Virus record (IMG/VR): IMGVR_UViG_3300021964_000015
Reading direction: 5' to 3' (one strand)
DNA: 64,000 nucleotides
Source: a virus
In this document: positions 1 to 64,000 of the stretch, piece after piece
How the letters are laid out: the number at the start of each line of letters is the position of its first letter
Position numbering within the stretch: the stretch's first letter is position 1
The notes under the pieces: generated by a model
The model's database searches: none
Told to the model about the DNA's origin: nothing
What the model saw: only the letters and a program-made list of their open reading frames with translations
Made by a program: the position numbers and the translations under genes

Positions 1-743
1 TTAGCTGAGAATTGAGCGCCATATTCAACGTTAAATTTATCTGGATCACGCTGGCGTTCTAGATCAAGGAATTCACGAGAGATGGTTGGGTTCATCTCCC
101 ATGTTGGGAGGTTTACTGCTTGAAGGTGAGGAAATCTTCCTGATGCTGCTTCTTTGAAATGTTGATAGAAGAGTCCATCAGTTAGCCATGGTGAGGATAG
201 TTCAAGGATTTTGCCATCTTTACCGAACTGTGCAACTGCTGGCGAGAGTGCTTGATAAATGCCATTAGCGCCCGAGTTTGCATCTCCATCAACGGCAAAT
301 GCGAGTTCGTCAAACACGCAAGCGCAACATGCAAGACCACGAGCGGCCCTACCAGAAGTGGGAATTGCTTTGAATACACAACCATTGCTCATTTCTAATT
401 GATCTGCAGTTTCGCGGGCGATTTCTTGCGCGAAAGGGCTATCAAGGATGAGCTGACGGATGTTATTAAGGGCAATACGGCTTTGGTCTTGACTATTGGC
501 AACGGTAAGGACGTACCACTTTTCTCCTTTTCTTACTTTCGCTTTGTATTTATCTTCTAAAACAAAGCAAATGTAAACGCAGGCTACTGCGGCCATCAAC
601 GTTTTACCGCTGCGTCGTCCAAGTGCCCATGTTGCTTGTGAATAGCCTCCTGCGAAAAAGCTATCAAGAATTTCGGACTGTTTTGGATAGAGTTCAAGAC
701 GCAGAGCGTGCTTAGCGAAATCAGAGCAAGAAAGCCTGGTCAT
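1..743 (-). CDS. terL: Terminase large subunit, N-terminal ATPase part (runs off window edge)
   Basis: Translated by hand from ATG 743 (absent from ORF track): MTRLSCSDFAKHALRLELYPKQSEIL...ALGRRSGKT (Walker A)...CVFDE (Walker B)...LSSPW; open to position 1. Confidence 0.9.
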   Translation of the reverse strand, partial: MTRLSCSDFAKHALRLELYPKQSEILDSFFAGGYSQATWALGRRSGKTLMAAVACVYICFVLEDKYKAKVRKGEKWYVLTVANSQDQSRIALNNIRQLILDSPFAQEIARETADQLEMSNGCVFKAIPTSGRAARGLACCACVFDELAFAVDGDANSGANGIYQALSPAVAQFGKDGKILELSSPWLTDGLFYQHFKEAASGRFPHLQAVNLPTWEMNPTISREFLDLERQRDPDKFNVEYGAQFSA

Positions 744-804
744 CACTTATTTCCCAAGGTTTCATAACCTTCACAATGTTGATGCACAGTTGTTCATCAA
801 CTTT

Positions 805-810
805 TAGAAT
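805..810 (+). promoter_or_regulatory. Putative sigma70-type -10 box (TAGAAT) for the portal operon
   Basis: 24 nt upstream of ATG 835; the same TAnnnT spacing recurs before other left-arm genes. Confidence 0.45.
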
Positions 811-834
811 AGTCACATCTGTAAGATTTTAAGC

Positions 835-2715
835 ATGGCAGACATTACAAGCAGCGAGGATTTGGTGCAATTGGGCCACAATTCTGGATATGGAATGCGT
901 GCTGATGGTCTTCAGAATGTATTTACTGGCATGGGCACTAGTCGTGATAAAACGACTAGGACCACAGTTAAGCCAGTCACATTTATGGGGCATGAAGACC
1001 TTGAAGGTCTTTATGCGCATTGGTTGATGCGGCGCATTGTTGATCTAGTTGCAGATGAATGCACGCGAGAAGGATTTGAGATTTTATTTGGTGGTGAAGG
1101 CGTGAATGCAGAAACGCTTTCTGGCGTGGAGCAATCAATTGAAGATTTAGGCATTTTGCCCGCCTTTAATGAGGCGGCCAAAACATCACGACTTTATGGC
1201 GGCAGCGCACTTCTTTTGTACATCGATGATGGTCGTCCGTCTGATATGCCAGTGGACAAAAATAACATTCGTGCCGTTGAGGGCATGGAATGTTTGGACC
1301 GGCATCAAATTGCGCCAATCATTAGTGAAGATAGCCTCTATGACTATTCCAAGGCCACATATTATCAAATCATTTCAGGCGATTTAATTCAGCAGCCTAA
1401 TTTACGCGCCATTCATAAGGATAGGATTTTGCGTTTTGATGGCATTTGGTTGCCTTATCGCACCCGTCAGAAAAACTATGGATGGGGGATGAGTGTATTA
1501 CAAAGCGTGTATGAGAGCTTTAAGCATTACTACAGTGGCACTTCCTCCATTGCCACCCTTCTTACTGAATTTGACATTTTTGTGCACAAAGTGAGGGGCT
1601 TGGCTTCAATGCTTGCTGCTGGCAAGGAAAGTCAAGTGCGGGATAGGCTGCAGCTTAATGATATGAGCAAGAGCATTTATCGCGGCTATGCAATTGATGC
1701 GGAAAAAGAAGAGCTTGCTTTTGTTAGTCGTCAATTTGGTGGTGTTTCTGAAATCCTTGAAAAGCTAAGGATTGATATTATTGCTGCTTCTGGCATTCCA
1801 CACACATTGTTATTTGGCCAATCACCTTCTGGACTTGGTGCCACTGGTCGTAGTGAAGAACGTGATTTTGCAAAAGTTTGCCACCATTATCAGGAGACAA
1901 ATTTCCGGAAGCCATTGATGAAGCTGATGGAATACATCATGCTGAGCAAAAATGGCCCAACAAATGGTCGAATGCCAGACAATTGGCGAGTGAGCTTTAA
2001 GCCATTGTTTGAAATGAACGAAAGAGAGCTTGCTGACGTGAGAGCACGAGTGGCAGCAGTTGATGCTCGTTACATTCAAGTGGGAGTGCTTACGCCACAA
2101 GAAGTTGCTGATTCGCGGTTTGGAAAGAGCGAATACAGTATTGAGACCACCATTGATCCAAGTATTAAGCGGGAAATACCTGCAAAGGATGGTGGGAGCA
2201 GCGGCAAGATGGCAGTGCCTCCTGGTGGTCGTGATCCTTTGGATCAGGCAAATGGAAGCCTTCCAATGGATGGATCGCGTGATGCATCGCCTGACGCTTC
2301 GACGATGGATGAGGCTGGTTTGTATTTATCGAGAGATCTTGAAGCGGAACGCGGGGATGTTGAATTTAAAGACAAAGAGCTGCACAAAAAGGCAATTGCT
2401 GCAGCAAAGGCCAAGTTTAAGACTTGGCCTAGTGCAGTGGCTGGTGCTTATGTAACGCGAAAGTACAAAGAATTGTATAAGCGTAAGCATGGTTCATTGT
2501 CTGGTGCTTTCAAGGGTAAGAAGACCACTGCAGAGTATTTCAAGAAAGATGCCATCACTCCATTGAAGACTGAGGGCACCATTCTTGGTGGTATTGACGA
2601 AGCCGCGTTGATTTCCGAAGAGGACATCAATGCAGCATTGAATCAATGGAAACAGGAAGCTCCTGACAGGTTTAAGGACATCTTGGAGGCGGGTGATGTT
2701 GAGTCCGCTGAGTGA
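835..2715 (+). CDS. Phage portal protein (DUF1073/HI1409 type) with C-terminal extension
   Basis: Motifs RRIVDLVADECTREG, SRLYGGSALL, IHKDRILRFDG, GWGMSVLQ, AASGIPHTLLFGQSPSGLGATG; first gene of the head block. Confidence 0.88.
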   Translation: MADITSSEDLVQLGHNSGYGMRADGLQNVFTGMGTSRDKTTRTTVKPVTFMGHEDLEGLYAHWLMRRIVDLVADECTREGFEILFGGEGVNAETLSGVEQSIEDLGILPAFNEAAKTSRLYGGSALLLYIDDGRPSDMPVDKNNIRAVEGMECLDRHQIAPIISEDSLYDYSKATYYQIISGDLIQQPNLRAIHKDRILRFDGIWLPYRTRQKNYGWGMSVLQSVYESFKHYYSGTSSIATLLTEFDIFVHKVRGLASMLAAGKESQVRDRLQLNDMSKSIYRGYAIDAEKEELAFVSRQFGGVSEILEKLRIDIIAASGIPHTLLFGQSPSGLGATGRSEERDFAKVCHHYQETNFRKPLMKLMEYIMLSKNGPTNGRMPDNWRVSFKPLFEMNERELADVRARVAAVDARYIQVGVLTPQEVADSRFGKSEYSIETTIDPSIKREIPAKDGGSSGKMAVPPGGRDPLDQANGSLPMDGSRDASPDASTMDEAGLYLSRDLEAERGDVEFKDKELHKKAIAAAKAKFKTWPSAVAGAYVTRKYKELYKRKHGSLSGAFKGKKTTAEYFKKDAITPLKTEGTILGGIDEAALISEEDINAALNQWKQEAPDRFKDILEAGDVESAE

Positions 2716-3358
2716 TAGTTGGCCGCGTTTCGATGCGGAATGGTCTTATGACGCAAATTTAGGGCGCTATCGGCGCCCTTCTGGTCAATTCATGAGCGAA
2801 AAGGCCGTCATGGCTTTGATTGATGGTCGTATTGACAAGCTGGGACAAGATTTGCGTCGCTTTACAGAAATGATGATTGATGGCAATATCACCATTGATC
2901 AATGGCAAGGTAGCGTTCGTGAAGCAATTAAAGCTGCACACATTCAAACAACAATTCTTGGTCATGGCGGAAGGGAAAGCATGGGAAGTGCGGAATATGG
3001 CCGCATTGGTCAAAGGCTTCGTGCGGAATATCGTTATCTACAGAATTTTGCTGGCGACATTTTGGCTGGCCGCGTTTCTGCTGCCATGGCTCTTGCTCGC
3101 GTGCAGCTATATGCTGAAAGTGTGCGAAGTTCTTACTGGGAAGGTGCCAGTAATCGTCAAGCCCAGCAAGGCTACTCTTTAATGCGTAGGATTTTGGATC
3201 CACAGGCTGCGCATTGTGATGATTGCGTGCGTTATGCAAGAGCAGGATTGGTGCCATTAGGAAGTTTGCCAATGCCTGGTCAGCGTTGTGAATGCAAAGC
3301 TAGGTGCAAATGTTCTGTGCAGTACAAAAGAAACGCTGTACCGAGTAGTCCTGTGTAG
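2693..3358 (+). CDS. Minor head / head morphogenesis protein (Mu gpF/SPP1 gp7-like)
   Basis: Follows portal; C-terminal HCDDC...PMPG..CEC..RCKC cysteine motif. Confidence 0.7.
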   Translation: MMLSPLSDSWPRFDAEWSYDANLGRYRRPSGQFMSEKAVMALIDGRIDKLGQDLRRFTEMMIDGNITIDQWQGSVREAIKAAHIQTTILGHGGRESMGSAEYGRIGQRLRAEYRYLQNFAGDILAGRVSAAMALARVQLYAESVRSSYWEGASNRQAQQGYSLMRRILDPQAAHCDDCVRYARAGLVPLGSLPMPGQRCECKARCKCSVQYKRNAVPSSPV

Positions 3359-3395
3359 AAATGACGTCTAACATCATGCAAGACTTCATGGTGTT

Positions 3396-4592
3396 ATGGC
3401 AAAGATTTTGTATCACGGCGACGCAGCGGTGCAGACGGGATTTGGGCGAGTTGCTGAAAACCTGCTTCCCGAGCTAGCAAAGGAGCATGAAATTGTTGTA
3501 TGTGGAATCAATTGGTGGGGAGATCCCCATGATCTCCCTTATCGCATGTATCCAGCACATGCTGGTGGTTCCGATCCATTTGGTTCGCATCGTTTGCAGG
3601 AGCTTCTTGTGAAAGAGCGCCCTGATTTGGTGTTTGCCGTGAATGATATTTGGATTTTGAACAAGCTTTGGCGTGTGGCTAAGCCATTGAAAGAAAAGCT
3701 TGGCTTTAAGTGGTATGGATATTTTCCCACTGATAGCTATGGCTTTTTCCCAGAAGTGTTCAATGAATGCAAGGAATGGGATGGCATGGCTACTTACACT
3801 AATTTTGGTTTAGAGGAAGTGCGCAAAGCGGGGTGTGAAATGCCTTGTGACGTAATTCCTCATGGCATTAATCATTCGACATTCTTCCCGGTGAAGAAGG
3901 AAGAGGCACGTAAAGCACTTGGCCTTCCCGAAGATGCATTTTTTGTATTTAATGGCAACCGAAATCAACCACGTAAACGAATTGATTTGACCATCAAGGC
4001 ATTTATTAAGTTTGCTCTTGACAAGCCAGAGGCTCGACTGTGGTTGAATATGGGAGCAAAGGATCAAGGGTGGGATTTGATTCCCTTGTTTAAGCGTTTT
4101 TCTCGTGACTTTGGTTACGAGCCTACAGGCAAGTTGGTTTTAACCAGCAAGGATTTTGACGTGACAAACTGTCTTCCCATTGACAAACTAAATCTTGTTT
4201 ATAACGCTTGTGATATTGGCGTGAACACTTGCATTGGTGAAGGTTGGGGCCTTGTAAATTTTGAACACGCTGCAACTGGCGTGGCGCAAATTGTACCGGA
4301 CCACACATCGCTTAAGGAGATCTTCAATGAAATTCCTCGCATTCCCATTGAAAGCTGGGAGGTTGATTGCAATTATGGCCTTGACCGTGGCGTTCCTTCT
4401 GTCGATGGAATGGTGCAAATTCTTAATCACTACTACGAAAATCGCGAAGACCTTGAGAAAGTAGGCAAGTGGTGCTATTCTGCTTTGCAGCAGGAGAAGT
4501 ATCAATGGGAGAAGATTGGCGAGTCCGTGAGGACTATTGTCAACAACGTGCTGAAAGAAAGCACTGCTGGCAAGGGATTTGGTGATGCCTAA
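3396..4592 (+). CDS. Glycosyltransferase, GT-B fold (GT4-like)
   Basis: TGFGRV N-terminal motif, NRNQPRKRID, and EX7E motif EGWGLVNFE. Confidence 0.88.
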   Translation: MAKILYHGDAAVQTGFGRVAENLLPELAKEHEIVVCGINWWGDPHDLPYRMYPAHAGGSDPFGSHRLQELLVKERPDLVFAVNDIWILNKLWRVAKPLKEKLGFKWYGYFPTDSYGFFPEVFNECKEWDGMATYTNFGLEEVRKAGCEMPCDVIPHGINHSTFFPVKKEEARKALGLPEDAFFVFNGNRNQPRKRIDLTIKAFIKFALDKPEARLWLNMGAKDQGWDLIPLFKRFSRDFGYEPTGKLVLTSKDFDVTNCLPIDKLNLVYNACDIGVNTCIGEGWGLVNFEHAATGVAQIVPDHTSLKEIFNEIPRIPIESWEVDCNYGLDRGVPSVDGMVQILNHYYENREDLEKVGKWCYSALQQEKYQWEKIGESVRTIVNNVLKESTAGKGFGDA

Positions 4593-5271
4593 GCGCAAAA
4601 TTAGAGTGGGAATTCCCACTCTTTCTTGTTATGACAAGCTTATTTATTTGTGCGATCATTTGTTGAATGATGAGCACCCCCGCTTAGAGGCGGAGGTGCT
4701 CATTTTGGACAATGGCGGGCGAATGCAAAATAGCGGAGCTATAAATGAGCTTGCGGAACTTTGCGATACGGAGAAATGGAAGGTTGCAGTGCCTCCGTAT
4801 AACTTAGGCGTTGCAAAATCTTGGAACTATCTTATTAATCAGTTGAATCAATGCATCATTTCCAATGATGACGTGGTGTTTGGACTGAATGACATTGAAA
4901 TGTTCTTGGAGGCGGCAGATGCAAATCCCGGCTCTATCCTTTTGGAGACGAATCATCCAGTTGGAGGTTTTTCTACTTTCTACGTGAATCGCCCAGAGCT
5001 TTGGCTGTCAATGGGAGGGTTTGATGAATTATTTGCGCCTGCTTATTTTGAGGACAACGATTGCCGTTGGCGCTTGCTTGTTGAGAATAATCCGGCAGTA
5101 AAAGTTAATCTTCCCTCATGGAGTCACGACAATTCAAGTACTTTACATCGCGGAGATGATCATTACAAGCGCATGCATTGGTGCTGCTTTGAAAGGAACA
5201 AAGCTTATTACCAAGTGAAATGGGGCGGACTGCCTGGCAAGGAACAATTTACAACAGCATTTAACAAGTGA
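4585..5271 (+). CDS. Glycosyltransferase, GT-A fold (GT2-like)
   Basis: ILDNG, NLGVAKSWN, SNDDV (DxD-like), GGFDELFAPAYFEDND; overlaps the GT4 stop. Confidence 0.85.
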   Translation: MPKRKIRVGIPTLSCYDKLIYLCDHLLNDEHPRLEAEVLILDNGGRMQNSGAINELAELCDTEKWKVAVPPYNLGVAKSWNYLINQLNQCIISNDDVVFGLNDIEMFLEAADANPGSILLETNHPVGGFSTFYVNRPELWLSMGGFDELFAPAYFEDNDCRWRLLVENNPAVKVNLPSWSHDNSSTLHRGDDHYKRMHWCCFERNKAYYQVKWGGLPGKEQFTTAFNK

Positions 5272-5273
5272 TC

Positions 5274-5816
5274 ATGGCTCATTACGAACAGCAGCAATTC
5301 ATGGGAGCAATGCGTTACTCCCTTCCATCGTTCTTTATTGGCGGAAGGATTGTTGAAATTGGCAGCCTTGACATCAATGGAAGCGTTAGGCGCTTTTTTG
5401 AAAAGCCAAAAGAATACATTGGCATTGATGTGGGCGCTGGTCCTGGTGTTGACGTGGTGTGTGAAGGGCAGAATTACGATGGCGCCACCAGTAGTTTTGA
5501 TGTGGCGGTTTCAGCGGAATGCTTTGAGCACAATCCGTATTGGAAAGAAACCTTCTCGAACATGGTGCGAATGGTTCGAGATGAGGGGCTTGTGCTTATG
5601 ACTTGCGCAACAACTGGACGCCCGGAACACGGCACGACAAGGAGTCATGCTGGAAGTAGCCCTTTAACAGTGGCGAAAGGATGGGAATACTATCAGAATT
5701 TGACAGAGGAAGATTTTGAAGATACTTTTGATTTGGAAAACATGTTTTCGGAATATTGTTTTAATGTGAATAAGAATAGTCATGATCTTTATTTTTGGGG
5801 GATTGTCAAAAAATGA
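5274..5816 (+). CDS. Class I SAM-dependent methyltransferase
   Basis: VEIGSLDING (motif I), YIGIDVGAGPGVD, FDVAVSAECFEH. Confidence 0.85.
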   Translation: MAHYEQQQFMGAMRYSLPSFFIGGRIVEIGSLDINGSVRRFFEKPKEYIGIDVGAGPGVDVVCEGQNYDGATSSFDVAVSAECFEHNPYWKETFSNMVRMVRDEGLVLMTCATTGRPEHGTTRSHAGSSPLTVAKGWEYYQNLTEEDFEDTFDLENMFSEYCFNVNKNSHDLYFWGIVKK

Positions 5817-6109
5817 CTGCCAAGCAACGCCAGTCCAAGATGCGTAAGGTGATGAAAGAGTTTGCTGCGGGCACCCTTAAAAGCAGCTCTGGTGAAGTGG
5901 TGAAAAACCGCAAGCAAGCACTTGCCATTGCATTAAGCGAAGCTGGTATGAGCAAGGGTGACAAGAGCGACGCTTATTGGGACGCTTACATTGATACGAT
6001 GTGTGGCTCTATGAGCAAGGAAAACGCAGAAGAGGAGATGGATGAAAGTGCTGGTGAAAAGCGCTGCAAAGGCTACTTGGCTGCGGTTAAGAAAAACAAG
6101 AAAAAATAG
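5813..6109 (+). CDS. DUF6496-like small basic protein
   Basis: KVMKEFAAGTLKSSSGEVVKNRKQALAIALSEAG; ATGA/stop overlap with the methyltransferase. Confidence 0.7.
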   Translation: MTAKQRQSKMRKVMKEFAAGTLKSSSGEVVKNRKQALAIALSEAGMSKGDKSDAYWDAYIDTMCGSMSKENAEEEMDESAGEKRCKGYLAAVKKNKKK

Positions 6110-6164
6110 GATCTTGGATTGTTTCCATAGGCAATTGTGCGTTTAAGATGCACAAAAAGCGAAG

Positions 6165-6488
6165 TTGCCAGTGGACAACATCAGAGTGGTCAGGGAAGAA
6201 GAGGATGGCATTAATGTGATGGAGGCGTTGCAGATTTTGTCTCGCAACGCTCATCGCAACACTTCTAGGTGGGAACTTGTTGAGAAGCAAGTGTTTAAAA
6301 ATGGGCGATTAGAGGAAACGCATGAATATGTGGTGAGTGAATATGACACGCCTGATCCACAATTTGAGCCTGGCAAGTTTTTAATTTTTGAAGCTGTTGC
6401 AATGGCAAAGGCTTACATCATGGAAGGCATTGAAGAGCAACTTGCTGCCATTCGTGGTGAGGATGATGATGACGATGATGAGGACTAG
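6165..6488 (+). CDS. Hypothetical acidic protein
   Basis: Fills the gap, poly-Asp tail; start may be GTG 6171. Confidence 0.6.
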   Translation: MPVDNIRVVREEEDGINVMEALQILSRNAHRNTSRWELVEKQVFKNGRLEETHEYVVSEYDTPDPQFEPGKFLIFEAVAMAKAYIMEGIEEQLAAIRGEDDDDDDED

Positions 6489-6767
6489 TTAGTCGTTTGT
6501 TGCATGAACAACAAACGACGGATAGCCCATAAGCCATAAAACGCTTAAGCCAAAAACGCCACTCATCACTTTGATTTGAGCAACATCTGGCGCGAGGATG
6601 CCATTTTCAATGCGGGAAATGGTTGCTTGGTCGCAGAATAATAATTCCGAGAGAGATTGCTGAGACAGTCCGCAGTTAAGGCGAGCGTCCCGCACTCGGG
6701 AACCTATGAGCATTTTGGCTTCAGCGAGTGAAGATTTGGGACTTTTTACCTTTCTGGAACCGAGCAT
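6489..6767 (-). CDS. XRE/Cro-family helix-turn-helix regulator
   Basis: IGSRVRDARLNCGLSQQSLSELLFCDQATISRIENG. Confidence 0.85.
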   Translation of the reverse strand: MLGSRKVKSPKSSLAEAKMLIGSRVRDARLNCGLSQQSLSELLFCDQATISRIENGILAPDVAQIKVMSGVFGLSVLWLMGYPSFVVHATND

Positions 6768-6835
6768 TTTGCGTTTTTATGCAGACTAGCATATTAACTA
6801 CTATACTTTATAAATAAAGCCTTTACAGTATATGT

Positions 6836-8032
6836 ATGAGCACCACATCCTGCCGCTACGATTTTTCTCCCATTGAGAAATATGAAGTGACACCTGAAGG
6901 TTATCTTCGGGTGTGGGCTTCAATCGCTCGTACTGGTATTCAGCATTACACTGATGCTGATGGTTCTATCAGGAAGGAATACCGTCCTGAAACAGAAGTG
7001 GCGTCTCCGGAAAGCCTTGCCTCTTTTGCGGGGAAGGCAATCACTATGGAACATCCTCCTGTTCTTTTGGACAGTGAGAACACCAAAGATTACCAAATTG
7101 GCTTCACTGGTTCAGAAATTGTTTATGACAATGGCTTTGTTAAAGCTGTCATGACAGTTACTGATCGTGAAACCATTGAAAAGGTGACCAAAGGCGATGT
7201 TCGAGAAGTGAGCGCTGGCTACAGGGTTAATTATGATCCGACGCCAGGCGTTACCGATAGTGGCGAGCATTACGACGGCATCCAAAAGGAGATCAGTGGT
7301 AATCACGTTGCTATCGTTCGTCGTGGCCGTGCTGGCCCGCAGGTAAGGTTGCACTTGGATCGCCAAGATGCTGCTGACCCGTCTTTATTTTCTATTAAGG
7401 AAACCAAAACTATGAGCGCAAAAGTCGTTTTTGACGGCGCCGAGTTTGAGGTGAGTGAGAGCGTTGCTCTGGCGATCACCAAAGAACGCGAAGACGCCAA
7501 AATGTCCTACGAGGACATGAAAAAGAAGTACGACGAGCTGCAAGCTGCTGCTGATGCAATGAAGTCCGAAATGGATGACATGCATAAGGAGATGAAGTGC
7601 AAGAAAGATGCGGCTGATGGTCGCGCTGATGCACTGACTGAGCAAGTCGATTCCTTGAAGGCCGAACTGGAAGAAGCCAAGCAAATCAACGTTGATTCCA
7701 TCGTTGAAGAGCGTCTGGCTCTGATTTCCAAGGCTAAGCCTGTTCTTGATGCTGCCTATGAATTTGGCGGCAAAACTGCCCGTGAAGTGATGGTTGATGC
7801 CATCAAGGCTGTACGTGGCGATTCTGTTGCTTTGGACGAGCGTTCCGACGATTACGTTCTGGCAATGTTTGACACCATCTCTGAAGATGCTGCAAACCGC
7901 GCAGATTCGACTGAAGATCTGCGTAAAGCAGTGGCTTCCATTGCTACGCCTGCTTCTGCTCCTTCTTCTTACATTGAGAAGCTGCAGAATGCCTGGAAAT
8001 CCCCTCTCTCTGTCTCTAAGGAGGCTAAGTAA
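6836..8032 (+). CDS. DUF2213 prohead protease/scaffold
   Basis: TPEGYL, IARTGIQ.Y, ITMEHP, EVSAGY, NHVAIVRRGRAGP; coiled-coil acidic C-terminal half. Confidence 0.85.
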   Translation: MSTTSCRYDFSPIEKYEVTPEGYLRVWASIARTGIQHYTDADGSIRKEYRPETEVASPESLASFAGKAITMEHPPVLLDSENTKDYQIGFTGSEIVYDNGFVKAVMTVTDRETIEKVTKGDVREVSAGYRVNYDPTPGVTDSGEHYDGIQKEISGNHVAIVRRGRAGPQVRLHLDRQDAADPSLFSIKETKTMSAKVVFDGAEFEVSESVALAITKEREDAKMSYEDMKKKYDELQAAADAMKSEMDDMHKEMKCKKDAADGRADALTEQVDSLKAELEEAKQINVDSIVEERLALISKAKPVLDAAYEFGGKTAREVMVDAIKAVRGDSVALDERSDDYVLAMFDTISEDAANRADSTEDLRKAVASIATPASAPSSYIEKLQNAWKSPLSVSKEAK

Positions 8033-8035
8033 TCC

Positions 8036-8605
8036 ATGGCTGTTACCTTTACCACCAGCGCAGGTTCTGCAGGTGGCGTTCAGTCCAGCTATCCGCTGGA
8101 ACTGACTGCTGCACTGGAAGGCCAATTCGCTGACATTTCGGACAACAATGTTGCCACTTTCGTAAATGAAACTGGCGCCACTATTGCTTTTGGTGATCTG
8201 CTTGTTGTGAATGGTGCTGGCACCGTTGGCAACTCCGCCAAAACCATTGCTGCCACTGGCGACACCGTTGTGGGTGTGAATGCTCTCACCTACATCGAAG
8301 AGACTGTTCTTGATGCGAACAGCCGTCCCGGTGCTTCTAATGAGCAAGCTCTTAATGTGCTCAACAAAGGCGTGGTTGCTGTGTATGTGACCGGCGCTGT
8401 TGATTACACTTCGCCCGTTCGCGTGTACTACGTGACCAACACTGGCGCCACTGCTGGCGCACATCCTGGCCGCTTCTCGCATGCTTTTGTGAGCGGCAAG
8501 ACTCGCCGTCTTAGCGGCGCACGCTGGGTTTCCAAGACCACTGGTGCTGGCGTTGCTCTGCTGGAGCTGAACGGCCCTGATTTCACCCTCACCGCTGATT
8601 CCTGA
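8036..8605 (+). CDS. Capsid cement/decoration protein
   Basis: Between scaffold and major capsid genes; G/A/T/V-rich, strongly biased codons. Confidence 0.7.
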   Translation: MAVTFTTSAGSAGGVQSSYPLELTAALEGQFADISDNNVATFVNETGATIAFGDLLVVNGAGTVGNSAKTIAATGDTVVGVNALTYIEETVLDANSRPGASNEQALNVLNKGVVAVYVTGAVDYTSPVRVYYVTNTGATAGAHPGRFSHAFVSGKTRRLSGARWVSKTTGAGVALLELNGPDFTLTADS

Positions 8606-8617
8606 TAGGAGGACATA

Positions 8618-9532
8618 ATGAGCGAATTCCGTATGGACGAGGCTGGGCTGTTCCTTGAGCGCCAGCTTGAATACATCCGTCCCCAAGTATTTGAAGTCGA
8701 ATATGCCGACATCAAATATGCAACTATTCTGCCTGTGACTAGCGAAGCTGGTCCTGGTGCACAAACTTTCACCTATCGCATTATGGATGCGACTGGTGAC
8801 TTTAAGCTCATTTCTGACGCTGCTGATGATCTGCCGCGTGCTGATGTGAGCCAAACCGAGAAGAGCATCAACATTCGTTCTTTCGGTGGTTCGTTTGGTT
8901 ACACGGTGCAAGAGCTTCGTGCAGCACAAATGGCCAATGTGGCTCTTGAGCAACGTCGTGCTGCTGCAGTGCGTCGTGCTTATGAGGAGAAAGTGGAAGA
9001 AATCGCCATGTTTGGTGAGTCTTCTGTTGGCCTCGTGGGCTTCTTTAACAACCCCACTGTTGACGTTGTGTCGGCTGATAAGTGGTTCACTGGCGCTACC
9101 GCCACTGGCACCACTGCACAAGACATGCTGGATCTGCTGAATGAGGGCGTGACTGCCATCATCAATGGCTCCAACATGAAGGAGCAGCCTGATACCATCC
9201 TGATGGCATGGGAAGATTACAACCGCATTTCTATCACTCGTAATTCCGACTCTTCGGACATGACGGTGATGGAATACTTCCTGCGCACCAATCCATTCAT
9301 CCGTAATATTGAGCCCATCAATGAGCTTGATTCGGACAAGAGCAGCCTGAGCAAGAACCGTATGGTCATCTATCGTCGTGACCCCGGTAAGGTGCAACTG
9401 CACATTCCTCAGCCTCTGGAGCTGTTCCCGCCTCAACAGCGTGGTCTGGAATTCATCGTTCCTGCTCATGCTCGTGTGGGTGGCGTTTCTCTGTACTATC
9501 CGAAGAGCGTCATTTACATTCAGGCTCCTTGA
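8618..9532 (+). CDS. Major capsid protein (DUF2184, HK97 fold)
   Basis: FLERQLEYI.PQVFEVEY, GYTVQELRAA, GFFNNP, PQQRGLEFIVP..ARVGGV..YYP; strong SD AGGAGG upstream. Confidence 0.88.
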   Translation: MSEFRMDEAGLFLERQLEYIRPQVFEVEYADIKYATILPVTSEAGPGAQTFTYRIMDATGDFKLISDAADDLPRADVSQTEKSINIRSFGGSFGYTVQELRAAQMANVALEQRRAAAVRRAYEEKVEEIAMFGESSVGLVGFFNNPTVDVVSADKWFTGATATGTTAQDMLDLLNEGVTAIINGSNMKEQPDTILMAWEDYNRISITRNSDSSDMTVMEYFLRTNPFIRNIEPINELDSDKSSLSKNRMVIYRRDPGKVQLHIPQPLELFPPQQRGLEFIVPAHARVGGVSLYYPKSVIYIQAP

Positions 9533-9599
9533 TAAGCCATTTATTGGCTTTTAAAAAAAGGACGGTTAGGCTAAGCAGCAGTTCTTTAGAACATCGCAA

Positions 9600-9986
9600 A
9601 TGTTTATCGCCTACCGTCCTGAACTTGAGAATCCGCCGCGAGAAGCCAGTTTTGGGGTGATTACGAAGCTTGGCGTGATCAACCTTGCTCCTGGTTTAAA
9701 CCAGGAAATTCCTGATGATCAATGGGAGGAAGCAAAAACGAACCCTACTGTTCAATCGCTTCTTCGCATTGGGGCAATTGAAGAAATGAAAGAACCAGTA
9801 CAAGTGGAAACTATTCCCAAGTCTGCTGAAAATCTTTCTCAACTTCCATTGACTCAAGCCATCCAGGCCATTGAACTTCTTCACGATGAGGAGAAACTCC
9901 GAGATTGGAAGAAGATTGAAGGTCGAGTGAGGGTGCGTAATGCAATCAATCGTCGTCTTGAAGCAATTCGCACAGGAAAAGCATGA
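9600..9986 (+). CDS. Hypothetical head-associated protein
   Basis: ORF between capsid and adaptor genes; ATGA coupling to the next gene. Confidence 0.6.
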   Translation: MFIAYRPELENPPREASFGVITKLGVINLAPGLNQEIPDDQWEEAKTNPTVQSLLRIGAIEEMKEPVQVETIPKSAENLSQLPLTQAIQAIELLHDEEKLRDWKKIEGRVRVRNAINRRLEAIRTGKA

Positions 9987-10297
9987 CAGTCACCTATTCT
10001 GGCTTTTTAGAGCGCTTCCCTGAATTCAGTCCCCATCCATCGGGAATTGTGAACGGCGCCATTGAAAGTGCTACAGCTGATGTTTCGTCTGACATCTTTG
10101 GTGATCAAACTGACAGAGCTGTTCGTTTTCTTGCTGCTCACATTATTGCCATTCAACTTGCACAAATGGGCGTCATGATTGGCGCAACAGATGGCAAGGC
10201 ATATGGCAAAGGCTTAGATGCCACGTTGTATGGACAAGAATTTAAGCGTCTCACTGAAACTGCCTCAAATGCTTCAATTATTGGCTTTGTCGTTTAA
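9983..10297 (+). CDS. Head-tail adaptor (DUF4054-like)
   Basis: FLERFPEF...LAAH...TLYGQEF pattern. Confidence 0.75.
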   Translation: MTVTYSGFLERFPEFSPHPSGIVNGAIESATADVSSDIFGDQTDRAVRFLAAHIIAIQLAQMGVMIGATDGKAYGKGLDATLYGQEFKRLTETASNASIIGFVV

Positions 10298-10686
10298 TGA
10301 CTAATCCTGCTCCGCCATTAGCTAATACCACTCTTGTATTTGCAGTGGCAAGCGGATATGCTGTTGATTCAGCCACGGGTAATTACGTTGAAATCACTGA
10401 TGATGTAACGTATTACGCGACATTGAAGCAAGTTAGAGACACTCGTTACGAACAGCGGATTGGGGCTGATGAAACTGCCATCTACATGAAAGGCAGATTA
10501 GTTAGCCCTCTAGCATTTTCGGGAGTGCCCCCTGGCAGTGTGGCTAAAGCCATCATTGAAAATCAGGAGGGGCGTTTTGAATTACTCCCTACGACCGAAA
10601 TGACTGACCATTACCGTCAGTTTTTGGGCACACCCATCCACGGCTACTTTAGAGTTGTGGGAGTAGGAAGTGTCCTTAATCGTTAA
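10297..10686 (+). CDS. Putative head closure protein
   Basis: Synteny and size; TAATG coupling. Confidence 0.5.
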   Translation: MTNPAPPLANTTLVFAVASGYAVDSATGNYVEITDDVTYYATLKQVRDTRYEQRIGADETAIYMKGRLVSPLAFSGVPPGSVAKAIIENQEGRFELLPTTEMTDHYRQFLGTPIHGYFRVVGVGSVLNR

Positions 10687-10709
10687 TTACGCTCCTTCGC
10701 ATTGTTTCA

Positions 10710-11288
10710 ATGGCTATTCAACATCCCACTCAGATTATTAAGAGTCAGGACACCATTGTTTATGTTGGTGCCCTGTCTGGCGCCACTCGTCCTGCAATTA
10801 CGCCTGCTGTGGCTGGTGCATTCTCTCGCCCCACTTCCGGCGTGCCTGCCAACATGTACTTCCTTGGTGGCGTTACCAACGCTTCCGTGTCGTTCAATGA
10901 TGGTGAGCAGGAATACTACCTGCTGGGCAATGGCGGCTTCGCTGACAGCGTGAAAGTGACTCAGCGTTGCCAGGCTTCCATCACTTCCTACTTCCAGAAA
11001 GACCTGGATGGCAGTGCTATTGATGACACCGCATTTGACGAGGCAATGGACCTTGTGTTGCGTGGTCGCACTGAAAAAGATTTTGAGCTGTATGTGGAGA
11101 TCTTCAAGTTTCTTGGCGGTCAAACCTACGATCTCACTTGCTTTGCTGGCACGGTGATGAACTACAGCGAAAGCTATCCTGCCGACAATCTGGTAGAGAC
11201 CACTTTTGATCTTATGAGCCGAGGTACTTATGGCGTGGGTCGCTGCACTATTTCTGGTGGCATTCTGCCTACTGAGCCTAATTCCTGA
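10710..11288 (+). CDS. Major tail tube protein
   Basis: 192 aa, biased codons, tube-like C-terminus (VMNYSESYPADNLVETTFDLMSRG); followed by a terminator. Confidence 0.7.
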   Translation: MAIQHPTQIIKSQDTIVYVGALSGATRPAITPAVAGAFSRPTSGVPANMYFLGGVTNASVSFNDGEQEYYLLGNGGFADSVKVTQRCQASITSYFQKDLDGSAIDDTAFDEAMDLVLRGRTEKDFELYVEIFKFLGGQTYDLTCFAGTVMNYSESYPADNLVETTFDLMSRGTYGVGRCTISGGILPTEPNS

Positions 11289-11310
11289 TTTATAGACAGA
11301 TAGATCGCCA

Positions 11311-11334
11311 AGCCCCCCAAAAGGGGGCTATTTT
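11311..11334 (+). terminator. Intrinsic terminator
   Basis: AGCCCCC-CAAAA-GGGGGCT followed by ATTTT. Confidence 0.7.
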
Positions 11335-11361
11335 AATGAAAGGTATAGCCATGCGGAAAGA

Positions 11362-11769
11362 GTGAACATCCTTGAATTTCGCGACACGATTTCCAAGCTT
11401 CTCGCGGATTTGCTTGGTGTTTACACATTGCCCAATAATGCGACAGTGCCTGCATTATGGGTGGATGGAAGGAGTGGAGTGCCAAAAGGATGGAAGGTGC
11501 AAGGACTTGAGGCATCAATTAAGCAGTATCCTTCAAGGGCAAGTAGGCCATTGATGGGAATGGTGGAAATGCGCAAGTCATGGGAGCTTGTGCTTTCGCA
11601 GTATGATCCAGCTAGTGAAGATATGGACGAGGCGATTGATCGCATTTTGCGGCATTTTCCTGATGCAACGTTACAAGGGTTTCCTTCTAGTGATAGAGAA
11701 TATCAGTATGCACGATTTATTGTGCCTGATTTGGAAATTGCCACTCAATACATGATTAGGGAAAGATAG
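11362..11769 (+). CDS. Putative tail terminator/completion protein
   Basis: Synteny and size only. Confidence 0.45.
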   Translation: MNILEFRDTISKLLADLLGVYTLPNNATVPALWVDGRSGVPKGWKVQGLEASIKQYPSRASRPLMGMVEMRKSWELVLSQYDPASEDMDEAIDRILRHFPDATLQGFPSSDREYQYARFIVPDLEIATQYMIRER

Positions 11770-11771
11770 GA

Positions 11772-12218
11772 ATGGCTGGCATTGCACGTATTGTTGGCAC
11801 CAAGGATGTAGAAGCGGCTTTGGTGCAAGCGTTTAAAGAATGGACAGAAGATGTTAATGATATTTATTGGAGGGAGCGTTTTGAGAAAAAATACAAATAC
11901 GAGGGAGAGTCTACCACCAGAAAAAATGGAGAAGTGGTTGGCGATCCGCGAAACATTTTGGACACAGAAGCGCTTTATGAAAGCGGGGTGGAATCCTATG
12001 AATACCGCTCAGAAGTAAATGGCGCAAGGGCTGATTGGCATTGGGACGCCAAAAATAGTAGCGGGGAAGAATATGCGTGGTTTGTTCATGAAGGACAGGG
12101 GCCGTATTCAAGAGAACCTCGCAGGTGGACGGATGAGATGGCGTCTGAATATTTGTTTGAAACCAGTAATGTGAAAAGAGACTTGATGAGCAAAATTGAA
12201 AGCAAGCTAAATGGCTAA
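11772..12218 (+). CDS. Putative tail completion protein (HK97 gp10-like)
   Basis: PRNILDTEAL, YAWFVHEG, PRRW motifs. Confidence 0.6.
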   Translation: MAGIARIVGTKDVEAALVQAFKEWTEDVNDIYWRERFEKKYKYEGESTTRKNGEVVGDPRNILDTEALYESGVESYEYRSEVNGARADWHWDAKNSSGEEYAWFVHEGQGPYSREPRRWTDEMASEYLFETSNVKRDLMSKIESKLNG

Positions 12219-12477
12219 CCCTCCCATCGACTATCTAAAAAGCGCCAATGGAGAGGTGCATGTTATTAATGCATCTGTTGATGGTCCCACGTTAGAAGCT
12301 GGTATTTTGTGCGTGATTTCTTTCGCTGAAACCACCATTAGAATTTCAAACGAACACCATTCGTTCTTAATTGAACTCCCGGAAGACGTAAGAACCAAAG
12401 GCGAACGTCTGAAAGCATTTAACGTGCCGTTGGCAATTTTAAATTATGAGCAAGTACAGCTTCCTGTTGGCCTCTAA
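12211..12477 (+). CDS. Hypothetical protein
   Basis: ORF overlapping both neighbours at its ends. Confidence 0.55.
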   Translation: MANPPIDYLKSANGEVHVINASVDGPTLEAGILCVISFAETTIRISNEHHSFLIELPEDVRTKGERLKAFNVPLAILNYEQVQLPVGL

Positions 12478-12991
12478 AGAGGCAGAATATTTTGAACTGA
12501 CGCCTGTATTGCGACTGCAGCGTCATGGTGGATGGTTGGTGGCGGAAAGCATTGAGCAAGAAGAGATTTCAAAAGCGCAAAGTCAAAATACGATTAAGGC
12601 TGTGCAATTAGCAAAGAAAATTGCAGCAGCGAAAGACATTGCTTTAGATGAAGCATTTGAGATGCTTCAAGGTGGCGCTGGTTTTTCCGAAAGCGAATTG
12701 CTGTCGGAGTATACGGAAGAAACTCTTTCGATGATCACATCGGGAGGATCTGCTGAATATGGCAATGCAAAGCTAATCACTGCTTTTTTGCGTTGTCGCG
12801 GTGAAGGACTTATTGGTGAAGAGTGGCAGCCCTTGAATGACTGGACCATTGAAGACACCAAGGCAATGACACGTGATTTGCAAGCGAAGATGCTGGAGTT
12901 TATTGCTGACGAGCAAGATTCGGAGGTGAAAGCAGCACAAGCAAAAAAATCGAGGAAGAAGGCAACGCAGGAAGCGTTGCCGAACGAATAG
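12446..12991 (+). CDS. Tail assembly chaperone (lambda gpG equivalent)
   Basis: Upstream of tape measure; slippery heptamer near 3' end. Confidence 0.75.
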   Translation: MSKYSFLLASKEAEYFELTPVLRLQRHGGWLVAESIEQEEISKAQSQNTIKAVQLAKKIAAAKDIALDEAFEMLQGGAGFSESELLSEYTEETLSMITSGGSAEYGNAKLITAFLRCRGEGLIGEEWQPLNDWTIEDTKAMTRDLQAKMLEFIADEQDSEVKAAQAKKSRKKATQEALPNE

Positions 12992-13416
12992 AGAAACGGG
13001 CTAGGGGCTTTTTAAAAAGCCTCACTGACTGGAACGCAATTTTCTTCAGGCTTAATGCTTCTTCATTAAAGGGAAGTCGTTGGTCTGAGGAGAATTTTTC
13101 CAAGCAAAAAGTAAAAGACGTGTTGGCCGCTTTAAAATTTTTAGAGCGGCACGATCATAATCAATACAATTTGCATAGCGTTTCTGTTGCCAAGATGGCG
13201 ACAATGGTTGCTCATGCATTGGGAGGAAAGAAGGTGAGTGTAACGCCTGATGACTTCTTACCATTTGACACTCGTCGGCTTAAGAAAGAAACTGGCATTA
13301 CAGAAGAAAGTGCAGCAGTATTGAAGCGTTTGATGAAAACGCGGAAGATGGATACAAGAGTGGTGTCTATGTTGGCTGAAGAACTTAAAAACGCATCAAT
13401 GCGCAATGATGAATAA
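12943..13416 (+). CDS. Tail assembly chaperone -1 frameshift extension (gpGT equivalent)
   Basis: A_AAA_AAA at 12943-12949; the -1 frame is open from there (IEEEGNAGSVAERIEKR...) into listed ORF 13120-13416. Confidence 0.75.
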   Translation, partial: KKIEEEGNAGSVAERIEKRARGFLKSLTDWNAIFFRLNASSLKGSRWSEENFSKQKVKDVLAALKFLERHDHNQYNLHSVSVAKMATMVAHALGGKKVSVTPDDFLPFDTRRLKKETGITEESAAVLKRLMKTRKMDTRVVSMLAEELKNASMRNDE

Positions 13417-13468
13417 TATGGCAGCAAATTAAAGCTACACTTAAGAGAAGAATGTTGTAAGCGCAGTA

Positions 13469-16400
13469 ATGGCGGCGGAACTTCGGCTTGGCGTAGCTTT
13501 TGATCTCGTATATTTTCGTCAACAGCTTAAAAAGCTTGGCCGCATTGCTGCATCAGAATTTACTGCGCCCATTAAGATCAAGCTTGACAGGCGAGTTATT
13601 GATTCTGAGCTTAATAATTTACAAAGAGCGATAAAGCGCCGCAAATACAATATTGAGCTTAACATTGCAGGAAGTTTATCGAAGAAGACTTTTGAAGATT
13701 TGCAGGAGCGCTTAGATGCGCTTAGCAAGCGAGATAAGGTCGAAATTCCGCTAAGTATCAAAAACGGAATTCAAAAGAAGGATATTGATAAAACTCTTGC
13801 AGCTATTCGCGGTCGTATCAATCAGCACAAGACGCTGCGTGATGGCAAGATTGACATTGGCGTAAGTATTCAACCTAGTATTACAAACAAAGATGTTCAG
13901 GACGTAAAAGACGCAGCAAAAGAAAAATTAGATAAACTTACTGCTCTTGAAATTCAAAGCAAGATCAAGACGCCCAACCTAGAGGCTCTTTTAAAAGCGC
14001 TGAAAAAGAATTTAAACCGGCAAGATCCTTTGTCCGCGAAGGTAGTAATTAAGCCGCTTAGTGTAGCGCCTCCTCTAAAGGCGCTACAAAAGGATTTAAA
14101 CGCGCAAGAACCTCTATCTGTAAAAGCAATAGCTAAACCTGCTACGCCTGCCATTTCAAAGGCAGACGTGGCCGCGTTTAAGAATGAAATTGAGGAGAAA
14201 CTTTCTGGCATTGTCGTAAAAGTTAAAGCCGATATTCAAGGTGGTTTTGCCGCTGGTCCTGCTGGCGCTGCTGGCCTGTATGAATACATGCGCACACAGG
14301 GACTTTCTGGAGGGAATGTTCCTGGCGCAGTAGAAGTTGGACGAGAAGAGCGTCTTAGGAAGGCGTTGTCTGAATACACTGTCAAACAACTTCAGCAACT
14401 TGCAAGGGAACAAGATATTTCTGGAGTTTCTCGACTTAGGAAAGATCCTCTTATTGATCGGCTAATTGCTGATTTAAATCAAGATGTTGCAGAAGGTTTG
14501 CTTGGTAATATTAAAAACCAAATGAGGCAACAGGGTGGACAACCCATCCGCAGAAGCTTTTTAGATCAAATTGCAAGAGCCATTTTCTACATGGCAGGAG
14601 TGGATCCTGCGTATTTAAGGCAGCAAGCCGCTCAACGCAGGGCTCTTCCTGGAATTAACTTCCCTGCAACAGTCCCGCCTGGCCCTGGCATTGGACCATC
14701 TGGCTCTGGAAGGCTATTGGTTGGTGGAGCGAGCCCAAGAGGTCTTCCTGGTACTGCTTTTGGTGGCAAAGGATTTTTGCCTCCTCAATTAGGAGTGGAG
14801 CTTAAAGAGATTTTAAGAGACGCAGCGAGTGCTTTTGTTCAATCGCTGATGGCACAAGTAAGAAAGGTTTCAGTTAGAGACCTTGGAAGGCGTGCACTTC
14901 CTGCGCTTCCTGGCGCTTCAATGCGAGGCTTGCTTCCTAGTGCAGTTGGTCGCGCCCCATCATTGTATGGACAGTCTTATGCGTCCAGTGTCCAAGATCG
15001 AATTGCGCAGGCTTATCAGCGTTCGGCATTACGTGGCGCTGCTGTCATGGCAGAAGGTCCACGTGGAGGAATTTTAGGGGCAGGTGGAAGTGGAGCTGCT
15101 GGACCTTACCGTCCTTTTGCACAAGGTCAGCCTGGAGGAGCTATTGTTCCTTATCGTGCACCATCGTACAAGGCTGCATTTGACGATTCTCGAAGTGCTC
15201 AAATAAGCGAGGCGTTTAAGGGTGTCAATCAATACCTAGGAAAAGGCCGCGTGCCGTTGACGGGTGCAATTAGTGAACTTACTTCCGAATTTGGCAATGC
15301 CGTCAAGCAAGTGTTGCTGTTTGGTACGGCATACAAAGCGCTTGCATTCTTGACTTCATTGCCAGGAGAAGCTTTTAACGCAGCAAAAGGACTTGAGACT
15401 TTTAGGAATCAATTAAACGCAGTCACCGAAGGGAGCGGGCAGTTTGGTGCATCGTTGAAGTTTATTGAGAATGCAGTTGCACAGTTAAATGTGCCTATCA
15501 ATAGTGCCCGAGAAGGTTTTACTCGCCTTTATGCATCGCTAGAGCCATCTGGTTTTGATCCTGAAACCATTCAGCGTTTGTTCACTGGGATTACGGAAGC
15601 TTCTGCAACATTTGGCTTAAGCGCGGATCAAGTGGATAGGGTTTTCTATGCATTTGGTCAAATGGCTAGCAAAGGCCAAGTGATGTCCGAAGAGCTTAAA
15701 GGTCAGCTCGGTGATGTACTACCTGGCAGTGTTGCTTTGTTTGCCGAGGCGGCAAAGATGAGCATGACAGAATTTACTGCTGCCATGGAAGATGGTGCGT
15801 TTAAGGGCGAAGGCATGAAGGTGCTGCTTGAAAACGTGGCAACTTTAATGAGTACAAGGTTTAGTGACGCCGCCACAAAGGCATCACAAACTTTGCAGGG
15901 TCAAGTGAACGCGATGCAAAATGCATTGCAGCAAATGTACGAGCAGTTTGGGCCTATTGTTGATGCTATTGCCTCAGCATTTGGTCCACAGATTTTGGGG
16001 ACCATTCAAGCGGCTACAGACGCCATTCAGGCGTTAAATCTTGAAGTGGAAGAAGGTGGTGAATATTTTAAATTAATGAGCCCTCAGGCTCAGGGATTTT
16101 ATAAGATACTTCAATCACTTAAACCTTCAATTGAAGGTGCGGCGAGGGGAATAGGAGAGTTTGGTTCTTCCTTGGGCATCTTTATCGGTCCATTGATTAC
16201 GGCTTCTAAGCTTATTCTTGATTTTATTAGCATTCCATTCGTTGGCAGAGTCGCACTTTACACTGCTACATTGGCGTTGCTAACTTCTGGCTTCCAGCTG
16301 CTAGTAAAAACAGGAATTGTGCAAGCTATTGCTGCAGTTGTTCGATTTATTGCAGTGCTAAATGTTGCTCAAATTAAGATTTGGGTTGCAGGCATTCAAA

Positions 16401-18031
16401 GTGCAATTGCTTCATTGTTTGCAATGGTTGGAACGCTCAATAAGGCAACTATTGCTGCAAAATTAGCCACGGCTGCAACAGTTGGATTCAAGCTTGCTCT
16501 TGTTTCTTTGGGAGTGGGGGCAGTAATATTTGTATTGGATCTTGTTTTACAGAAGATGCTTGGCATTGGCAATGCCATTGACAATGCAAAACTTAAGACA
16601 CAACAGTTTAAGGAAGAGCTTGCTTCTGCTGCTGCATTTGGGGACACCGCTGTACTAAGCGCAAAATATACAGAGGCAGAACAGGAAGTCACCAATATTC
16701 AAAACAGAATCGCAGAGTTAGAGCGTAAAAAGCAACAAGGCACAGGATTGAGGCTGGCAGGTATTCAAGAGCTTGGAAGATTAAAGCAAAGCCTCCCTGA
16801 GGCTTTAAACAAAGCGGGCCAAGCAAAAGAAGCTTTTGAAGAAGGGACTAGGGTGGCCCTTAATAGGGAGCGCCAGAGGAAAAATGCTGAGCGCGATTTA
16901 AAAGATGTGCCACTCGCTCCGTCAGATAAGAAGGGACCAAAAGCAAAACGCCTGACGCCAATGGGGTTGATTGAGCTGACCAAACAGCTCAATGCAGCGA
17001 AAGAAGAAGGAAGAATTATTGATGAAATTGAATATCAATATAAGATTGACGTATTAAAGGCAAGTCAAGAAACAGAAGATATTGCGCGAAGGGAAATTGA
17101 CTTGGAGAATGCAGCCTCTAAGAGAAGAATGGAATATGGAAAGCTGGGCGAAGACATTGGAAGGCAAAGTGCACAGCAGCTTATTGAAGAATCAGAAGGT
17201 CGCAAGGAAATTGCACAGATTCAAAACGAGCAGAAATTTGCTGCTGGCGAGATAAATGCAAAAGAATATGAGCGCGTAAAGTTCCTTGCGGAACAAAGGG
17301 ACTTGTTGGAAGATTTTGGCAACATCCCTGGTGTAACAGACGAGCAAAAATCCTTATTTGAAAGGCTACTTGGAAAGATTCCAGAGCCTGGTACTATTGC
17401 AGCAAAAGTTAAAGAAATCAAGGATGAATTTGACAATCTTGCAGACAGCACTAATGTAATTTCCACTGCTGCTGTTGGCATTGGCGAATCCTTCTCCAGA
17501 GCATTCACTGACATTTTGACAGGGGCTCAAACATGGAGAGACGGTCTTGCTGGTGCATTTAAGAGCGTGGCAGGATTATTTGCAGATTTAGTCGCTCAAA
17601 TGCTTGCCAAATGGGCAGCGCTGCAAATTCTTGGCTTGTTCTTGCCAGGACAAGAAGGCTCAAGCTTGACTGCCGGAATTAAGCAGTATCCTCTTGTCGA
17701 AAGCGCCAATGGCAATGTTCTTCGTGGTGGTTTTGCCGCGTTCGCAAATGGCGGCATGGTAACAGGCCCCACTCTTGGTCTTGTTGGTGAAGGTCGTTTT
17801 AATGAAGCAGTGGTGCCACTTCCTAATGGCAAGAGCATTCCAGTGGATCTTGGTGATGGCGCAGGTAATAATATTTCCACTAACATTGTGGTCAATATGA
17901 ACAACGGTCAATCGTCTTCTAAAGTTACTGGCACTGGCAGTCAAGCCTTTGGTCGTGAAATTGAAGGCGCTGTTCGCAGTGTCATCCTTAAAGAAACTCG
18001 CCCAGGTGGCATTATTTACGGCTCTAGGTAA
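13469..18031 (+). CDS. Tape measure protein
   Basis: 1520 aa; tape-measure domain (AFGQMASKGQVMSEELKGQLGD), hydrophobic middle, lambda H-like C-terminus (FANGG..TGPT..LVGE...EAVVPL). Confidence 0.92.
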   Translation: MAAELRLGVAFDLVYFRQQLKKLGRIAASEFTAPIKIKLDRRVIDSELNNLQRAIKRRKYNIELNIAGSLSKKTFEDLQERLDALSKRDKVEIPLSIKNGIQKKDIDKTLAAIRGRINQHKTLRDGKIDIGVSIQPSITNKDVQDVKDAAKEKLDKLTALEIQSKIKTPNLEALLKALKKNLNRQDPLSAKVVIKPLSVAPPLKALQKDLNAQEPLSVKAIAKPATPAISKADVAAFKNEIEEKLSGIVVKVKADIQGGFAAGPAGAAGLYEYMRTQGLSGGNVPGAVEVGREERLRKALSEYTVKQLQQLAREQDISGVSRLRKDPLIDRLIADLNQDVAEGLLGNIKNQMRQQGGQPIRRSFLDQIARAIFYMAGVDPAYLRQQAAQRRALPGINFPATVPPGPGIGPSGSGRLLVGGASPRGLPGTAFGGKGFLPPQLGVELKEILRDAASAFVQSLMAQVRKVSVRDLGRRALPALPGASMRGLLPSAVGRAPSLYGQSYASSVQDRIAQAYQRSALRGAAVMAEGPRGGILGAGGSGAAGPYRPFAQGQPGGAIVPYRAPSYKAAFDDSRSAQISEAFKGVNQYLGKGRVPLTGAISELTSEFGNAVKQVLLFGTAYKALAFLTSLPGEAFNAAKGLETFRNQLNAVTEGSGQFGASLKFIENAVAQLNVPINSAREGFTRLYASLEPSGFDPETIQRLFTGITEASATFGLSADQVDRVFYAFGQMASKGQVMSEELKGQLGDVLPGSVALFAEAAKMSMTEFTAAMEDGAFKGEGMKVLLENVATLMSTRFSDAATKASQTLQGQVNAMQNALQQMYEQFGPIVDAIASAFGPQILGTIQAATDAIQALNLEVEEGGEYFKLMSPQAQGFYKILQSLKPSIEGAARGIGEFGSSLGIFIGPLITASKLILDFISIPFVGRVALYTATLALLTSGFQLLVKTGIVQAIAAVVRFIAVLNVAQIKIWVAGIQSAIASLFAMVGTLNKATIAAKLATAATVGFKLALVSLGVGAVIFVLDLVLQKMLGIGNAIDNAKLKTQQFKEELASAAAFGDTAVLSAKYTEAEQEVTNIQNRIAELERKKQQGTGLRLAGIQELGRLKQSLPEALNKAGQAKEAFEEGTRVALNRERQRKNAERDLKDVPLAPSDKKGPKAKRLTPMGLIELTKQLNAAKEEGRIIDEIEYQYKIDVLKASQETEDIARREIDLENAASKRRMEYGKLGEDIGRQSAQQLIEESEGRKEIAQIQNEQKFAAGEINAKEYERVKFLAEQRDLLEDFGNIPGVTDEQKSLFERLLGKIPEPGTIAAKVKEIKDEFDNLADSTNVISTAAVGIGESFSRAFTDILTGAQTWRDGLAGAFKSVAGLFADLVAQMLAKWAALQILGLFLPGQEGSSLTAGIKQYPLVESANGNVLRGGFAAFANGGMVTGPTLGLVGEGRFNEAVVPLPNGKSIPVDLGDGAGNNISTNIVVNMNNGQSSSKVTGTGSQAFGREIEGAVRSVILKETRPGGIIYGSR

Positions 18032-18037
18032 TTAATC

Positions 18038-18391
18038 ATGGCGCAACCAACATTCACCCTCGAAGTCGAATACGGCTTAACAGCACGTAGAGGCACTCGC
18101 GTTAGACGAGTGCAATTTGGCGATGGTTATGAGCAAGTGGTGCCAGATGGTGCCAATACAGACTTGCGTTCATATGACATCACGACAGTACCCATCACTG
18201 ACGCACAAGCACAAGCATTAGATGAAGACTTGGCTGCATTGTCTGGTGATTTTTTCTATTCTCAATTCTTTCAAGATGATGCCGTTTATAAGTATCGCCT
18301 TGATCCAAACGAATGGGCATGGGAAAGCAGGGGTCCTGATGTTAATGTGATTTCATTCACCTGCAAGCGTATTTACGATTTCCGGGATTGA
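18038..18391 (+). CDS. Distal tail protein (lambda gpM-like)
   Basis: VRRVQFGDGYEQ..PDG.N motif. Confidence 0.85.
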   Translation: MAQPTFTLEVEYGLTARRGTRVRRVQFGDGYEQVVPDGANTDLRSYDITTVPITDAQAQALDEDLAALSGDFFYSQFFQDDAVYKYRLDPNEWAWESRGPDVNVISFTCKRIYDFRD

Positions 18392-18393
18392 TA

Positions 18394-19803
18394 ATGACAA
18401 TTCAACAAGACGTAACAAAAACTTGGCATGAAGCCGTAATTGAACTTTTTGAAATTGACTTATCGTCAATCACTGGCTCAGCGGTAGATAAGTATTATTT
18501 CACGGCAAATTTAATGCCGGACAATAGCAAAATTTCATGGAAGGGGCAAACATACGAGCCCTTTCCCATTGAAGCATCCGGTTTTGAACGTACAACAAAG
18601 GGGCAAATTCCTACGCCTGAACTGACGGTGGCCAATGTGTTGGGCACACTGGCTTCAGTGGTTAATAATTTTGGTGATTTAGTTGGCGCAAAAGTAACAC
18701 GGCGTCGCACATTGTTTAAATATTTAGACAACAGTTCATCGCCTGATTCGACGCAGGAATTTCCTGATGATGAGTTTTACATTGAGCGAAAAGTTGCAGA
18801 ATCAAGCACCACTATTACATGGCAATTATCAAGCAAAATTGATTTAGAAGGACTGCAGCTTCCTCGTAGGATTATCACGCAGAATTATTGCCTATGGAAA
18901 TATCGCGGCGCGGAATGTGGTTATAACGGGCCTGGAGTGGCAAATGAAAATGACCAGCCCATTGTCATTGGTGGTGCCACTTCTCCTCAAGGACAAGCAT
19001 ACATTGATGCATATGATGCTTTTGATAGGGCAAGGTCAAAACTTGCCACTGCGGAAGCGAAAAAGAATAACCTGCTAAGCCAGAAAGAGGCTTTATGCGA
19101 TCCCGACACTGCTGATGTTGTTAATACTAGATTTGGTTTCAGGGCAGACGCAGACGGTGGTTATTCGTTTGTAATTGAGGATATTGGCGTTGCTATTTGG
19201 AAGAATAGCGCAGTTAGTATCACCGGAGATAAGCCTCTTTATCGCCCTGATTTAAAGCAAAAAACAGGAAGACTTCCTGGTAACGGCAAAAATGGAACAG
19301 GCCCCATCTATGCGGTCACCCAATACAGCCCCAATCCAAATAACCAATTTGGGCTGCCTCCAATTAAAACAAATCTTGGCGGGTCAGGTAATACGTTTGC
19401 GGTAAAGGGACTTGACGGTATTTTTATTATTGTTGTCAATGGTTCAGTAGTTTTTGATACTGTTGATTTTGGCAATGAAGATTTTTTTGGTTTTGAGGTG
19501 GGACCAAAAGTTTCCAATGGTTATGCGCCCATTAGAAGTATTGCAAAATTAACCTATGAAAAACTTTCTTGCGGAAATATTACTAATCAATACGACACCG
19601 CTGTGGAAAAATATGACGAAGCATTAGTGGAATACGACGCAGCATTAGCCGCTTTAAATGCGGCTTATGCTGCTTTGCCTGACAGTGATGAAGTGAGACT
19701 TAGAGATAAGTGTGGAAAGCGTTTGCAGAGTTGTAGGTTACGTTTTGGCGTGAAAGGAGCGCTGCCGTTTGGTGGATTTCCTGCCGCCAACTTAGTCCGA
19801 TGA
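18394..19803 (+). CDS. Tail tip protein (lambda gpL-like) with large insertion
   Basis: IELFEIDL, YEPFPIEASGFE, GAKVTRRRT, CLWKYRGAECGY ... DKCGKRLQSCRLRFG..LPFGGFP. Confidence 0.88.
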   Translation: MTIQQDVTKTWHEAVIELFEIDLSSITGSAVDKYYFTANLMPDNSKISWKGQTYEPFPIEASGFERTTKGQIPTPELTVANVLGTLASVVNNFGDLVGAKVTRRRTLFKYLDNSSSPDSTQEFPDDEFYIERKVAESSTTITWQLSSKIDLEGLQLPRRIITQNYCLWKYRGAECGYNGPGVANENDQPIVIGGATSPQGQAYIDAYDAFDRARSKLATAEAKKNNLLSQKEALCDPDTADVVNTRFGFRADADGGYSFVIEDIGVAIWKNSAVSITGDKPLYRPDLKQKTGRLPGNGKNGTGPIYAVTQYSPNPNNQFGLPPIKTNLGGSGNTFAVKGLDGIFIIVVNGSVVFDTVDFGNEDFFGFEVGPKVSNGYAPIRSIAKLTYEKLSCGNITNQYDTAVEKYDEALVEYDAALAALNAAYAALPDSDEVRLRDKCGKRLQSCRLRFGVKGALPFGGFPAANLVR

Positions 19804-20504
19804 TTAGCCTTTCGATTAAACAGCAAATTGCAGGAGAAGCCCAAAAAGCTTCTCCTGCGGAATGCTGCGGCTTTGTAGTGGATGGCCAGTTAGTACCTTG
19901 TTCAAACGTATCAGAGACACCGCTGACCACTTTCACCATTGCTGCTGAAGACTACGTGAGAGCGTCTGCAATGGGCGAGATTGAAGCCATTTACCATTCG
20001 CACGTAGATGGCGTGCGAGGCTTTTCACTGCCTGATGTGGCGGCTTGTAAGCAAAGTAATTTACCGTGGATTGTATTGCATGTGCCATCGGGAGATTTCT
20101 TCTACGCCAATCCATGTGGAGATGCTCCATATGAAGGGAGGCAATGGGTGTATGGCATTCATGATTGCTATGCAATTTTGAAAGATTTTTATGCAAGAGA
20201 ATTTAACGTTTTGCTTGATGATTTTGAAAGGGGAGAAGAACTTGAGTGGGAGAACAAAGGATGGACAATGTTTGTAGATAATTACGAAAAGCAAGGTTTT
20301 TATGAAGTGGAGTGTCCTGAAAAGAAAGGCGATTTTCTGTTGATGCAAATCAATGCACCATCATTGAATCATGCAGGAGTGATCGCAGGAGATGGCAATG
20401 GTTTTTACCACCATTTAATGGGGAGGCTGTCAGAAAAAAGTGTTTACGGGGGATATTGGGCTAAAGTAACATCTAAGGTGCTTCGTCATAGGGACGTAAA
20501 ATAA
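19800..20504 (+). CDS. Tail tip assembly protein (lambda gpK-like; JAB/MPN + NlpC/P60)
   Basis: ECCG, YHSH...S..D, DCYAIL, NHAG, YHH. Confidence 0.88.
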   Translation: MISLSIKQQIAGEAQKASPAECCGFVVDGQLVPCSNVSETPLTTFTIAAEDYVRASAMGEIEAIYHSHVDGVRGFSLPDVAACKQSNLPWIVLHVPSGDFFYANPCGDAPYEGRQWVYGIHDCYAILKDFYAREFNVLLDDFERGEELEWENKGWTMFVDNYEKQGFYEVECPEKKGDFLLMQINAPSLNHAGVIAGDGNGFYHHLMGRLSEKSVYGGYWAKVTSKVLRHRDVK

Positions 20505-21139
20505 TGCAGCGACGAATGGTCCAAGTTAAGCTTTTAGGCGAATTGGGGCGTCGTTTTGGTCGTTCATATGAATTCATGGCCAACAATCCAAGGGAGATCA
20601 TTTCGGCGCTGTCTAATCAATTGTCTGGGTTTAGGGAATATTTAAATATTGCCCATGAAAATAACATGGGCTTTAAGCTTATCAATGACAATGCGGAGGG
20701 AATGGACTATGAAGGCGTGATGATGAGCTGCGATAGGCTTGTGATTGCTCCTGTCATTGCAGGTGCTGGTGGCAATGTAGGAAAGATTTTAATTGGGGCA
20801 GCATTGATTGGCCTTGCTTTTGTGCCTGGAGTTGGAGCTTTTGCCGCAACAAGCAAGGCTGTATTGGAAGGCGCTGCAGTTGCAGGTTCTTTAACAAAAG
20901 TGGGTACTGTTCTATTTGGCATTGGCGTGAGCCTATCTTTAACTGGCATTGCAGGATTGCTCACTCCACCAGTAAAAACGCCAAGCAGCGATTCGGAAAA
21001 GAAAGATAGCTTTCTTTTTGATAGAGCTGTAGAGCTTACGACGCAAGGTGCTCCAATTCCCGTTCTTTATGGGCGTTATTTAGCAGTGGCTCCACTTACA
21101 ATTTCATCCTCCATTGGCACTGAAACAATTCCTGTTTGA
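20504..21139 (+). CDS. Tail tip assembly protein (lambda gpI-like)
   Basis: VKLLGELGRRFG, PVIAGAGG, QGAPIPVLYG. Confidence 0.88.
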   Translation: MQRRMVQVKLLGELGRRFGRSYEFMANNPREIISALSNQLSGFREYLNIAHENNMGFKLINDNAEGMDYEGVMMSCDRLVIAPVIAGAGGNVGKILIGAALIGLAFVPGVGAFAATSKAVLEGAAVAGSLTKVGTVLFGIGVSLSLTGIAGLLTPPVKTPSSDSEKKDSFLFDRAVELTTQGAPIPVLYGRYLAVAPLTISSSIGTETIPV

Positions 21140-21141
21140 TC

Positions 21142-23157
21142 ATGGAAGATAAGTATTTAACTGGCGGTCAAGACTGGGCAATTAAAGGTGCTGGTGGCAA
21201 AGGTGGTGGTGAAGTTCCCACTGAAGACCCTGATACGCTACGAAGCAAGGCAAAAGCAAGTGTGCTGGCGTTGTTTTGCGAAGGCCCCATTCAAGGATTT
21301 CCTGATGACTTCACCGACAAGGAGCGACAACAAAGAATCTTTTTGAATGAAACACCATTAGTAGACAAGCAAAATAAGGACAATTTTGAAGATGTAGTAA
21401 TACGATTCAAAAACGGCACTCAAGAACAAAGTTCAGTTGCTGGTTTTAATGACGTAAGGATTGAGCAAACCGTTGGCACCAAGGTGTCAAAAGGCGTTGG
21501 CCCTATTTCTGTGACAACGATTAGCTCAGACCTTGACCGTATCAATGTAAGAATTGGTGTGGCATCGCTGTTTATTGTTGAAGAAGAAGGCGATGTAAAG
21601 GGAACAAAGGTTGAATTTAATATTCGCATCACTGATAATGCTGGCTTAGTAATTATTAACAAAGACGAAAAGATTAAAGGGAAAAGTCGTGGGCCTTATG
21701 ACGTTGAATTTAATTATGCATTAACTGGTACTGGTCCATGGACTGTAAGAGTAAAACGACTCACTCGCGATCCGAGAGACTTAAAAGAAAACAACGATTT
21801 ATTCTTCAAGGCAATTGTTGGCATCATTGAAGACACATTGCGCTATCCCAACTCTGCATTGCTGGGGCTGAAAGTTTCTTCTGAATTCTTCCAAAGCGTA
21901 CCTTCGATTTCAGCTGAATTACTGGGGCTAAAGATTAAGGTGCCGGTTAATTATGATCGCGGCTCTAATACTTACACTGGCGTGTGGAACGGTCAGTTTA
22001 AAACTGAATTTAGCAACAATCCAGCATGGGTGTTTTATGACATGCTGACTAACTCTCGTTATGGATGTGGTGCTGACCTTGATGCAACAACACAGGCTGC
22101 AGTGAATTCATTTGGCATCACGAAAGACGATATTGACATTTATTCTCTCCTTTCCATTGCAAAATACTGCGATGAAATGGTGCCTGATGGCAGGGGTGGA
22201 ATGGAAAAGCGCTTCACTTTTAATGCCTACATCAACAATCGTGGTGACGCCTATCAAGTGTTGAATTCAATTGCCGCGTCTTTTCGCGGCATGATTTATT
22301 ATGCCCAAGGATTGATTGTTCCCACGCAAGACAGGCCAGGAAATGTTGTAAAACAGTTCTCCCCCGCCAATGTAATTGTTGACATTAGTGGCGAAGGAGA
22401 GCTTATTAAGCCTCCTTTTGTTTACGAAGGAAGTGGACTAAAAGCTCGCAAGACAGTTGCATTGGTGTCATGGAACGATAGAAAGGATAACTACAGAAGC
22501 AAGATTGAATATGTGGAAGATAGAGAAGCAATTGATCGCTATGGCTATCGAGAGTTGGAGGTGAGGGCTTTGGGCTGCACTTCACAAGGGCAAGCCCAAA
22601 GAGTGGGACGCTGGGCCTTGTTGACCAATTTAAACGAAACGGAAACAGTGAGCTTTAGCGTGGCAGCAGAAGGATTTTTCTTAATGCCAGGCGAGATTAT
22701 TGAAATTGTTGATCCCAATAAAACCACTGGAATTTACGCTGGCATTGTTAGTGCATTGGGAGCAAGTGCAGTTGTCTTAGACAGAGAAGTTGCATTGGAA
22801 GTGGGCAAAACTTATTCAATTACCATTCGATCTGGAGATGCAATTGATTTCACTGCAACAGTAACAACTGGCCCTGGTTCAACAAATAACATTTCATTCT
22901 CTCCATCGTTCACTGAAGTGCCTGATCCACCAGCTGCATGGATCATTCGAGAAGCTACGGCGCAGCCCAGAAAGTATAGGGTTATTGGCGTTAATGAAAA
23001 CGATAATACTGTTGACGTGTTGGCGTCGTTTTACTATGAAAGCAAGTTCCAGGAAACTGATAATGCCACGTTATTGTCGCCAGAAATCACGTCAATCGCT
23101 GGCTTAACCGTCACACCAGTAGTTAGTGCTGGCAGCATTGTATTGCAATCAACGTAA
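21142..23157 (+). CDS. Central tail tip protein (lambda gpJ/TipJ-like, short)
   Basis: GAGGKGG, CEGPIQG, LRYPNSAL, NNPAWVFYDMLTN.RYG, GCTSQGQAQRVGRW. Confidence 0.88.
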   Translation: MEDKYLTGGQDWAIKGAGGKGGGEVPTEDPDTLRSKAKASVLALFCEGPIQGFPDDFTDKERQQRIFLNETPLVDKQNKDNFEDVVIRFKNGTQEQSSVAGFNDVRIEQTVGTKVSKGVGPISVTTISSDLDRINVRIGVASLFIVEEEGDVKGTKVEFNIRITDNAGLVIINKDEKIKGKSRGPYDVEFNYALTGTGPWTVRVKRLTRDPRDLKENNDLFFKAIVGIIEDTLRYPNSALLGLKVSSEFFQSVPSISAELLGLKIKVPVNYDRGSNTYTGVWNGQFKTEFSNNPAWVFYDMLTNSRYGCGADLDATTQAAVNSFGITKDDIDIYSLLSIAKYCDEMVPDGRGGMEKRFTFNAYINNRGDAYQVLNSIAASFRGMIYYAQGLIVPTQDRPGNVVKQFSPANVIVDISGEGELIKPPFVYEGSGLKARKTVALVSWNDRKDNYRSKIEYVEDREAIDRYGYRELEVRALGCTSQGQAQRVGRWALLTNLNETETVSFSVAAEGFFLMPGEIIEIVDPNKTTGIYAGIVSALGASAVVLDREVALEVGKTYSITIRSGDAIDFTATVTTGPGSTNNISFSPSFTEVPDPPAAWIIREATAQPRKYRVIGVNENDNTVDVLASFYYESKFQETDNATLLSPEITSIAGLTVTPVVSAGSIVLQST

Positions 23158-23552
23158 TGGCACAGCTTGAAATCTCCTGGGACTATCCGCAGTTCAGTGG
23201 CTATTCAATTCTGAATGCCATTAACCCTGCCATTTGTTGGCAAGAGCCAATTAATAATCCTCTTATTAAAGAATTTAAAGTGGAGCTTTATAGAGAAGAG
23301 GAGGATGAATGGGTTGATTTAGGGGCAACAACAGCAGACTATGTAAGGATTGACGCAGCTGACTACGATGTATCAACTTCTTATCAGATTAGGATTGCTA
23401 CAATGGGCGTAAATAGGCGTCAATCACCTTGGATTTATGGTCAAAGGTTTATTGCGTCTCCATTACGCTTTGATTTCACGACATCTGACACTGTTAGGAT
23501 TCCTGACGGTCAATCCAAATTGAACCAGCGTTTGCTGTTCCTACTTTTTTAA
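23157..23552 (+). CDS. Fibronectin III-like tail tip protein
   Basis: LEISWDYP...FKVELYR...W...YQIRI...GVN.RQSPW; TAATG-coupled to J. Confidence 0.5.
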   Translation: MAQLEISWDYPQFSGYSILNAINPAICWQEPINNPLIKEFKVELYREEEDEWVDLGATTADYVRIDAADYDVSTSYQIRIATMGVNRRQSPWIYGQRFIASPLRFDFTTSDTVRIPDGQSKLNQRLLFLLF

Positions 23553-23554
23553 TC

Positions 23555-23959
23555 ATGGCCCTATTTGGTTTAGACGCTGCAGGAAATTCCGCTTACGTGC
23601 AGGCAGTGGGAAGTGGCGCGGAAGACACTCCATATATTCTTCAACATGATTTGCTACCTTCTGGCATCAAAAGCGCATGGGTGGCGAGCACTACTGATGC
23701 TGTGGTTGTTTCTGGCGTCACAGACAAGACTGTACGAGTGTTGAATTTGGTTGTCACTGCAACGACGGGTGGCACTGTTCAATTCCGCAGCGGAGCATCT
23801 GGCACCACTCTTACGCCTCCATTTCCAGTGACATCATCTGGCCAGCTTGTTTTGAGCAATGCAATGGGCATTATTGAGACAACAGTAGGAGAAGCATTGC
23901 AAACCGTTGTGAGTAGTGGCATTGATTACCAAGCATTTGTCACCTATCGCGAGGTGTAA
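23555..23959 (+). CDS. Putative virion protein (beta-rich, Ser-Gly rich)
   Basis: Tightly packed ORF; composition. Confidence 0.55.
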   Translation: MALFGLDAAGNSAYVQAVGSGAEDTPYILQHDLLPSGIKSAWVASTTDAVVVSGVTDKTVRVLNLVVTATTGGTVQFRSGASGTTLTPPFPVTSSGQLVLSNAMGIIETTVGEALQTVVSSGIDYQAFVTYREV

Positions 23960-23962
23960 ATT

Positions 23963-24787
23963 ATGGTACGCATTGTTGGCCAATTAGATGGATCAAATGG
24001 TCCATTAAATGGTCGTTTGTACGTCAAAGCTGGCGGCGCCTTTATTGGCGCCCCAGCAAAAGAATTAGTTTTCAAGATTGAAGATGGTGCTGTAGACATC
24101 GAACTACCGCCTTGTCCACCATCGCTTCCTTATGTTGTTGACTGGCGTGACATTGGTGACACCAGGAAGCTTTCATATTTAGAGCGATGGAGAGTGCCTG
24201 CCGTTGATGAGCTGCCATTGGATGAAGCTCGTGGTATTGCATTTAAGGGGCAAAAGAAACTAAGGAACATCAATCGTGGTGAGCTTATTGAAGCGACGAT
24301 GCTAAAAGGAGAAGTGCAAAAGCTTCAAGATAAGCTGGTTGAAAGAGAGATTGAATATCAAAATGTTGCACGTAGGTTAAAAGAAGCAGAAGGGAGTATT
24401 GCTGCTGCACAAGGTCAGGCTGCAATGCTTTCTGCGGAATGCACACTACTTCAGCAACGTGCCTCAAAGCACGTTGCGACGAAAGTAATTGAAAAAGAAA
24501 AGATTGTAGAGCGCTATATTCCTGATGAAATGCAGCGTCAGCAAGTTGCGTTTTATAAAGAAAAAATTGCGCTTTTGGAAATGCGCAACAGTGAACTGGA
24601 AGCAAGTGCTGGCAATGCAATTGCTACCAACACTTATTTTGCAAACCTTAATAAAGAGATTGATAGACTGAAAAGTGAAAAGCAGCAACTTCTTGCTCGC
24701 ATTGAAGAACTAAAACAGCCCTCTCGTAGCACTTCTGCATTACGAGCTGAGGCGATTGCAAATCTTGACAAACTTGCCAGCATCTAA
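23963..24787 (+). CDS. Hypothetical coiled-coil protein
   Basis: E/K/Q-rich heptads in the C-terminal half. Confidence 0.6.
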   Translation: MVRIVGQLDGSNGPLNGRLYVKAGGAFIGAPAKELVFKIEDGAVDIELPPCPPSLPYVVDWRDIGDTRKLSYLERWRVPAVDELPLDEARGIAFKGQKKLRNINRGELIEATMLKGEVQKLQDKLVEREIEYQNVARRLKEAEGSIAAAQGQAAMLSAECTLLQQRASKHVATKVIEKEKIVERYIPDEMQRQQVAFYKEKIALLEMRNSELEASAGNAIATNTYFANLNKEIDRLKSEKQQLLARIEELKQPSRSTSALRAEAIANLDKLASI

Positions 24788-25464
24788 TGGAAAGCATTAA
24801 CGTTACAGTTCGCGAGGGAGACAGCTTTGACGAGTTGTATCTTGCATTCCAGAAGCCAGTTGGTTCGCCTCGTGATTTTGGCAATTCAGAGCTGTTAGCT
24901 CAAATCAAAGAAACTTTTGGTGGCACTGTTGTCGATACGTTCGGCATTACCAAACTGAACACCACGGGACACTTAAAGCTGGCCCTTACTGCAAGCCAAA
25001 CTGAAACGCTGCGTCGTAATATTGCCACTGGTTACACCGAACGTGGCATCACTTATGACGTGGGAAGGCAAGCGGCGGATCCTGCTGATATTGGTGCATT
25101 GTATCTGTGGGACTTGAAAGAACTTTATTACGTGCAAGAAGGAAATGGCATCACTTCTATCACGCAAGGCACGCTTGTTGATGATATTTTGCAAACTTAT
25201 CGTTTTAGGGTGACGACAAGCGGCAATCATAATTTATCTTCCACTGACATTGTTCGTATAACCGGAGCAAGCGTTTCAGGCTACAATGCCACTTATAGTG
25301 CTAATACATTGAACATCATTTCCAATACAGTATTTGAAGTGATTCCAGTGGGCGGCACTCCACTGTTTAGTTCTGTTTCTTCCGGCGGCACTCTAAATGT
25401 GTTGAAAGAGGATACGATTGTATTAGGAACATTGCAGGTGAAACCCCGCATTACATCGCTTTAA
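24787..25464 (+). CDS. Putative fibre adaptor/baseplate-upper-like virion protein
   Basis: INVTVREGDSF...LKLALTASQT...YLWDL...GTLQVKPRIT. Confidence 0.5.
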   Translation: MESINVTVREGDSFDELYLAFQKPVGSPRDFGNSELLAQIKETFGGTVVDTFGITKLNTTGHLKLALTASQTETLRRNIATGYTERGITYDVGRQAADPADIGALYLWDLKELYYVQEGNGITSITQGTLVDDILQTYRFRVTTSGNHNLSSTDIVRITGASVSGYNATYSANTLNIISNTVFEVIPVGGTPLFSSVSSGGTLNVLKEDTIVLGTLQVKPRITSL

Positions 25465-25470
25465 TGAAAA

Positions 25471-27021
25471 ATGCCTGACATTGAAGAAGGTCAACAGGTA
25501 GTAACGGTTGGTAGGTCAGAGCCGATTCAGGCTGGACAAGCCACAATGGCAGCTTCACTGCCAGTTGTTATTGCCAGTGACCAAACTCCAGTTCCTATTC
25601 TTGACAATCTGAGTGCACCATCTGAGGTGCATGATGATTTGCTTGGCAATCCACGGGTGCAAACAAGTTTGCAGCTTTGGGACAGCACTAACATTCTTGC
25701 CATTGATCCAAAAGCCTGGAAGCTGACGTTTGATGAAACTGGTACGCCAGACAATTCAAGCGTTACTCACCTTCCGCAAGAAAGTGGTGCGCAGCTTTTA
25801 ATTAATACGAATGCGCCTAATAGCACCATTGCGCGGATGCAAAGTCGTCTGGTGTTTCCTTATCAAACGGGGCGCATCACTGATGCAAGTTTTGGCATTA
25901 GCTTGCTTCGGGACAATAATGTGACCATTGAAGCTGGCATCTTTGATGGCAACAATGGTTATATTATTCGCATTATTGGCGACGATTTGTATTTTGTTCG
26001 TCGTACAAATTCTGGCGAAAGCCCTCAGAACAATGGCGCTCCCATTGGTAGTACTGATTTCACAATTAACGATCCCACAAGCCTTTATAACAACCATCGT
26101 TATCGCGTGCTGCCTGATGATCCTTCCGTGATGGAGGAGATTGTCCCGCGTTCTGCATTTAACGGTGACAAACTTGATGGACAGGGCTCTAGCGTCCATA
26201 CGCTGAGCTTGTCGAAGGTGACGATGTTCCGCATCCTAATGGGCTGGTATGGCGGCTCTGCGGCGCGTCTGATGGCTTATGTGCCGGTGGATGAGAATCT
26301 CCCTGCTGGCGCTACTGCACGCAATGCACGATGGGTGACCATTCATCAAATTAACACTTGCGATAGGCTGCCTTTCCCAAGTCTTGGCAATCCCAATTTG
26401 CCAATGACGTTCCAGCTTACCAAAACTGGAAACATTGCTCAGGCATGTTTCTTGAAGGTGTATGGAACCAAGGCCGAAATTGATGGTGGCGACGCGAGTA
26501 AGTATGACATTTATTCGCAAGAAAGCGATGCAGTAGTGATTGACCCTGGTCTCATCCGTCCATTGTTGACCATTCGCTGCAAGGAAAACATTACAAACGA
26601 TGATGGCAATAGCAAGCAAAATATCTTGCGGGCTGTTCCGTTGATGGCTAATTTGTCATCGCAATATCGAACCAAGTTTGCTTTGATTAAAAATCCAAGT
26701 GGCTTGGCTATTAGTGGAGCAATTGTTGATCCAGCAACTGCTTCTGGCGTGTTTACTTCTACGGCATCTCTTTCTGCCATTGAATACAATACAACTGCTA
26801 CTGGTGTGACTGGTGGTGAGCCTGTTGCTACGTTCTTTACGGGCGATGATGACGGTCAAAACATTTTGCTGGATGAGATTTTCCGTTACAACCGTGAATT
26901 CCTCACTCGTCCAATTTCCAATGAAGCTGGAAGCAGCGGCGACATTCTTGTGTTGACTGCTCAAAGCGTTGCAGACAGCGGCAATACAGTTGCTGGTTCT
27001 ATTACTTGGGGCGAACGCTAA
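25471..27021 (+). CDS. Cyanophage-type virion structural protein (paralog 1)
   Basis: F.YQTGR, VPRSAFNGDKLDG.GSS, GWYGGSAAR, PSLGNP.LP. Confidence 0.65.
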   Translation: MPDIEEGQQVVTVGRSEPIQAGQATMAASLPVVIASDQTPVPILDNLSAPSEVHDDLLGNPRVQTSLQLWDSTNILAIDPKAWKLTFDETGTPDNSSVTHLPQESGAQLLINTNAPNSTIARMQSRLVFPYQTGRITDASFGISLLRDNNVTIEAGIFDGNNGYIIRIIGDDLYFVRRTNSGESPQNNGAPIGSTDFTINDPTSLYNNHRYRVLPDDPSVMEEIVPRSAFNGDKLDGQGSSVHTLSLSKVTMFRILMGWYGGSAARLMAYVPVDENLPAGATARNARWVTIHQINTCDRLPFPSLGNPNLPMTFQLTKTGNIAQACFLKVYGTKAEIDGGDASKYDIYSQESDAVVIDPGLIRPLLTIRCKENITNDDGNSKQNILRAVPLMANLSSQYRTKFALIKNPSGLAISGAIVDPATASGVFTSTASLSAIEYNTTATGVTGGEPVATFFTGDDDGQNILLDEIFRYNREFLTRPISNEAGSSGDILVLTAQSVADSGNTVAGSITWGER

Positions 27022-27030
27022 TTAACGATT

Positions 27031-29115
27031 ATGGCCTATTACCAGCTTTCCCCAGAAGTGGGGCAACGACAGTACGTTGTCGCAAGTGGCGCTAATGCCG
27101 GCACTGTTCTTCAGCAAGCTGGTGAATTTCCTACTGGCCAAGAACTAGGGGCAAACAGCATTCCGGCTGTTTTGCCCCTTTTTGGCACAGGGCTTCCAAT
27201 TAGTTTTTATAAAGAAAAGCCCACTGAAATTAAGAATGATTTATTTGGCAATCCACGAGCAGAAGAAACATTAAGCCTGTTTAATTACACTGATGACTAT
27301 GCATTTCGAGAGGATGTATACGTCAGTGAAATTCGTGGTTTGAATGAAGTTGGTGATGATGACGTAGAGAGTGCTAAGTGGTCTCAGCTGCAAGATACAT
27401 TAATTGAATACAGCCCGCTTCCTCTTGGTTACATTCAATACGACGCAAAACGACGTGGTGTTCGCATTGAACTTGCCAAATCAGAAGGCGGTTTTCAACG
27501 TGCTCGCATTAGTACTAAAAAACGCTTTCGTTATCAGACAGGGCGTGTAGTTCGTTCGTCTGTATGCTTGCAGATGAGCCTGGCAGAATTGCCAGCATGC
27601 GAAAAGCTTTGGGGCATTGGAGATTCTCTTGATGGCTTCTTTTTCCAAATTATTGCCGATGGTGAAGGGGATAACTTCCGCGTGGTTCATCGCCGTTCGT
27701 CAGGTGATGGCTTGGTCAAGGAAGTCGTTGTTCCACGCAGCAGCTTTAATGGGGATAAGCTTGATGGTACTGGCAGCAGCAACGCTTCTATTGACTTCAC
27801 CAAGAACTGCATGTACTTGGTGGAATGGGGATGGTATGGTGCCAGTTCTGCACGGTTTTATGCTTTTGTAATTGACGAAGCAGTAGATCTTCCTGTTACG
27901 GTTAGCAAAATCCCTCGTGGTCGATGGGTGTTGATGCATGAACTGTTGATTCCCGACAGTTTAGATGCACCAAGTTTGGGCACGCCTTCATTGCCCTTTA
28001 CCATTGAAATTAGCAACACTGGCTATCTTGTAGAGCCTCAGTACATTATTAAGTATGGTCTGAGCCTGCAAATTGATGGCGGCGAGACAGAAAAAGCAGA
28101 CATGCGTGCTGCTGATTTGTCTGAAGGGCGTGAAATTGGTCCAGTGTATGGCGGCTCTGAGGCCGCCCATTTATTCCCTATTTTTGCATTGAGAGGAGTA
28201 GATTTTGCTCCAAATCAAATTTTAAATAGCCAGCAAGCGCTTCCAAAATCAATGGATGTGTTTGCTAATTATCGCACTGAAATTGCAATCATTCGTGATC
28301 CTGTTTTTAGGAACTTAGAGCAGGAAGTGGGCCACATCAATGGCACACTTCCAAAGAATAGTGCCGGTAGTTATCGCGTGGCGGAGTCGCTACTGACGGG
28401 ATTGGATGGTGGTGGTAATGTTATTGAAATTGCCACTGAACAACCAAGCGTATTACCATTGTCGGCGCAAGAGCCTTACACAGCAACTGACATGGGCACC
28501 ATTGAAGGCAACTTCACTTTGCGTCAAGTGGTGGCCGGTAAAACTCTTGCAACTTTCTATGCAGGAAGTAATCAAGGCGAAAGGGTTGACTTGACTAGGA
28601 TTTATGACTTAGTGCGGGAAGCAATTAGCACTGAATATGACAGCAAGTTTAGTTTCCCTGTAACCAATGAAGATTATCAAATTGAAACCATTGGAGGAGA
28701 TGGCACTCTTACGCTTACTAGAAAGCACACTTTAGAAATTGGCTTTAGGTTTGTAATTGGCCTCAACACTTACTACGTTGTTTCTACTCCCAGTGTTTCA
28801 AGTATCAGGGTGAGTGAAACGAAAGGAGGAAGTGTTTTCACTGGTTTTAGCGGACAGGGTATTTCGGCTGGTGATTTTGGCACTGCTTTTTATGATTTAG
28901 TGGTTGATCAGGCCATTGCATCTCGTGCACGGCCAATTGATCAAGGCGCCATTGTTATTGCTGCTAGACGCATTCAAGACAAGCTTCTTCCGTTGTCTTT
29001 TGAACGTAAGAACGCAGAATGGATGCTCACTTATGATTGCGCCACTTCTGACACTTATAATATTGTTAGCCCATCTCCTGAAGTGCGAGTATTCCTTAAT
29101 TACGGGCTTCGATAA
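27031..29115 (+). CDS. Cyanophage-type virion structural protein (paralog 2)
   Basis: FRYQTGR, VPRSSFNGDKLDGTGSS, GWYGASSAR, PSLGTP.LP shared with the previous gene. Confidence 0.65.
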   Translation: MAYYQLSPEVGQRQYVVASGANAGTVLQQAGEFPTGQELGANSIPAVLPLFGTGLPISFYKEKPTEIKNDLFGNPRAEETLSLFNYTDDYAFREDVYVSEIRGLNEVGDDDVESAKWSQLQDTLIEYSPLPLGYIQYDAKRRGVRIELAKSEGGFQRARISTKKRFRYQTGRVVRSSVCLQMSLAELPACEKLWGIGDSLDGFFFQIIADGEGDNFRVVHRRSSGDGLVKEVVVPRSSFNGDKLDGTGSSNASIDFTKNCMYLVEWGWYGASSARFYAFVIDEAVDLPVTVSKIPRGRWVLMHELLIPDSLDAPSLGTPSLPFTIEISNTGYLVEPQYIIKYGLSLQIDGGETEKADMRAADLSEGREIGPVYGGSEAAHLFPIFALRGVDFAPNQILNSQQALPKSMDVFANYRTEIAIIRDPVFRNLEQEVGHINGTLPKNSAGSYRVAESLLTGLDGGGNVIEIATEQPSVLPLSAQEPYTATDMGTIEGNFTLRQVVAGKTLATFYAGSNQGERVDLTRIYDLVREAISTEYDSKFSFPVTNEDYQIETIGGDGTLTLTRKHTLEIGFRFVIGLNTYYVVSTPSVSSIRVSETKGGSVFTGFSGQGISAGDFGTAFYDLVVDQAIASRARPIDQGAIVIAARRIQDKLLPLSFERKNAEWMLTYDCATSDTYNIVSPSPEVRVFLNYGLR

Positions 29116-29124
29116 GGCAAAAGC

Positions 29125-29934
29125 ATGGCGGACGGTAGTTCTATTATCAGTGTTGCATTAAGCGGTCTTCCGAACGAAACGCAAGACCGTGCATATGCAT
29201 TTTGCATTGGCACTCAAATCTTTCAGAATCCAGACCAAGATCCTAGGGATGGGAGCTTTAGCTTTAAGGTGGATCCTGAGCTGTTTGATGTGAGCATTTC
29301 GGGAGATACTGTAGGAACAACGGCAATTGGCCTTGCTACAGCTGAAAACATTTCCTCCATTGCTTCTTGGTCTTCAACAGCAGAAATCAGTGATGACGGC
29401 CAAAGCTTTGGCGTGTATTGCGTAAGCTTTGCCGAGAATAGCTTGGTTAGCAACAAGATTAACATTTGTTGCGCTGGCAATACTATTGGCGCCATCCAAA
29501 AGAACCGTCAATCCACATCAACTGACATTGGTTTTGACACATTAACCATTTCAGGGCATGGCTATAGCAATGGCGATGCAGTTGTGATTTACAGCGGAAG
29601 CCCTCCTCCTCCATTGCAACTCAACACCACTTACTACGTGGCCACCTCTGGGGAAGATAAAATTCGCCTTGCTGCAAGTCATGGTCAATCACTAATTGGT
29701 GATGTGATTGACATTACTATTAGCGGTGGCCCAGCTTATCTGCGTAGTGATGATTTAATTGAAATTAGGCGCAATGGTATTTCAGAAGCTGTTGGCGTGT
29801 ATCGTAACGATACGCAAATTTATGCCATTGGTTCTAATGGTGAAACATTAAGGCCATTCTTTTGGACGAGAGAGTCTAGCAATAGTGCTACGATACCAGT
29901 ATTCAAGGAAATTAAAGTTAGCGGGGCTTCTTGA
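29125..29934 (+). CDS. Putative virion protein
   Basis: HGYSNGDAV.......P.PL..NTTYYV......IRLA module typical of cyanophage structural proteins. Confidence 0.55.
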   Translation: MADGSSIISVALSGLPNETQDRAYAFCIGTQIFQNPDQDPRDGSFSFKVDPELFDVSISGDTVGTTAIGLATAENISSIASWSSTAEISDDGQSFGVYCVSFAENSLVSNKINICCAGNTIGAIQKNRQSTSTDIGFDTLTISGHGYSNGDAVVIYSGSPPPPLQLNTTYYVATSGEDKIRLAASHGQSLIGDVIDITISGGPAYLRSDDLIEIRRNGISEAVGVYRNDTQIYAIGSNGETLRPFFWTRESSNSATIPVFKEIKVSGAS

Positions 29935-29937
29935 TTC

Positions 29938-32790
29938 ATGGCTCAAACACGGTTGATTTCAGAGCTTGTTGAGCTTATCACTCCTAATAATGAAGATGTA
30001 TTTGTAATTGTTGATAACACTACAAATCCGTCGTTAGGCGTGACGAAAAAGATTTCGTATGCCTCGCTAAAAGAAGATTTACAAGACGTTGTTGCTACGC
30101 TCACGTCTGGCGGTACTGGCATCAATGCATCGTATAACGATTTAAATAATACGCTTACCATTTCAGTGGTTGATGATACAACCACTCAACGCACCATTGT
30201 TTCTTCTGGTGGCGGTGAAATTGGCACGCGCAAAGAAATTAATTTTATTGCAGGCACTGCTACCACTGTTAGCGGTGTTGATAATAGTGGAGAGAATCGC
30301 GTTGACGTGACGATTGGCGTTGATGCTTCTCAGATTAGCATTAACGATTTATCGTCCGCCTCTCCTCTTGAAGTGACGAAAGGGGGCACTGGTGGAAGCA
30401 CGGCAAGTGCTGCTCGTGGCAATTTAGGCGCAGCAAAGGCAGGAAGCAATAGCGACATCACTGCATTGACTGGTCTCACCACTGCGCTTTCTATCAACCA
30501 GGGTGGCACAGGCGCAGACACCGCTCAACAGGCATTGAAAGGCATTGGTGGCCTGAAATATATTACTGACGTAGGTGTTGGCGGCGAAAGCCTTGTCGTT
30601 AATGACACGGTGGAAGTAGCCAATGAATTCCGTGGTGAAATTAAAGGAATTAAGGCTGGTAATAGCACGATTAGCGTAACAACTGATGGCACTGATATTG
30701 CCGTCACTGCGAATCCCGACGATATTCTTGGTGGCGCCACTCAGAATGTCAGCCTCAATAATTATCGTCTTACTGACGTTGCATCGCCAGTTGGTGCCAC
30801 TGACGCTGCGAACCGTGCATATGTTGATCAAGTTAGCGCTGGTTTAAGTATTAAAGAAGCGGTGGTTGCAGCCACCACTACAAATATTGCATCCACGTAT
30901 GTGGGAAGCCCTGCCTTTACGCTCACTGTAACTGGCACTGGCGTTCCTTCTCTTGATGGCGTAAACATTACCAGCATTGGCACTAGGGTGCTGGTTAAGG
31001 ATCAAACCACTGCGACGCAAAATGGCATTTATGAGCTGACAACTGCAGCTGGCACTGGCGTTAGCGCAGTCTTCACCCGTGCTGATGACGCTAATAGCAG
31101 CGCAGAGGTGAAGGCTGGCATTTTCATGTTTGTGCAAAATGGCACGACAAATGGCAACCTTCAATTTACGCAAGTCACAAACGCGCCTGTTCTTGACACC
31201 GATCCGCTTGTCTTCTCTGTTTTAAACGACGCAACAATTGCAGATAATTCTGTCACTAATTTAAAGCTGTCTGACATGACAGCTTTGACAATCAAGGGGG
31301 CAGTCTCTAGTGGCAATCCGCAAGATTTGACACCCAATCAAGTGTTGGGCATTCTCAATAGCGGCACCACTAAACTTACTTCCAACGTTTTATTTTCTGG
31401 AACCACTGCAGCGGCTGGTATTGTTCAGCTTTATAACAATGTTGATGGCACGAGCAGTGGCTTGGCGGCCACTGCTAATGCCGTCAAGACTGCTTATGAC
31501 TTAGCTGCTGGTGCCATTCCTATTAGTGGAGGCACTTTTACTGGTCACGTTTCTGGCACCACTGCACCAGTTGGAACCAATACCACTCAACTGGCAACTA
31601 CTGCATTTGTTAATAGTGAAATTGCAAATGATGCCCCCACTAAAACTGGTGGTGGAGCAACAGGCACTTGGGGTATTTCCATTAGCGGAAATGCTGGCAC
31701 CGCCTCTGCATTGGCATCTGGCGTAAGCATTGGCTTAGCGGGTGATTTAAGTGGTAGTGCTGTTTTTAATGGCAACAGCAATATTACCATTACTGGCGTT
31801 GTTGCAGATGATTCTCATAACCATGTTATTAGCAATGTTGACGGGTTGCAAACTGCTTTAGATGCAAAGGCGCCGCTTGTTAATGCTGCATTGTCTGGCA
31901 CCCCAACTGCACCCACTGCAAGCGCTGGCACTGCAACCACTCAAATTGCAACTACTGCCTTTGTAGGAAATGCGGTTAATACATTAGCCAGCGGAACTGT
32001 AGCGTTTGCAGACGCCTTAAGTTCTGGAGTAACCATTGCACTGGGTGGAGACGTAAGTGGCTCTGTTGTTTTTGATGGAAGCCAAAATGTTACTTTGACG
32101 GGTGTTATTGCCAATAACTCTGTCACCCTGGGAACCGACACCACTGGTAATTACGTTGCAAGTGCTGCAACAGCTGGTAGTGGTATTTCCGGAAGCGTCG
32201 ACACTGAAGGTGGTGTCTTCACCGTCACTTCCAACGCTACTCCTGCAAGTATTAGTGGCACAATCGTTTCTCGTGATGCTAGTGGTAGCTTTGCAGCAAA
32301 TGTCATCACTGCTTCTTTGTCCGGCAATGCATCTACTGCCAACACTTGGGCAAGTGGAAGGACCATCACTTTAAGTGGCGATGTGTCTGGAAGTGTTTCC
32401 ATTGACGGAAGCAGTGATGTTACTCTCAATGGTACGGTAAGCAGCAACATAGCTCGCCTCGCAAATGCACAAACATTTAGCGCACAGCAAACCTTTGTTG
32501 AGACTTCCGATACTGTATATGCTCTCACTGGTACAGACTTAGACCCAGCAAATGGTGGTATTCAAACAAAAACATTATCTGGAAGCACTACTTTTACAGA
32601 ATCCTTGGAAAGTGGCCAAAGTGTGCTGTTAATGCTGGAAAGCGGCGCCACTTATACAGTGACTTGGCCAACGGTATCTTGGGTGTCGAATATCGGTAAC
32701 ATTGCACCCACCTTAACGAATAAGGATGCTATTGTTTTCTGGCAAGTTGGCGCCACTGTTTACGGCAACTACCTTGGGAGCTATGTGTAA
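29938..32790 (+). CDS. Long tail fibre protein
   Basis: GGTG repeats, DAANRAYVD, RVLVKDQT..TQNGIY, ATANAVKTAYD, TTQLATTAFV fibre motifs. Confidence 0.8.
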   Translation: MAQTRLISELVELITPNNEDVFVIVDNTTNPSLGVTKKISYASLKEDLQDVVATLTSGGTGINASYNDLNNTLTISVVDDTTTQRTIVSSGGGEIGTRKEINFIAGTATTVSGVDNSGENRVDVTIGVDASQISINDLSSASPLEVTKGGTGGSTASAARGNLGAAKAGSNSDITALTGLTTALSINQGGTGADTAQQALKGIGGLKYITDVGVGGESLVVNDTVEVANEFRGEIKGIKAGNSTISVTTDGTDIAVTANPDDILGGATQNVSLNNYRLTDVASPVGATDAANRAYVDQVSAGLSIKEAVVAATTTNIASTYVGSPAFTLTVTGTGVPSLDGVNITSIGTRVLVKDQTTATQNGIYELTTAAGTGVSAVFTRADDANSSAEVKAGIFMFVQNGTTNGNLQFTQVTNAPVLDTDPLVFSVLNDATIADNSVTNLKLSDMTALTIKGAVSSGNPQDLTPNQVLGILNSGTTKLTSNVLFSGTTAAAGIVQLYNNVDGTSSGLAATANAVKTAYDLAAGAIPISGGTFTGHVSGTTAPVGTNTTQLATTAFVNSEIANDAPTKTGGGATGTWGISISGNAGTASALASGVSIGLAGDLSGSAVFNGNSNITITGVVADDSHNHVISNVDGLQTALDAKAPLVNAALSGTPTAPTASAGTATTQIATTAFVGNAVNTLASGTVAFADALSSGVTIALGGDVSGSVVFDGSQNVTLTGVIANNSVTLGTDTTGNYVASAATAGSGISGSVDTEGGVFTVTSNATPASISGTIVSRDASGSFAANVITASLSGNASTANTWASGRTITLSGDVSGSVSIDGSSDVTLNGTVSSNIARLANAQTFSAQQTFVETSDTVYALTGTDLDPANGGIQTKTLSGSTTFTESLESGQSVLLMLESGATYTVTWPTVSWVSNIGNIAPTLTNKDAIVFWQVGATVYGNYLGSYV

Positions 32791-34169
32791 TGTTTACTAA
32801 ATTTTTACTTGGCAATACCGAGGAGTCTCAAGCGTGGCTTGCTTTTACTGACTTAAGAGCGGAAGTTGTCGGATTGCCATCTTTTTTTGTTGATAACGAT
32901 GGTTCAATTTATATTTCATTTTCCTACCTTGGCGTTAGCTATTTAGCAAAGCTTAGGTTCAATGGAATCGTTGAATGGGCGCGATTGATTAATCCAGCTG
33001 GTAGCTCTGGCTCTTGTTTATTATCAGTAACAGGGGATAGCAATGGCAATATTTATGCTTGCGGTGGTAACGTAACCGGAAGCGGAAGCAAGGGGTTTTT
33101 AGTTAAAGTTAACAGCGCTGACGGCAGCACTATTTGGGCTAGGGAATTCGACAAGGGCAATGGAAATCCTTGTGTTTTTGGTAGTGTTTTTATTAAATCA
33201 AATGGAGGTATTGCAGCTTTTGAAGTAAGAGCTACTGGCTTTAACGTTAGCACGTCATCAGTAGAAAATGCCTATGTTGTTTACACCGCAAGCGGCACCG
33301 TAAGTCAAGCGGGGGTTTTTACGACATTCAATACTTCCAGTCTTGTTCCTGACGGAGTAGAAGCCAAAAACGTAAACGGAACACCTTTGGCCCTGGCTAT
33401 AACAGGATACAATGGCAAGAATGCTGCATATTTGTACCCGCTAGAATCGTTTAGCCCATTTCCGAGCGGCAACAGTTTTTCTTTCGTCTACCAAAATAGC
33501 CTATGCACTCCGCTCAGTTTTGATTTCGTCCCCGCTCCTTCAAATGCTGTTCCTCAAATATGTTATCTAATAGGCAGGGACACTGCCTTTCCAGGTCTTA
33601 GTGAAAATTTTATAGCCAAAGTTAGCCCTAACGCTGCCAATACTGGAGCAAGTCTTTACTGGCTAAAAAGATTTAACAACACATCCGGATCTGACTTTTC
33701 TGTCAACAGTGTAGCTGCAGATAGCAGTGGCAATGCTTATTGCACCGGAATTATCAGTAACACTGCTATTTTATTAATAAAAATAGACACAAATGGCAAT
33801 GTGGTATGGAAAAATTCTATTGACATTGTTTCAGGAAACCCCTCTAGTTCAGTAAATAGTTTTAACACTATTGTAGGCTTAAAAGTTAGCGGAGATTATC
33901 TTATCGTCAGTTTTTCTGCCGTTTATCAGTTTGTACTTAAAGTACCAACTGACGGCAGTTTAAGGGGCACATACACAAACTTGGCTGGCTACACGTTTGA
34001 ATATGGCAATACAACCTTGGAATCATTTGTCACGCTAGTAAATGAAACCACTAATGTATACACATCCATCCCAACTACCAATAGCTTTTCGTTTTCAACG
34101 CAAAATAGTCTTTCCGCGGCAGGCGGCCTTATTCAAAATAATGCGCCAAGGCGAGGTACGATTGGGTGA
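32790..34169 (+). CDS. Beta-propeller-like receptor-binding/fibre-associated protein
   Basis: Repeated D(S/N).GN(I/A)Y..G...L(V/I)K....G..(I/V)W blades; more AT-rich than neighbours. Confidence 0.6.
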   Translation: MFTKFLLGNTEESQAWLAFTDLRAEVVGLPSFFVDNDGSIYISFSYLGVSYLAKLRFNGIVEWARLINPAGSSGSCLLSVTGDSNGNIYACGGNVTGSGSKGFLVKVNSADGSTIWAREFDKGNGNPCVFGSVFIKSNGGIAAFEVRATGFNVSTSSVENAYVVYTASGTVSQAGVFTTFNTSSLVPDGVEAKNVNGTPLALAITGYNGKNAAYLYPLESFSPFPSGNSFSFVYQNSLCTPLSFDFVPAPSNAVPQICYLIGRDTAFPGLSENFIAKVSPNAANTGASLYWLKRFNNTSGSDFSVNSVAADSSGNAYCTGIISNTAILLIKIDTNGNVVWKNSIDIVSGNPSSSVNSFNTIVGLKVSGDYLIVSFSAVYQFVLKVPTDGSLRGTYTNLAGYTFEYGNTTLESFVTLVNETTNVYTSIPTTNSFSFSTQNSLSAAGGLIQNNAPRRGTIG

Positions 34170-34627
34170 TTCTTGTTTTTGCGGAAAATTCAACAGTCAA
34201 ACAATATCCTGCAAGCATTAATGACTTGCGTCGCAAATTTCCAAGTGTAAGCTTTCCTTCTGACATTTCTTCGTTTGATCTTTCCAAGTATGGAGCTTAT
34301 GTTGTAAAAACAACCAGCCCTCCGGATTTTGATTACACAAAGGAAACGCTTAGCGAAGTACTGCCTGTACTAAAAAAAGGGGAATGGGTGCAGCAATGGG
34401 AAGTGACCAGTTTAAGCAGTCGCATTATTGAGGGCCGCAAGAAATCAGAAGAAGGGCAATGTAGAACAAGGCGAAATGAGCTTCTTGAAAAAAGCGACTG
34501 GACTCAATTATCAGACGCTCCAGTAGACAAAGAAGCTTGGGCATCATATCGCCAAAAGCTGCGTGATATTACGCTACAAGAAGGCTTTCCATCCTCCATT
34601 GAATGGCCTGTAGCTCCAGAAAACTAG
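34166..34627 (+). CDS. Tail fibre assembly chaperone
   Basis: RNELLEKSDWTQLSDAPVDKEAWASYRQKLRDIT.Q.GFP..I.WP..P. Confidence 0.8.
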   Translation: MILVFAENSTVKQYPASINDLRRKFPSVSFPSDISSFDLSKYGAYVVKTTSPPDFDYTKETLSEVLPVLKKGEWVQQWEVTSLSSRIIEGRKKSEEGQCRTRRNELLEKSDWTQLSDAPVDKEAWASYRQKLRDITLQEGFPSSIEWPVAPEN

Positions 34628-34659
34628 CCCTATACTGAGCAAGACCTTTTCATTTTCTC

Positions 34660-34797
34660 ATGGCCGTCAAAAGCAAAATTGGCATTAGCGGGCAAAAGCT
34701 ACACACGCCAAATAAAGCAAAAAAGACAAAGCAAGGGCAAGGGCGAAATAGTCGCCCTTCACACGGACGAAAGCTTTCACGAGGCCAAGGAAAATAA
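34660..34797 (+). CDS. 45-aa very basic protein
   Basis: Translated by hand: MAVKSKIGISGQKLHTPNKAKKTKQGQGRNSRPSHGRKLSRGQGK; own -10 (TATACT 34631) and terminator. Confidence 0.65.
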   Translation: MAVKSKIGISGQKLHTPNKAKKTKQGQGRNSRPSHGRKLSRGQGK

Positions 34798-34800
34798 ACA

Positions 34801-34829
34801 AAAGGGCCGCCCTTAAAGCGGCCCTTTTT
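34801..34829 (+). terminator. Intrinsic terminator (possibly bidirectional)
   Basis: AAAGGGCCGC-CCTTAAA-GCGGCCCTTT followed by more T. Confidence 0.75.
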
Positions 34830-34877
34830 AATGCACCAAACTATTGCTAGATTTAAAACAATAGACACCAAAAGCGA

Positions 34878-35216
34878 ATGATTGAACCAGGAAGGTACGA
34901 TATTACCATTCATCAAGGCGTCACTTTTGAACTGCCCTTGCAATACAAGGACAATGTGGGGCAGCCTGTCAATATGACAAGCTACACCGTTAGTGGCACT
35001 TTATGGGACCGACTTGGCGAAAATAAGCTTGCCAATTTTGCCTCTCCATGGACATCACAAATTAGCGGCATGTTTAAGCTGCGTTTAGAAGCTGCCACTA
35101 CAAGCGGCATCACGGAAGATGGCCAATATGACGTGATGGTAACGCAGCCTGATGGCGACACTTTTTACCTTCTTGAAGGCAATGTTAAATTAAATCCTGG
35201 ACTGTCTTGGCAATGA
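34878..35216 (+). CDS. Fibre adaptor-like protein (paralog of 36121-36456)
   Basis: PGRYDITIHQG.TF...YDV.VT.PDG...Y.LEG. Confidence 0.6.
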   Translation: MIEPGRYDITIHQGVTFELPLQYKDNVGQPVNMTSYTVSGTLWDRLGENKLANFASPWTSQISGMFKLRLEAATTSGITEDGQYDVMVTQPDGDTFYLLEGNVKLNPGLSWQ

Positions 35217-36064
35217 CACAAGTAGTAATTACAAAGCAACAAAATAGTGTTGTCATTCAAGACGGTGATGAAACAATTGTTTCACCATTGCCTAATGTAG
35301 TTGGACTTGAAATTTGGCAGCCAGGCACTCCACCAGGAGGACTTACTGGCGACATTCTTGTTAAAGCATCTGATCAAAACCATCATTCTGAATGGACTGA
35401 TGAGCCAATTGTTGATAAATTGCGTTTTGATTTGACGGCAGCAGAAGATCCAGGCACTGGCGAGATGGCTTGGAATGTTGATGAAGGTACTGTTGCTTTA
35501 GGAAAGAATGGCTTGGACCATTACATTGGCCAAGACAATTTAGTGATGTGCCGAAACAATAGCAACGTAGATGAAATTGCGAAGGGCACTGGCGTGATGT
35601 TTGCTGGCACTTTAGGAGCAAGTGGCAGGTTGAAAGTGGCGCCAATGATTGCTGATGGTAGCGTGCCAGGGTATTTATTTTTTGGCGTTACTGCACAAGC
35701 AATTTCTCCAGCAAGCGATGGCTATGTAGTGACATTTGGCAAAATTCGCGGCATCAATACAGAACTCTATCCCGAAGGAAGTATTTTGTGGTGCAGTCCA
35801 ACAACACCTGGAGGGTTTGTTACAACTGAACCTCAGGCCCCTTCATTGAAACTATCTGTTGCGGCAGTTGTTAGCAGAAAGAGTAATGGCACGATTTTTG
35901 TGCGCTGGGACACTGGACGCAGACTAAAAGATTTACATGATGTGGAAGCCAATGGTAGCGTGACTGACGGAGACATTCTCGTGTGGAGCGATGCAAATAA
36001 TAGATGGGAAGCATCTAATGCATTGTCGTTGTTAGAAGCTCGTGTTGCTGCATTGGAAGCCTGA
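35213..36064 (+). CDS. Putative fibre/decoration protein
   Basis: GGLTGDILVK.S, GEMAWN.DEGT, LKDLHDV, GDILVW motifs. Confidence 0.6.
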   Translation: MTQVVITKQQNSVVIQDGDETIVSPLPNVVGLEIWQPGTPPGGLTGDILVKASDQNHHSEWTDEPIVDKLRFDLTAAEDPGTGEMAWNVDEGTVALGKNGLDHYIGQDNLVMCRNNSNVDEIAKGTGVMFAGTLGASGRLKVAPMIADGSVPGYLFFGVTAQAISPASDGYVVTFGKIRGINTELYPEGSILWCSPTTPGGFVTTEPQAPSLKLSVAAVVSRKSNGTIFVRWDTGRRLKDLHDVEANGSVTDGDILVWSDANNRWEASNALSLLEARVAALEA

Positions 36065-36120
36065 TGATAGTGATCATTGAAAGCCATTCGTGGCTATCAT
36101 GAAAGAAATACAATAAAGTC

Positions 36121-36456
36121 GTGATCTATCCTGCCACTTACGACATTGTGGTGTTGCAAAACTCCACTTTTAAGATGAGGCTTAATGCCTCGTCTAGTGG
36201 TTCGCCTATTAATGTGAGCGGCTATGTTTTTGACGCCGATATTTGCTACACGACTGGTGGTATTATTACAAGCTTTTCTTCTGAAGTGATTTCAGCTGCA
36301 AGTGGCATTGTAGATTTTGAGCTAGTGCCAAGTCAAACTGCTGATTTTACAGAAGGTGAGTATAAATATGATTTAAATGCAACTTCTCCCAATGGCGAAC
36401 GTTACTATTGGCTAAAGGGCGCTCTCACTGTTTCTGGCACTTGTTCTAGGAATTGA
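36121..36456 (+). CDS. Fibre adaptor-like protein (paralog of 34878-35216)
   Basis: PATYDIVVLQ.STF...YDL..TSPNG..YYWLKG. Confidence 0.6.
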   Translation: MIYPATYDIVVLQNSTFKMRLNASSSGSPINVSGYVFDADICYTTGGIITSFSSEVISAASGIVDFELVPSQTADFTEGEYKYDLNATSPNGERYYWLKGALTVSGTCSRN

Positions 36457-36458
36457 TT

Positions 36459-37835
36459 ATGTCGAATGTTGAATTAACCGTTATCAGCGGAGAAACGGTA
36501 GAACTTGATCTTTCAATTCCTGGCGTGCAAGGTCCAATTGGTCCTGGCATTGAAAGTGGAGGCACCACTGGTCAAGTGTTGCGCAAGGCTAGTAATGGTG
36601 ATTATGACACCGAATGGGTAGATCTCACCCATTCAATCGTGGGAGGAACTGTTGCTATTGACAATGATGACATTGTTGATGGTGCAGGCATCACTGATAA
36701 TAAGCTTGCCACAATTACGGGCGTTGGGAAAGTGGCCAATAGTGCCACTTCTGCGACAAGCATAGGCGCTGGTTCCACCATTGTTTTAAGAGATGGCACT
36801 GGAAGCTTCTTTGCTGGTGGCATTGTTGCCACTGGACTTACAGTGCATGGTCAAACCACTCTTAGTGGCGTTACTGTAAACGGACCACTGGATGTTAATT
36901 ATTCTGTTGCTTTTAGTGGTCTTACTGTTGAAAATAATGCGACAGTAAGCGGCACTTTAAATGCAAATAATATCATTGCAACTGGCACTACAAATTTCCA
37001 CAGAATTATTTCCACTGGTAATACTGACGTTCATAATATTAGCAGCACTGGCGATGCGCAGTTAAACACTCTTACGGTTAGTGGCGTTGCAACTTTTGCT
37101 AGTGGCGTCACTGCTAGTGGTGAAATTATTGCAAGTGGAATTACTGCCCAAAATAATCTGGTTACTAGCGGCCAAGCTACTGTCGGAAATATTGTTGTTC
37201 AAAGCGGAGCTGTTGTAAGCGGGCAAGCGACACTCGGAAGCGTTGTTTCACAAGGAAATGCAACAATTAGCGGCGAAGCTACGGCTAGCGGAGTTGTAGT
37301 TCAGAATAATGCGACAATTAGCGGACTAAGCACTGTTAGCGGCCTAGCGGTGCAGAATGGTGCCACTATTAGTGGACTGGCGACTGTTAGCGGGCTCATT
37401 GTTCAGAGCAATGCTACTGTTAGCGGTTTAACAACGACAAGCGGCTTGACGGTGCAAAACGATGCCACCGTCGGCGGACTAACAGTCGAAAACGGCGCCG
37501 TAATTAGTGGGCTAACAGTGCAAAATGCCGCAACAATTAGCGGGAATTTGACAGTAAGCGGCACCATGTTGGTTGACAACGTGAATGTCGGTGATTACAT
37601 GACCGGCCTTTCGTTGCCGTCATTTGATTCGGCGCAATTGGTTTATAGCGGAGGGTTGTTGGTATCTGCCACCTATCCAAGTGGAGAGCCGTATGACTAT
37701 GTGGGAATTGTTTATAGCGGAGGATTGCTGACGCAAGTAGATTACAAAACTGGCGGAGCAGGCGGTTCTGATGTTGCTGTTTTTGTGGTTTCTTATAGCG
37801 GCAGTGCTGTGTCTGAAGTGACACGCACTGTGTAG
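36459..37835 (+). CDS. Fibre protein with Ser-Gly beta-repeat shaft
   Basis: Short collagen-like GVQGPIGP; imperfect 17-aa repeats such as SGLAVQNGATISGLATV. Confidence 0.7.
   Translation: MSNVELTVISGETVELDLSIPGVQGPIGPGIESGGTTGQVLRKASNGDYDTEWVDLTHSIVGGTVAIDNDDIVDGAGITDNKLATITGVGKVANSATSATSIGAGSTIVLRDGTGSFFAGGIVATGLTVHGQTTLSGVTVNGPLDVNYSVAFSGLTVENNATVSGTLNANNIIATGTTNFHRIISTGNTDVHNISSTGDAQLNTLTVSGVATFASGVTASGEIIASGITAQNNLVTSGQATVGNIVVQSGAVVSGQATLGSVVSQGNATISGEATASGVVVQNNATISGLSTVSGLAVQNGATISGLATVSGLIVQSNATVSGLTTTSGLTVQNDATVGGLTVENGAVISGLTVQNAATISGNLTVSGTMLVDNVNVGDYMTGLSLPSFDSAQLVYSGGLLVSATYPSGEPYDYVGIVYSGGLLTQVDYKTGGAGGSDVAVFVVSYSGSAVSEVTRTV
37150..37560 (+). repeat. Degenerate 51-bp (17-codon) coding tandem repeat
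   Basis: Successive units SGVVVQNNATISGLSTV / SGLAVQNGATISGLATV / SGLIVQSNATVSGLTTT; boundaries approximate. Confidence 0.65.
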
Positions 37836-37865
37836 TTATAATTAGGGAAAAGCGAGGCTTTAATC

Positions 37866-38195
37866 ATGCAAATGGCGCAGCGTATTTTTAATGAAGAACA
37901 ATACGCTACCGTCTTAGTTCGTGGTGGAATGGACGGTGGTCCTGTTCCTGTTACGTTCGCCAGTGGTGTAACAATTAGCGGCGTCAGCTTAGGGGCGGAA
38001 GTAGAAATCACAAATGATAGCGGCAGTCCTTTACCTATTGTCCAAGGGTTGCAAATTCCAGCCCATGATGAAGTGGAGCTTTCTTATACTGGAGATAACT
38101 TAACTGGAGTGGTTTATAAGGAAAGTAGTGTTACTGTTGCAACGCTCACTTTAAGCTATAGCGGATCCACACTTACTTCCATTGTTAAATCTTAA
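37866..38195 (+). CDS. Small virion protein
   Basis: IPAHDEVELSYTGDNLTGVVYK; resembles the C-terminus of 36459-37835; TATAAT at 37837. Confidence 0.6.
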   Translation: MQMAQRIFNEEQYATVLVRGGMDGGPVPVTFASGVTISGVSLGAEVEITNDSGSPLPIVQGLQIPAHDEVELSYTGDNLTGVVYKESSVTVATLTLSYSGSTLTSIVKS

Positions 38196-38203
38196 GAAGA
38201 GCA

Positions 38204-39271
38204 ATGCCTGTTGTTTTTAATCCATTCACTGGAAACCTTGATTTTACGGACACCACCGCAGCGGGCGGCGCCAATACTCAAGTGCAGTTTAATGATGGTG
38301 GCACGTTAGCTGGTGACACTGCGTTTACTTGGGACAAAACCAATGATCAACTTACGATTAGTGGCGATGTAAATCTTGACACTGGCGGTGGATTTTCTAC
38401 TACCATCCAATCAGTTACGCCTACTGCCAACCGCACGATCAGTTTTCCAGACCAAACTGGCACTGTTGGCCTTGTTGCTGGAGCAACCGGAAACATCCAG
38501 TATAATAATGCTGGACAGTTGGCAGGTACGGGTGATCTAAACACTGAGTTGGATTGGGTCAGCCCTACTGGTACTTATACCGCACTTAAAGTTAACGCTG
38601 ATAGTAATAGCGGTAACACCGGAACCCTGCTTGATTTGCAGGTGGATGGGACGAGTCAGGCAAGTATTGCCTCAAACGGGGCAATTACAACAAATACAGG
38701 GGCAAACCAAAGTTGCCTCCGATTTAATAGCGGAGCCTTTGGCGCCGCCACTTGGGCTGGAATCATTGCATGGTCCAACGGAACCGTTGCTAACCATACT
38801 AATTCAAATGTGGTATTTGCTTTAAGACAGGAAAACCTTCACATAAAACAAACTGGTGCATTTGTATTTGGAAGAGCTGGCCTTGAGAATCCAAGAGCAT
38901 ATATTTACAGCGATGCCGACGGTGTAGTTGCCCAACGCAACGGCACCGCCGCCCAAACGTATCGGCTGTATAACACCTACACCGACGCTAGTAATTATGA
39001 GCGTCTGAGTTTTAATTGGGATACAAATGTATTTAAAATCAAATCAGAAGCAGTAGGAACGGGCACTGTTCGAGGTATTCAGCTTGGCTCTACTTCAACA
39101 GAACCTGTTGCATTGTTTGGTGCAACACCAGTAGCTCAACCCACTACAGCGGTTGGCTCTGCAACAGTTGCAGGCGGCGGTGGTACCGCTGTTGATGACG
39201 CAACCACATTTGGTGGTTATACACTTGCACAGGTTGTGCAAGCTCTGCAAAACCTTGGCATCCTTGCATAA
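38204..39271 (+). CDS. Fibre/spike protein
   Basis: FNPFTGNLD, GANTQVQFNDGG, QRNGT.AQTYRLYNTYTDASNYER. Confidence 0.65.
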   Translation: MPVVFNPFTGNLDFTDTTAAGGANTQVQFNDGGTLAGDTAFTWDKTNDQLTISGDVNLDTGGGFSTTIQSVTPTANRTISFPDQTGTVGLVAGATGNIQYNNAGQLAGTGDLNTELDWVSPTGTYTALKVNADSNSGNTGTLLDLQVDGTSQASIASNGAITTNTGANQSCLRFNSGAFGAATWAGIIAWSNGTVANHTNSNVVFALRQENLHIKQTGAFVFGRAGLENPRAYIYSDADGVVAQRNGTAAQTYRLYNTYTDASNYERLSFNWDTNVFKIKSEAVGTGTVRGIQLGSTSTEPVALFGATPVAQPTTAVGSATVAGGGGTAVDDATTFGGYTLAQVVQALQNLGILA

Positions 39272-39276
39272 CGACC

Positions 39277-39888
39277 ATGGACACCCTCACCGTTACGATC
39301 ACCGACACCCGCACCATTGACGGCCTGATTTTTGCCGCTAATAGCGCCAAGCTTTTGCCCGAGGATTACGCCACCTGGCTCCTCACGCAAGACGGCAAAC
39401 GCTACGCCGACGCCAACAGCTACGGCGTAGTAACCAGCGCTGGTTTCTTCGCCCGCTTCACTCCCACCGAATACGCCAACATTTTGGCCGCATCAGTAGA
39501 CACCACCGTGGTGCCTGATCCAATTGGTGGCATTCCTACTGCAGCAGAACAGCAGGCATACGACGATGCGGTTGCCAAGTTTATGGCAATCCCGGATCCT
39601 ACGCCTGAGGATATTGCCGAGTACGAAGCAGCAGTTGCCGCTTACAAGGCAGCTTGCACGCCTGATAACGAAGCCGAGATTGAAGCAGCTGAAAAGCAGA
39701 ATGCTGATGCTGCTGAGATTAAAGCGTTGATTGATGAACTTACTGCAGCAGAACGTGTGGCACTTGATGACCAGCGCGTGACTGATGCATTGGCTCTCTT
39801 GGTACAACGCAATTTACTTGCTCCTGATCGTCCTGCAGAGATCGTGAAGTATGACCGCCCGTTTCCTGAAGTGAATGGAGATGCGTGA
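39277..39888 (+). CDS. Hypothetical fibre-associated acidic protein
   Basis: Clear ORF with C-ending codon bias in the 5' half. Confidence 0.6.
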   Translation: MDTLTVTITDTRTIDGLIFAANSAKLLPEDYATWLLTQDGKRYADANSYGVVTSAGFFARFTPTEYANILAASVDTTVVPDPIGGIPTAAEQQAYDDAVAKFMAIPDPTPEDIAEYEAAVAAYKAACTPDNEAEIEAAEKQNADAAEIKALIDELTAAERVALDDQRVTDALALLVQRNLLAPDRPAEIVKYDRPFPEVNGDA

Positions 39889-41342
39889 TGAGTTTGGTCT
39901 GGAGCCCTGATTACGCACCAGTAGACGGCGATTTTGCTGATGTGTCCTTGCTTCTAAAGGGTGAGGGCACCAATGGCAGCACGACCATTTTGGATAGTAG
40001 TAGCAATAATTTGAGTGTTACTGCAAATGGTGACGCTCAGATTAGTACAGCGGTGAATACACCGTTCGGCACTGGTGATGGCGTGCTGGCGTTTGATGGG
40101 ACGGGTGATTACCTGCAAGCTGCTGAAAGTAATTCAAATTTAACTTTTGATACTGGTGATTTTACGGTAGAATTTTTTATCTACTACAACAGTACAAATA
40201 CTGACGATTTGCTTTTAGATTGGAGAAACTCGGTAGGCGGACAAGATCGAATTGTTTTATTTCAGACTGGAGGTAATTTAACCCTATTTAATCCCAACAA
40301 CACCACCACTACTATTTTTACACCCAGTACAAATATATGGTATCATGTATCTTTGTGCAGAAGCAGCGGAACTTTAAGGGCTTATGTTGATGGTATTCAG
40401 GTTTTTAGTGTTGCAAATGCTGTAAATTATTTACCTCCCGGATCCACGAATGGCATATACATAGGCGGTATTGCATTTGCTTCCGGATATGACTTTAACG
40501 GCTACCTCTCCAACATTCGCATCACCAAAGGCGTAGCACGTTACACCGAAAACTTCACACCTCCCACCGCACCGTTCCCGATCCTTTCTCCTTCTACTCG
40601 CATCGAAGTGGGCGACGGCTTTGACGTAGAAGCCGCCAACTACATCCTTGCCGTGGAAGCAGCTGACACAGCCGTTCTCGAGCCTGCTGTACGCACTGCA
40701 ATCAACGACTTCGTGGTTGGCTGCAAGAGCGATGGCATCTGGAACGCTATTAAGGCAAGCTGCCTGTTGTGTGGCGCTCGTACTTTGGAGGGTGCGTTGG
40801 TGCCGTTGAAAGGCAGTGCTCCTACTAACTTTAACTTTACGTTGTCTGATTACGATAGGGAGCTTGGCTTGAAAGGTGATGGCAGCACAAAGTATCTGGA
40901 CAGTAATCGAAATAACAATACTGATTTACAGGACAGCAGACATTTGGCAGTTTGGCGATCTGCAGATGGCGATGGAGGATTACTAGGTAGCAATGGCACA
41001 AGCACAGGCGATAGCCACCTTTACAATGGTTTTGGTAATTTTATTACCAGAAATAGCTCTAGTGTGGCATCAAACCAGCTTCTATCTTTATCACCCAGTC
41101 CGACTTTTTATGGAACATCGCGAGCATCTTCCTCTAGTTTTACAGTTAGACACGGCGGAGTAGACTACATAGCATTAATCAACAGTGAAATCCCGGCGAA
41201 CCGTAATATTAGGGTATTTGAAACAGCAGGAAAATCTACTGCCCGCATCGCCTTCTACTCAATCGGTGAATCCCTAGACCTCGCCAAGCTTGACACCCGA
41301 GTGACCGACCTTATCACCGCCATTGGAGCTGCTATCCCATGA
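39888..41342 (+). CDS. LamG/concanavalin-like domain virion protein
   Basis: VSLLL.GEGTNGST...DSS, FDGTGDYL, GDFTVEF, WYHV...R, FNGYLSNIRITKGVARYT.NFTPPTAPF. Confidence 0.75.
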   Translation: MSLVWSPDYAPVDGDFADVSLLLKGEGTNGSTTILDSSSNNLSVTANGDAQISTAVNTPFGTGDGVLAFDGTGDYLQAAESNSNLTFDTGDFTVEFFIYYNSTNTDDLLLDWRNSVGGQDRIVLFQTGGNLTLFNPNNTTTTIFTPSTNIWYHVSLCRSSGTLRAYVDGIQVFSVANAVNYLPPGSTNGIYIGGIAFASGYDFNGYLSNIRITKGVARYTENFTPPTAPFPILSPSTRIEVGDGFDVEAANYILAVEAADTAVLEPAVRTAINDFVVGCKSDGIWNAIKASCLLCGARTLEGALVPLKGSAPTNFNFTLSDYDRELGLKGDGSTKYLDSNRNNNTDLQDSRHLAVWRSADGDGGLLGSNGTSTGDSHLYNGFGNFITRNSSSVASNQLLSLSPSPTFYGTSRASSSSFTVRHGGVDYIALINSEIPANRNIRVFETAGKSTARIAFYSIGESLDLAKLDTRVTDLITAIGAAIP

Positions 41343-42130
41343 CACTACAACCTGGAAAACTAGTCCTGGCGAAGGACTACATCCACGGTCCTGCTGACCC
41401 TGATGTTGCTGCATACATTGCTGCGGTTGAAACGGCAGATGATCAAGGGCTTGAAGAAGAAGTAAAAGCTGCCTATTCAAACTTTATTACTGGCTGCAAA
41501 GCTGACGGTATCTGGGACGCTATCAAAGCATCTTGTATCCTTGCAGGTGCTAGGACGTTAGATGGAGCGTTGGTTCCACTTGCTGGTACGGCGCCTACTA
41601 ACTTTAACTTTGTGGCGGCGGATTACGATCGGAAGACGGGTTTGGTTGGTGATGCTAGCACAAAGTATTTAGATAGCAATAGAGATAACAATGCCGACCC
41701 TCAAAATAACCAGCATTTATCGGTTTATCTAAGCAAATTAGTTGGCACCGAAGGGCAATTCTATATTGCCAGTGATTACACCGTGCAAGGAATTTCTGGT
41801 ATCAGCGATGTAAATGTTAGATCAAGAAATACATCGCTTAACAATATAAACAGTAATTTTATAGGTTTCACAGGAATAAGCCGTTCTCCTGCTACGGACC
41901 TTTCAAATGAATTTGTTCATAGATCCAATGGTTCTGATACGACTTTAGCAAAAGCATCACAAACACCTGGCTCTTCTAATATTTATGTTTTTGGCAGCGT
42001 CACTTTAAGTAATCCTTACCGCACTGACGCCCGCCTAGCCTTCTACTCCATCGGCGAATCCCTAGACCTTGCCCTACTTGACGCCCGCGTATCTACCCTT
42101 ATCTCAGACCTTGGAGCTGCTATCCCATGA
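41339..42130 (+). CDS. Virion protein paralogous to the C-terminal half of 39888-41342
   Basis: GCK.DGIW.AIKASC.L.GARTL.GALVPL.G.APTNFNF ... AR.AFYSIGESLDLA.LD.RV..LI...GAAIP in both. Confidence 0.7.
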   Translation: MTLQPGKLVLAKDYIHGPADPDVAAYIAAVETADDQGLEEEVKAAYSNFITGCKADGIWDAIKASCILAGARTLDGALVPLAGTAPTNFNFVAADYDRKTGLVGDASTKYLDSNRDNNADPQNNQHLSVYLSKLVGTEGQFYIASDYTVQGISGISDVNVRSRNTSLNNINSNFIGFTGISRSPATDLSNEFVHRSNGSDTTLAKASQTPGSSNIYVFGSVTLSNPYRTDARLAFYSIGESLDLALLDARVSTLISDLGAAIP

Positions 42131-44001
42131 CCTGGAAAACAACCAACACCGCCAAAGGTGAAAACAAGCTGTATTCAGATGCTAAGGGCGTGGTGCCGAG
42201 CCTGGACCTACGCTTTGCATCACAGAAGAATCTGAATGATTATATGACGGCTACACCGTTGGTTGACCACCAGCGGAGTATGAATGGTAGTAATTTGAGT
42301 CCTGGTACGTTTGTTAATAGTAGTGGGTTGATTGAAAAATCAAAAACAAATCTTATTTTATACTCTGAGCTACAAGTCGGATGGTTTTTTAGAAACACTA
42401 CTTCAGCGCCTGATCAAAGCTCACCAGACGGACTCTCTAGTGCTGTTTTGATTGCTGAAACTACATCTACAACTAATCATTACCTAAACAGGGATGATGT
42501 TTCTGTCACTGCAGGCAACACTTATTGTCTTAGTGTTTATCTAAAAAAAGGCACTGGAGCTACAGCGCCCCAATGGATGACGCTTTTTACCAATGTATCT
42601 GGTTTTGGTGGTGGTGATGCTTATATGGCATCATTCGATATTCAAAACGGAGTAAAGGGTTCGGCTGGAGTTTCAATTATTGATTTTGATATTATCGATG
42701 CCGGAGGTGGTTGGTATAGATGCTGGATAACAGCAACCGCGACTGCGACAGTTTCTGATTCTAGCATAGCTGTTGTATTTAACAATAATCAATCAGCTGT
42801 ACTGCCAGTTCAAACTTACACAGGCCAAACCACAAGCAATGTTTTTGTTTTTGGCGCTCAAGTAGAAGAAGGATCTTTTCCAAGCACCTACATCCCAACC
42901 ACCACCGTACCATCAGCAGCACCACGCTTCGATCACGACCCAACGACGGGTGAGAGCCTTGGGTTGTTGATTGAGGAGAGTAGGGAGAATATACAAACGA
43001 ACAGTGAAGACTCTACGGGATACTCCACCCTTGAAATAGCCTCTACTGTTCCCAGCAACATTAGCAGCCCTGATGGACAACTAAATGCTAATGTACTTAC
43101 GCCTACTGCTACTTCTAGCAACCATCACTTAAACCTTGTCAATTCAAACACCACTAACCTTACTGTTTCTGTTTACGCCAAAGCCAATACTTATAGATAT
43201 TTGATTATGGGGGGACGTGGATCAAATAATGCCAGTACAAGTCCTGTATTTGATCTTCAATCTGGCACGGTAGCAGAAGTAGGAGGCAGCGTATGGTCGG
43301 CTAGTATCACTCCTGCAGGTGACAACTGGTATAGGTGTAGCATTACAGCTACTTTGGGCACTGGTGGTGTCGTTGTAGGTGTGGTAGATACCGCAACTAG
43401 ACATGATGGCCAATTTCTTGCTGACGGCACTTCAAACCTTTATGTTTGGGGATTTCAGGTTGAAGAGTCAGCTACATTCCCAACCTCCTACATCCCAACC
43501 GCTGGTACAGCGTTGACTAGGAACGCGGATGTGGCGAGTATTACTGGTACAAACTTCTCTGATTTTTACAACCAAAAAGAGGGAACGGTATTTGCTGACA
43601 TTACTCCAGTAGATGTAGAAACAATTGCTCTTCTTGCTTACTTTAACACTACATCATTTTTTGAGTCACACGGTATAATTAAAACCAATGCTACAAGCAA
43701 TGGACCGGGTTTGTACATTAATGCGGACAATTACAGCGGAGGTTCAGGAACAATTAACCTTGACTCAAACAATACTGGACAAAGATTTAAAGCTGCTTAT
43801 TCTTACAAGGATTCTGATTTCAAAGCATCTTACGAGGGTGGTGCGGTCCTTACTGGTGTATGGCGCAGCCCATCACCAACCAATTTTTGGCTGGGGCAAC
43901 GTGATGCAGGAGTTTTTGCCAGCCGCACTCACATCTTCCGCTTCACCTACTTCCCGGAACGCCTCCCTGACGCAACTCTTCAAGCCATCACCGCATCGTA
44001 A
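42127..44001 (+). CDS. Head spike/fibre-type protein with two carbohydrate-binding-like modules
   Basis: PSLDLRFA, APRFDHDPTTGESLGLLIEESR.N, WYRC.IT twice, G.QVEE..(T)FP(S/T)(T/S)YIPT twice. Confidence 0.7.
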   Translation: MTWKTTNTAKGENKLYSDAKGVVPSLDLRFASQKNLNDYMTATPLVDHQRSMNGSNLSPGTFVNSSGLIEKSKTNLILYSELQVGWFFRNTTSAPDQSSPDGLSSAVLIAETTSTTNHYLNRDDVSVTAGNTYCLSVYLKKGTGATAPQWMTLFTNVSGFGGGDAYMASFDIQNGVKGSAGVSIIDFDIIDAGGGWYRCWITATATATVSDSSIAVVFNNNQSAVLPVQTYTGQTTSNVFVFGAQVEEGSFPSTYIPTTTVPSAAPRFDHDPTTGESLGLLIEESRENIQTNSEDSTGYSTLEIASTVPSNISSPDGQLNANVLTPTATSSNHHLNLVNSNTTNLTVSVYAKANTYRYLIMGGRGSNNASTSPVFDLQSGTVAEVGGSVWSASITPAGDNWYRCSITATLGTGGVVVGVVDTATRHDGQFLADGTSNLYVWGFQVEESATFPTSYIPTAGTALTRNADVASITGTNFSDFYNQKEGTVFADITPVDVETIALLAYFNTTSFFESHGIIKTNATSNGPGLYINADNYSGGSGTINLDSNNTGQRFKAAYSYKDSDFKASYEGGAVLTGVWRSPSPTNFWLGQRDAGVFASRTHIFRFTYFPERLPDATLQAITAS

Positions 44002-44017
44002 CCATAAGTATCAACTT

Positions 44018-44081
44018 TCCCGAACGGTAACAATCAACCAATAAATCCGCAAACATCCAACTTTTATCCCGAACGGTAACA
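44018..44081 (+). repeat. 15-bp direct repeat TCCCGAACGGTAACA x2
   Basis: Copies at 44018-44032 and 44067-44081, each preceded by CAACTT. Confidence 0.85.
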
Positions 44082-44084
44082 CCC

Positions 44085-44137
44085 ATGACGAGCAACGCAA
44101 TCCAACGAAAGCAAGCGGCGTCCCCTGGCCCGACTGA
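44085..44137 (+). pseudogene. Remnant of a small fibre-associated gene
   Basis: 44087-44137 reads DEQRNPTKASGVPWPD*, matching from memory the ...DEQ..PTKA.GVPW C-terminus of a common cyanophage family; out of frame with ATG 44085. Confidence 0.55.
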
Positions 44138-44192
44138 TCCGCTAATATATACAAGCAATTTTTCACCGGAGAGATCACAAGCGTTCCGTAGC

Positions 44193-44239
44193 GTCCGGCT
44201 GCGGCAAGGTTGGCACCGCGTGAGGACCAGCTACCGGAC
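44193..44239 (+). ncRNA. Candidate pseudoknotted RNA in the 5' leader of 44270
   Basis: GTCCGG/CCGGAC outer stem, TGCGG/CCGCG inner stem, loop GGTTGG pairing with CCAGCT. Confidence 0.4.
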
Positions 44240-44269
44240 ACCAAATTAATTTTTTGTTTCTTGGGTAAG

Positions 44270-44629
44270 ATGACTATTCCTAATTTTAAAACCCAAGAAG
44301 ATTGGGAAGAATTTGCCAGCATGTTTGATGCACGCTGGCATTGCAAGAAAGCATTGTTGGATCGTGTGAAGGATGATCTATATCCTAAGTATGAATGGTT
44401 TGAACTCACTGCAGGAGCACTTGAAACTATCAATGACATCGTGCAATCCATGCTATATGACACAGAGTTTGAATTTGAGCAGAAGTATCCTGAATACAAA
44501 CGTGATATGGATGATATCTTTGTTCCCCGTGGTTCTTTTAAGCAAGAAGTAACAGAAGCATTGCTGGAGGCAAATCAAAAGTTCTGGAACAAATCCAATG
44601 AACCTTTTGATTTACCTACCAAGGATTAA
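44270..44629 (+). CDS. Hypothetical protein
   Basis: ATG 44270 in listed ORF; converges on 44633. Confidence 0.6.
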   Translation: MTIPNFKTQEDWEEFASMFDARWHCKKALLDRVKDDLYPKYEWFELTAGALETINDIVQSMLYDTEFEFEQKYPEYKRDMDDIFVPRGSFKQEVTEALLEANQKFWNKSNEPFDLPTKD

Positions 44630-44632
44630 TAG

Positions 44633-44857
44633 TTAGGAATAATATTGCTCTTTCCACTTGGCATGGAGATGACCGTAGTCCCTGGGCTCAGTAACAGGGA
44701 CTTTTTCTTGCTTACATAAATCACACGATCCTTCATGGTAGGTAGCGTAGTGATGTGGTGGACCAACGTAAGTACCTTTTGTGTACCAGGTACCAAAGTT
44801 CTGACCGCATGCATCACATATCCATTGTGGATAAGTAGGATCTTTAGTTCTTGTCAT
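44633..44857 (-). CDS. Small zinc-finger-like protein
   Basis: WICDACG...ATYHEGSCDLC....VTEPRDYGHL. Confidence 0.65.
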   Translation of the reverse strand: MTRTKDPTYPQWICDACGQNFGTWYTKGTYVGPPHHYATYHEGSCDLCKQEKVPVTEPRDYGHLHAKWKEQYYS

Positions 44858-45182
44858 TGTTCAATGCCTTGATGCAATCAATAATTTGCTTTGCTTTTTT
44901 ATATTCCTTATCAAAGTAATCAAGGTTTTCCTGGGCAGCAGCATAGAAAGCTTTAAAGATCTGTTGACCAGATAGTTCTTCGTTGAATTCACAGATTGTA
45001 TCAAGAAAATATTCTTTTGCTTTATCAAAATGTGTCTTTTGATTTAAGCTTTGGACAGCATCTTTTGTGTTGTGCATTTTTTCCCTGGAGGATTTAGTAA
45101 CAAGAGGCTGGTCTAATTCAGCAACCAACTTGTTGTGTTTGTACCACTTTTGCCATTGTTCAATGCTTTGTTGAGAATCCAT
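44844..45182 (-). CDS. Hypothetical protein
   Basis: Packed ORF. Confidence 0.6.
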   Translation of the reverse strand: MDSQQSIEQWQKWYKHNKLVAELDQPLVTKSSREKMHNTKDAVQSLNQKTHFDKAKEYFLDTICEFNEELSGQQIFKAFYAAAQENLDYFDKEYKKAKQIIDCIKALNNDKN

Positions 45183-45251
45183 TTTTTCTTTAAAATAAAT
45201 AGACGCATCACTAGTGTGATACGTCTTTGTACAATTAAAATTACAAGAAAA

Positions 45252-45554
45252 TTAAGAAACGGTTTCCATTTCTAATTGCCCTGCTTCATAGAGGCGAATT
45301 GCTTCAAGCATTTCAAAATAACGTTGGCGCATAGCAGCACCTGCTTCGTTGACGCAGAAGTCAAACCATAAACCAGTGTATGTTCCCTTAACACCAGGGG
45401 GTGCATCCTTACGGCCACTGCACTGGTACATGTGCTCCATGAAGTCAGCTTTCTTTTGCTCAGCGCTTACATCCCATGTTTCAAGTTGGTTTTTTAACCA
45501 TGGGGAATCAAAAGCACCAGTGGTCCGGAGCTTTGTTGCAAGATCGTCAGTCAT
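45252..45554 (-). CDS. Hypothetical protein
   Basis: Packed ORF overlapping the upstream stop. Confidence 0.6.
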   Translation of the reverse strand: MTDDLATKLRTTGAFDSPWLKNQLETWDVSAEQKKADFMEHMYQCSGRKDAPPGVKGTYTGLWFDFCVNEAGAAMRQRYFEMLEAIRLYEAGQLEMETVS

Positions 45555-45741
45555 CAGAAGAAATGGATGTGCAGCTAGTATAAACGCCAGTGACCTGATC
45601 TAGTTCAAACAACAGGTCATGAAGTTCATCTTGTAATGATTCAGATAATTCATCTGCAGTTTTACCATTGAAGGAGTTGTAAGCAACTTCAACATCAACT
45701 GCAAAAGATATGGTGAGCTTTGGTACCGGAACAGTTTCCAT
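45547..45741 (-). CDS. Hypothetical protein
   Basis: Packed ORF. Confidence 0.55.
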   Translation of the reverse strand: METVPVPKLTISFAVDVEVAYNSFNGKTADELSESLQDELHDLLFELDQVTGVYTSCTSISSDD

Positions 45742-45775
45742 CTGCTAGTAATAGACCTGTTTACTTTAACAGGAT

Positions 45776-46039
45776 TTATTTTTCTAGCAAACGCTCCAGG
45801 GAATTTGTTTGATGAGCTTGGTAGTAACCAAGACGTTCTTGAATTAAGTTGTAGTAATTAATGGCAGCATCAACCATTTCTTCTGCATCCATTGAAGCTG
45901 CAAGGTTTTCATTAGAAAGCATGGCTGCTGTCAAGATGACAACACCATGCTCAATCTTTGAACCAATCGTTGCAGAAAGAGGAGTTCCATCACTGGTAAA
46001 TCCAGCAATTAATTTATTTAGTACTGAATCACCGCCCAT
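45776..46039 (-). CDS. Hypothetical protein
   Basis: ORF with AGGAG SD just upstream. Confidence 0.6.
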   Translation of the reverse strand: MGGDSVLNKLIAGFTSDGTPLSATIGSKIEHGVVILTAAMLSNENLAASMDAEEMVDAAINYYNLIQERLGYYQAHQTNSLERLLEK

Positions 46040-46073
46040 GGAACTCCTGCTGCTTTATCTATTGTATGCGACT

Positions 46074-46475
46074 TTATTTATCTAAACGTTCACGTTCCAG
46101 CCAGTACCAGTATGCATGAGCAGAGTTCTGGTGGTAACGCTTACTAGTAAGTAATTTAAACTTCTTGTATTCCAATGCATCATAATCCATATCCTTACCC
46201 TTATCGCGGCCAACGATAAGGGGGTTATTTGCTTTTACCATCTCCATTGTTAGATCATTGATCTCTAGCTGGAGATTAAAATCAGTAATTGCTTGGTTAT
46301 GTGCATTCATCAAGAAGCGTGCATCATCAGCATCCTTCGGTGCTGGAATCTTCTCGTAGAAGCTCTCTTGGATATTCGGATGGAACCAAGTCCACGTTTG
46401 ATTCTGAGAAGATTCGTTTTGAACGGACACTGTATTCTTGGGTGACTTTGACTCCGAGCGGAAGTTGTTTACCAT
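46074..46475 (-). CDS. Hypothetical protein (start uncertain: 46475 or 46310)
   Basis: 3' part of listed ORF 46074-46691 fills the gap; 5' part overlaps the Gp157 gene. Confidence 0.5.
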   Translation of the reverse strand: MVNNFRSESKSPKNTVSVQNESSQNQTWTWFHPNIQESFYEKIPAPKDADDARFLMNAHNQAITDFNLQLEINDLTMEMVKANNPLIVGRDKGKDMDYDALEYKKFKLLTSKRYHQNSAHAYWYWLERERLDK

Positions 46476-47046
46476 CTTTGTAGGCACTGCGTATTGCGTC
46501 AAGGTTTGGTACGACTGTTGTTGTGGTTTTAGGTTCTGTTCTTTCGGAAAGAACTTCTCCTGACATTGAACGTAACACAGTTCTTTTTGTTGTGGTGACT
46601 TCTTGTTCAATGCAATAAGTTGCTCTTTCTTCAGTGTGCCAAAACTGTGGATCCGAGGTGATTTCGACACTAAGTTCTTTTTTTCTTGCAAGAGTAAACT
46701 CGTAATTACGACCAGTGATTTTATTCGAGTCCTTTGGTAGGACTCGACGTAGATAATTTAACAAGCCCTTGAGGGACCGCAGCTGGGATTCGTGGTGACG
46801 CTTGGCTTCTGTGACAAGCGTTGCTTCTTTCTTGATACGTTCAATAGCATCTTCATGGGAAGCCATTGCGTAATAGATGCGATCAATCTTTTCTGAGCGA
46901 AGGTTGGCGCAAGCTTCCAACTCCGCTTTAGCCATTTCCTGGGACTCAGGAGTGAGTAAAGGAAGAGAGCGTTCCAGGGCACCATAGTGCTCGTAGAGTT
47001 TGATGACGTTAAGCTCTTTTAGTTTAGCTTGAGTAATTTGTGTCAT
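46327..47046 (-). CDS. Siphovirus Gp157-like (Mu Gam-like) protein
   Basis: EKIDRI...IERIKKEA...KRHHESQLRSLKGLL, PNLDAIRSAYKDGKQLP.GV. Confidence 0.7.
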   Translation of the reverse strand: MTQITQAKLKELNVIKLYEHYGALERSLPLLTPESQEMAKAELEACANLRSEKIDRIYYAMASHEDAIERIKKEATLVTEAKRHHESQLRSLKGLLNYLRRVLPKDSNKITGRNYEFTLARKKELSVEITSDPQFWHTEERATYCIEQEVTTTKRTVLRSMSGEVLSERTEPKTTTTVVPNLDAIRSAYKDGKQLPLGVKVTQEYSVRSKRIFSESNVDLVPSEYPRELLREDSSTEGC

Positions 47047-47048
47047 GA

Positions 47049-47162
47049 CTAGTTGAATTGAGTTTGGAATTTGTTGAGTGCATAGGTCAGCAGCATGCCT
47101 GCTGCTGCCCAAAGCAAATCTTTAATTACTGGAACACAAAAAGAAATGAATGATTCAAACAT
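47049..47162 (-). CDS. 37-aa membrane peptide
   Basis: Translated by hand: MFESFISFCVPVIKDLLWAAAGMLLTYALNKFQTQFN. Confidence 0.5.
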   Translation of the reverse strand: MFESFISFCVPVIKDLLWAAAGMLLTYALNKFQTQFN

Positions 47163-47182
47163 GAAATTAAAGTTGTTTTGGA

Positions 47183-47210
47183 TAAGCAGTTTATCGTCAT
47201 GCTTAGGACG
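47183..47210 (-). ncRNA. Motif A pseudoknot, copy 1
   Basis: CGTC-CTAAGCAT-GACG-ATAAAC-TGCTTA. Confidence 0.6.
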
Positions 47211-47215
47211 CCTCG

Positions 47216-47482
47216 TCAGAGCTTGATGTCCTTGGCGGACAGTGCTAGCTTACCAGGCTCGTCAACCCTTGGTTCAACTATTTTGTAAAGAAGTGCTTCA
47301 AACAATTCACATTTCTTTTTCTTTGACATCTTGTCCCAACGCTTTAGATCTGGATCATTGTCATCCCAGTTCAGTTTAATTTCAATGCCATCACCATCTT
47401 CTTTGTCGGTGATCTCAGCAATGAGTTTATTGCTGGCAAGCAGAAGATTAAGTTCAGAAAGTTCCATTGGTTTGGTTGTCAT
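47216..47482 (-). CDS. Hypothetical protein
   Basis: ATGA-coupled to upstream gene. Confidence 0.6.
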   Translation of the reverse strand: MTTKPMELSELNLLLASNKLIAEITDKEDGDGIEIKLNWDDNDPDLKRWDKMSKKKKCELFEALLYKIVEPRVDEPGKLALSAKDIKL

Positions 47483-48423
47483 TGCTTTTTAACAACAGAT
47501 TGAAGTTGTGGAAGTGAGCGACCAGGGAATGGTACGTATCCCGCCTCCATCATATTGAAGAACAAATCCCATGCATGGTTTTGTGTGAAATGCTCATCTG
47601 GTTTGTAGTTACGCCAGTGGCTTACAGGTGCTTGAGCACCATATGTTGTGTAGAGCACCTTGAATAAACCATCAGATAGATGGTCAGAAGGCGGCTGGTA
47701 CCACCATGCAACACACTTACTTGGTGTGCCGTTAGGCGCTTGGTTACGTGCTTCGGTACGTTTGCATAGCATCTCACGGTACTTATTGAACCAGGACAGA
47801 TGGATGCACCATGGCTTGAAGCCTTCAATCTCCTGGGAGAAAGAAGAGATGTTATTAAGTTGTTGTTGATACGAACCACAAGAACACCATGGCTCACCAA
47901 AGATTGGCTTGACATCTTCAACAGTATCTAGGCTGCTGTTGAAATCAATTGGCATATCTTGTGCACGCAAACCATCTGGTGCAATTAGATGACCAAGGTC
48001 TGCTTGATCTGATTGCAATAGAGCAGTTACCTTTTGTACATCGTTCAGATGAATAAAACGATCTGCCCATGCAGCTTGCAATCTTGCGTTAGGCGTGAGG
48101 TGACCTAACGCATGGGAGTAGTACCATCCTTTAAAAAGAACATAAGCATTGTTATGCCATACACTAGGACCGCGATAGTTAGGACCAAGGTAAGAAAAGA
48201 AATCTTTTAAGCGATGAGTATAGCTGGTATATGCAACCTTGATGGGTTCTCTGTTGTATGTTTGCTGGCTACCATCACGACGTAAGATCAAACAATCTTC
48301 GCCTTGAAGATAGATGTCAGCAATGTCAGTGTCATCAAAATCATTGAAGGCACGACGTATGTTGGTACGTGTGTAAATAAATTTTTGCGCAGCATCAAGC
48401 TCGGTTACCTGTTGGTTTGACAT
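47479..48423 (-). CDS. SWIM zinc-finger-containing protein
   Basis: WCSCGSY...PWCIHL (CxC...CxH). Confidence 0.6.
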   Translation of the reverse strand: MSNQQVTELDAAQKFIYTRTNIRRAFNDFDDTDIADIYLQGEDCLILRRDGSQQTYNREPIKVAYTSYTHRLKDFFSYLGPNYRGPSVWHNNAYVLFKGWYYSHALGHLTPNARLQAAWADRFIHLNDVQKVTALLQSDQADLGHLIAPDGLRAQDMPIDFNSSLDTVEDVKPIFGEPWCSCGSYQQQLNNISSFSQEIEGFKPWCIHLSWFNKYREMLCKRTEARNQAPNGTPSKCVAWWYQPPSDHLSDGLFKVLYTTYGAQAPVSHWRNYKPDEHFTQNHAWDLFFNMMEAGYVPFPGRSLPQLQSVVKKQ

Positions 48424-48453
48424 GAGTTGGAGTTGGGTTGGGTTGAAGTTGGA

Positions 48454-48645
48454 TCAGTTGTCCAGCCAGTAGTCCTGCTGGAGCCGGTCTTCCTTAGCGC
48501 GTTGGTAGGCGCCTTTTGCCATTCTATACGATCCGTAGATCACTGCAGCCCAAGCAGCAGGAGAAGGCAACAGAAGAGCAATGCCAGCAGTAACCAAAGC
48601 TGTGGTACCACCAACCTTGACAGCAGCTTTTTGTTCGGGTTTCAT
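48454..48645 (-). CDS. Small membrane protein
   Basis: Hydrophobic hairpin TALVTAGIALLLPSPAAWAAVIYG. Confidence 0.55.
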   Translation of the reverse strand: MKPEQKAAVKVGGTTALVTAGIALLLPSPAAWAAVIYGSYRMAKGAYQRAKEDRLQQDYWLDN

Positions 48646-48727
48646 GTGAGTAATCCTTAACAGAAACAAAAGATTTAGTGTGAGTTTAATGCATTGGTTA
48701 GAATGTTTTGTAACAACTTAATACTTT

Positions 48728-48997
48728 ATGGAAGAGATAAAGTACGTGCCTCTAACCAAATTCCAAATTGAGCCAACGCTTGATGATAAGTTTTGGCTTG
48801 AGAAGATTAAACGTTCCATTGAAGAGTGTAATTCAGTTAGTGCTTTAAAAGAAATGGCGACCTTGCTTGCGCAGATCGCCACTCAACGTCAAGGTATAAT
48901 TCGTGGGTTAGTACAAGACATGTTTATCTTCAACAATATTTCTATTGATGGAGATGACTTGGCTAACCCAGAAGTTAAACCTAAATCAGAGGAATGA
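48728..48997 (+). CDS. Possible NblA-like protein
   Basis: PTLDDKFWLEKIKRSI...LKEMATLLAQIATQRQGIIRGLV two-helix pattern; own TAGAAT at 48699. Confidence 0.4.
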   Translation: MEEIKYVPLTKFQIEPTLDDKFWLEKIKRSIEECNSVSALKEMATLLAQIATQRQGIIRGLVQDMFIFNNISIDGDDLANPEVKPKSEE

Positions 48998-50002
48998 ATC
49001 TTCCCCTGTCATTTCATCACGTGCTGGAAGCACCTTCACATCAACTGTGTCGTTGCTACGTGAGACAGGAAGAATGTTCAATCCTTCTTTGATACCATAA
49101 GAACCATTGAGTTTCTTGGCATCTTGCTTTGCATGTTGATTGATGTAATCATCAAACAACTCTTGGAACTTCCAAGTAGATGCACGATCTTCATCTGGAA
49201 TTGAAAGATTATTCAACGATTCAATTGCAGCTTCTTGCGTTGAATAATCTGGAATCGAAAAGGATTCAATTGCACAGATCTCAACGTTATTTGCACCACG
49301 CATTTCATTTGCAAGCACAGGTGTAAACACTGTGGTTGCATAGAACTTTTCGTTGAATGCAAGTGGGATCTCAGAGTCCAGTGCTTTGCTTAAGCACTTA
49401 GACATCTCTTTCTCATAAAGCTTTACTTTATCTGATACATCAGTACCATTCAATCCTTTAAGTGTAAGCACAATAGGATTCTTGTGAGCACGCTTATTAT
49501 CCTTGGTGAGGATAAAGATCAGATACTTTGTACGTACACTGTACTTACGCTTGTACATCTCGCCTTTACTATTGGCAAGATCAGAAGCAACCTTATCATT
49601 ATCAAAGATTGCTTTTACTTCTTCATCTTCAAACGTACCAATCACTTGGCGCATACCAGTAGTTTCTTCCACCATCAAAGGTGAACGCAACAATACTTGA
49701 ATGCGAGGCTCAGTAAAATTCAATCCCTCTTCAATAGAAGTATTGGGAGCCATACCAAAGGTTTGCTTGTAATTCCAGATGACAGAACCTGGGGTAAAGT
49801 CATCTTCCGTTGCTGTCCATCCACAGACATCAAGATCTGATTTACGTACAAACCAACCACGTACTTTTGATTTATTCAGTGGTTGAATTGTTACCAAGTT
49901 CTGGTAACCAGAAATAAACTCTTTGCTTCCAAAAAGTTTAAATGAATCAAGGCTACGAGTAGCCAGTGCATCTTTCTTGGTTTTGGTCGGAGAAGAAGTC
50001 AT
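48986..50002 (-). CDS. Conserved hypothetical protein (possibly DUF5895-like)
   Basis: Long ORF next to SSB; RTKYLIFIL..DNK.AH..P.VL.LKG..G pattern; family call tentative. Confidence 0.5.
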   Translation of the reverse strand: MTSSPTKTKKDALATRSLDSFKLFGSKEFISGYQNLVTIQPLNKSKVRGWFVRKSDLDVCGWTATEDDFTPGSVIWNYKQTFGMAPNTSIEEGLNFTEPRIQVLLRSPLMVEETTGMRQVIGTFEDEEVKAIFDNDKVASDLANSKGEMYKRKYSVRTKYLIFILTKDNKRAHKNPIVLTLKGLNGTDVSDKVKLYEKEMSKCLSKALDSEIPLAFNEKFYATTVFTPVLANEMRGANNVEICAIESFSIPDYSTQEAAIESLNNLSIPDEDRASTWKFQELFDDYINQHAKQDAKKLNGSYGIKEGLNILPVSRSNDTVDVKVLPARDEMTGEDSFL

Positions 50003-50023
50003 GGTTTGTTCTTAGTGAAAAGT

Positions 50024-50050
50024 GGATGAGTTTAACGTCATCCCAGGACG
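50024..50050 (-). ncRNA. Motif A pseudoknot, copy 2
   Basis: CGTC-CTGGGAT-GACG-TTAAAC-TCATCC. Confidence 0.6.
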
Positions 50051-50071
50051 GGTACTTATTGTACCAAGAGA

Positions 50072-50893
50072 TCAGAAGGGTTCGTCCGATGCAAAGACAG
50101 GAGCTGTGGTGTATTGACCTGGGAGTTCAGGCAAGCCACCACCAGATGCTTCGTTCCATGCATCCTGGGAATCCTCAACCGTTTTGCCTCCCCATAGGCT
50201 AGCTACATTCCCTTCTGCAGCCACAGTTGTTTGTGAAACCACAGGTTTATCTTTGGACTCATCACGAGTCCGTACAATATTTACCTTATTGATTTGAATC
50301 TTGGTTGCTGTACGGCGCTCATTGGTTTGCTTATCATTCCATGCATCTGTTACAAGGCGACCACGAAGAGTCATCTCTGTTCCTTTCTTGGTCATGTTGC
50401 AGATAAGTTCTGCAAGATTCAAACGATCATTAGCATTATTGATTGCATAGAAATTAAATAGATCACACTGGTTTCTACCAGTGGAAACACTTAATGTTTG
50501 CGAGCAAATCATTGTGCCATCAGCAGTTGTCTTGAAAGCACGTGGATCTTCCTTATCAATATCTTTGATACAACGTCCTGCAAGAATTACATCATTGAAG
50601 ATCGGGAATGATTCAGTAACTTCTGCAAGAGAACCTGCATGTAAGGAGTGGGTCTTGGTCTGAACATCAAATCGTAAGGTGGCACCATGGATATAGATGA
50701 GGGAGTTCTGCTTGAGTCGCAGGAATCTTTCTGCTGCTTTGCCATAGACGTGATACTTGATTCGAGTTTCAGATTTGTTTTGATTTACCCTGGGAAGAAT
50801 TACTTCCGCACAGTAAGAAGAAGAAGTTGCAGATGTGTATACTTCCCGCGGTGTTTCAGCGAGAGATGCACAGACAAAAGCGCAGTTCATCAT
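50072..50893 (-). CDS. ssb: Single-stranded DNA-binding protein with two OB folds
   Basis: Second domain NDVILAGR...KKGTEMTLRGRLVTDAWNDKQTNERR; first domain VYGKAAE..LRLKQNSLIYIHG.L; acidic tail SDEPF. Confidence 0.75.
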   Translation of the reverse strand: MMNCAFVCASLAETPREVYTSATSSSYCAEVILPRVNQNKSETRIKYHVYGKAAERFLRLKQNSLIYIHGATLRFDVQTKTHSLHAGSLAEVTESFPIFNDVILAGRCIKDIDKEDPRAFKTTADGTMICSQTLSVSTGRNQCDLFNFYAINNANDRLNLAELICNMTKKGTEMTLRGRLVTDAWNDKQTNERRTATKIQINKVNIVRTRDESKDKPVVSQTTVAAEGNVASLWGGKTVEDSQDAWNEASGGGLPELPGQYTTAPVFASDEPF

Positions 50894-50913
50894 TGCGTAA
50901 AAGAGCAGTGTTA

Positions 50914-50940
50914 AAGCAGTTTAACGTCATACTTAGGACG
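50914..50940 (-). ncRNA. Motif A pseudoknot, copy 3
   Basis: CGTC-CTAAGTAT-GACG-TTAAAC-TGCTT (U-G wobble). Confidence 0.6.
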
Positions 50941-50945
50941 GGCAA

Positions 50946-52769
50946 TCAATGGGTTTCAGACCAGTTGGTCCCAACACGAGAATCACCTTCAATGTCGCAC
51001 TGGAATCCAAAGAACTCCTGTGCCTGTGGGAAAGCAAGCATTGCTTGTTCCCTGATTTGTTCTGTGTACTTGGGTGCACATACGAGTTGAATCTCGTCAT
51101 GCACCATTAAAACTTGTTCCCATCCATTGCCGTGCTCAAGACCAAGCACTTGTTTGATATTGTTATGTACATTAATGACAACTTGTTTCATTAAAATTGC
51201 ACCTGCTGATTGCAGGAGCACATTCAATCCCTTGAAAGCTGAGCGACAATAAAGAACGCGACGATCAAGACCAATGAGATAACCCCTGTGTGTAATGTTG
51301 TCATCAATTTTTTCCTTTAATTTTTTAAGAGCTGGTACACCTTGCATAAATGAATTGATTGCAGTTCTTCCTGCTTTACGCAGAACATCTTCATCCTTTT
51401 CATTCGGATCTACAATCGTTCCAGCTTTAAGGTGACCTGCACCATATAGAACAGCGTATAGTAAACGCTTGCTAATGTCCCTGGTAGCCACACCAAATCT
51501 TTCTTGATTATAAACATGAATATCAATATCAGGATTCGTTACAACACGCGCATATTCACCGCCATCATATAAGGCAAGATAACCTGCAAGGCAACGTAAC
51601 TCCAATGCCTTGGCATCAATACCAATCATGTCCCATCCTTGTGGCGCATGAAACAATGAACGACATTCCTTGCCATAAGCTGAATAACCCGCTGGCACCT
51701 GGCCCATGTTTGGGTACCGATGAGCGCAGCGACCAGTGACGCAGCCGTTAGTAACAACGTCACCGTGCATGCGACCGCTGTCATGATTAACCAGCTTGAG
51801 CCAAGCGTTGTTCCCATCAGCGATTTGACCAAGGCGTTTCTTGACGAGCATGTACTCTGCCAGAGGTTTTGCTTCTGGATAGGGGAGCTTTTCTAAAACT
51901 TCATCATCAAGGATTGGATTTCCTTTTTCAGTTGTTTTCTCTGGCTGCCATCCGTACTTTTGCTTAAGTCGATCAACAATCTGTTGACGAGATCCAGGAT
52001 TGAATTGTTCAGTTCGGATCTTTTCAAAAGGAACTCCTTTTACATAACCACGATTCTTGTTGTTTACCCTGGGGGTAAACCAAGTGTGGTGTTGAATAGG
52101 TGGAAATACCTCCTTTAATTCTGCTTCAAGTTTGCTTTGTTTTGTTCTGAGATCATCCACCAAATCAAGACATGCATCCACATCAAATGGAACACCTGCT
52201 CTAATTTGTTTATTAATTGCGAGCGCAAAATCATGTTCAACTTTAAGCGCAGATGGTGGATAGGATTGCTTGGCGATATGATCCCAAAGTTTTGTAGTAA
52301 CAGCAACGTCTTGTTTGCAGTATGCAAGCATTTCGCTGGAGTATTCAGAGAAATCTTTGAATTCGATTTTATGATCGGCCAATCGCCATCCCCATGTCTT
52401 AAGCGATGCGGATCCACGTAAGTTCGGTGGAACTTCCGGATATTGTTCAAGGTCAAGCTCGTAGAGTTTTTCCTTGGGCCAGATGAGTCGTGTGCAGATG
52501 AGTGTGTCAATGATCTCTGAAGTAGTGGTGAATGAGTAAAGTTTGTTTAGTACTGGGATGTCATAGAAGATGATGTTGTGACCAATCAAAACATCAGCGG
52601 TTGCCAGATGAGCAATAGCATCAGCAATGCAATCAGGCCCATAAGAAAAAGTTTGGTTGGATCCAATATCATGGATGACAATGCAATGTACTTTAGTTAC
52701 TTTGTCATAAAGTCCATCGCTTTCCAAATCAAAGACAAGATACTTTTCATTTGCGGAAGCGGGACTCAT
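50946..52769 (-). CDS. polA: Family A DNA polymerase, T7 gp5-like (3'-5' exo + pol); start may be 52808
   Basis: VFDLESDGL, GHNIIFYD, YCKQDV exo motifs; FNPGSRQQI; motif A GIDAKALELR; motif B KRLLYAVLYGAG; motif C VHDE. Confidence 0.95.
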   Translation of the reverse strand: MSPASANEKYLVFDLESDGLYDKVTKVHCIVIHDIGSNQTFSYGPDCIADAIAHLATADVLIGHNIIFYDIPVLNKLYSFTTTSEIIDTLICTRLIWPKEKLYELDLEQYPEVPPNLRGSASLKTWGWRLADHKIEFKDFSEYSSEMLAYCKQDVAVTTKLWDHIAKQSYPPSALKVEHDFALAINKQIRAGVPFDVDACLDLVDDLRTKQSKLEAELKEVFPPIQHHTWFTPRVNNKNRGYVKGVPFEKIRTEQFNPGSRQQIVDRLKQKYGWQPEKTTEKGNPILDDEVLEKLPYPEAKPLAEYMLVKKRLGQIADGNNAWLKLVNHDSGRMHGDVVTNGCVTGRCAHRYPNMGQVPAGYSAYGKECRSLFHAPQGWDMIGIDAKALELRCLAGYLALYDGGEYARVVTNPDIDIHVYNQERFGVATRDISKRLLYAVLYGAGHLKAGTIVDPNEKDEDVLRKAGRTAINSFMQGVPALKKLKEKIDDNITHRGYLIGLDRRVLYCRSAFKGLNVLLQSAGAILMKQVVINVHNNIKQVLGLEHGNGWEQVLMVHDEIQLVCAPKYTEQIREQAMLAFPQAQEFFGFQCDIEGDSRVGTNWSETH

Positions 52770-52980
52770 CTTGAATTGAGAGTTCTTTACTTGCAAGTTC
52801 ACTGTCATTGTTGTTAATCCAGGACAAGATTTGTTGCGCACCTGCGCGATAAGGATGCGAGAAAATCCTGTTCAATGCCACGTCAGATTCTAGTGGAATT
52901 AAATCAAATCGATTCGTTTCACTATTGGCAGTAATGGCATGTGGTGCATCATTCAGCCAACAAGCAATGACGTAACTCAT
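52747..52980 (-). CDS. Hypothetical protein
   Basis: ORF overlapping the polymerase start. Confidence 0.55.
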   Translation of the reverse strand: MSYVIACWLNDAPHAITANSETNRFDLIPLESDVALNRIFSHPYRAGAQQILSWINNNDSELASKELSIQDESRFRK

Positions 52981-52982
52981 AA

Positions 52983-53030
52983 ATCAGATGGAAGACGGTT
53001 GCATACTACCGAATTCCATCTGATGTGCAA
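52983..53030 (-). promoter_or_regulatory. Putative promoter inside an 11-bp inverted repeat
   Basis: ATCAGATGGAA...TTCCATCTGAT flanks TAGTAT (-10, 53008-53003); TTGCAC 16 nt upstream. Confidence 0.4.
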
Positions 53031-53042
53031 GTAAATCAGGCG

Positions 53043-53813
53043 TTATTTCATTTTGTTCTTGTTGTAACCAACAAACTTACCCGCCTTCTTGCGTGCACTG
53101 ATCGCTTTGCTTGCGTCAGAGCCAGCCCTCTGGGAGCCATGGACAAGCAATGCAAAGGGCTTATCACCCAGGCAATGGCTGTCATCATGGTCAATCTCAA
53201 GGCCAAGCTCAGCTGCTTGTTCTTCTGTGTAGACAACGTATGAGATACGTTGGAATACATCCTTATGGTTAGGGATGAGGTAATCAAGTGTCCCACCATG
53301 AGATGCAGTGAGCTTCATGTTGTCAGGAATCTCATCCTGCAAGTTGAGCCACATACCAAGTGACTTGGTGTAAGCATAGAACGTTTGGTATGGGCGCATC
53401 ATGGCAACCATTGCCCAAGCACGCATGTAGTTCTCTGTCCAGAAATCACCTGACTCATGGATGCGTACCAATTTTTTAGGTGCACACATGGTTAGTGATT
53501 CGTCAATGAGATCACGCAATGCATAGGCTTGTGCATCACCAGATTGATTGGCAATACATTCACGGATCAGATTCCAGTTATGCCAACGCAGGTTGCGTAC
53601 GTTGGGATACTTCTCTGATAATGCAGCAAAGCAACGAAACTCATACGCTGCTTCAACACCTGTGTACTGGGGCAGGTCACGAATCTTACCAGTATTTGGA
53701 TCAGCAAATGTTTTGCAGACACCAGCGTGAGGACAGGTGTAACCAGCAGGCAGAGAAAAGATAAGGCGATCGGTCAGCTTGCTGTTGCCGTTGGAGAACT
53801 TGAGAAATTGCAT
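53043..53813 (-). CDS. Gp88-like protein
   Basis: GNSKL...FSLPAGYTCPHAGVC...CFA, VRIHESGDF, FYAYTKS. Confidence 0.7.
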   Translation of the reverse strand: MQFLKFSNGNSKLTDRLIFSLPAGYTCPHAGVCKTFADPNTGKIRDLPQYTGVEAAYEFRCFAALSEKYPNVRNLRWHNWNLIRECIANQSGDAQAYALRDLIDESLTMCAPKKLVRIHESGDFWTENYMRAWAMVAMMRPYQTFYAYTKSLGMWLNLQDEIPDNMKLTASHGGTLDYLIPNHKDVFQRISYVVYTEEQAAELGLEIDHDDSHCLGDKPFALLVHGSQRAGSDASKAISARKKAGKFVGYNKNKMK

Positions 53814-53835
53814 GGTTGAAATTGAGTTGGAATAC

Positions 53836-53862
53836 GGATGAGTTTAACGTCATCCCAGGACG
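53836..53862 (-). ncRNA. Motif A pseudoknot, copy 4
   Basis: 27 nt identical to copy 2. Confidence 0.6.
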
Positions 53863-53880
53863 TAACGAGTAGAATGTAAC

Positions 53881-53983
53881 AGGACCGAAGAAGAGCTACG
53901 TCAGGTCCAGAGGGAACCGAAGTTTTTGTAGCTTCCTTCGGTTAGTAAACGAATGGCTCTGCGACGTGATTACCGTGGAGCCA
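53881..53983 (+). ncRNA. Candidate two-hairpin small RNA or leader
   Basis: Starts just after TAGAAT (53870-53875); ACCGAAG/CTTCGGT with inner AGCTAC/GTAGCT; then TGGCTCTGCG/CGTGGAGCCA. Confidence 0.4.
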
Positions 53984-54091
53984 CACCCTCTATCCATAAG
54001 ATTTACTTATGTAGAAGTTTGTGTTACAGCACGAACAGCTTCATATACATCAATGATCATATACTTTCAGTATCAATAGATACCAAATCAA

Positions 54092-54244
54092 ATGACATTG
54101 ACATACAGGGGCTGCTCTTACAACAAAGATCAACAAGTACAACAAGATAAAGCCTGGTGGAACCTAGCCCACCGTCCATGGCTCTGCTTGAAGTACCGTA
54201 ACGCTTGCTACTTTCCTTTTGTAACCGGAGGTCAGATCAAGTGA
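54092..54244 (+). CDS. DUF4278-like small protein
   Basis: Translated by hand: MTLTYRGCSYNKDQQVQQDKAWWNLAHRPWLCLKYRNACYFPFVTGGQIK. Confidence 0.65.
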   Translation: MTLTYRGCSYNKDQQVQQDKAWWNLAHRPWLCLKYRNACYFPFVTGGQIK

Positions 54245-54357
54245 ACCAGGCATTCATCATTTACTTGGTAAACAAAAAGAAAAAGATGACACGCTCAGAT
54301 GTTGAGTCCAAGCGTGCCATGAAAGAACTGAAGAAAGAATCAGTATCTACTTTTTAA
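54241..54357 (+). CDS. 38-aa basic peptide
   Basis: GTGA-coupled to the DUF4278-like gene; ends abutting the thyX stop. Confidence 0.45.
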   Translation: MNQAFIIYLVNKKKKMTRSDVESKRAMKELKKESVSTF

Positions 54358-54358
54358 T

Positions 54359-55024
54359 TCATCCATTAAGCCCTTGATCAACAAGGGCTTTTTCATTGAA
54401 TGCTGCTTCACTAATCAAAGGGAATTCTTTAGTGAATACTTTCTTTGCTTCACGTGCAAGCTGAGCATGCTCCATCTGCGTACCATTGGAGCAACGTAGA
54501 TCAATGTAATGTATCCACGATCTAAGTGTTCCATTCATAAACAAACGTGTTTGAGTTGATAAGGGTAAGATTGAACGTGCACATTCCTTTGCAACACCAT
54601 TGCTAATCATCTCGTTATAGAGATGTTCGCTTTCTTCGTACAGCTGACTGATCCTCCTGTAGTAGGAGCCAACAAGTTCAACTGGTAAATCATCAATACT
54701 ATTTTGACGATTCTTGTGATCCTGTCTACGTAGGTGTGGGATTACTGCAGAGCCAAGCTGATTGGTATCAGCATAACGCTGACTGAATTCTTGGAAGGAG
54801 AAGGATCGATGACGTAAGATCTGAGCTGAGATAGCACGTGTTGTGTTGATTTCAACACATAAGTTAGCCATTTCAAATGGTGACCAGTGTTTGTGGTTGA
54901 TCAAGTAACGGATCAACCTTGGTGCAGTGTCCATGTTGTTCTCGTTTTTTGGTGCAGAGACACGTGCCATCTTGACAATCATCTCTTCTGCGTTTGGCGT
55001 TGACCAAACAAGGTTTACATTCAT
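54359..55024 (-). CDS. thyX: FAD-dependent thymidylate synthase
   Basis: HWSPFE and RHRSFSFQEFSQRY signature. Confidence 0.96.
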   Translation of the reverse strand: MNVNLVWSTPNAEEMIVKMARVSAPKNENNMDTAPRLIRYLINHKHWSPFEMANLCVEINTTRAISAQILRHRSFSFQEFSQRYADTNQLGSAVIPHLRRQDHKNRQNSIDDLPVELVGSYYRRISQLYEESEHLYNEMISNGVAKECARSILPLSTQTRLFMNGTLRSWIHYIDLRCSNGTQMEHAQLAREAKKVFTKEFPLISEAAFNEKALVDQGLNG

Positions 55025-55030
55025 GTTCTT

Positions 55031-55333
55031 TTATTCAACAGAGCAACCATAGCCAGTTGCAGTCAACTGTTCAATAGCATCTGCAGGACAGATACGCATT
55101 TGTGCATGTTGCATTGGTGTTTTGAGATGATCCCATTGAATGATTAGGTACTTTTGCTTACGTCCATTCTTGTTTGGTTTGTTAACCATACCAATTACTG
55201 TGCCATATCTTTGGAAGATATTCTTCTTAATCCAATCCTTTGTTTCTTTCTTTACACCAAACATTGCGCGTTGCTTGGGGCGTTCAGCAACACGATCACC
55301 AATCTTGTAGATGTACTGGGAGTTGCTTGTCAT
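55031..55333 (-). CDS. Hypothetical SH3-like protein
   Basis: YKIGDRV...YGTVIG...IIQWD. Confidence 0.55.
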   Translation of the reverse strand: MTSNSQYIYKIGDRVAERPKQRAMFGVKKETKDWIKKNIFQRYGTVIGMVNKPNKNGRKQKYLIIQWDHLKTPMQHAQMRICPADAIEQLTATGYGCSVE

Positions 55334-55647
55334 TGGATGATACTGCGACGTTGTTTGTTAATGATTTTGCGAATGGAACCAGAGTTGCGTTTGTACTTCA
55401 AAGCGATTTGGCCACTGCTCAAACCAAGTGCATGCAACTCTCGTATCCCTTTGATCTCTTCTTCTGTGAAGGGTTGACCAGGAGTTTTGGGTGGTAGTTC
55501 ATGAACTTCAAGTGTGCGAAAGCGTGCATCGCAATCAAAACATTTGCAATACCTTTTGATAAGGTAAGGATTGATGTGATCAGTTGAAACAACCTTTGTG
55601 TTTTGACCATCACATTTGATGCATGGTCGTTTAAGTTTGTAAGGCAT
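55330..55647 (-). CDS. NrdR-like zinc ribbon fused to HTH
   Basis: CIKC....TKVVST......IKRYCKCFDCDARFRTLE then IRELHALGLSSGQIALKY. Confidence 0.7.
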   Translation of the reverse strand: MPYKLKRPCIKCDGQNTKVVSTDHINPYLIKRYCKCFDCDARFRTLEVHELPPKTPGQPFTEEEIKGIRELHALGLSSGQIALKYKRNSGSIRKIINKQRRSIIQ

Positions 55648-55967
55648 TAGAGAAGGCGGTTTGCAATCAGTACAAGAACTTGTTGTTGACCAAGGATCTG
55701 GAATGAATCTTCCAGTAGTTCCTTCCTCTTATCAGGAAGTTCATAGCAATCAAACATGATGTCTTGAAGAAGATCAAAGTCATCTGCTTTGCCAGTAATC
55801 TTTTCAATTACCAGGCCAGGCATTGCATCAATGATGCCTTCAATTAATACTTCTTTGATTGCAATCCATGCATCAGCTGGTGCTTCATCCAGGATTGTTT
55901 CAATAACTTGTTCATTTGCTAAGTTGTTTACATCTTGTTGGATAGTGGATTGATCTGATTCAGACAT
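55647..55967 (-). CDS. Hypothetical protein
   Basis: ATG 55967 in listed ORF; TAATG coupling downstream. Confidence 0.55.
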   Translation of the reverse strand: MSESDQSTIQQDVNNLANEQVIETILDEAPADAWIAIKEVLIEGIIDAMPGLVIEKITGKADDFDLLQDIMFDCYELPDKRKELLEDSFQILGQQQVLVLIANRLL

Positions 55968-55968
55968 G

Positions 55969-55993
55969 AAAGAAACCCCCGCAAAAGCGGGGG
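55969..55993 (-). terminator. Intrinsic terminator
   Basis: CCCCCGC-TTTT-GCGGGGG-TTTCTTT on the - strand. Confidence 0.65.
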
Positions 55994-56015
55994 ATAACAA
56001 ATGTGCAGGAGAAGT

Positions 56016-56378
56016 TTAAGCGCTTTGTGCTTGGGTGTCGATGATATTGTCACCAAGACCAGCATCACGTAACTTTTCCAGCATGGATACCATGATGGTT
56101 GCTTGCGCCTGAGTGCGATCTAGGAACTCGCTAGCACGCTCTGGAGAGATCGTATGGACCGAACCATTAGGTTCTACGTAGCGCCAGCTTCCATCGGGTT
56201 GTGGGTCCCCCTGGAGGGCAAGACGTTCGGAGTTATGGACATACCTGAACTCAACGTTGTGGTAGTCCTTAAGACCATCTTGTCCTGTCCATGTGGCACC
56301 AAGGTTGTACCGTGCATCCTGATCAGCGAATGCATGGAACTCAGGAACGAGATGCTTGAAAGCAGCGAAGATAGACAT
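56016..56378 (-). CDS. Hypothetical early protein
   Basis: Biased codons, C/A-rich leader. Confidence 0.65.
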   Translation of the reverse strand: MSIFAAFKHLVPEFHAFADQDARYNLGATWTGQDGLKDYHNVEFRYVHNSERLALQGDPQPDGSWRYVEPNGSVHTISPERASEFLDRTQAQATIMVSMLEKLRDAGLGDNIIDTQAQSA

Positions 56379-56403
56379 GATTGAAGTTGGAGTTGGGTTG
56401 GTA

Positions 56404-56433
56404 GCTGGGACTTACACCTTAAGGATGCCCAGC
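56404..56433 (-). ncRNA. Motif B bulged hairpin, copy 1
   Basis: GCTGGG-CATCC-TTAA-GGTG-TAAGT-CCCAGC. Confidence 0.6.
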
Positions 56434-56434
56434 A

Positions 56435-56935
56435 TTAAGTTACATATTGTGAATTCAAAATGTAATGCAAAGTCCCCTTTGAGCTTATCTTAAACTTTTC
56501 CATCAAAGCTTTATAGCCCAGCCCTTGTAAATGATCATCTTTAATTTGCTTAACTTGTTCATTGCTAAATTTTCTTATAGAACTAGATGCTTTTATTGCA
56601 TGCTGCAATCTGTCTTTAGAAGGCCGATCAAGCATATTGTCTTTGTTTGTTCCAATACAAATGTTTTCAAAAGAGTTATCCTTTTGATTGCCGTTTAAAT
56701 GTCTAACAACTATACCGGGTTCAAACAACTTATCTTGGTATTTTTCATAAGCAACTAAACGATGCAAAAATACTTTGATTGATTTGCGTTGTATTCTTAT
56801 ATTGAAATAAAAATAACCTGCTCTAGAAGATAATAATTTTAAAGGTTGCTTTTTGTGTAAACCTAGTACACAATTATCTCTTACTCGATAACCTTTTTCA
56901 TAAGCAAGAGTTAAAGCTGTTTGTGATTCGTTCAT
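56435..56935 (-). CDS. HNH homing endonuclease
   Basis: LHRLVA...VVRHLNGNQKDN...NI..GTNKDN..D; markedly AT-rich. Confidence 0.88.
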   Translation of the reverse strand: MNESQTALTLAYEKGYRVRDNCVLGLHKKQPLKLLSSRAGYFYFNIRIQRKSIKVFLHRLVAYEKYQDKLFEPGIVVRHLNGNQKDNSFENICIGTNKDNMLDRPSKDRLQHAIKASSSIRKFSNEQVKQIKDDHLQGLGYKALMEKFKISSKGTLHYILNSQYVT

Positions 56936-56951
56936 TTGCAAAATTAAAAAT

Positions 56952-57038
56952 TGGTGCAGACGGCGGGAGTCGAACCCGCAAGGGCAAAAGCCCGACGCAT
57001 TTTAAGTGCGTTACGTAGACCTATTCCGTCACGTCTGC
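56952..57038 (-). tRNA. trnL: tRNA-Leu (anticodon TAA), CCA encoded
   Basis: GCAGACG/CGTCTGC acceptor, ACGCA-CTTAAAA-TGCGT anticodon arm, long variable arm, GCGGG-TTCGACT-CCCGC, ACCA end. Confidence 0.95.
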
Positions 57039-57245
57039 ATCACTTGGGCTTACGTCCACATCAATTGATGTGGACTGCCAAGTGTGATCTTGGGGTAATG
57101 GTTCAGTACCATATTCCCAAGTATCGTAATCTTCCTCGTTACGTGGATCATCCTCAATCAAAATGTATTGAGGTGAATTGTCATCAATGTACTCACCAAG
57201 ATTAGCTAGTGCCATAGCAAGTAGCTGAGCATCAGTGTGTTCCAT
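57021..57245 (-). CDS. Hypothetical acidic protein
   Basis: Fills the gap; last 18 nt overlap the tRNA. Confidence 0.5.
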   Translation of the reverse strand: MEHTDAQLLAMALANLGEYIDDNSPQYILIEDDPRNEEDYDTWEYGTEPLPQDHTWQSTSIDVDVSPSDADVTE

Positions 57246-57335
57246 AGTTGATAAGGGCGCCCTTTAACGAGGATAGGACGCCCCAGCTGAAGATCAGCTA
57301 ACAGATACTAGCGGATCCAGAAAGGATGTCAAATG

Positions 57336-57578
57336 CTAGTAAGCATCGACAAGTTGCCATTGAGGATCGAGCTGATCAAGATAGCTGCAGAAGCTGTCTT
57401 CATCAAGAGGGATGGGATCCCCTGGATCAATTGCGATAGTAACTTCGCACAATGCTGGAGCCCACTCCTCAGGTTCGAAGTGAGTTGCGCGATAGAGGAG
57501 GCGCATCTCATCAACAATTGCTGTAACTTTGACATGGGTGTCAGATACGATTGTTTCTTCAATTGAAAGTACAGTCAT
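57336..57578 (-). CDS. Hypothetical protein
   Basis: TGATG-coupled to upstream ORF. Confidence 0.6.
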   Translation of the reverse strand: MTVLSIEETIVSDTHVKVTAIVDEMRLLYRATHFEPEEWAPALCEVTIAIDPGDPIPLDEDSFCSYLDQLDPQWQLVDAY

Positions 57579-57745
57579 CAGTCACACTCCACGAATTGAC
57601 AATTGGGTGAGATGTAGCAACGATACCTAGTCCAGGCACGAGCAGTTTCCCACTCACCCTGGAAGGTATCTTCTCTAACGATTGCTTTCTCTGCGCGTTT
57701 AACAGCGCAGGAAGCAAGATTGATACGATCAAACAGATTAAGCAT
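57578..57745 (-). CDS. 55-aa hypothetical protein
   Basis: Translated by hand: MLNLFDRINLASCAVKRAEK...FVECD; C/A-rich leader. Confidence 0.55.
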   Translation of the reverse strand: MLNLFDRINLASCAVKRAEKAIVREDTFQGEWETARAWTRYRCYISPNCQFVECD

Positions 57746-57771
57746 GATTGAAGTTGCAGTTGGGTTGAAAG

Positions 57772-57798
57772 CTGGGACTTACACCAAAGGATGCCCAG
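57772..57798 (-). ncRNA. Motif B, copy 2
   Basis: CTGGG-CATCC-TTT-GGTG-TAAGT-CCCAG. Confidence 0.6.
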
Positions 57799-57823
57799 TG
57801 CTTTAGATTCTCTTAATGTTTGG

Positions 57824-58024
57824 TTAGAACAACTTGATGTTCCGTTTGCTCAGGCCTGTGCCAGGAATACTAATTGATCCACGGACACCTGAGCCACGAG
57901 CATTAATAGTTAGTTGTAAAGGACCAAGCTTGATTGATTTGGAATACGATTGAACACCATGTTCTGTAACATTGAATCCAGCAATGGTCCTATCAAAGTT
58001 GATAGAGGATTTAGGTTTAGTCAT
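57824..58024 (-). CDS. DUF4236-like protein
   Basis: KSIKLGPLQLTIN..G....SISIPGTGLS. Confidence 0.65.
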   Translation of the reverse strand: MTKPKSSINFDRTIAGFNVTEHGVQSYSKSIKLGPLQLTINARGSGVRGSISIPGTGLSKRNIKLF

Positions 58025-58130
58025 GATTAAAGATTAGTTGAAGGTTGATTAAAGGTTAATTAAAGTAATTAACTAATACTAATAAAAGATTCCCCCCTGG
58101 TTCTCTTCCAGGGGGGTTTGGGGGGAAAGC

Positions 58131-58466
58131 TTACGACCAGGCGATACGCTTTTCCTCGACTGCTTTCTTATACATCTCATCCATTGTCATAGGTGGTTCA
58201 CTACCGTAACCAAGATCTGCATCACTTGGTTCGTAGTCCAGTTCATTCTCTAGCATTGGAATGATCTCATCATCAATCATTGCATACATACTTGGCGTGA
58301 GATATTGATCCATCTCATGCCTCTTGGATTCACGTGCAATGACATCTTTCAATAATGTCAAAGCTTGTTGAACGTAGTAGTACTCGTTCTTGACCCAGTT
58401 CACTTTAAGAACTGCGTCAGAGGGAACACCAGTGGGAGGCACTTCAGGAAAGCTTTGGTTGGTCAT
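58131..58466 (-). CDS. Hypothetical protein
   Basis: Packed ORF. Confidence 0.6.
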   Translation of the reverse strand: MTNQSFPEVPPTGVPSDAVLKVNWVKNEYYYVQQALTLLKDVIARESKRHEMDQYLTPSMYAMIDDEIIPMLENELDYEPSDADLGYGSEPPMTMDEMYKKAVEEKRIAWS

Positions 58467-58496
58467 GAGCTGTGTTGTGAAAGGTGTACGGTTGGT

Positions 58497-58545
58497 ATGG
58501 GACTTATACCACAGATGAGAATAGTTCTCAATAGTGGATGCCCAT
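58497..58545 (-). ncRNA. Motif B, copy 3 (Fur-box-like palindrome in loop)
   Basis: ATGGG-CATCCAC-TATTGAGAACTATTCTCATCT-GTGGTA-TAAGT-CCCAT. Confidence 0.6.
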
Positions 58546-58549
58546 GCAT

Positions 58550-58777
58550 TTACTCAGGCTTCTTTAAGATCCACCTGGTGTAATGCTCAGCAGTGCGATC
58601 GACTGCTACCAGTTTATGCTCCTCCAGTCGTTGGATAGCAATCATGTAATACTTCAACCTACTTGGGTTTGGAAGCATCGGGACATAACATGGTTCGTCA
58701 GGACGTTTCTTCATGTGATTTAAGTAATACATGTAGAGATTACGTTGATTGACAGTTAATCCAATTGGAGGTTGCAT
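58550..58777 (-). CDS. Small winged-helix-like protein
   Basis: LTVNQRNLY...AIQRLEEHKLVAV. Confidence 0.5.
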   Translation of the reverse strand: MQPPIGLTVNQRNLYMYYLNHMKKRPDEPCYVPMLPNPSRLKYYMIAIQRLEEHKLVAVDRTAEHYTRWILKKPE

Positions 58778-58793
58778 AAGTTCAGTTGATTAG

Positions 58794-59165
58794 TTAGATG
58801 AGTCCGAGCAACGATAGCCAGCTGTCTGGATGATCGGGTTCAACCTCATCATCACCTGGAGTAAAGCATACGCTATCCATTGTCCATTCCTCTATGTCTT
58901 CGTTGCACGGGATGTCGTACCATCCTTGGAGCGCATCCTTGTCTTCTTGCGAGTAGTTGCCTCCGGTTGGTTTCCAGTAGAGGCTAAGGGTTCCTTTGGT
59001 GCGGTACACTGATCCATTCTTGGGGTAGGTGTCAAGCTTTCCGAGGACAACTCCTTTGGGATCGAAGTTGATTTCAGCTTGGTACTGCTCAAGGCATTCG
59101 TCGCCTTCGAATGGTTCGTAACCAGTGATTGCTTTGGCGACTGCTTGGGTTTCTGGATGAAGCAT
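58794..59165 (-). CDS. Hypothetical protein
   Basis: C-terminal DSVC.TPG.DEVEPDHPDSWLSLLGLI. Confidence 0.65.
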   Translation of the reverse strand: MLHPETQAVAKAITGYEPFEGDECLEQYQAEINFDPKGVVLGKLDTYPKNGSVYRTKGTLSLYWKPTGGNYSQEDKDALQGWYDIPCNEDIEEWTMDSVCFTPGDDEVEPDHPDSWLSLLGLI

Positions 59166-59256
59166 GACAGTAGTTCCGTAATGATGAGTGAAGTGATTGC
59201 AATAAAAAGGATGACGATATCACCGTCATCCCAGCATTGTTTCCAAGATGATTGAT

Positions 59257-59532
59257 TCATTTGGTCTTCTCCCAATCTTCGCAACGCTTGGTGTAGTAGA
59301 TGTCAAAGTTTGGGTGAAGCTTACGACAGATATCTTCTGCTTGTAATGCAGTATCTGCCATGTAACCCAATGCATCATTCCTCATCTGGAGTGTGTCATA
59401 ACCGACACATACCCAATGGATTTCAGTAAGCTCTGCTTCACGCATTGCTTCTTCTAGTTCGAATGCATAATCTGCCATGGTATCCATGAGATCAGCATTG
59501 CGTTGTGCATCGATGAAGGTAGGGTCCTGCAT
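59257..59532 (-). CDS. Hypothetical protein
   Basis: ORF with C/A-rich leader. Confidence 0.6.
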   Translation of the reverse strand: MQDPTFIDAQRNADLMDTMADYAFELEEAMREAELTEIHWVCVGYDTLQMRNDALGYMADTALQAEDICRKLHPNFDIYYTKRCEDWEKTK

Positions 59533-59560
59533 GGTTTGAATTGAGGTAGGGTTTGGGAAG

Positions 59561-59613
59561 CACTAGGACTTACACCACAGATGAGAATAGTTCTCAATAG
59601 TGGATGCCTAGTG
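59561..59613 (-). ncRNA. Motif B, copy 4 (Fur-box-like palindrome in loop)
   Basis: CACTAGG-CATCCAC-TATTGAGAACTATTCTCATCT-GTGGTG-TAAGT-CCTAGTG. Confidence 0.6.
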
Positions 59614-59680
59614 TTTGCTGAAGCATTGGCATGTATTGGCAAATCTTACGTGCCAACCAATACTTCAGATATAACAGGGT

Positions 59681-60172
59681 TTAGATCGTAATATTATTCC
59701 ATGAAATACCACGATCAATATTGGATATGGAAGTGCTTGTCACTCCATAAATCTTAGCTAGTTCTTTGAAGCCTTCATTGCGAGTTGTATACTCATTCAT
59801 GAATGCTTGATCGGCTAATAGTTGTTTGATTTCACGCACCTCCTTACCTCCTAACTTGGCATTACCGTTGACATAATGCCTGGATCTAGCCATACGCTTC
59901 CTTAGGCTAATGTTTGGAGGATCTACCTTAACAGCTTTTGCCTGTGGTGTCGGCTGTTTCGGGGGTGTGGGGGAAGAGAACAAGTCGAGTAGATCAACCT
60001 TCTCAACAGGTTGCTTACTTTGATTACCAACTGATTTCAACAGTTGGAAACCTAGGGTAACTGATTGCCCATCCTTTGTAACTGAGATGGTCACCTTGTT
60101 ATCCCTGGTAATCACACTGACGTGATCTGGTTTTGAAACATCAACTTGACTGAGTGCTTCCATGGGATGCAT
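59681..60172 (-). CDS. Protein with C-terminal HTH
   Basis: NAKL....VREIK...ELAKIYGVTSTSISNI.RG.SW. Confidence 0.65.
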   Translation of the reverse strand: MHPMEALSQVDVSKPDHVSVITRDNKVTISVTKDGQSVTLGFQLLKSVGNQSKQPVEKVDLLDLFSSPTPPKQPTPQAKAVKVDPPNISLRKRMARSRHYVNGNAKLGGKEVREIKQLLADQAFMNEYTTRNEGFKELAKIYGVTSTSISNIDRGISWNNITI

Positions 60173-60188
60173 TAGGTGCGTTGAAATA

Positions 60189-60224
60189 ATACCTAGTACT
60201 CATCCAAAGACAAGTACTAGGTAT
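60189..60224. repeat. 12-bp perfect inverted repeat
   Basis: ATACCTAGTACT-N12-AGTACTAGGTAT, upstream of the HTH gene. Confidence 0.75.
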
Positions 60225-60247
60225 AGAGTCTGAGGTCAGGTCACACG

Positions 60248-60475
60248 CTACATATGTGGTGTGAACCTAGGATCAGCGAGGAGTTGTGCAATGGAACACG
60301 CATCCTCCTCTACTTCTTCCTTGGTGCATCCCTCCCATTCATCCGATTGATTCTCGATGACCTGGCAACCCAGGTCTTCGAGTTGACATGCGAACATACC
60401 AAAGCTTTGTGCTTCGCCATAGACATGCCAAATACCGGAACCGTAGTCAGAGATTAACGCTACGTGAATGCTCAT
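60248..60475 (-). CDS. Hypothetical protein
   Basis: ATG 60475 in listed ORF. Confidence 0.55.
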   Translation of the reverse strand: MSIHVALISDYGSGIWHVYGEAQSFGMFACQLEDLGCQVIENQSDEWEGCTKEEVEEDACSIAQLLADPRFTPHM

Positions 60476-60662
60476 GATGACAAGAAGTGTGTTGTGGGTT
60501 GGGATTGGTGATATCAATACCTAACAATGCAGGTACTGATAGTGCAGCAAGGATGATTGCAAGTGCTCCCACTGCAATATCATCCCATCGAGTCTTATTG
60601 GACTCGGGATAAGAATCAATGGTCACGAAGAGGTTCCTCCGCAGGCGTACGATCTGTTTCAT
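60447..60662 (-). CDS. Small membrane protein
   Basis: TM segment IAVGALAIILAALSVPALLGI. Confidence 0.55.
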   Translation of the reverse strand: MKQIVRLRRNLFVTIDSYPESNKTRWDDIAVGALAIILAALSVPALLGIDITNPNPQHTSCHHEHSRSVNL

Positions 60663-60680
60663 TGAGGTGATTTGGAATCC

Positions 60681-60717
60681 CTGGGACTTACACCACACAT
60701 ATTATGTGGATGCCCAG
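60681..60717 (-). ncRNA. Motif B, copy 5
   Basis: CTGGG-CATCCACAT-AATAT-GTGTGGTG-TAAGT-CCCAG. Confidence 0.6.
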
Positions 60718-60720
60718 TGA

Positions 60721-61083
60721 TTAGTTGATGAGGTAACGATATGCAAACAACATACCAATGTCATTCCTGATATCGTTAACTACCTTGTAATACTTCTGTC
60801 TGTTCTGGTACATGTAGATGCAACCTTCCCAGAACATCTGGATGATCAACACAATGAGTGCTACCAAGTGGATTGCTACCCACTTACAGTGTTGATGTAA
60901 ATACTGACGATAGAAGCTACCAATGGCATAACCTGCCTGGTATGTCTTCTTAATCATTGAAGCAATGATGTTCAAGCACCACAGCATCGCTGTGATGCTA
61001 AAGATTTCTCCACCTAGTGCATACAACTTACTTGCCAGTTGTACTGCTGTGTCGAGGTGGTGGATGAGAGTGAGATAATTCAT
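60721..61083 (-). CDS. Membrane protein
   Basis: Two hydrophobic segments. Confidence 0.55.
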   Translation of the reverse strand: MNYLTLIHHLDTAVQLASKLYALGGEIFSITAMLWCLNIIASMIKKTYQAGYAIGSFYRQYLHQHCKWVAIHLVALIVLIIQMFWEGCIYMYQNRQKYYKVVNDIRNDIGMLFAYRYLIN

Positions 61084-61173
61084 GGTTCTCCATGTGAATT
61101 GATTTGGTTGATGCAGGATGTGAATCCTGCAGAAAACCCACTCACTTACGTAAGTAGGGTTAAGTGCAGGAAT

Positions 61174-61437
61174 CTAGTGGATAAGAGATTGGATGTATTC
61201 CATCTCCATGATGATGCCGTAGTTGTAGTAGTCCTCCATCTCCTGGTGAAGTTCTTTGGCACCAGTAGGCAAGCCTTCCATTAATGTACGAGTGTCAACG
61301 GCTATCCACTCGTATGGGCCATCAAAGTTAGGTGTTGCTATTAGGCACCACTTCTCGAAATGGATTTGATTCTTACTGCCGTACCATGTGACACGATACG
61401 TTTTCTCAGCCAAGGGTTGATAGATGAGGGGCTCCAT
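61174..61437 (-). CDS. Hypothetical early protein
   Basis: ATG 61437 (MEPLIYQP). Confidence 0.55.
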   Translation of the reverse strand: MEPLIYQPLAEKTYRVTWYGSKNQIHFEKWCLIATPNFDGPYEWIAVDTRTLMEGLPTGAKELHQEMEDYYNYGIIMEMEYIQSLIH

Positions 61438-61451
61438 GATCTTTAGTTGAA

Positions 61452-61520
61452 TAGATGCCACGGGATTGTGGCAATAACTGGGCAGGGGATTGCACCCTGC
61501 CTCCCGCTTTAACGGATCAG
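61452..61520 (-). ncRNA. Motif C tRNA-like junction plus hairpin, copy 1
   Basis: CTG-AT-CCGT-TAAA-GCGG-GA-GGCAGGG-TGCAATC-CCCTGCC-CAG then TGCCAC-AATCCC-GTGGCA. Confidence 0.5.
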
Positions 61521-61723
61521 TTGATGAAATCTTCAGGATCCATGAGGTAAAGAAAACACATAGCTGTGTAGATCTTATGCTCATCCCAAGCTTCCGCTTC
61601 GGGATGAAGCCTGATCACCTCCTGGAACTGGTTAACAAACCATTGAGCATCGGCACCGTACACAGGTACGGAACCAAGCTCATCGTTTGCCATAACCTTG
61701 TTAGCGATTTCGAGTAGTGTCAT
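61517..61723 (-). CDS. Hypothetical early protein
   Basis: ATG 61723 (MTLLEIAN). Confidence 0.55.
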   Translation of the reverse strand: MTLLEIANKVMANDELGSVPVYGADAQWFVNQFQEVIRLHPEAEAWDEHKIYTAMCFLYLMDPEDFIN

Positions 61724-61735
61724 GATGGTGTAAAG

Positions 61736-61804
61736 TAGATGCCACGGGATTGTGGCAATACCTGACCAGGGGATTTGATCCCCCGGCATCACGCTTGTGG
61801 TCAG
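61736..61804 (-). ncRNA. Motif C, copy 2
   Basis: CTGAC-CAC-AAGC-GTG-ATG-CCGGGGG-ATCAAAT-CCCCTGG-TCAG then a 25-bp block identical to copy 1. Confidence 0.5.
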
Positions 61805-61947
61805 ATGAAATCGTAGTTGTCTTCGTTGCCCATGTAATTAATCAGTTCATCAAATAAATACGTCAGTTGAGAATCATCAACTTCACGTACAAGATCTGCA
61901 AACTGAAGCATGAGCTGTTCCAAACGATTAGCTTGGTCGATGTTCAT
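61801..61947 (-). CDS. 48-aa acidic protein, first gene of the leftward early unit
   Basis: Translated by hand: MNIDQANRLEQLMLQFADLVREVDDSQLTYLFDELINYMGNEDNYDFI. Confidence 0.55.
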   Translation of the reverse strand: MNIDQANRLEQLMLQFADLVREVDDSQLTYLFDELINYMGNEDNYDFI

Positions 61948-61969
61948 TGGTGAAATGCGATTGAATTGT

Positions 61970-61994
61970 GCTACGTTTAACGTCCAGCTCGACG
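61970..61994 (-). ncRNA. Motif A pseudoknot, copy 5 (diverged)
   Basis: CGTC-GAGCTG-GACG-TTAAAC-GTAGC. Confidence 0.5.
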
Positions 61995-62451
61995 TAATAC
62001 CTAACTAAAAACAGTATTAACTCTGGTATAATTCACTGCTTGTTGCAGTGATTAAACAACAAACTGTTCTTTCTGGCGAAAGGTGTAGCGCGGAGATGTC
62101 CAATAATGAGCGCAAGTCAGGAAATGCTGACATTTCAAGGGTAAATTAACGTCAGCAGGTTACTTTCATCTAAATTCTCCTATAAACCCGCCCTCTCATT
62201 CATTAAACTAACCATTTATACTCACCACACCCTCTCTTTCTTTTTTTCTATACACATCTCGCGGCATACGGGGTATTACAGAAGCGTCAGAAAATTTTTT
62301 ATCCTTTTTTGACCTATAAGGAGCCGCCGCCCGCAACAAAGGATGGGTCCCTGGAGCTACGTGACACGAATTAATAATTAAAATTGTCTAAAATACGAAT
62401 TAATAACGAAAAATTGTAGTCATACCAAGGGATTTGCCCAACTTAATAGAC

Positions 62452-62478
62452 AAAAAAGCCGGGGTCTTTTTCCCCGGC
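62452..62478 (-). terminator. Intrinsic terminator
   Basis: GCCGGGG-N7-CCCCGGC-TTTTTT on the - strand, after 62515-62724. Confidence 0.75.
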
Positions 62479-62514
62479 CTTTAACTAAGTTTTAATTAAG
62501 TTCTAATTAAACTC

Positions 62515-62724
62515 TCATCTACGGGAATCTTTTGATTTTTTTGCAGCAACAGCTGCTTCAAAATAAGATTCTTTATCAGGACGTTGCCTTACTAGCTCTT
62601 CGCGTGCGCCAGAGATAAAATTACGTACATCAATCTCATCACCACCGCTATCTGCAAGCTTTTTCGCTTCATTTTCAATTGCTTCTAACGCAATAATGCG
62701 CTCAGCCCGGTTCTTTGGGTTCAT
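62515..62724 (-). CDS. Hypothetical protein
   Basis: ORF followed by a terminator. Confidence 0.6.
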   Translation of the reverse strand: MNPKNRAERIIALEAIENEAKKLADSGGDEIDVRNFISGAREELVRQRPDKESYFEAAVAAKKSKDSRR

Positions 62725-62836
62725 CGTAACGCAATCTACGGATATTTCTTGTGTTATTACTACTTTACCGCATATCTTTTTGCGTTATTGCCTTAAAATA
62801 CAAATATCAGGTTAATCGATAGCAAATAATCTACTC

Positions 62837-64000
62837 ATGGCCCTATCTCCTGCTGATTTTGCTGCATATAGTCGTGCTACTGGTGCTCCATACCCAGAAT
62901 CACCGCAGGAACGGGCCGAATTAGCTCCTGAGGTACTTGCATTCCGTCGTGGGCAACTTACACAACCCGAACAACAGTCAAATCTTCCTGCAATTCTTGG
63001 CGGTACGGTATTAGGCCTTGGTGCATTAGGTGCTGCACTCGCAGGAACAAGAAGATTTGCCCGTGGTACCAAGACCCAAAGTACACCTCAACGTGATTTA
63101 GGTATCGTTCGTCAGGCGGCCACTGGTCGGACTTCTGGTACTACTGCGCCTAGGACACCTGCGCCGCCCACCCCCGGCACCCCACCCTCTAGTGAGGGCG
63201 TAGCGCCTTCAAAAGTAACTGCAATCCCACAAGCAACGGTTGATTTAACTGACCTTACTCAAACTGATAGACCGCTTCCCTTTGGTGATCCATGGACTGG
63301 AGAAGCTGGCCCCCCTACTCCACTTATTCAAGGACCTATCTCTGCCCAGCAAAATCTTCAAAACTTTCTTGGTGAACCAACGCTGCCTTATAAAAGGACT
63401 GACTTATCAGTAGCACGAACCCCTGGATCTTTCCTAGATTTTAGTAAAACTGCTAGCGGTGAAGCCGCTGTCGAAAATTTAATTAACGACGTAGAGCTTA
63501 AAAAACTTGTATCTCAACAACGCCGTCAAGAGGGCGCTGAACTAGGCCGTGAAGCACAACGTCAAATGCGTATTGCTTCTGCTATTGAAACAGAAGCTGA
63601 TGAATATCTCGCGCAATTACGTCAAGAATCCCTTTCTCAACAGGCATTTGGTGCCTTGCAATCTGGTGAAGATCAGATGATAGGTCGCACGATGCGTGGC
63701 GTTCAACGCAATGAAGATCTTGATTCTTCTCAAGTAAATAGCGTTGTTCGTCAACTTGGCAGTGCAGATGCAGCTACATCTATCACTGCAGATGGTATTC
63801 CTGTCGATCAAACAGAAGGCTTCCGTGAGTTTAGCCAACGTGCAACTCAAAGAAAAAATCTTTTAGATGCACAATCTCAAATGTGGGCATTTGAAGAAGA
63901 GCTAGAAAATCAAGGACAAAAAGCACAAGCTTGGCTTAGAAAAATACAACAAAAACGGGAACCTCTTTTAGATATTGACTATCAAGTATATGATTTAATT
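62837..64000 (+). CDS. Large hypothetical protein, 5' part (runs off window; possible internal virion protein)
   Basis: MALSPADFAAYSRATGAPYPES...; frame appears open to the window end; glycine-rich hydrophobic segment then Pro-rich and Q/E-rich regions. Confidence 0.7.
   Translation, partial: MALSPADFAAYSRATGAPYPESPQERAELAPEVLAFRRGQLTQPEQQSNLPAILGGTVLGLGALGAALAGTRRFARGTKTQSTPQRDLGIVRQAATGRTSGTTAPRTPAPPTPGTPPSSEGVAPSKVTAIPQATVDLTDLTQTDRPLPFGDPWTGEAGPPTPLIQGPISAQQNLQNFLGEPTLPYKRTDLSVARTPGSFLDFSKTASGEAAVENLINDVELKKLVSQQRRQEGAELGREAQRQMRIASAIETEADEYLAQLRQESLSQQAFGALQSGEDQMIGRTMRGVQRNEDLDSSQVNSVVRQLGSADAATSITADGIPVDQTEGFREFSQRATQRKNLLDAQSQMWAFEEELENQGQKAQAWLRKIQQKREPLLDIDYQVYDLI

Follow-up and report, generated by a model that had tools for sequence, protein, structure and literature searches.

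A cassette of three plus-strand genes was found at positions 3396–5816 of the window, the 64,000-nucleotide stretch of DNA, from a virus of marine cyanobacteria, analyzed in this study (IMG/VR record IMGVR_UViG_3300021964_000015). The genes encode a GT-B/GT4 glycosyltransferase, a GT-A/GT2 glycosyltransferase, and a class I SAM methyltransferase, and the prediction that together they build a short methylated glycan was well supported by their sequences. The best explanation of the observations as a whole, to which we give an even chance, is that this phage cassette would build a glycan and attach it to virion proteins while these are still in the cytoplasm, ahead of lysis. The virion-acceptor part of this reading draws on the position of the cassette in the head module, the constancy of the GT4 gene, inheritance with the virion module, and a parallel with the mycobacteriophage Corndog.

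The three open reading frames span 3396–4592 (398 aa), 4579/4585–5271 (228–230 aa), and 5268/5274–5816 (180–182 aa). The GT2 frame opens at a TTG (4579), and its likely start is the ATG at 4585, which overlaps the GT4 stop by 8 nt. The methyltransferase frame opens at a GTG (5268), with a likely start at the ATG at 5274, 2 nt past the GT2 stop, and the ATG of the following DUF6496 gene (5813) overlaps the methyltransferase stop as ATGA. The overlap, the short gap, and the ATGA junction bear out the tight packing claimed in the original prediction, and the cassette is also tightly coupled to the neighboring genes of the head module. Its proposed location between a head gene and the protease and capsid genes was likewise confirmed, with the portal gene and the ORF at 2693–3358 upstream and the protease, cement, and capsid genes downstream (Table 1). 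As had been stated, it is far from the replication genes, which occupy 44–64 kb on the minus strand.

Table 1. Head-module features surrounding the glycosyltransferase and methyltransferase cassette.
Feature	Position	Strand	Evidence and remarks
Portal protein	835..2715	+	PF06381 6.5e-66; phrog_146 9e-116; 90% identity to S-CBS4 gp012; upstream boundary of head module
gp13-like protein	2693..3358	+	phrog_24776 3e-95 (function-unknown PHROG); AF2 pLDDT 82; always directly 5' of the glycan slot
GT-B/GT4 glycosyltransferase, B736L-like	3396..4592	+	PF00534, phrog_2170; PDB 3oy2 E 7e-24; EX7E at 282-290
GT-A/GT2-like glycosyltransferase	4585..5271	+	phrog_29879 3e-120; AF2 pLDDT 94; Foldseek GT-A prob 1.0
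Class I SAM methyltransferase, predicted sugar O-methylation	5274..5816	+	PF08241 above cut-off; phrog_32762; homologs with GT domains
DUF6496 small protein	5813..6109	+	PF20106 1.2e-08; downstream boundary of variable slot; flanks cassette in all relatives
Small protein, poly-Asp C-terminus	6165..6488	+	Kept in relatives; no Pfam/PHROG family match
XRE-type helix-turn-helix gene	6489..6767	-	PF01381 8.6e-10; 84% identity to S-CBS4 gp021 'transcriptional repressor'; between cassette block and protease
Head maturation protease (DUF2213)	6836..8032	+	PF09979 5e-45; phrog_530
Capsid cement/decoration protein	8036..8605	+	PF22758 4.9e-18; candidate acceptor
Major capsid protein	8618..9532	+	PF09950 8e-59; phrog_264; candidate acceptor
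Capsid protein variable Thr/Ser/Gly loop, residues 155-168, KWFTGATATGTTAQ	9080..9121	+	Capsid alignment across cassette types

The gene directly upstream of the cassette had been called a minor head gene. This label was only a guess, as the protein matched no Pfam family and gave no informative structure match. The AF2 model of this gp13-like protein is a helical bundle, and a C-terminal Cys-rich motif, HCxDC...CxCx3CxC, is conserved among its homologs (alignment A2). With a threshold of E <= 0.001, a Foldseek search of the PDB came back empty, and generic helical bundles (Z < 8) were all that VIA-align recovered.

The first enzyme of the cassette matched PF00534 with 29.4 bits (cut-off 26.4) and phrog_2170 at 8.5e-72, and its N-terminal domain scored 20.7 bits against PF13439, under the cut-off. 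Residues 5–388 aligned with residues 5–393 of the chlorovirus protein B736L, which amounts to the full length of the protein. A two-domain GT-B architecture was recognized from PF00534 together with this alignment to a GT4 crystal structure. The EX7E motif reads EGWGLVNFE, with EGFGLCSAE as its aligned counterpart in B736L; when a strict pattern was applied, 13 of 15 relatives retained it. The R-K-R phosphate motif was also kept. By its architecture and EX7E motif, the protein is a GT-B enzyme of the CAZy GT4 type, predicted to perform a retaining transfer from an NDP-sugar. Its homology to B736L, evident from the full-length alignment, is new to this study.

The second enzyme scored 22.6 bits against PF00535, just below the cut-off of 23.3. 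The profile of its homologs (alignment A1, 18 homologs) matched the glycosyltransferase 6p61 at E 9.5e-06, and D44, D97-D98, GGFDE, and YFEDND with E158-D159-x-D161 were invariant in the alignment. The AF2 model had a confident GT-A fold (pTM 0.90), and its top Foldseek matches, including WrtF, AvpGT, 6p61, and SpsA, were all GT-A enzymes. The closest cellular relatives, at 48–51% identity, were located in a sugar/heptose-type surface-glycan island of Prochlorococcus, which also contains DegT, NTP-transferase, SIS, PfkB/cytidylyltransferase, and GT41 genes. Because these relatives belong to a cell-surface sugar island, remodelling of the host envelope stays live as the main rival explanation. 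The soluble enzymes would then act at the cytoplasmic face on the LPS core, the O-antigen, or another lipid-linked surface glycan, and the altered surface of the infected cell would, for example, block adsorption of progeny or competitors to cells and debris, or deter grazers. We consider this explanation unlikely, though deserving of serious weight, and return to it with the gene content of related phages below.

The third enzyme matched PF08241 with 23.9 bits (cut-off 21.2) and phrog_32762 at 7.5e-95. A glycine-rich SAM motif, IVEIGSLDINGS, and an acidic IGIDV are visible in its sequence, and a sequence comparison with the PDB gave weak generic matches only. With these matches, the GT-B, GT-A, and SAM methyltransferase identities first proposed are upheld by Pfam and PHROG assignments, the GT2 Pfam score being just sub-threshold. 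Seven of ten long homologs of the methyltransferase carried a recognizable glycosyltransferase domain (GT17, GT2, GT-B, or RgpF), and a further two carried a CmcI rhamnosyl O-methyltransferase domain or an AlgX-like domain. These long homologs share 44–55% identity over the methyltransferase domain, and fusions of the two activities occur in metagenomic proteins. Since long homologs are fused to glycosyltransferase domains, the substrate is most likely a sugar, with O-methylation predicted. In the same slot of related phages, sugar methyltransferases of other families replace this gene. The short, possibly methyl-capped glycan anticipated by the original prediction is thus well supported by the intact motifs, the GT-A fold, the methyltransferase–glycosyltransferase fusions, and the swaps at the slot.

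From these properties we infer an order of steps, donor sugars, and an acceptor. The soluble retaining GT-B enzyme would start the chain by moving a sugar from an NDP-sugar of the host to the acceptor, probably a Ser/Thr residue in a protein on the surface of the head or tail. The metal-dependent GT-A enzyme would add a second sugar, and the SAM methyltransferase would O-methylate the outer sugar and so cap the chain. Related phages, in which the GT4 is constant but the enzymes for the later steps are exchanged, would produce strain-specific glycans.

The window virus is a relative of the Synechococcus siphophage S-CBS4, in which gp014–gp016 correspond to the three genes one by one, with order and location unchanged, at 73–86% aa identity. 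These genes were already annotated as a glycosyltransferase, a galactosyl transferase, and a SAM-dependent methyltransferase, and the record assigns the trio no function. The S-CBS4 locus differs by an inserted HNH gene, which follows the methyltransferase. While the structural module, including the cassette, is common to both viruses, their replication modules are unrelated. By this comparison the inheritance of the cassette follows that of the virion module and not that of the replication module, a finding new here; the converse, inheritance with the nucleotide-metabolism or replication genes, was not observed, as the cassette is kept in S-CBS4 while the replication module differs.

The exchange of modules also bears on DNA hypermodification, in which the enzymes would glycosylate hydroxymethylated bases to evade restriction. 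Pyle et al. in 2024 reportedly described metagenomic viruses with DNA glycosylation, alongside the T-even phage type. According to work cited in PMC12619734, DNA can be glycosylated by phage enzymes of the GT-A and GT-B types, and nucleotide-metabolism genes were found in both viruses, with ThyX (PF02511, 54359–55024) in the window and ThyX and dCTP deaminase in S-CBS4. However, neither a ThyA-type hydroxymethylase, a hallmark of phage DNA glycosylation, nor another hypermodification gene was present among the window ORFs scanned, and the cassette was kept where the replication and nucleotide module had been swapped. Additionally, the relatives have partner genes for sugar methyltransferases and for the tailoring of NDP-sugars, which are typical of glycan assembly, and modification of DNA appears very improbable. 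The earlier statement that the window contains no base-modification genes accordingly held for a ThyA-type hydroxymethylase among the scanned ORFs, but it had passed over ThyX.

A GT4 gene followed the gp13-like gene in all 26 capsid-anchored relatives, which are the related phage contigs with enough upstream sequence, and in five loci of a sister clade. The partner genes varied, with at least seven cassette types among the relatives. They included GT32-like, GT25, and DUF4422 proteins, an NDP-sugar C-methyltransferase, CmcI-like and FkbM methyltransferases, an epimerase/dehydratase, and a DegT aminotransferase, and GT4–GT25 fusion proteins also exist. This combination of a constant GT4 and variable partners at a fixed slot, as read from gene content, is new to this study. 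GT4 relatives were also located in other phages. For example, the Microcystis phage Mae-JY09 encodes one, accompanied by an NDP-sugar epimerase, in the interval from the capsid gene to the head-tail adaptor, and the Tetrasphaera phage TJE1 encodes a GT4, an FkbM methyltransferase, and an epimerase directly upstream of the terminase and portal. In the cyanophage S-EIVl, the GT4 relative adjoins a primase and not structural genes.

The variable slot resembles O-antigen/LPS clusters and phage seroconversion (Gtr) systems in its sets of GT4, GT2, GT25, sugar-tailoring, and methyltransferase genes. Several of these observations fit remodelling of the host envelope: slot content varies as it does in O-antigen clusters, LPS and O-antigen pathways typically include enzymes of the GT4, GT25, and CmcI/FkbM types, and papers on cyanophages usually interpret phage glycosyltransferases in this way (PMC12801897). 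The cassette differs from such systems, however, in having no membrane component, flippase, bactoprenol-linked step, integrase, or lysogeny link, and it also contains no polymerase or initiating phosphoglycosyltransferase. The maximum 19-residue hydropathy value was below 1.0 in all three enzymes, with no transmembrane segment, and no flippase, bactoprenol glycosyltransferase, or integral-membrane serotype glycosyltransferase was found in the cassette or in any relative slot examined. Other points against the envelope are that the genes are embedded in the head gene block and not in a region of early or lysogeny genes, that they are inherited with the virion module, and that the GT4 is universal in the capsid lineage, which would be unusual for an accessory 'moron' gene. 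The block from the gp13-like gene to the protease could nevertheless be a landing pad for accessory genes, with no functional role in the head operon, because it holds an XRE regulator on the opposite strand and, in relatives, homing HNH genes.

Decoration of the virion finds its closest positional parallel in Corndog (cluster O), which encodes an O-methyltransferase and three glycosyltransferases (gp35–gp38) in the stretch that separates the portal from the capsid maturation protease (PMC4351075). In Corndog these genes reportedly add glycans to the capsid and the tail tube. Mycobacteriophages with a system of the Che8/Corndog/Myrna type are reported to carry the glycan at Ser/Thr-rich C-termini of the capsid and tail tube subunits, and virion glycosylation is reported to alter antibody recognition. 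The two cassettes share a combination of an O-methyltransferase and glycosyltransferases, encoded in the same portal-to-protease slot as soluble enzymes and not as virion components. Corndog differs in having no GT-B enzyme and in the phylum of its host, and a virion glycan in the present lineage is predicted from genes alone. No orthology of the trio to gp35–gp38 was found: gp37 gave only a weak match over the generic GT-A motif (hhalign prob 44%), gp36 and gp38 gave none, and the methyltransferases had no similarity. The parallel is therefore one of analogy.

A second comparison is offered by the chloroviruses, whose capsid protein receives glycans, methylated sugars included, from enzymes that the viruses themselves encode (PMC9614988). 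The GT4 enzyme is homologous over its full length to B736L of NY-2A and A546L of PBCV-1 (PDB 3oy2/3oy7), with which it shares the EX7E motif and a soluble GT-B form; B736L, which binds GDP-mannose, differs in being the enzyme of a eukaryotic giant virus. PBCV-1 also encodes A064R, which has two rhamnosyltransferase domains and a methyltransferase domain and both builds and methyl-caps the outer part of the capsid glycan (PMC9614988). Compared by design alone, the trio has the same logic of two glycosyltransferases and a sugar O-methyltransferase, divided over three genes here but fused into one polypeptide in A064R. B736L itself has no assigned acceptor, and the capsid glycans of its virus contain no mannose although the enzyme binds the mannose donor GDP-mannose (PMC9614988). 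This nearest characterized relative lends some weight to another target, such as a non-virion phage or host protein, or a small molecule or glycolipid made in late infection, as does the finding of no acceptor motif in virion proteins. Such a target seems doubtful, as it would be hard to reconcile with a position by head genes kept in three unrelated phage lineages, and no alternative substrate candidate emerged.

Candidate acceptors were sought among the virion proteins. The Ser/Gly bias noted earlier for the ORFs at 23555 and 36453, and put forward there as a candidate acceptor sequon, was reproduced, with S+T+G making up 33–39% of their composition, although Ser/Gly-rich composition is ordinary for tail and fiber proteins. 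No Ser/Thr-rich C-terminal tail of the mycobacteriophage acceptor type was present in the capsid, cement, or putative tail-tube proteins. The capsid protein contains a variable, Thr-rich internal loop with indels among clades in the alignment across cassette types, and its use as an O-glycosylation site is speculative, with the loop KWFTGATATGTT as an example of a Ser/Thr candidate. A full-text literature search on cyanophage capsid glycans returned no relevant report.

If virion proteins are indeed the acceptors, a lineage of siphophages that infects cyanobacteria and is abundant in aquatic habitats may coat its virions with strain-specific methyl-capped glycans, or phage 'serotypes', made by an island of hypervariable content within the head operon, a proposal that we advance tentatively and rate as somewhat short of probable. 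Virus-encoded virion glycosylation would then be convergent and widespread in plankton viruses, beyond the actinobacteriophages and chloroviruses; for tailed phages, the portions of the literature consulted confine reports to mycobacteriophages. The initiating enzyme of the proposed island would be a GT4 with a homolog in giant algal viruses, and this homology offers a route to the function of the long-unexplained B736L. The seawater and lake particles of S-CBS4-like cyanophages would have coats of sugars that vary, which could affect adsorption, particle stickiness, decay, grazing, and host recognition. The fixed slot with swappable enzymes provides a natural comparative series, and the presence of a glycan is directly testable because S-CBS4 is a cultured isolate.

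The -10 box that had been attributed to the cassette was not supported. A sigma-70 scan of positions 500–10000 identified 11 sites, compared with 12.0 +/- 3.5 in shuffled sequences, and none in the 37-nt gap 5' of 3396; across the promoter and terminator scan, sites were no commoner than in shuffles. Metatranscriptome contigs from seawater RNA runs (n=4) were matched at >= 90% likeness, and none covered 3188–5491. As the cassette diverges more among strains than the capsid genes do, this gap is uninformative on its expression. Small pieces covered the portal, gp13-like, and DUF6496 region, and the main coverage extended over approximately 6836–11285, from the protease to the putative tail tube.

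The cassette that had been predicted in the head module was confirmed: three open reading frames with Pfam and PHROG matches, encoding a GT4, a GT2, and a SAM-dependent methyltransferase, run in one direction within 3396-5816 of the window, with tight junctions and flanking head genes. The GT4 stop is overlapped by the likely ATG of GT2 (4585), 2 nt separate the GT2 stop from the methyltransferase ATG (5274), and the methyltransferase stop is overlapped, as ATGA, by the ATG of the DUF6496 gene (5813). The proteins encoded 3' of the cassette are, in order, the DUF6496 protein, a small acidic protein, an XRE regulator, a DUF2213 protease, a cement protein, and the major capsid protein. A -10 box originally ascribed to the cassette had no statistical support. 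The XRE gene was also kept in the Synechococcus siphophage S-CBS4, whose annotation calls it a transcriptional repressor.

Features of the window, with coordinates, strand, and supporting matches
Feature	Coordinates	Strand	Remarks
Portal	835-2715		5' of cassette
gp13-like protein	2693-3358	+	221 aa, no assigned function; 5' of cassette
GT4	3396-4592	+	398 aa; Glycos_transf_1 above Pfam cut-off; phrog_2170 'glycosyltransferase' 8.5e-72
GT2	4579-5271	+	Glycos_transf_2 slightly below Pfam cut-off; phrog_29879 3e-120
Methyltransferase	5268-5816	+	Methyltransf_11 above Pfam cut-off; phrog_32762 7.5e-95
XRE-type helix-turn-helix gene	6489-6767	-	Inside head module, between cassette block and protease
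Antisense open frame	7385-9469	-	694 codons
Capsid loop	9080-9121		Residues 155-168
Tail/fibre genes	32790-34169, 35207-36064, 36453-37835, 39277-39888, 42127-44001		No S-CBS4 counterpart
SSB	50072-50893	-	Replication module
Family A DNA polymerase	50946-52841	-	Replication module
ThyX	54359-55024	-	Replication module
GP88, DUF5895, Sipho_Gp157		-	Replication module

Along its whole length (residues 5-388 against 5-393, E 7e-24), GT4 aligned with B736L, a glycosyltransferase of chlorovirus NY-2A (PDB 3oy2/3oy7), with conservation of the EX7E motif and of the basic residues that bind phosphate. B736L, a soluble enzyme of the GT-B type, binds GDP-mannose and its acceptor is not known; the capsid protein of its viruses is glycosylated by their own cytoplasmic enzymes (PMC9614988). 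In GT2, D44, D97-D98, GGFDE, and EDND were invariant across 18 homologs; its predicted structure has a GT-A fold (pLDDT 94), and the closest solved structures, WrtF and AvpGT among them, were sugar-to-sugar transferases. The methyltransferase belongs to a large, mostly viral family. Among ten long homologs surveyed for fusions (44-55% identity across the whole methyltransferase domain), seven carried a recognizable glycosyltransferase domain (GT17, GT2, GT-B, or RgpF rhamnan synthesis) and two others a CmcI rhamnosyl O-methyltransferase or an AlgX-like domain, which is good indirect evidence that the window methyltransferase acts on a sugar.

Many related contigs were collected from IMG/VR with GT2 and the capsid protein as anchors. 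A B736L-like GT4 (57-86% identity) was found directly 3' of the gp13-like gene in all loci with enough sequence (26 capsid-anchored and five sister-clade loci). Its partners were GT2 and the methyltransferase in the clade of the window and S-CBS4. Elsewhere, GT4 was followed by GT32-like and GT2 enzymes with either an NDP-sugar C-methyltransferase and a CmcI-like O-methyltransferase, or DUF4422, an epimerase/dehydratase, and a DegT aminotransferase. Other loci encoded GT4 and an FkbM methyltransferase with nothing else; GT4, GT25, an unknown gene, and a CmcI-like O-methyltransferase; GT4, GT32-like, DUF4422, and a relative of the window methyltransferase; or an added upstream xylose-isomerase-like TIM barrel and FAD oxidoreductase, then GT4, GT32-like, and DUF4422. 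Four distinct methyltransferase families recurred in this slot, and GT4-GT25 fusions were observed in proteins of ~630 aa (P0129, P0132, P0135, P0140, and P0182) that are close GT4 relatives (60-80% identity). Judged by gene content, the pattern is one of a constant glycosyltransferase with swappable elaborating and capping enzymes. It fits a model in which GT4 would perform the first step on a constant acceptor and its partners would then add strain-specific outer sugars, an order of steps that we infer. Together with the motifs, folds, and methyltransferase fusions, these variants uphold the first part of the original interpretation, and the cassette very probably makes a short methylated glycan. 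In some relatives, the downstream edge of the slot also bears an HNH homing-endonuclease gene on the opposite strand (L001 11244-11759, which is S-CBS4 gp017, and L105 6420-7289); the window has none there.

The region shares 76% DNA identity with S-CBS4, whose gp014-016 are the same trio and already bear the annotations glycosyltransferase, galactosyl transferase, and SAM-dependent methyltransferase; the gene content is therefore not new. The entire structural module (about 1-44 kb) is common to both phages, while nothing in S-CBS4 corresponds to the replication/early module (44-64 kb, minus strand); S-CBS4 carries instead a ribonucleotide reductase, a RecA-family ATPase, and a Sak-like protein. 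Given this clear modular mosaicism, the cassette is inherited with the virion genes. Its retention across a swapped replication module makes glycosylation of DNA an unlikely function, as does the presence of ThyX only, with no hydroxymethylase seen among the window ORFs scanned (the genome extends beyond the window). Within 32790-44001, several tail/fibre genes are absent from S-CBS4, hence the structural module has diverged at the end that serves host recognition.

The second part of the original interpretation, a virion-protein acceptor, was favored by four indirect lines, and we regard virion proteins as the likeliest acceptor with about even confidence. The slot lies in the head module, and every locus of this capsid lineage with enough sequence has GT4; the more distant capsid relatives, in enterobacterial and other phages, show about 31-34% identity. 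Inheritance of the cassette follows the virion module and not the DNA-metabolism module. In the mycobacteriophage Corndog, an O-methyltransferase and three glycosyltransferases lie between portal and protease (PMC4351075), and these enzymes are reported to glycosylate virion subunits, namely capsid and tail tube, according to later papers citing Freeman et al. 2023. Lastly, two further phages, both unrelated, have GT4 relatives adjoining structural genes: Microcystis phage Mae-JY09 (capsid, hypothetical, GT4, hypothetical, NAD-dependent epimerase, hypothetical, head-tail adaptor) and Tetrasphaera phage TJE1 (NTP-transferase, epimerase, FkbM methyltransferase, and GT4 immediately upstream of terminase and portal). 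As a counter-case, the relative in cyanophage S-EIVl adjoins a primase. A Ser/Thr-rich C-terminal tail was absent from the window virion proteins checked. The sole suggestive acceptor feature was a Thr/Ser/Gly-rich variable loop with indels in the capsid protein, which is highly conserved elsewhere, and the loop variation also follows phylogeny.

Remodelling of the host envelope is the serious alternative. It is the usual reading of phage glycosyltransferases in cyanophage papers (PMC12801897), and the closest cellular relatives of GT2, at 48-51% identity, come from Prochlorococcus, where they lie in a genomic island whose genes activate and tailor sugars. However, a membrane component or export function was absent from the cassette in every variant examined, and no membrane-spanning hydrophobic segment was found in any of the three window enzymes. 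Some other protein or small molecule may also be the acceptor. In Prochlorococcus sp. AG-409-B05, the island includes DegT, NTP-transferase, SIS, and PfkB/cytidylyltransferase members, and a TPR-GT41 (O-GlcNAc-transferase-like) protein glycosyltransferase (L181 4793-6865, minus strand) adjoins the host GT2 homolog.

If virion proteins are the acceptor, the cassette would share with Corndog the genomic logic of phage-encoded virion glycosylation, but its enzymes and host phylum differ, its constant enzyme is related to that of chloroviruses, and its partner set is hypervariable. Orthology to the Corndog enzymes was rejected on comparison. The question is readily testable since S-CBS4 is in culture.

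Additional observations were made near the head module. The gp13-like protein, for which neither a Pfam family nor an informative structural match was found, has an invariant C-terminal HCxDC ... PGxRCxCx3CxC motif (alignment A2) behind a four-helix bundle, and the motif looks like a zinc knuckle. The antisense frame opposite the protease, cement, and capsid genes is open in S-CBS4 too (64% identity), and is probably a codon-bias shadow frame rather than a gene. Four metatranscriptome runs from seawater contain RNA-library contigs that are near-identical to the window and begin at ~6836-7074 (the protease start), and a single 3.8-kb contig in one run reaches 11285; these are contigs, not transcript ends or expression levels.

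Follow-up and report, generated by a model that had tools for sequence, protein, structure and literature searches.

The locus and its repeated element

The - strand of the 64,000-nt stretch of cyanophage DNA analysed here (the window) carries five copies of a compact RNA element, each lying a short distance ahead of a gene (Table 1). Downstream of copies 1 to 5, respectively, are a 37-aa hydrophobic ORF followed by a Gp157-family gene, a DUF5895 gene, the gene for a single-strand DNA-binding protein (SSB), a GP88-family gene and a 48-aa ORF. The 37-aa ORF is a member of a conserved family (10 contigs, 37–41 aa), and its stop codon falls 2 nt ahead of the ATG of the Gp157 gene.

Table 1. Pseudoknot copies and neighbouring genes in the window
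Feature	Positions	Strand	Score (bits)	Remarks
Gp157-family gene	46327-47046	-		PHROG name Mu Gam-like; likely start is the ATG at 47046
37-aa hydrophobic ORF	47049-47162	-		downstream of copy 1
Pseudoknot copy 1	47183-47210	-	42.6	S1 CGUC/GACG, linker AUAAAC, S2 of 6 bp
DUF5895 gene	48986-50002	-		downstream of copy 2
Pseudoknot copy 2	50024-50050	-	28.4	7-nt loop; S2 sequence unlike that of copy 1
SSB gene	50072-50893	-		downstream of copy 3
Pseudoknot copy 3	50914-50940	-	46.2	between DNA polymerase A stop and ssb start
DNA polymerase A gene	50946-52841	-		not preceded by a copy; stop codon 5 nt before copy 3
GP88-family gene	53043-53813	-		downstream of copy 4
Pseudoknot copy 4	53836-53862	-	27.1	precedes GP88-family gene; S2 as in copy 2
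48-aa ORF	61801-61947	-		opens the - strand gene block; downstream of copy 5
Pseudoknot copy 5	61970-61994	-		6-nt-loop subclass; S2 GCUG/YAGC after one extra G

The string GACGWTAAAC occurs exactly five times in the window, always on the - strand, against 0.16 occurrences expected, and none of 100 shuffles reached that number; when a CGTC partner 5–9 nt upstream is also demanded, all five copies are retained and the expectation falls to 0.00. An earlier sequence-only reading had placed five - strand copies at 47183, 50024, 50914, 53836 and 61970, and the spans recovered here match. No further copy was found in the window by a covariance model run with its filters off, and weaker 'CGUCCUGA' matches were rejected, as they lie inside coding sequence and are without the remainder of the motif.

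That reading had also put each copy 20–22 nt ahead of a start codon, which agrees with the measured distances of 20, 21, 20, 22 and 22 nt for copies 1 to 5. On the upstream side, copy 1 begins 5 nt past the stop codon of an 88-aa ORF (47216-47482), copy 3 lies equally close to the polymerase stop codon, and copy 2 begins 21 nt past the SSB stop codon. Copy 5 occupies the leader of the first - strand ORF, and its 6-nt-loop subclass is found at the same kind of site in five other contigs.

Fold and covariation

In all five window copies the loop is complementary to the tail, as had been proposed, and three stem-2 sequence types are present: copies 2 and 4 share one, and a single U-G wobble is all that separates copy 1 from copy 3. 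Three types in one window are thin evidence for covariation if taken alone, and the case becomes solid only once 91–133 related copies from other phages are added. With these included, the data support a minimal covarying H-type pseudoknot, held in the window at a fixed distance ahead of start codons. Its parts are a first stem (S1) of CGUC/GACG, a first loop (L1) consisting of C, sometimes with U, a second stem (S2) of 4–6 bp and free sequence, a linker (L3) of UUAAAC, and one nucleotide bulged at the junction.

Compensatory changes support both stems. Across 91 viral copies, 94.6% of S2 cells are paired, versus at most 52% with slid partners, and 88 cells have changed on both sides, a number reached by 0 of 500 shuffles. 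The outer S1 pair is CG in 104, AU in 5, UA in 4, UG in 3 and GC in 2 of the 133 copies found by the model; among 124 distinct copies it covaries or mismatches, and the closing C-G and two inner S1 pairs are invariant. Flipped inner S1 pairs occur in phages of S. aureus and in crAss-like and Vibrio phages. The loop, 7–8 nt long, opens with an invariant C, has U (rarely C) at position 2 and ends A-U/A/C; loop and tail form one invariant A-U pair and, after it, four pairs that covary. Only the first two linker positions vary (U/C/A/G and U/A, respectively); AAAC is invariant and the next U is at least 90% conserved. The base after this U is mostly G, rather than the A of the plant-virus element coremin discussed below, because it is paired with the loop. 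No conserved hairpin after S2 was found in the leaders, which are 6% G.

Spacing, gene contexts and hosts

Spacing relative to ribosome sites was examined over 220 unique copies, in which the strand of the element always matches that of the genes. The distance from stop codon (any of the three) to S1 has a hard minimum of 5 nt, with 43 copies at 5, 17 at 6 and 11 at 7 nt and only three below 5 nt, and that from AAAC to the ATG peaks at 25–28 nt; the knot therefore sits just outside both ribosome footprints. The leaders that follow it are G-poor and have no Shine-Dalgarno site. In phages of hosts that do use such sites (S. aureus, D6E, Labelle), the distance to the start codon varies from about 15 to >60 nt.

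The element belongs to a large family with no Rfam counterpart that extends to hundreds of unrelated phages; it is present in >116 viral contigs and in isolated phages of cyanobacteria, Bacillota and Actinomycetota; Paracoccus phages carry it too. Carriers include siphoviruses, myoviruses, podoviruses, crAss-like phages and one microvirus, with no evident shared protein. The cultured relative S-EIVl has six copies at orthologous sites, and this cyanophage, the Phietavirus prophages of S. aureus and the phages of Corynebacterium and Mycobacterium are experimentally accessible. The element lies ahead of the head scaffolding protein in three or four unrelated phage groups and ahead of SSB in ten contigs; most copies precede genes other than ssb (scaffold, PcfJ-like, GP88, DUF5895, HNH), and some, in Nostoc phage NMeng1 and Mycobacterium phage Labelle, are followed by tRNA genes instead of ORFs.

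Among 5,426 E. coli genomes there was only one weak match, within coding sequence. Pseudomonadota accounted for 0 of 33 genome matches with the pseudoknot versus 23 of 87 chance matches (p = 2.4e-4), in a host survey limited by BLAST and confounded by phylogeny. Four of five motif-bearing host genomes, a Synechococcus MAG among them, contain RNase J. The element was missing from Pseudomonadota genomes, most of which lack this enzyme, though the pattern has some exceptions. The association between element and RNase J does not hold throughout: crAss-like phages and a Bacteroidota MAG have copies, yet none of 61 Bacteroidota genomes yielded RNase J, and there are also copies in a phage of OM43 (Methylophilales) and diverged copies in Vibrio phages.

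A candidate block to 5'-3' RNA decay

From the fold, family, spacing, gene context and host distribution observed, we infer a resistance to nucleases and an effect on expression by which the pseudoknot would act as a block to 5'-3' RNA decay, stabilising the downstream cistron, a reading to which we give a probability of roughly 45%. The five elements would be transcribed within the - strand early and replication mRNAs, and each knot could stay folded between the ribosome terminating upstream and that initiating downstream, presenting a mechanical roadblock to enzymes moving 5'-3' on the RNA, of which the exoribonuclease RNase J is the likeliest in a cyanobacterial host. Decay that started upstream would then halt at the knot, so that the mRNA of the next gene, be it that of SSB, DUF5895, GP88, the Gp157 unit or the first early ORF, stays stable and open to translation. 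Proteins needed in abundance could thereby be made in larger amounts than others encoded on the same transcript, DNA polymerase for one. As the core is that of a plant-virus element which stops RNA-degrading enzymes, the knot probably protects the transcripts of genes in heavy use, that of SSB among them; its recurrence ahead of abundantly needed genes (head scaffold, SSB) and the host distribution count for the decay block, and carriers without an obvious common protein suggest that the target belongs to the host machinery. A 5' exonuclease block was one of three functions floated in the sequence-only reading and fits best of the three, since the core sequence of the knot agrees at every letter with that of coremin, an RNA resistant to the eukaryotic exonuclease Xrn1; what does not carry over is the second hairpin of that RNA (hp2), which is absent here.

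The tight spacing might equally be expected of a device acting on translation, in which the knot is a barrier or insulator for ribosomes that stops sliding after termination, uncouples cistrons or, as a landing or stand-by platform, boosts initiation on leaders without Shine-Dalgarno sites. The sharp 5-nt minimum after stop codons equals the spacer of -1 frameshift signals, the ATG lies a fixed 25–28 nt away across a G-poor leader, and coremin itself is a barrier to scanning ribosomes and promotes -1 frameshifting in vitro. We nevertheless think this unlikely, given that start-codon distances are loose in phages of Shine-Dalgarno-using hosts, that some copies precede tRNA genes, and that a need to stay folded beside ribosomes accounts for the tight spacing just as well. 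Location at cistron boundaries and before tRNAs (NMeng1, Labelle) would also suit a recognition or boundary element for an endonuclease (RNase E, RNase III, RNase P/Z or a phage nuclease) that cuts polycistronic RNA, with protection of the 5' end as a secondary effect; flanks that vary freely, with no conserved single-stranded cleavage motif beside the knot, and the very different RNase sets of the hosts make this a rather improbable account.

The remaining two functions floated earlier fare worse. If the knot were a translational operator for a phage protein, either SSB (in the manner of T4 gp32 and its own pseudoknot) or a RegA-like repressor, this would explain why S1, L1 and L3 are strict in sequence and S2 is free, as in a protein-binding site, and one window copy does precede ssb, with an unstructured leader after the knot. 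Such an operator is very unlikely because the element stands before many other genes, in unrelated phages from siphoviruses to a microvirus that have no obvious protein in common, and the same core needs no protein in RNA viruses. Least credible is a signal at the level of DNA, that is, a phage promoter or a signal for ssDNA replication, membership of the STAXI family included: the 10-mer is highly conserved and some S. aureus phage records place an annotated 'promoter' feature over the site, but compensatory changes in two helices, a strand fixed to that of the genes and spacing tied to stop and start codons point to RNA, the element is carried across hosts with unrelated promoter types, and the window holds no consistent promoter-like site upstream.

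Comparison with known systems

The supposed resemblance to STAXI (RF01728) fell away, and that identity was rejected: between positions 46500 and 62500, Rfam 15 gave no match at the sites, to STAXI or any other family, at gathering score or even at E<=10. STAXI and the T4 gene 32 operator share with the phage element the character of small pseudoknots near ssb-type genes, from which it differs in not being ssb-specific; an autoregulatory operator of the gene 32 type is a poor fit, as four of five window copies, like the bulk of the family, precede other genes. Bacterial mRNAs have 5' stabilisers of their own, among them 5'-terminal stem-loops, 'stab-SD' elements and the stalled ribosomes that block RNase J1 in Bacillus subtilis. 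These stabilisers do the job proposed here, halting 5'-3' decay shortly before it reaches a ribosome-binding site and raising expression of the downstream cistron, but are simple hairpins or bound ribosomes rather than a self-contained pseudoknot shared with eukaryotic viruses.

Luteoviral -1 frameshift pseudoknots of the BWYV type are of similar size (~28 nt), place a short L1 in the groove of S2 and an A-rich L3 alongside S1, and follow the ribosomal A-site codon after a spacer of 5–9 nt, whereas the phage element follows a stop codon and has no slippery site. Ordinary compact pseudoknots such as that of BWYV do not stall Xrn1, and a pseudoknot alone is therefore insufficient. Class 3 exoribonuclease-resistant RNAs (xrRNAs) of plant viruses (dianthovirus, polerovirus and ST9a types) also pair an apical loop with the 3' flank, in a pseudoknot essential for resistance (PMC6299227, PMC7668246, PMC12397905), and some are intergenic, at the 5' ends of coding subgenomic RNAs. 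They are, however, larger (44–54 nt) and combine helices P1 and P2 with a conserved J1/2 and an L2B T-loop, all absent here, and they have no sequence similarity to the phage element, whose single 4-bp stem and pseudoknot leave no room in 28 nt for P2 and L2B; membership of this class (xrRNA-LT/D) was rejected.

The closest relative is coremin (xrRNA-C) with its Watson-Crick variant (xrRNA-WCC), known from beny-, cucumo- and other eukaryotic RNA viruses (PMC6546385, PMC10520033, PMC10321173). Judged by its letters, the phage core is that of coremin in the Watson-Crick form: the core (GUCC-loop-GACGUUAAACU), the 4-bp stem CGUC/GACG and the linker UUAAAC-U are identical. Coremin requires an hp1 of 3–4 bp with a C-G loop-closing pair and paired inner positions, the outer pair being dispensable, and in its spacer UUAAACU the first two U's tolerate change and A16-A20 are essential; in phages it is the outer S1 pair and the two leading bases of the linker that vary, positions at which mutagenesis of coremin tolerates change, and AAAC-U, the closing C-G and a loop A, essential in coremin, are invariant in phages. 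Pairing between the loop and the bases that follow the linker keeps the register of the published Watson-Crick model (7-19, 6-20), the invariant phage A-U being the 7-19 pair, and the two also share an L1 that begins with a pyrimidine and a use of intergenic positions. They differ in that the phage copies lie in bacterial mRNAs encoded by dsDNA (and one ssDNA) phages, that the phage loop is 7–8 nt long with U instead of G at position 2 (coremin consensus YGAD or YGNNAD), that S2 has 4–6 Watson-Crick pairs against 0–3, and that the presumed target is RNase J instead of Xrn1. An hp2 directly 3' is reported to be strictly required for Xrn1 resistance of coremin and its variant, whereas the phage form has in its place a G-poor, unstructured leader; hp2 was seen only in contig L074, where a true coremin-type copy (YGNNAD loop and second hairpin) stands in tandem with one of the pseudoknot type.

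Exoribonuclease-resistant RNAs have so far been described only in RNA viruses of eukaryotes, and the literature searchable here holds no report of one from a phage or of one acting on a bacterial enzyme, nor of a coremin-like element in phages. That the ~28-nt coremin pseudoknot is a viral module spanning domains, with which phages of many bacterial phyla stop RNase J as plant and fungal RNA viruses stop Xrn1, is a tentative proposition that we regard as possible rather than probable. If true, this would be the first exoribonuclease-resistant RNA of prokaryotic viruses and a simple, portable means for operons to set protein levels through mRNA survival. A block to RNase J would add a layer of gene-dosage control in phage operons, setting SSB and scaffold apart from polymerase, portal and terminase, and would offer a 28-nt part for mRNA stabilisation in Gram-positive bacteria and cyanobacteria. 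It would also make the family a source of hundreds of naturally covarying sequences with which to tackle the coremin fold, still unsolved, whose proposed loop-spacer register already finds support in the phage copies, and would raise the question of whether DNA phages and plant RNA viruses came to share one module by convergence or by transfer.

A repeated pseudoknot in a cyanophage genome

The window carries five copies of an H-type RNA pseudoknot of about 28 nt, each laid out as CGUC, a 6-8 nt loop, GACG, (U/A)UAAAC and a tail that complements the loop. The 10-mer GACGWTAAAC occurs five times in the 64 kb, always on the - strand, where 0.16 occurrences are expected, and all five persist when a CGTC partner 5-9 nt upstream is included in the pattern (0.00 expected). 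The five positions put forward by the sequence-only reading are thereby confirmed, and the 20-22 nt that it gave between copy end and start codon is what was measured at each of them. A covariance model run with filters off yielded no further or degenerate copies in the window, and partial matches to 'CGUCCUGA' were ruled out as additional copies, all of them falling within coding sequence. Copy 5 represents a subclass in which the loop is 6 nt long and the tail is preceded by one additional base; five other contigs carry a member of this subclass at the first early gene. The DNA polymerase A and ThyX genes belong to the same block, and neither is preceded by a copy. The phage also encodes a tRNA-Leu (anticodon UAA) inside the early-gene block; this tRNA has a long variable arm and, unlike the tRNAs of some other phages, no adjoining pseudoknot.

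The sole megablast match of the window is Synechococcus phage S-EIVl, with which its gene order also agrees, and on this sequence evidence the window belongs to a cyanophage from the lineage of S-EIVl. In the S-EIVl isolate the element occurs six times, at orthologous positions; among the genes with a copy in front are its ssb and its GP88 and DUF5895 homologues.

Features of the window (window positions) and of loci from other phages or contigs (L-numbers)
Feature	Location	Strand	Distance to next ATG	Context
Pseudoknot copy 1	47183-47210	-	20 nt	37-aa hydrophobic ORF, then Gp157-family gene
Pseudoknot copy 2	50024-50050	-	21 nt	DUF5895 gene
Pseudoknot copy 3	50914-50940	-	20 nt	ssb
Pseudoknot copy 4	53836-53862	-	22 nt	GP88-family gene
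Pseudoknot copy 5	61970-61994	-	22 nt	48-aa first ORF
37-aa peptide gene	47049-47162	-		
tRNA-Leu	56952-57038	-		early-gene block
Terminator-like hairpin	54286-54320	-		after thyX
Terminator-like hairpin	62482-62454	-		followed by promoter-like site
Promoter-like site	62440-62413	-		best of the region
Tandem pair, twice in locus	L074:1472-1537 and 2540-2605	-		pseudoknot-type, then coremin-type copy
S. aureus phage StauST398-3	L238:1501-1526			head-scaffolding gene of Phietavirus prophage
Mycobacterium phage Labelle	L240:1501-1787			tRNA-Gln
Nostoc phage NMeng1	L246:401-506			pseudo-tRNA
Stenotrophomonas phage BUCT704	L248:301-320			scaffolding-protein gene; degenerate copy
Sigmofec virus UA08Rod_4626	L249:301-327			past peptidase-gene stop

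Fold and covariation

Three variants of stem 2 within a single window would on their own be weak evidence for a fold. An exact-pattern scan of viral contigs, however, recovered at least 116 loci, some with 3-6 copies, and in almost every viral copy the tail is complementary to its own loop, through many different sequences. When 91 distinct viral copies were aligned without gaps, a model of two helices paired 94.6% of cells, compared with at most 52% when the partners were slid; 88 cells had changed on both sides, and in 500 shuffles neither pairing nor covariation ever came up to the observed level. Since stem 1 was preset by the exact search pattern, a second model was built on stem 2 alone and run on 60 loci, returning 133 copies in which the outer stem-1 pair is CG in 104, AU in 5, UA in 4, UG in 3, GC in 2 and mismatched in 5. 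The three inner pairs are invariant among these copies and flipped in distant phages, to CGAC/GUCG in phages of S. aureus, GAC/GUC in a crAss-like phage and UCUC/GAGA in Vibrio phages. The pseudoknot fold is therefore real, and the minimal covarying pseudoknot claimed from the window sequence stands, with compensatory changes in both stems. Its anatomy comprises a 4-bp stem 1, a loop 1 of C (plus U), a stem 2 of 4-6 bp, a one-base bulge and a loop 3 of UUAAAC.

The search of viral and Rfam databases proposed along with that claim thus succeeded in its viral half, and gave nothing in the other: between 46500 and 62500, Rfam 15 returned only the tRNA-Leu at gathering score and at E<=10, with no family at the element sites. 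STAXI, which the sequence-only reading had named as a likeness, is not supported, and STAXI, preQ1 and pistol were all ruled out as the identity of the sites by the absence of a match at either threshold.

Genes behind the knot

Clustering of downstream ORFs placed the element ahead of PcfJ-like proteins (25 copies), head scaffolding proteins (21), SSB (10), a peptide of 37-41 aa (10), GP88 (9) and DUF5895 (7). The knot sits between the portal/minor-head and scaffold/major-capsid genes in over 80 records of S. aureus Phietavirus (phiETA, phiNM4, 80, 96, 55 and 29 among them), and likewise in Geobacillus phage D6E, a boundary between proteins needed in small and in large amounts but encoded on one transcript. 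GenBank records B122, B166, B236 and phiJB carry a 'promoter' feature annotated exactly over this Phietavirus site. The peptide gene, a conserved family from 10 contigs with products starting MFE, always lies behind a knot and immediately ahead of a Gp157-family gene; in the window only 2 nt separate its stop from the Gp157-family ATG, a spacing suggestive of translational coupling. Copies 3 nt ahead of a pseudo-tRNA in Nostoc phage NMeng1 and about 180 nt ahead of tRNA-Gln in Mycobacterium phage Labelle indicate that the element can also precede non-coding cargo.

Hosts and RNase J

Three BLAST probes of an isolate phage collection found copies in phages of Synechococcus, Nostoc and Microcystis; of Staphylococcus, Streptococcus, Lactobacillus/Latilactobacillus, Bacillus, Geobacillus and Moorella; of Mycobacterium, Corynebacterium, Arthrobacter, Cellulosimicrobium and Paracoccus; and in crAss-like phages and a microvirus. 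This last (Sigmofec virus UA08Rod_4626, Microviridae, 6-kb ssDNA) retains loop-tail pairing in a copy about 20 nt past its peptidase-gene stop, which extends the element beyond tailed phages. The same probes gave no match in phages of Escherichia, Klebsiella, Salmonella or Pseudomonas, and 5,426 complete E. coli genomes contained a single weak match, inside coding sequence. In a species-level genome scan the pseudoknot was present in 33 of 120 pattern matches, none of the 33 from Pseudomonadota as against 23 of the 87 chance matches (p = 2.4e-4); the chance matches, about two-thirds of the total, lie in coding DNA without loop-tail pairing and served solely as a taxonomic control.

Four of five motif-bearing host genomes, the Synechococcus MAG among them, have an RNase J match above its curated cut-off, and none was found at E<=1e-30 in the control genomes of E. 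coli and B. thetaiotaomicron. The correlation between element and enzyme is nevertheless not clean: RNase J was found in 0 of 61 Bacteroidota genomes, yet copies are present in crAss-like phages and a Bacteroidota MAG, as well as in an OM43 phage and, in diverged form, in a set of Vibrio phages. Because of these copies, a strict RNase J-only model was rejected as universal. The match in Stenotrophomonas phage BUCT704, which has stem 1 and a partial linker without a complementary tail, was left out of the family count for want of stem 2; it may be the remnant of a copy that decayed in a host lineage without RNase J.

Spacing and possible function

Spacing was measured across 220 unique copies that show loop-tail pairing. 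Counted from the preceding stop codon to where stem 1 begins, it has a hard floor of 5 nt (43 copies have that value, 17 have 6, 11 have 7 and only three have less than 5). Five nucleotides is the classical minimum spacer, known from -1 frameshift signals, at which a downstream pseudoknot remains outside the mRNA entrance of a ribosome with the preceding codon in the A site. Stimulation of readthrough or frameshifting was set aside, as all three stop codons are in use, TAA most commonly, and a slippery site is absent. On the other side, AAAC most often lies 25-28 nt from the ATG, and the leaders have 6% G; in phages of hosts that use Shine-Dalgarno sequences, the knot abuts that sequence or lies further upstream, from about 15 to more than 60 nt, and never overlaps it. 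The simplest reading is that selection keeps the knot folded in the tight space left by the ribosome footprints on its two sides.

The function of the knot is best explained, in our estimation with a probability a little under one half (about 0.45), by a role as a roadblock to decay, with RNase J the most likely enzyme in the cyanobacterial host. An enzyme tracking 5' to 3' along the RNA would stop at the knot, which would have to resist the nuclease, and expression would be affected in that the cistron behind the knot would outlive the RNA ahead of it. The main rival, that the knot is a ribosome barrier or an aid to initiation, draws on the same stop and start spacing and on the published effects of coremin on ribosomes, but it is hard to square with the varying distances found in other phages or with copies ahead of tRNAs, and we regard it as unlikely. 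A role as a processing site ranks lower again, an operator bound by a protein would be a clear surprise, and a signal acting as DNA is the most improbable of all.

In a scan of the window for promoters and terminators, the copies had no promoter-like site ahead of them at any constant spacing, and a 'terminator-like' call at 50043-50024 is merely stem 2 of copy 2. The region's best promoter-like site, immediately behind a strong terminator-like hairpin, lies about 420 nt upstream of copy 5. Copy 4 has another such hairpin at a similar distance upstream (about 420 nt), and features of this kind may mark the limits of transcription units.

Comparison with coremin

Coremin is an Xrn1-resistant RNA of plant and other eukaryotic RNA viruses (PMC6546385, PMC10520033, PMC10321173); our literature search found no publication reporting such an element in phages. 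Mutagenesis of coremin established that the outer pair of its 4-bp hairpin is dispensable, that the inner pairs must pair, that the C-G closing pair cannot be swapped, and that the first two U's of the spacer tolerate change whereas A16-A20 are essential. The phage family varies where coremin tolerates change and is invariant wherever coremin requires a given base or pair. In Watson-Crick variants of coremin described in a later paper, pairing joins the loop to the bases that follow UUAAA (register 8-18, 7-19, 6-20), and an A7-U19 pair is proposed for the wild type; the invariant A-U pair of the phages corresponds to it, and phage stem 2 extends from there by 4-5 more pairs. The phage loop is longer, with U in place of a coremin G, and the element has no counterpart to coremin's second hairpin (hp2), reported as strictly required for Xrn1 resistance. 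A plausible explanation of this absence would be that a 6-bp stem 2 substitutes for coremin's short stem 2 stacked on hp2. Locus L074 has both types in tandem, twice: about 13 nt behind a pseudoknot-type copy comes a classical coremin-type copy with a 6-nt YGNNAD loop, a UUAAACUAU spacer and then a second hairpin of 6 bp, an arrangement that recalls the tandem xrRNAs of flaviviruses.

Follow-up and report, generated by a model that had tools for sequence, protein, structure and literature searches.

Structured cis-acting elements in phage mRNAs are known from a few model phages, namely the T7 R sites, nut, put and the T4 operators. The RNase III sites of T7 consist of a helix of ~20 bp, with upper and lower stems of ~9–10 bp each, and their conservation is confined to T7 relatives. 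The function of lambda boxB depends on its loop, which is GNRA-like and bound by N, and boxA lies upstream of it. The PeSL of T4-type phages, in which a terminator-like stem-loop is joined to an early promoter, were reportedly characterized as "mobile regulatory cassettes" by Arbiol and colleagues in 2010, while integron attC sites pair R''/R' boxes (RYYYAAC / GTTRRRY) with a tyrosine recombinase. The put RNA of HK022 is a promoter-proximal, two-stem structure of ~70 nt that works on a universally conserved host enzyme without any phage protein (PMC9378689).

Here we analyzed a hairpin motif in a 64-kb stretch of viral DNA (the window), where it lies in the sense strand of the early region of an S-EIVl-like cyanophage. 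A search for GGCATCC-N(0-30)-GGTRTAAGTCC returned exactly five matches in the 64 kb, on the - strand only (Table 1), compared with none in any of 100 shuffled sequences, and a covariance model trained on foreign copies found the same five sites and no others, in agreement with the five bulged hairpins of a preliminary description. Minimum-free-energy folds of the copies gave the proposed shape, a lower stem, a 5-nt 3' bulge and an upper stem. The compensatory outer-stem changes that had been described were seen in the lower stems (GCUG/CAGC, CUG/CAG, AUG/CAU, CACUA/UAGUG), and the reported distance of 18–30 nt to the start codon was borne out by measurement. The R position of copy 3 is A (GGUAUAAGUCC), and the apical insert of copy 4 contains a UUGAGAAC...UUCUCA sub-hairpin. 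On sequence evidence, the five hairpins are true copies of an uncatalogued, strongly covarying family spread over many phages, and not a private repeat.

Table 1. Hairpin copies and the tRNA gene of the window, with the placement of each copy between its neighboring genes.
Feature	Position	Strand	Exact pattern match	Apical insert (nt)	Support	Placement	Leader	Hairpin base to ATG (nt)	Next ATG
Copy 1, minimal hairpin, loop UUAA	56404–56433	-	56408–56429	4	covariance model 48 bits; fold	1 nt past TAA of HNH endonuclease ORF 56435–56941	56379–56403	25	56378
Copy 2, minimal hairpin, 3-nt loop	57772–57798	-	57775–57795	3	covariance model 36.4 bits; fold	25 nt past stop of ORF 57824–58024	57746–57771	26	57745
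Copy 3, lower stem AUG/CAU, insert as in copy 4	58497–58545	-	58500–58542	25	covariance model; fold	4 nt past TAA of ORF 58550–58777	58467–58496	30	58466
Copy 4, lower stem CACUA/UAGUG	59561–59613	-	59566–59608	25	fold z = -4.4; covariance model	67 nt past stop of ORF 59681–60172	59533–59560	28	59532
Copy 5, insert lengthening upper helix	60681–60717	-	60684–60714	13	covariance model 36.3 bits; fold	3 nt past TAA of ORF 60721–61083	60663–60680 (G-poor)	18	60662
tRNA-Leu(UAA)	56952–57038	-			Rfam match	transcribed in same direction as hairpins			

The constant part of the motif is an asymmetric internal loop, in which CAU on the 5' strand faces URUAAG(U) on the 3' strand and two G-C pairs close the loop below. 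Positions C12, A13, U23, U25, A26, A27 and G28 are held almost without exception across relatives, with A13 replaced by G in a few copies. The invariance claimed earlier holds, for the bulged U and the last U of UAAGU, inside the window but not in relatives, where U14 changes to G and U29 to C or A. The stems behave differently from this loop in that they covary. Zero mismatches were found at the two outer pairs of 61 gap-free foreign copies (GC40/UA15/AU5/CG1 and UA35/CG17/AU5/GC2), and their covariation score was matched by none of 500 shuffles. Among 86 matches from S-EIVl-like contigs 90.8% of cells were paired, which no shuffle out of 500 equalled; these matches include G-U pairs and have nearly no mismatches at inner stem positions. 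Natural variants also covary within the core (..CA with UG.., ..UC with GA.., ..CU with AG..), and the ortholog of copy 1 in a 97%-identical relative (L105) carries a double compensatory change (GGCAUUC...GAUG). In addition, of 60 four-base loops 31 have a GNRA or UNCG sequence, where ~5% would be expected, and the motif points in the same direction as its neighboring ORFs in 122 of 137 instances. That the motif folds as RNA is indicated by covariation in both helices, by the G-U pairs, by the enrichment of GNRA/UUCG loops and by this co-orientation, and the original proposal of a structured, strand-specific RNA site is thereby upheld.

A reading of GG-UGUAAGU-CC as a T-arm is excluded by the covariation. 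The 11-nt GAAA tetraloop receptor is CCUAAG/UAUGG, and the motif is like it, judged by sequence alone, in having U-A-A-G opposite A-U, such that a U-A pair, an A-A platform, a closing G-C and a flipped U are possible; it is unlike the receptor in that its long strand has two extra nucleotides (U-R) as well as one extra U. Conceivably, though improbably, the internal loop forms a tertiary RNA module sufficient in itself, tetraloop-receptor- or T-loop-like, that docks on the host 30S subunit (near the mRNA exit) or on RNA polymerase without a phage protein and so provides a portable, IRES- or put-like expression handle for single cistrons in phages of different hosts.

The exact core was found in at least 120 IMG/VR stretches representing at least six unrelated phage lineages. 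Its carriers are aquatic phages, mostly cyanobacterial, among them siphovirus-, myovirus- and podovirus-like lineages. Unrelated lineages with a single copy each show an identical core, and in these other lineages the copy lies ahead of late structural genes (major capsid, tail tube, portal), which makes the initial description of an early-gene device too narrow. Matches in bacterial genome contigs and in 401 cyanobacterial genomes were at chance level. The motif stands outside the named RNA families, as had been supposed: a search of Rfam 15 gave no match to any window copy (56350–60800, lax filters) even at E≤10 and none to the motif in 18 foreign loci, with the tRNA alone passing across the whole window, and we found no paper describing the motif. 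No protein family is common to all five complete or near-complete carrier genomes and the window, and T7-type RNA polymerase (PF00940) is absent from S-EIVl, from one complete carrier and from one that is 92% complete. The lack of both a common protein and a T7-type polymerase suggests a host factor or action by RNA only.

Within the window the motif sits at internal, non-overlapping gene junctions; none was found at ATGA-overlap junctions or at junctions where a terminator is followed by an AT-rich stretch. In 92 of 159 instances, the base of the hairpin is found 0–14 nt past the stop codon of the preceding gene. The core-to-ATG distance peaks at 30–34 nt (60/140), and the leaders have ~10% G and no Shine-Dalgarno sequence. 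The most constant neighbor of the motif is the upstream stop codon rather than the start codon. Most likely, the motif marks gene boundaries on multi-gene mRNAs. Our preferred reading, to which we assign a probability of about 40%, is that it punctuates the message post-transcriptionally, serving processing, protection or ribosome entry. Each copy would be transcribed within a polycistronic mRNA, with two helices of free sequence flanking the invariant loop, the putative recognition surface for a conserved component that is not phage-encoded, such as a host endoribonuclease or the ribosome and its associated proteins. Placed just past the stop codon, the hairpin might block or direct RNA decay, protect the upstream message at its 3' end and set the 5' edge of the downstream leader, keeping that G-poor leader open for ribosome entry despite its lack of a Shine-Dalgarno sequence. 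A downstream gene without translational coupling could in this way become an independent, stable and translatable unit.

Several features of this arrangement recall the RNase III sites of T7 and T3 (R0.3–R1.3), which are likewise sense-strand hairpins with an asymmetric internal loop, placed between cistrons of a polycistronic early mRNA, just past a stop and shortly before the next start, with several per operon. The analogy with T7 drawn earlier is apt for this intercistronic layout but not for helix length. Minimal copies (copies 1 and 2 and most foreign ones) have a lower stem of 5–9 bp and an upper stem of 4 bp with a tetraloop, 11–13 bp in total, which falls short of the approximately two turns of dsRNA of a classical T7-type substrate, and their internal loop, unlike T7 sites, is invariant across unrelated phage lineages. 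A punctuation element also has counterparts in organellar tRNA punctuation and its stem-loop surrogates, where structured RNA lies between cistrons. In the relative L033, the tRNA-Leu(UAA) also seen in the window has a CCA end, and immediately after it come a CA-rich leader of 21 nt and an ATG, so that a tRNA occupies the slot held elsewhere by the hairpin. The motif itself, however, is not tRNA-shaped, and there is no evidence of RNase P or RNase Z. Against punctuation, it must be said that no candidate enzyme fits, as the minimal copies are short for RNase III, and that host genomes have no such site to hint at a natural substrate. The uneven occurrence of the motif among close relatives also counts against punctuation, as does the restriction of close ATG spacing mainly to the S-EIVl-like lineage. 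Metatranscriptome contigs span copies 2, 3 and 5 (copy 2 in contig X18 record 2), in favor of RNA over DNA; being assembled contigs, they are evidence at most for the existence of uncut RNA.

The narrow ATG spacing in the S-EIVl-like lineage also brings to mind a translational operator or enhancer whose action involves no cleavage, co-regulating genes by turning initiation on or off at the AUG ~25–30 nt downstream in partnership with a RegA/Com-like phage protein, a host RNA-binding protein or the 30S subunit. This possibility, which we regard as somewhat doubtful, accords with the G-poor leaders devoid of Shine-Dalgarno sequences, with the presence of one copy per uncoupled cistron and with the position of other lineages' copies ahead of highly expressed capsid and tail genes. 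In addition, Motif A, another structured element that occurs repeatedly, lies ahead of further early genes, suggesting regulons that are defined by 5' elements. However, no phage protein is common to all carriers, and the constant feature across lineages is the upstream stop rather than the downstream start. Tight AUG spacing is mostly a property of the S-EIVl-like lineage, in which the hairpin and leader may have been duplicated as one module, and the next start is 50–55, ~130 or ~600 nt away in other lineages. The KBS-S-2A-like lineage is an example, its motif overlapping the stop codon with the next gene ~600 nt off, as is a 127-kb lineage, where a tRNA and a long structured leader lie in between.

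Like lambda nut and HK022 put, the motif is a phage-only cis-acting RNA structure, and nut and put also lie in early transcripts. We consider it very unlikely, nonetheless, that it is a processive antitermination element whose nascent hairpin, with or without a factor, makes RNA polymerase read through intrinsic terminators of the early region. Terminator-like hairpins do occur on the same strand downstream of motif copies (62482–62454, 61158–61137, 58116–58092 and 55993–55976), and a partner that is apparently not phage-encoded is reminiscent of put. Those terminators, however, are followed by AT-rich promoter-like stretches and thus have the appearance of genuine operon ends. Furthermore, one element per operon would suffice, whereas the copies are present at nearly every internal junction and are not promoter-proximal, and in other lineages the motif is directly ahead of the capsid gene. 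Its architecture also departs from both models. The apical part varies freely from 3 to ~45 nt between the conserved halves across all copies, unlike the boxB loop, boxA-like matches are at chance level (45 vs 45 expected) with none adjacent to the motif, and no arginine-rich protein is common to all carriers; in place of the two-stem, 70-nt put fold there is a single hairpin of at least 27 nt. The antitermination analogy suggested at the outset is consequently not sustained.

The motif is patchy among close relatives, being missing from KBS-S-2A, MED4-184 and S-CBWM1, and is therefore dispensable or linked to a further feature. Such patchiness might be expected of a mobile regulatory cassette or recombination hotspot, in which the module of hairpin and leader would spread and reshuffle small genes, either because copies recombine homologously or because an ssDNA recombinase recognizes their structure, as in T4-type PeSL or integron attC, and in which conservation would come partly from that role. 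Matches of 30–45 nt confined to the hairpin join otherwise non-homologous neighborhoods in many relatives, an HNH gene adjoins copy 1, and homology breaks off at both edges of that copy, at 56433 relative to L105 and at 56405 relative to L014, L026, L044, L058 and two metatranscriptome contigs. As in PeSL, these are short repeated modules at small-ORF boundaries in a plastic early region, located at shuffling breakpoints, and the conserved boxes, extrahelical bases and variable apical part are reminiscent of attC. Edge breakpoints are nevertheless to be expected around any conserved element with diverging flanks, and the identical core in unrelated single-copy lineages leaves no partner copy for recombination. 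Unlike PeSL, the module has no promoter or U-tract, its conserved part is the internal loop, and no fused sigma-70-like promoter was found in or beside any copy, with only 18–30 nt from hairpin to ATG. The core has no attC R-box sequences, the carriers share no recombinase, and the GNRA/UUCG loops and G-U pairs favor RNA folding. A mobile cassette thus seems to us quite unlikely.

An extremely improbable explanation is a DNA-level promoter or dsDNA protein-binding site, recognized for example by a phage RNA polymerase or sigma factor. In its 5' half, CUGGGCAUCC(GUAA)G, the motif resembles the promoter of Syn5 RNA polymerase, which is ATTGGGCACCCGTAA followed by +1 G (PMC3950665), and the related phage KBS-S-2A encodes a sigma factor. 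However, the variable insert between the conserved halves is incompatible with the fixed geometry of a promoter, such as one of the single-subunit T7/Syn5 type, and the stems covary. The missing PF00940 polymerase argues in the same direction, as do Syn5's own promoters, which have no such hairpin, and KBS-S-2A, which lacks the motif.

Cyanobacteria make little use of Shine-Dalgarno sequences and are not known to have Rho. The motif is compact (at least 27 nt) and easily recognised, with well over a hundred independent instances showing textbook covariation, and merits an entry as a family, which would keep phage annotation from leaving these junctions blank. Potentially, it represents a new module for RNA-protein or RNA-ribosome recognition, and the hairpin could find use as a small portable gene-expression part for cyanobacteria. 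Knowing its partner would show how cyanobacterial phages express their internal cistrons.

Motif B, a sense-strand RNA hairpin with the core GGCATCC-N-GGTRTAAGTCC, was found five times in the window by a pattern scan, always on the - strand and with N of 3–25 nt, and none of 100 shuffled versions of the window held a match. The sequences flanking the core pair with each other and differ from copy to copy by compensatory changes, and minimum-free-energy folds gave all five copies one shape, comprising a lower stem, a 5-nt bulge on the 3' side, an upper stem and a variable tip. The coordinates, insert lengths and compensatory outer-stem changes reported in the preliminary description were thus all recovered, as was its spacing of 18–30 nt between hairpin and ATG.

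Copies of motif B in the window (core matches to the exact pattern)
Feature	Hairpin	Core	Strand	Match
Copy 1	56404-56433	56408-56429	-	exact pattern
Copy 2	57772-57798	57775-57795	-	exact pattern
Copy 3	58497-58545	58500-58542	-	exact pattern
Copy 4	59561-59613	59566-59608	-	exact pattern
Copy 5	60681-60717	60684-60714	-	exact pattern

The 25-nt apical inserts of copies 3 and 4 (58510-58534 and 59576-59600) contain a near-palindrome, UUGAGAAC-N-UUCUCA, which also occurs in the foreign IMG/VR loci L014, L032, L033, L044, L059 and L109. Several relatives keep its sequence despite a different predicted fold at that place, and the insert could represent a distinct site for protein binding added at the tip of the hairpin. 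A further hairpin on the - strand at 57250-57290 (CUGGGGCGUCC...GGGCGCCC), directly 5' of the ATG at 57245, has the 5' half (GGCGUCC) of a variant motif B without the UAAGU side, and is possibly the remnant of a copy or else a stem of other origin.

Of the two pairs that immediately flank the core, the first was G-C in 40, U-A in 15, A-U in five and C-G in one of 61 gap-free copies, and the second was U-A in 35, C-G in 17, A-U in five and G-C in two, with zero and two unpaired cells, respectively. The covariation score of these copies was higher than that of any of 500 shuffles or of any slid control. A covariance model derived from the 61 copies recovered 86 copies in 29 S-EIVl-like sources, in which 90.8% of cells were paired, a level reached by none of 500 shuffles. 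Covariation extends into the core when the pattern is relaxed, with GGCAUCA accompanied by UGUG.., GGCAUUC by GAUG.. and GGCAUCU by AGUG..; the ortholog of copy 1 in L105, a 97%-identical relative, differs by a double compensatory change of the GGCAUUC/GAUG type. By contrast, G10, G11, C12, A13 (G in a few copies), U23, R24, U25, A26, A27, G28, C30 and C31, numbered along the motif, are invariant or nearly so, while U14 is at times G and U29 at times C or A. Motif B therefore consists of two sequence-free helices around an asymmetric internal loop, which is CAU opposite URUAAG(U) and may resemble either the 11-nt tetraloop receptor core or a T-loop incorporated in an internal loop. Reading GG-UGUAAGU-CC as a T-arm was ruled out because its GG covaries with the upstream CC.

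Several observations favour a fold in the sense-strand transcript. Motif B runs with the surrounding ORFs in 122 of 137 instances, 31 of the 60 four-nucleotide loops are GNRA or UNCG compared with ~5% expected by chance, and G-U pairs are present that would become C-A mismatches on the complementary strand. In addition, among public RNA runs, Logan contigs from three metatranscriptomes covered small shares of the window, and contigs span copies 2, 3 and 5; this evidence is weak since the contigs could include contaminating DNA, as assemblies they carry no ends, strand or expression level, and uncovered stretches say nothing. That motif B acts as a promoter or binding site at the DNA level is scarcely credible to us. 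A resemblance to Syn5 promoters was rejected, as those of Syn5 do not form hairpins and PF00940, the T7-type RNA polymerase family, was found neither in S-EIVl nor in two near-complete carrier genomes.

Scanning IMG/VR with the exact pattern placed motif B in at least 120 stretches. Among the matches listed, 118 distinct exact-core instances remained after removal of duplicates, 87 with an outer stem of at least three consecutive pairs and 60 with a 4-nt loop. The 185,579 species genomes searched also contained at least 120 pattern matches, where roughly a thousand would be expected by chance in a collection of that size; among those listed, gap lengths were uniform or random, an outer stem of three or more pairs was present in 6 of 120 and a 4-nt loop in one. 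Three of 401 cyanobacterial genomes matched, versus seven matches to a reversed control pattern. An element of host genomes was rejected on the basis of these chance-like gap lengths, outer stems and control matches, which indicate that motif B is phage-borne.

Clustering of neighbouring ORFs resolved about 20 locus groups, the larger of which are described here. The cyanophage from which the window derives is siphovirus-like and a relative of Synechococcus phage S-EIVl; it encodes a portal, a tape-measure protein of 1520 aa, tail proteins, a family A DNA polymerase and ThyX, and its early region has patchy 70% DNA identity to KJ410740. S-EIVl has two copies of the motif (record positions 41433-41481 and 40723-40790), and S-EIVl-like phages carry several, all in the early region, as in one complete 80.6-kb genome (G001) with five copies at 57.0-63.3 kb. 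Siphoviruses near KBS-S-2A, S-H1 and P-HS2 (portal 78% identical) have one copy that overlaps the stop of a ~200-aa phrog_4652 ORF, the stop codon being the UAA of the bulge; as a general reading of that UAA this was rejected, since its frame is inconsistent in other lineages. Their portal gene lies ~500–600 nt past the motif with no convincing ORF between, and in L004 (1712-2335), L018 (3700-4300) and L046 this gap contains many GGC-containing short repeats and a strong GC hairpin closed by UUCG or GAAA; an uncharacterised non-coding RNA may be encoded there. In phages related to S-CBWM1 and S-TIM5 (capsid 64% identical), a single copy lies directly 5' of the major capsid gene, and a second hairpin and GGAG come after it. 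A 127-kb lineage with no close relative has one copy after the portal gene and before a long structured leader, with a tRNA 9 nt 3' of the hairpin in one member. A podovirus like HTVC019P and MEP301 has a copy between the capsid module and tail tube A, and a 245-kb contig has two. The podovirus and the lineage without a close relative led us to reject an element confined to cyanophages. Searches of the isolates KBS-S-2A, MED4-184, S-CBWM1 and Syn5 did not find motif B, which is therefore patchily distributed.

The neighbour that recurs most constantly in all lineages is a stop codon on the upstream side, with the hairpin base 0–14 nt past it in 92 of 159 instances; in other cases the hairpin overlaps the stop. 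On the downstream side, the distance from core to ATG in the S-EIVl-like lineage peaks sharply at 30–34 nt (60 of 140), and the leader between hairpin and ATG is C/A-rich, with about 10% G and without a Shine-Dalgarno sequence, an absence that does not discriminate as S-EIVl-like phages use such sequences rarely overall. A purely translational operator or enhancer, to which this spacing and leader are relevant, is in our judgement unlikely. Overlapping ATGA junctions in the window's early region are without motif B, as are those with a terminator-like hairpin and AT-rich stretch at 62482, 61158, about 60230 (read by eye and not listed by the terminator scan), 58116 and 55993; among the remaining internal junctions, five have motif B and two have another repeated element, "Motif A". 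The strong stem at 62454-62482 has 11 pairs with flanking A-runs and T-runs on both strands, and looks like a bidirectional terminator closing a small ORF (62515-62724); a ~500-nt AT-rich non-coding stretch lies beyond it. A second repeated intercistronic element, probably Motif A, occurs at 61719-61808 and 61435-61523 (-) as a hairpin resembling a T-arm (GGGGGAUCAAAUCCCCU / CAGGGUGCAAUCCCCUG) and, after it, a UGCCACAAUCCCGUGGCA hairpin that is identical in both, ~20 nt before an ATG, with up to five copies per locus in relatives (e.g., L033, L037, L064 and L112).

The surroundings of copy 1 vary between relatives. L033 has the tRNA-Leu of the window, ending in CCA, followed by a 21-nt CA-rich leader and the ATG, and in L014-type relatives and two metatranscriptome contigs another tRNA adjoins the leader exactly at the copy 1 end (56405); a tRNA can therefore replace the hairpin. 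In L105, 2.7 kb of other sequence (3851-6538) takes the place of a 920-nt window segment (56433-57352) holding a promoter-like site, a 74-aa ORF, tRNA-Leu and an HNH endonuclease gene (PF13392) whose G+C content is below that of its surroundings, and the right-hand breakpoint is exactly at the 5' base of copy 1. The 74-aa ORF (57021-57245) lies on the strand of tRNA-Leu(UAA) (56952-57038) and runs into the first 17 nt of the tRNA (overlap 57021-57038). A mobile cassette or a role in recombination is supported by the breakpoints on either side of copy 1, by the neighbouring HNH gene and by the patchy presence of motif B, but we regard it as quite improbable.

No match to motif B was found in Rfam at gathering thresholds or at E≤10, full-text literature searches for the core returned unrelated primers only, and topical searches did not locate a description of it. 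Motif B differs from RNase III sites, nut, put, attC, PeSL and any Rfam family in at least one tested defining feature of each, and we consider an antitermination element very improbable. As intercistronic punctuation, the closest analogue is the early RNase III sites of T7.

All-against-all blastp revealed no protein family common to five carrier genomes and the window. Two candidate small families are each common to three lineages: one of ~120 aa with RAARRPKPPSL, rejected as a partner because it is not in the window or in one carrier, and one of 90–123 aa, rejected because it is also in KBS-S-2A, a phage without motif B. The former, with conserved AAQWGADQELEACC in addition to RAARRPKPPSL (L255 18732-19088, L251 13705-14067, L262 13217-13579), has no Pfam domain, is very abundant (at least 8000 clusters of the protein collection searched) and is multi-copy in S-EIVl-like early regions, with several paralogs in L109, L026 and L014. 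Since no phage-encoded partner was found, probably either the host supplies the partner or the RNA functions without one.

The reading we tentatively prefer, at a probability of about 0.4, is that motif B is an intercistronic punctuation element on polycistronic mRNA, which fits its anatomy and from which we infer a mechanism. The invariant loop would serve as the recognition site for a conserved factor. By shielding the 3' end upstream of it and setting the 5' limit of an unstructured leader, the hairpin would leave a downstream cistron that is independent and translatable.
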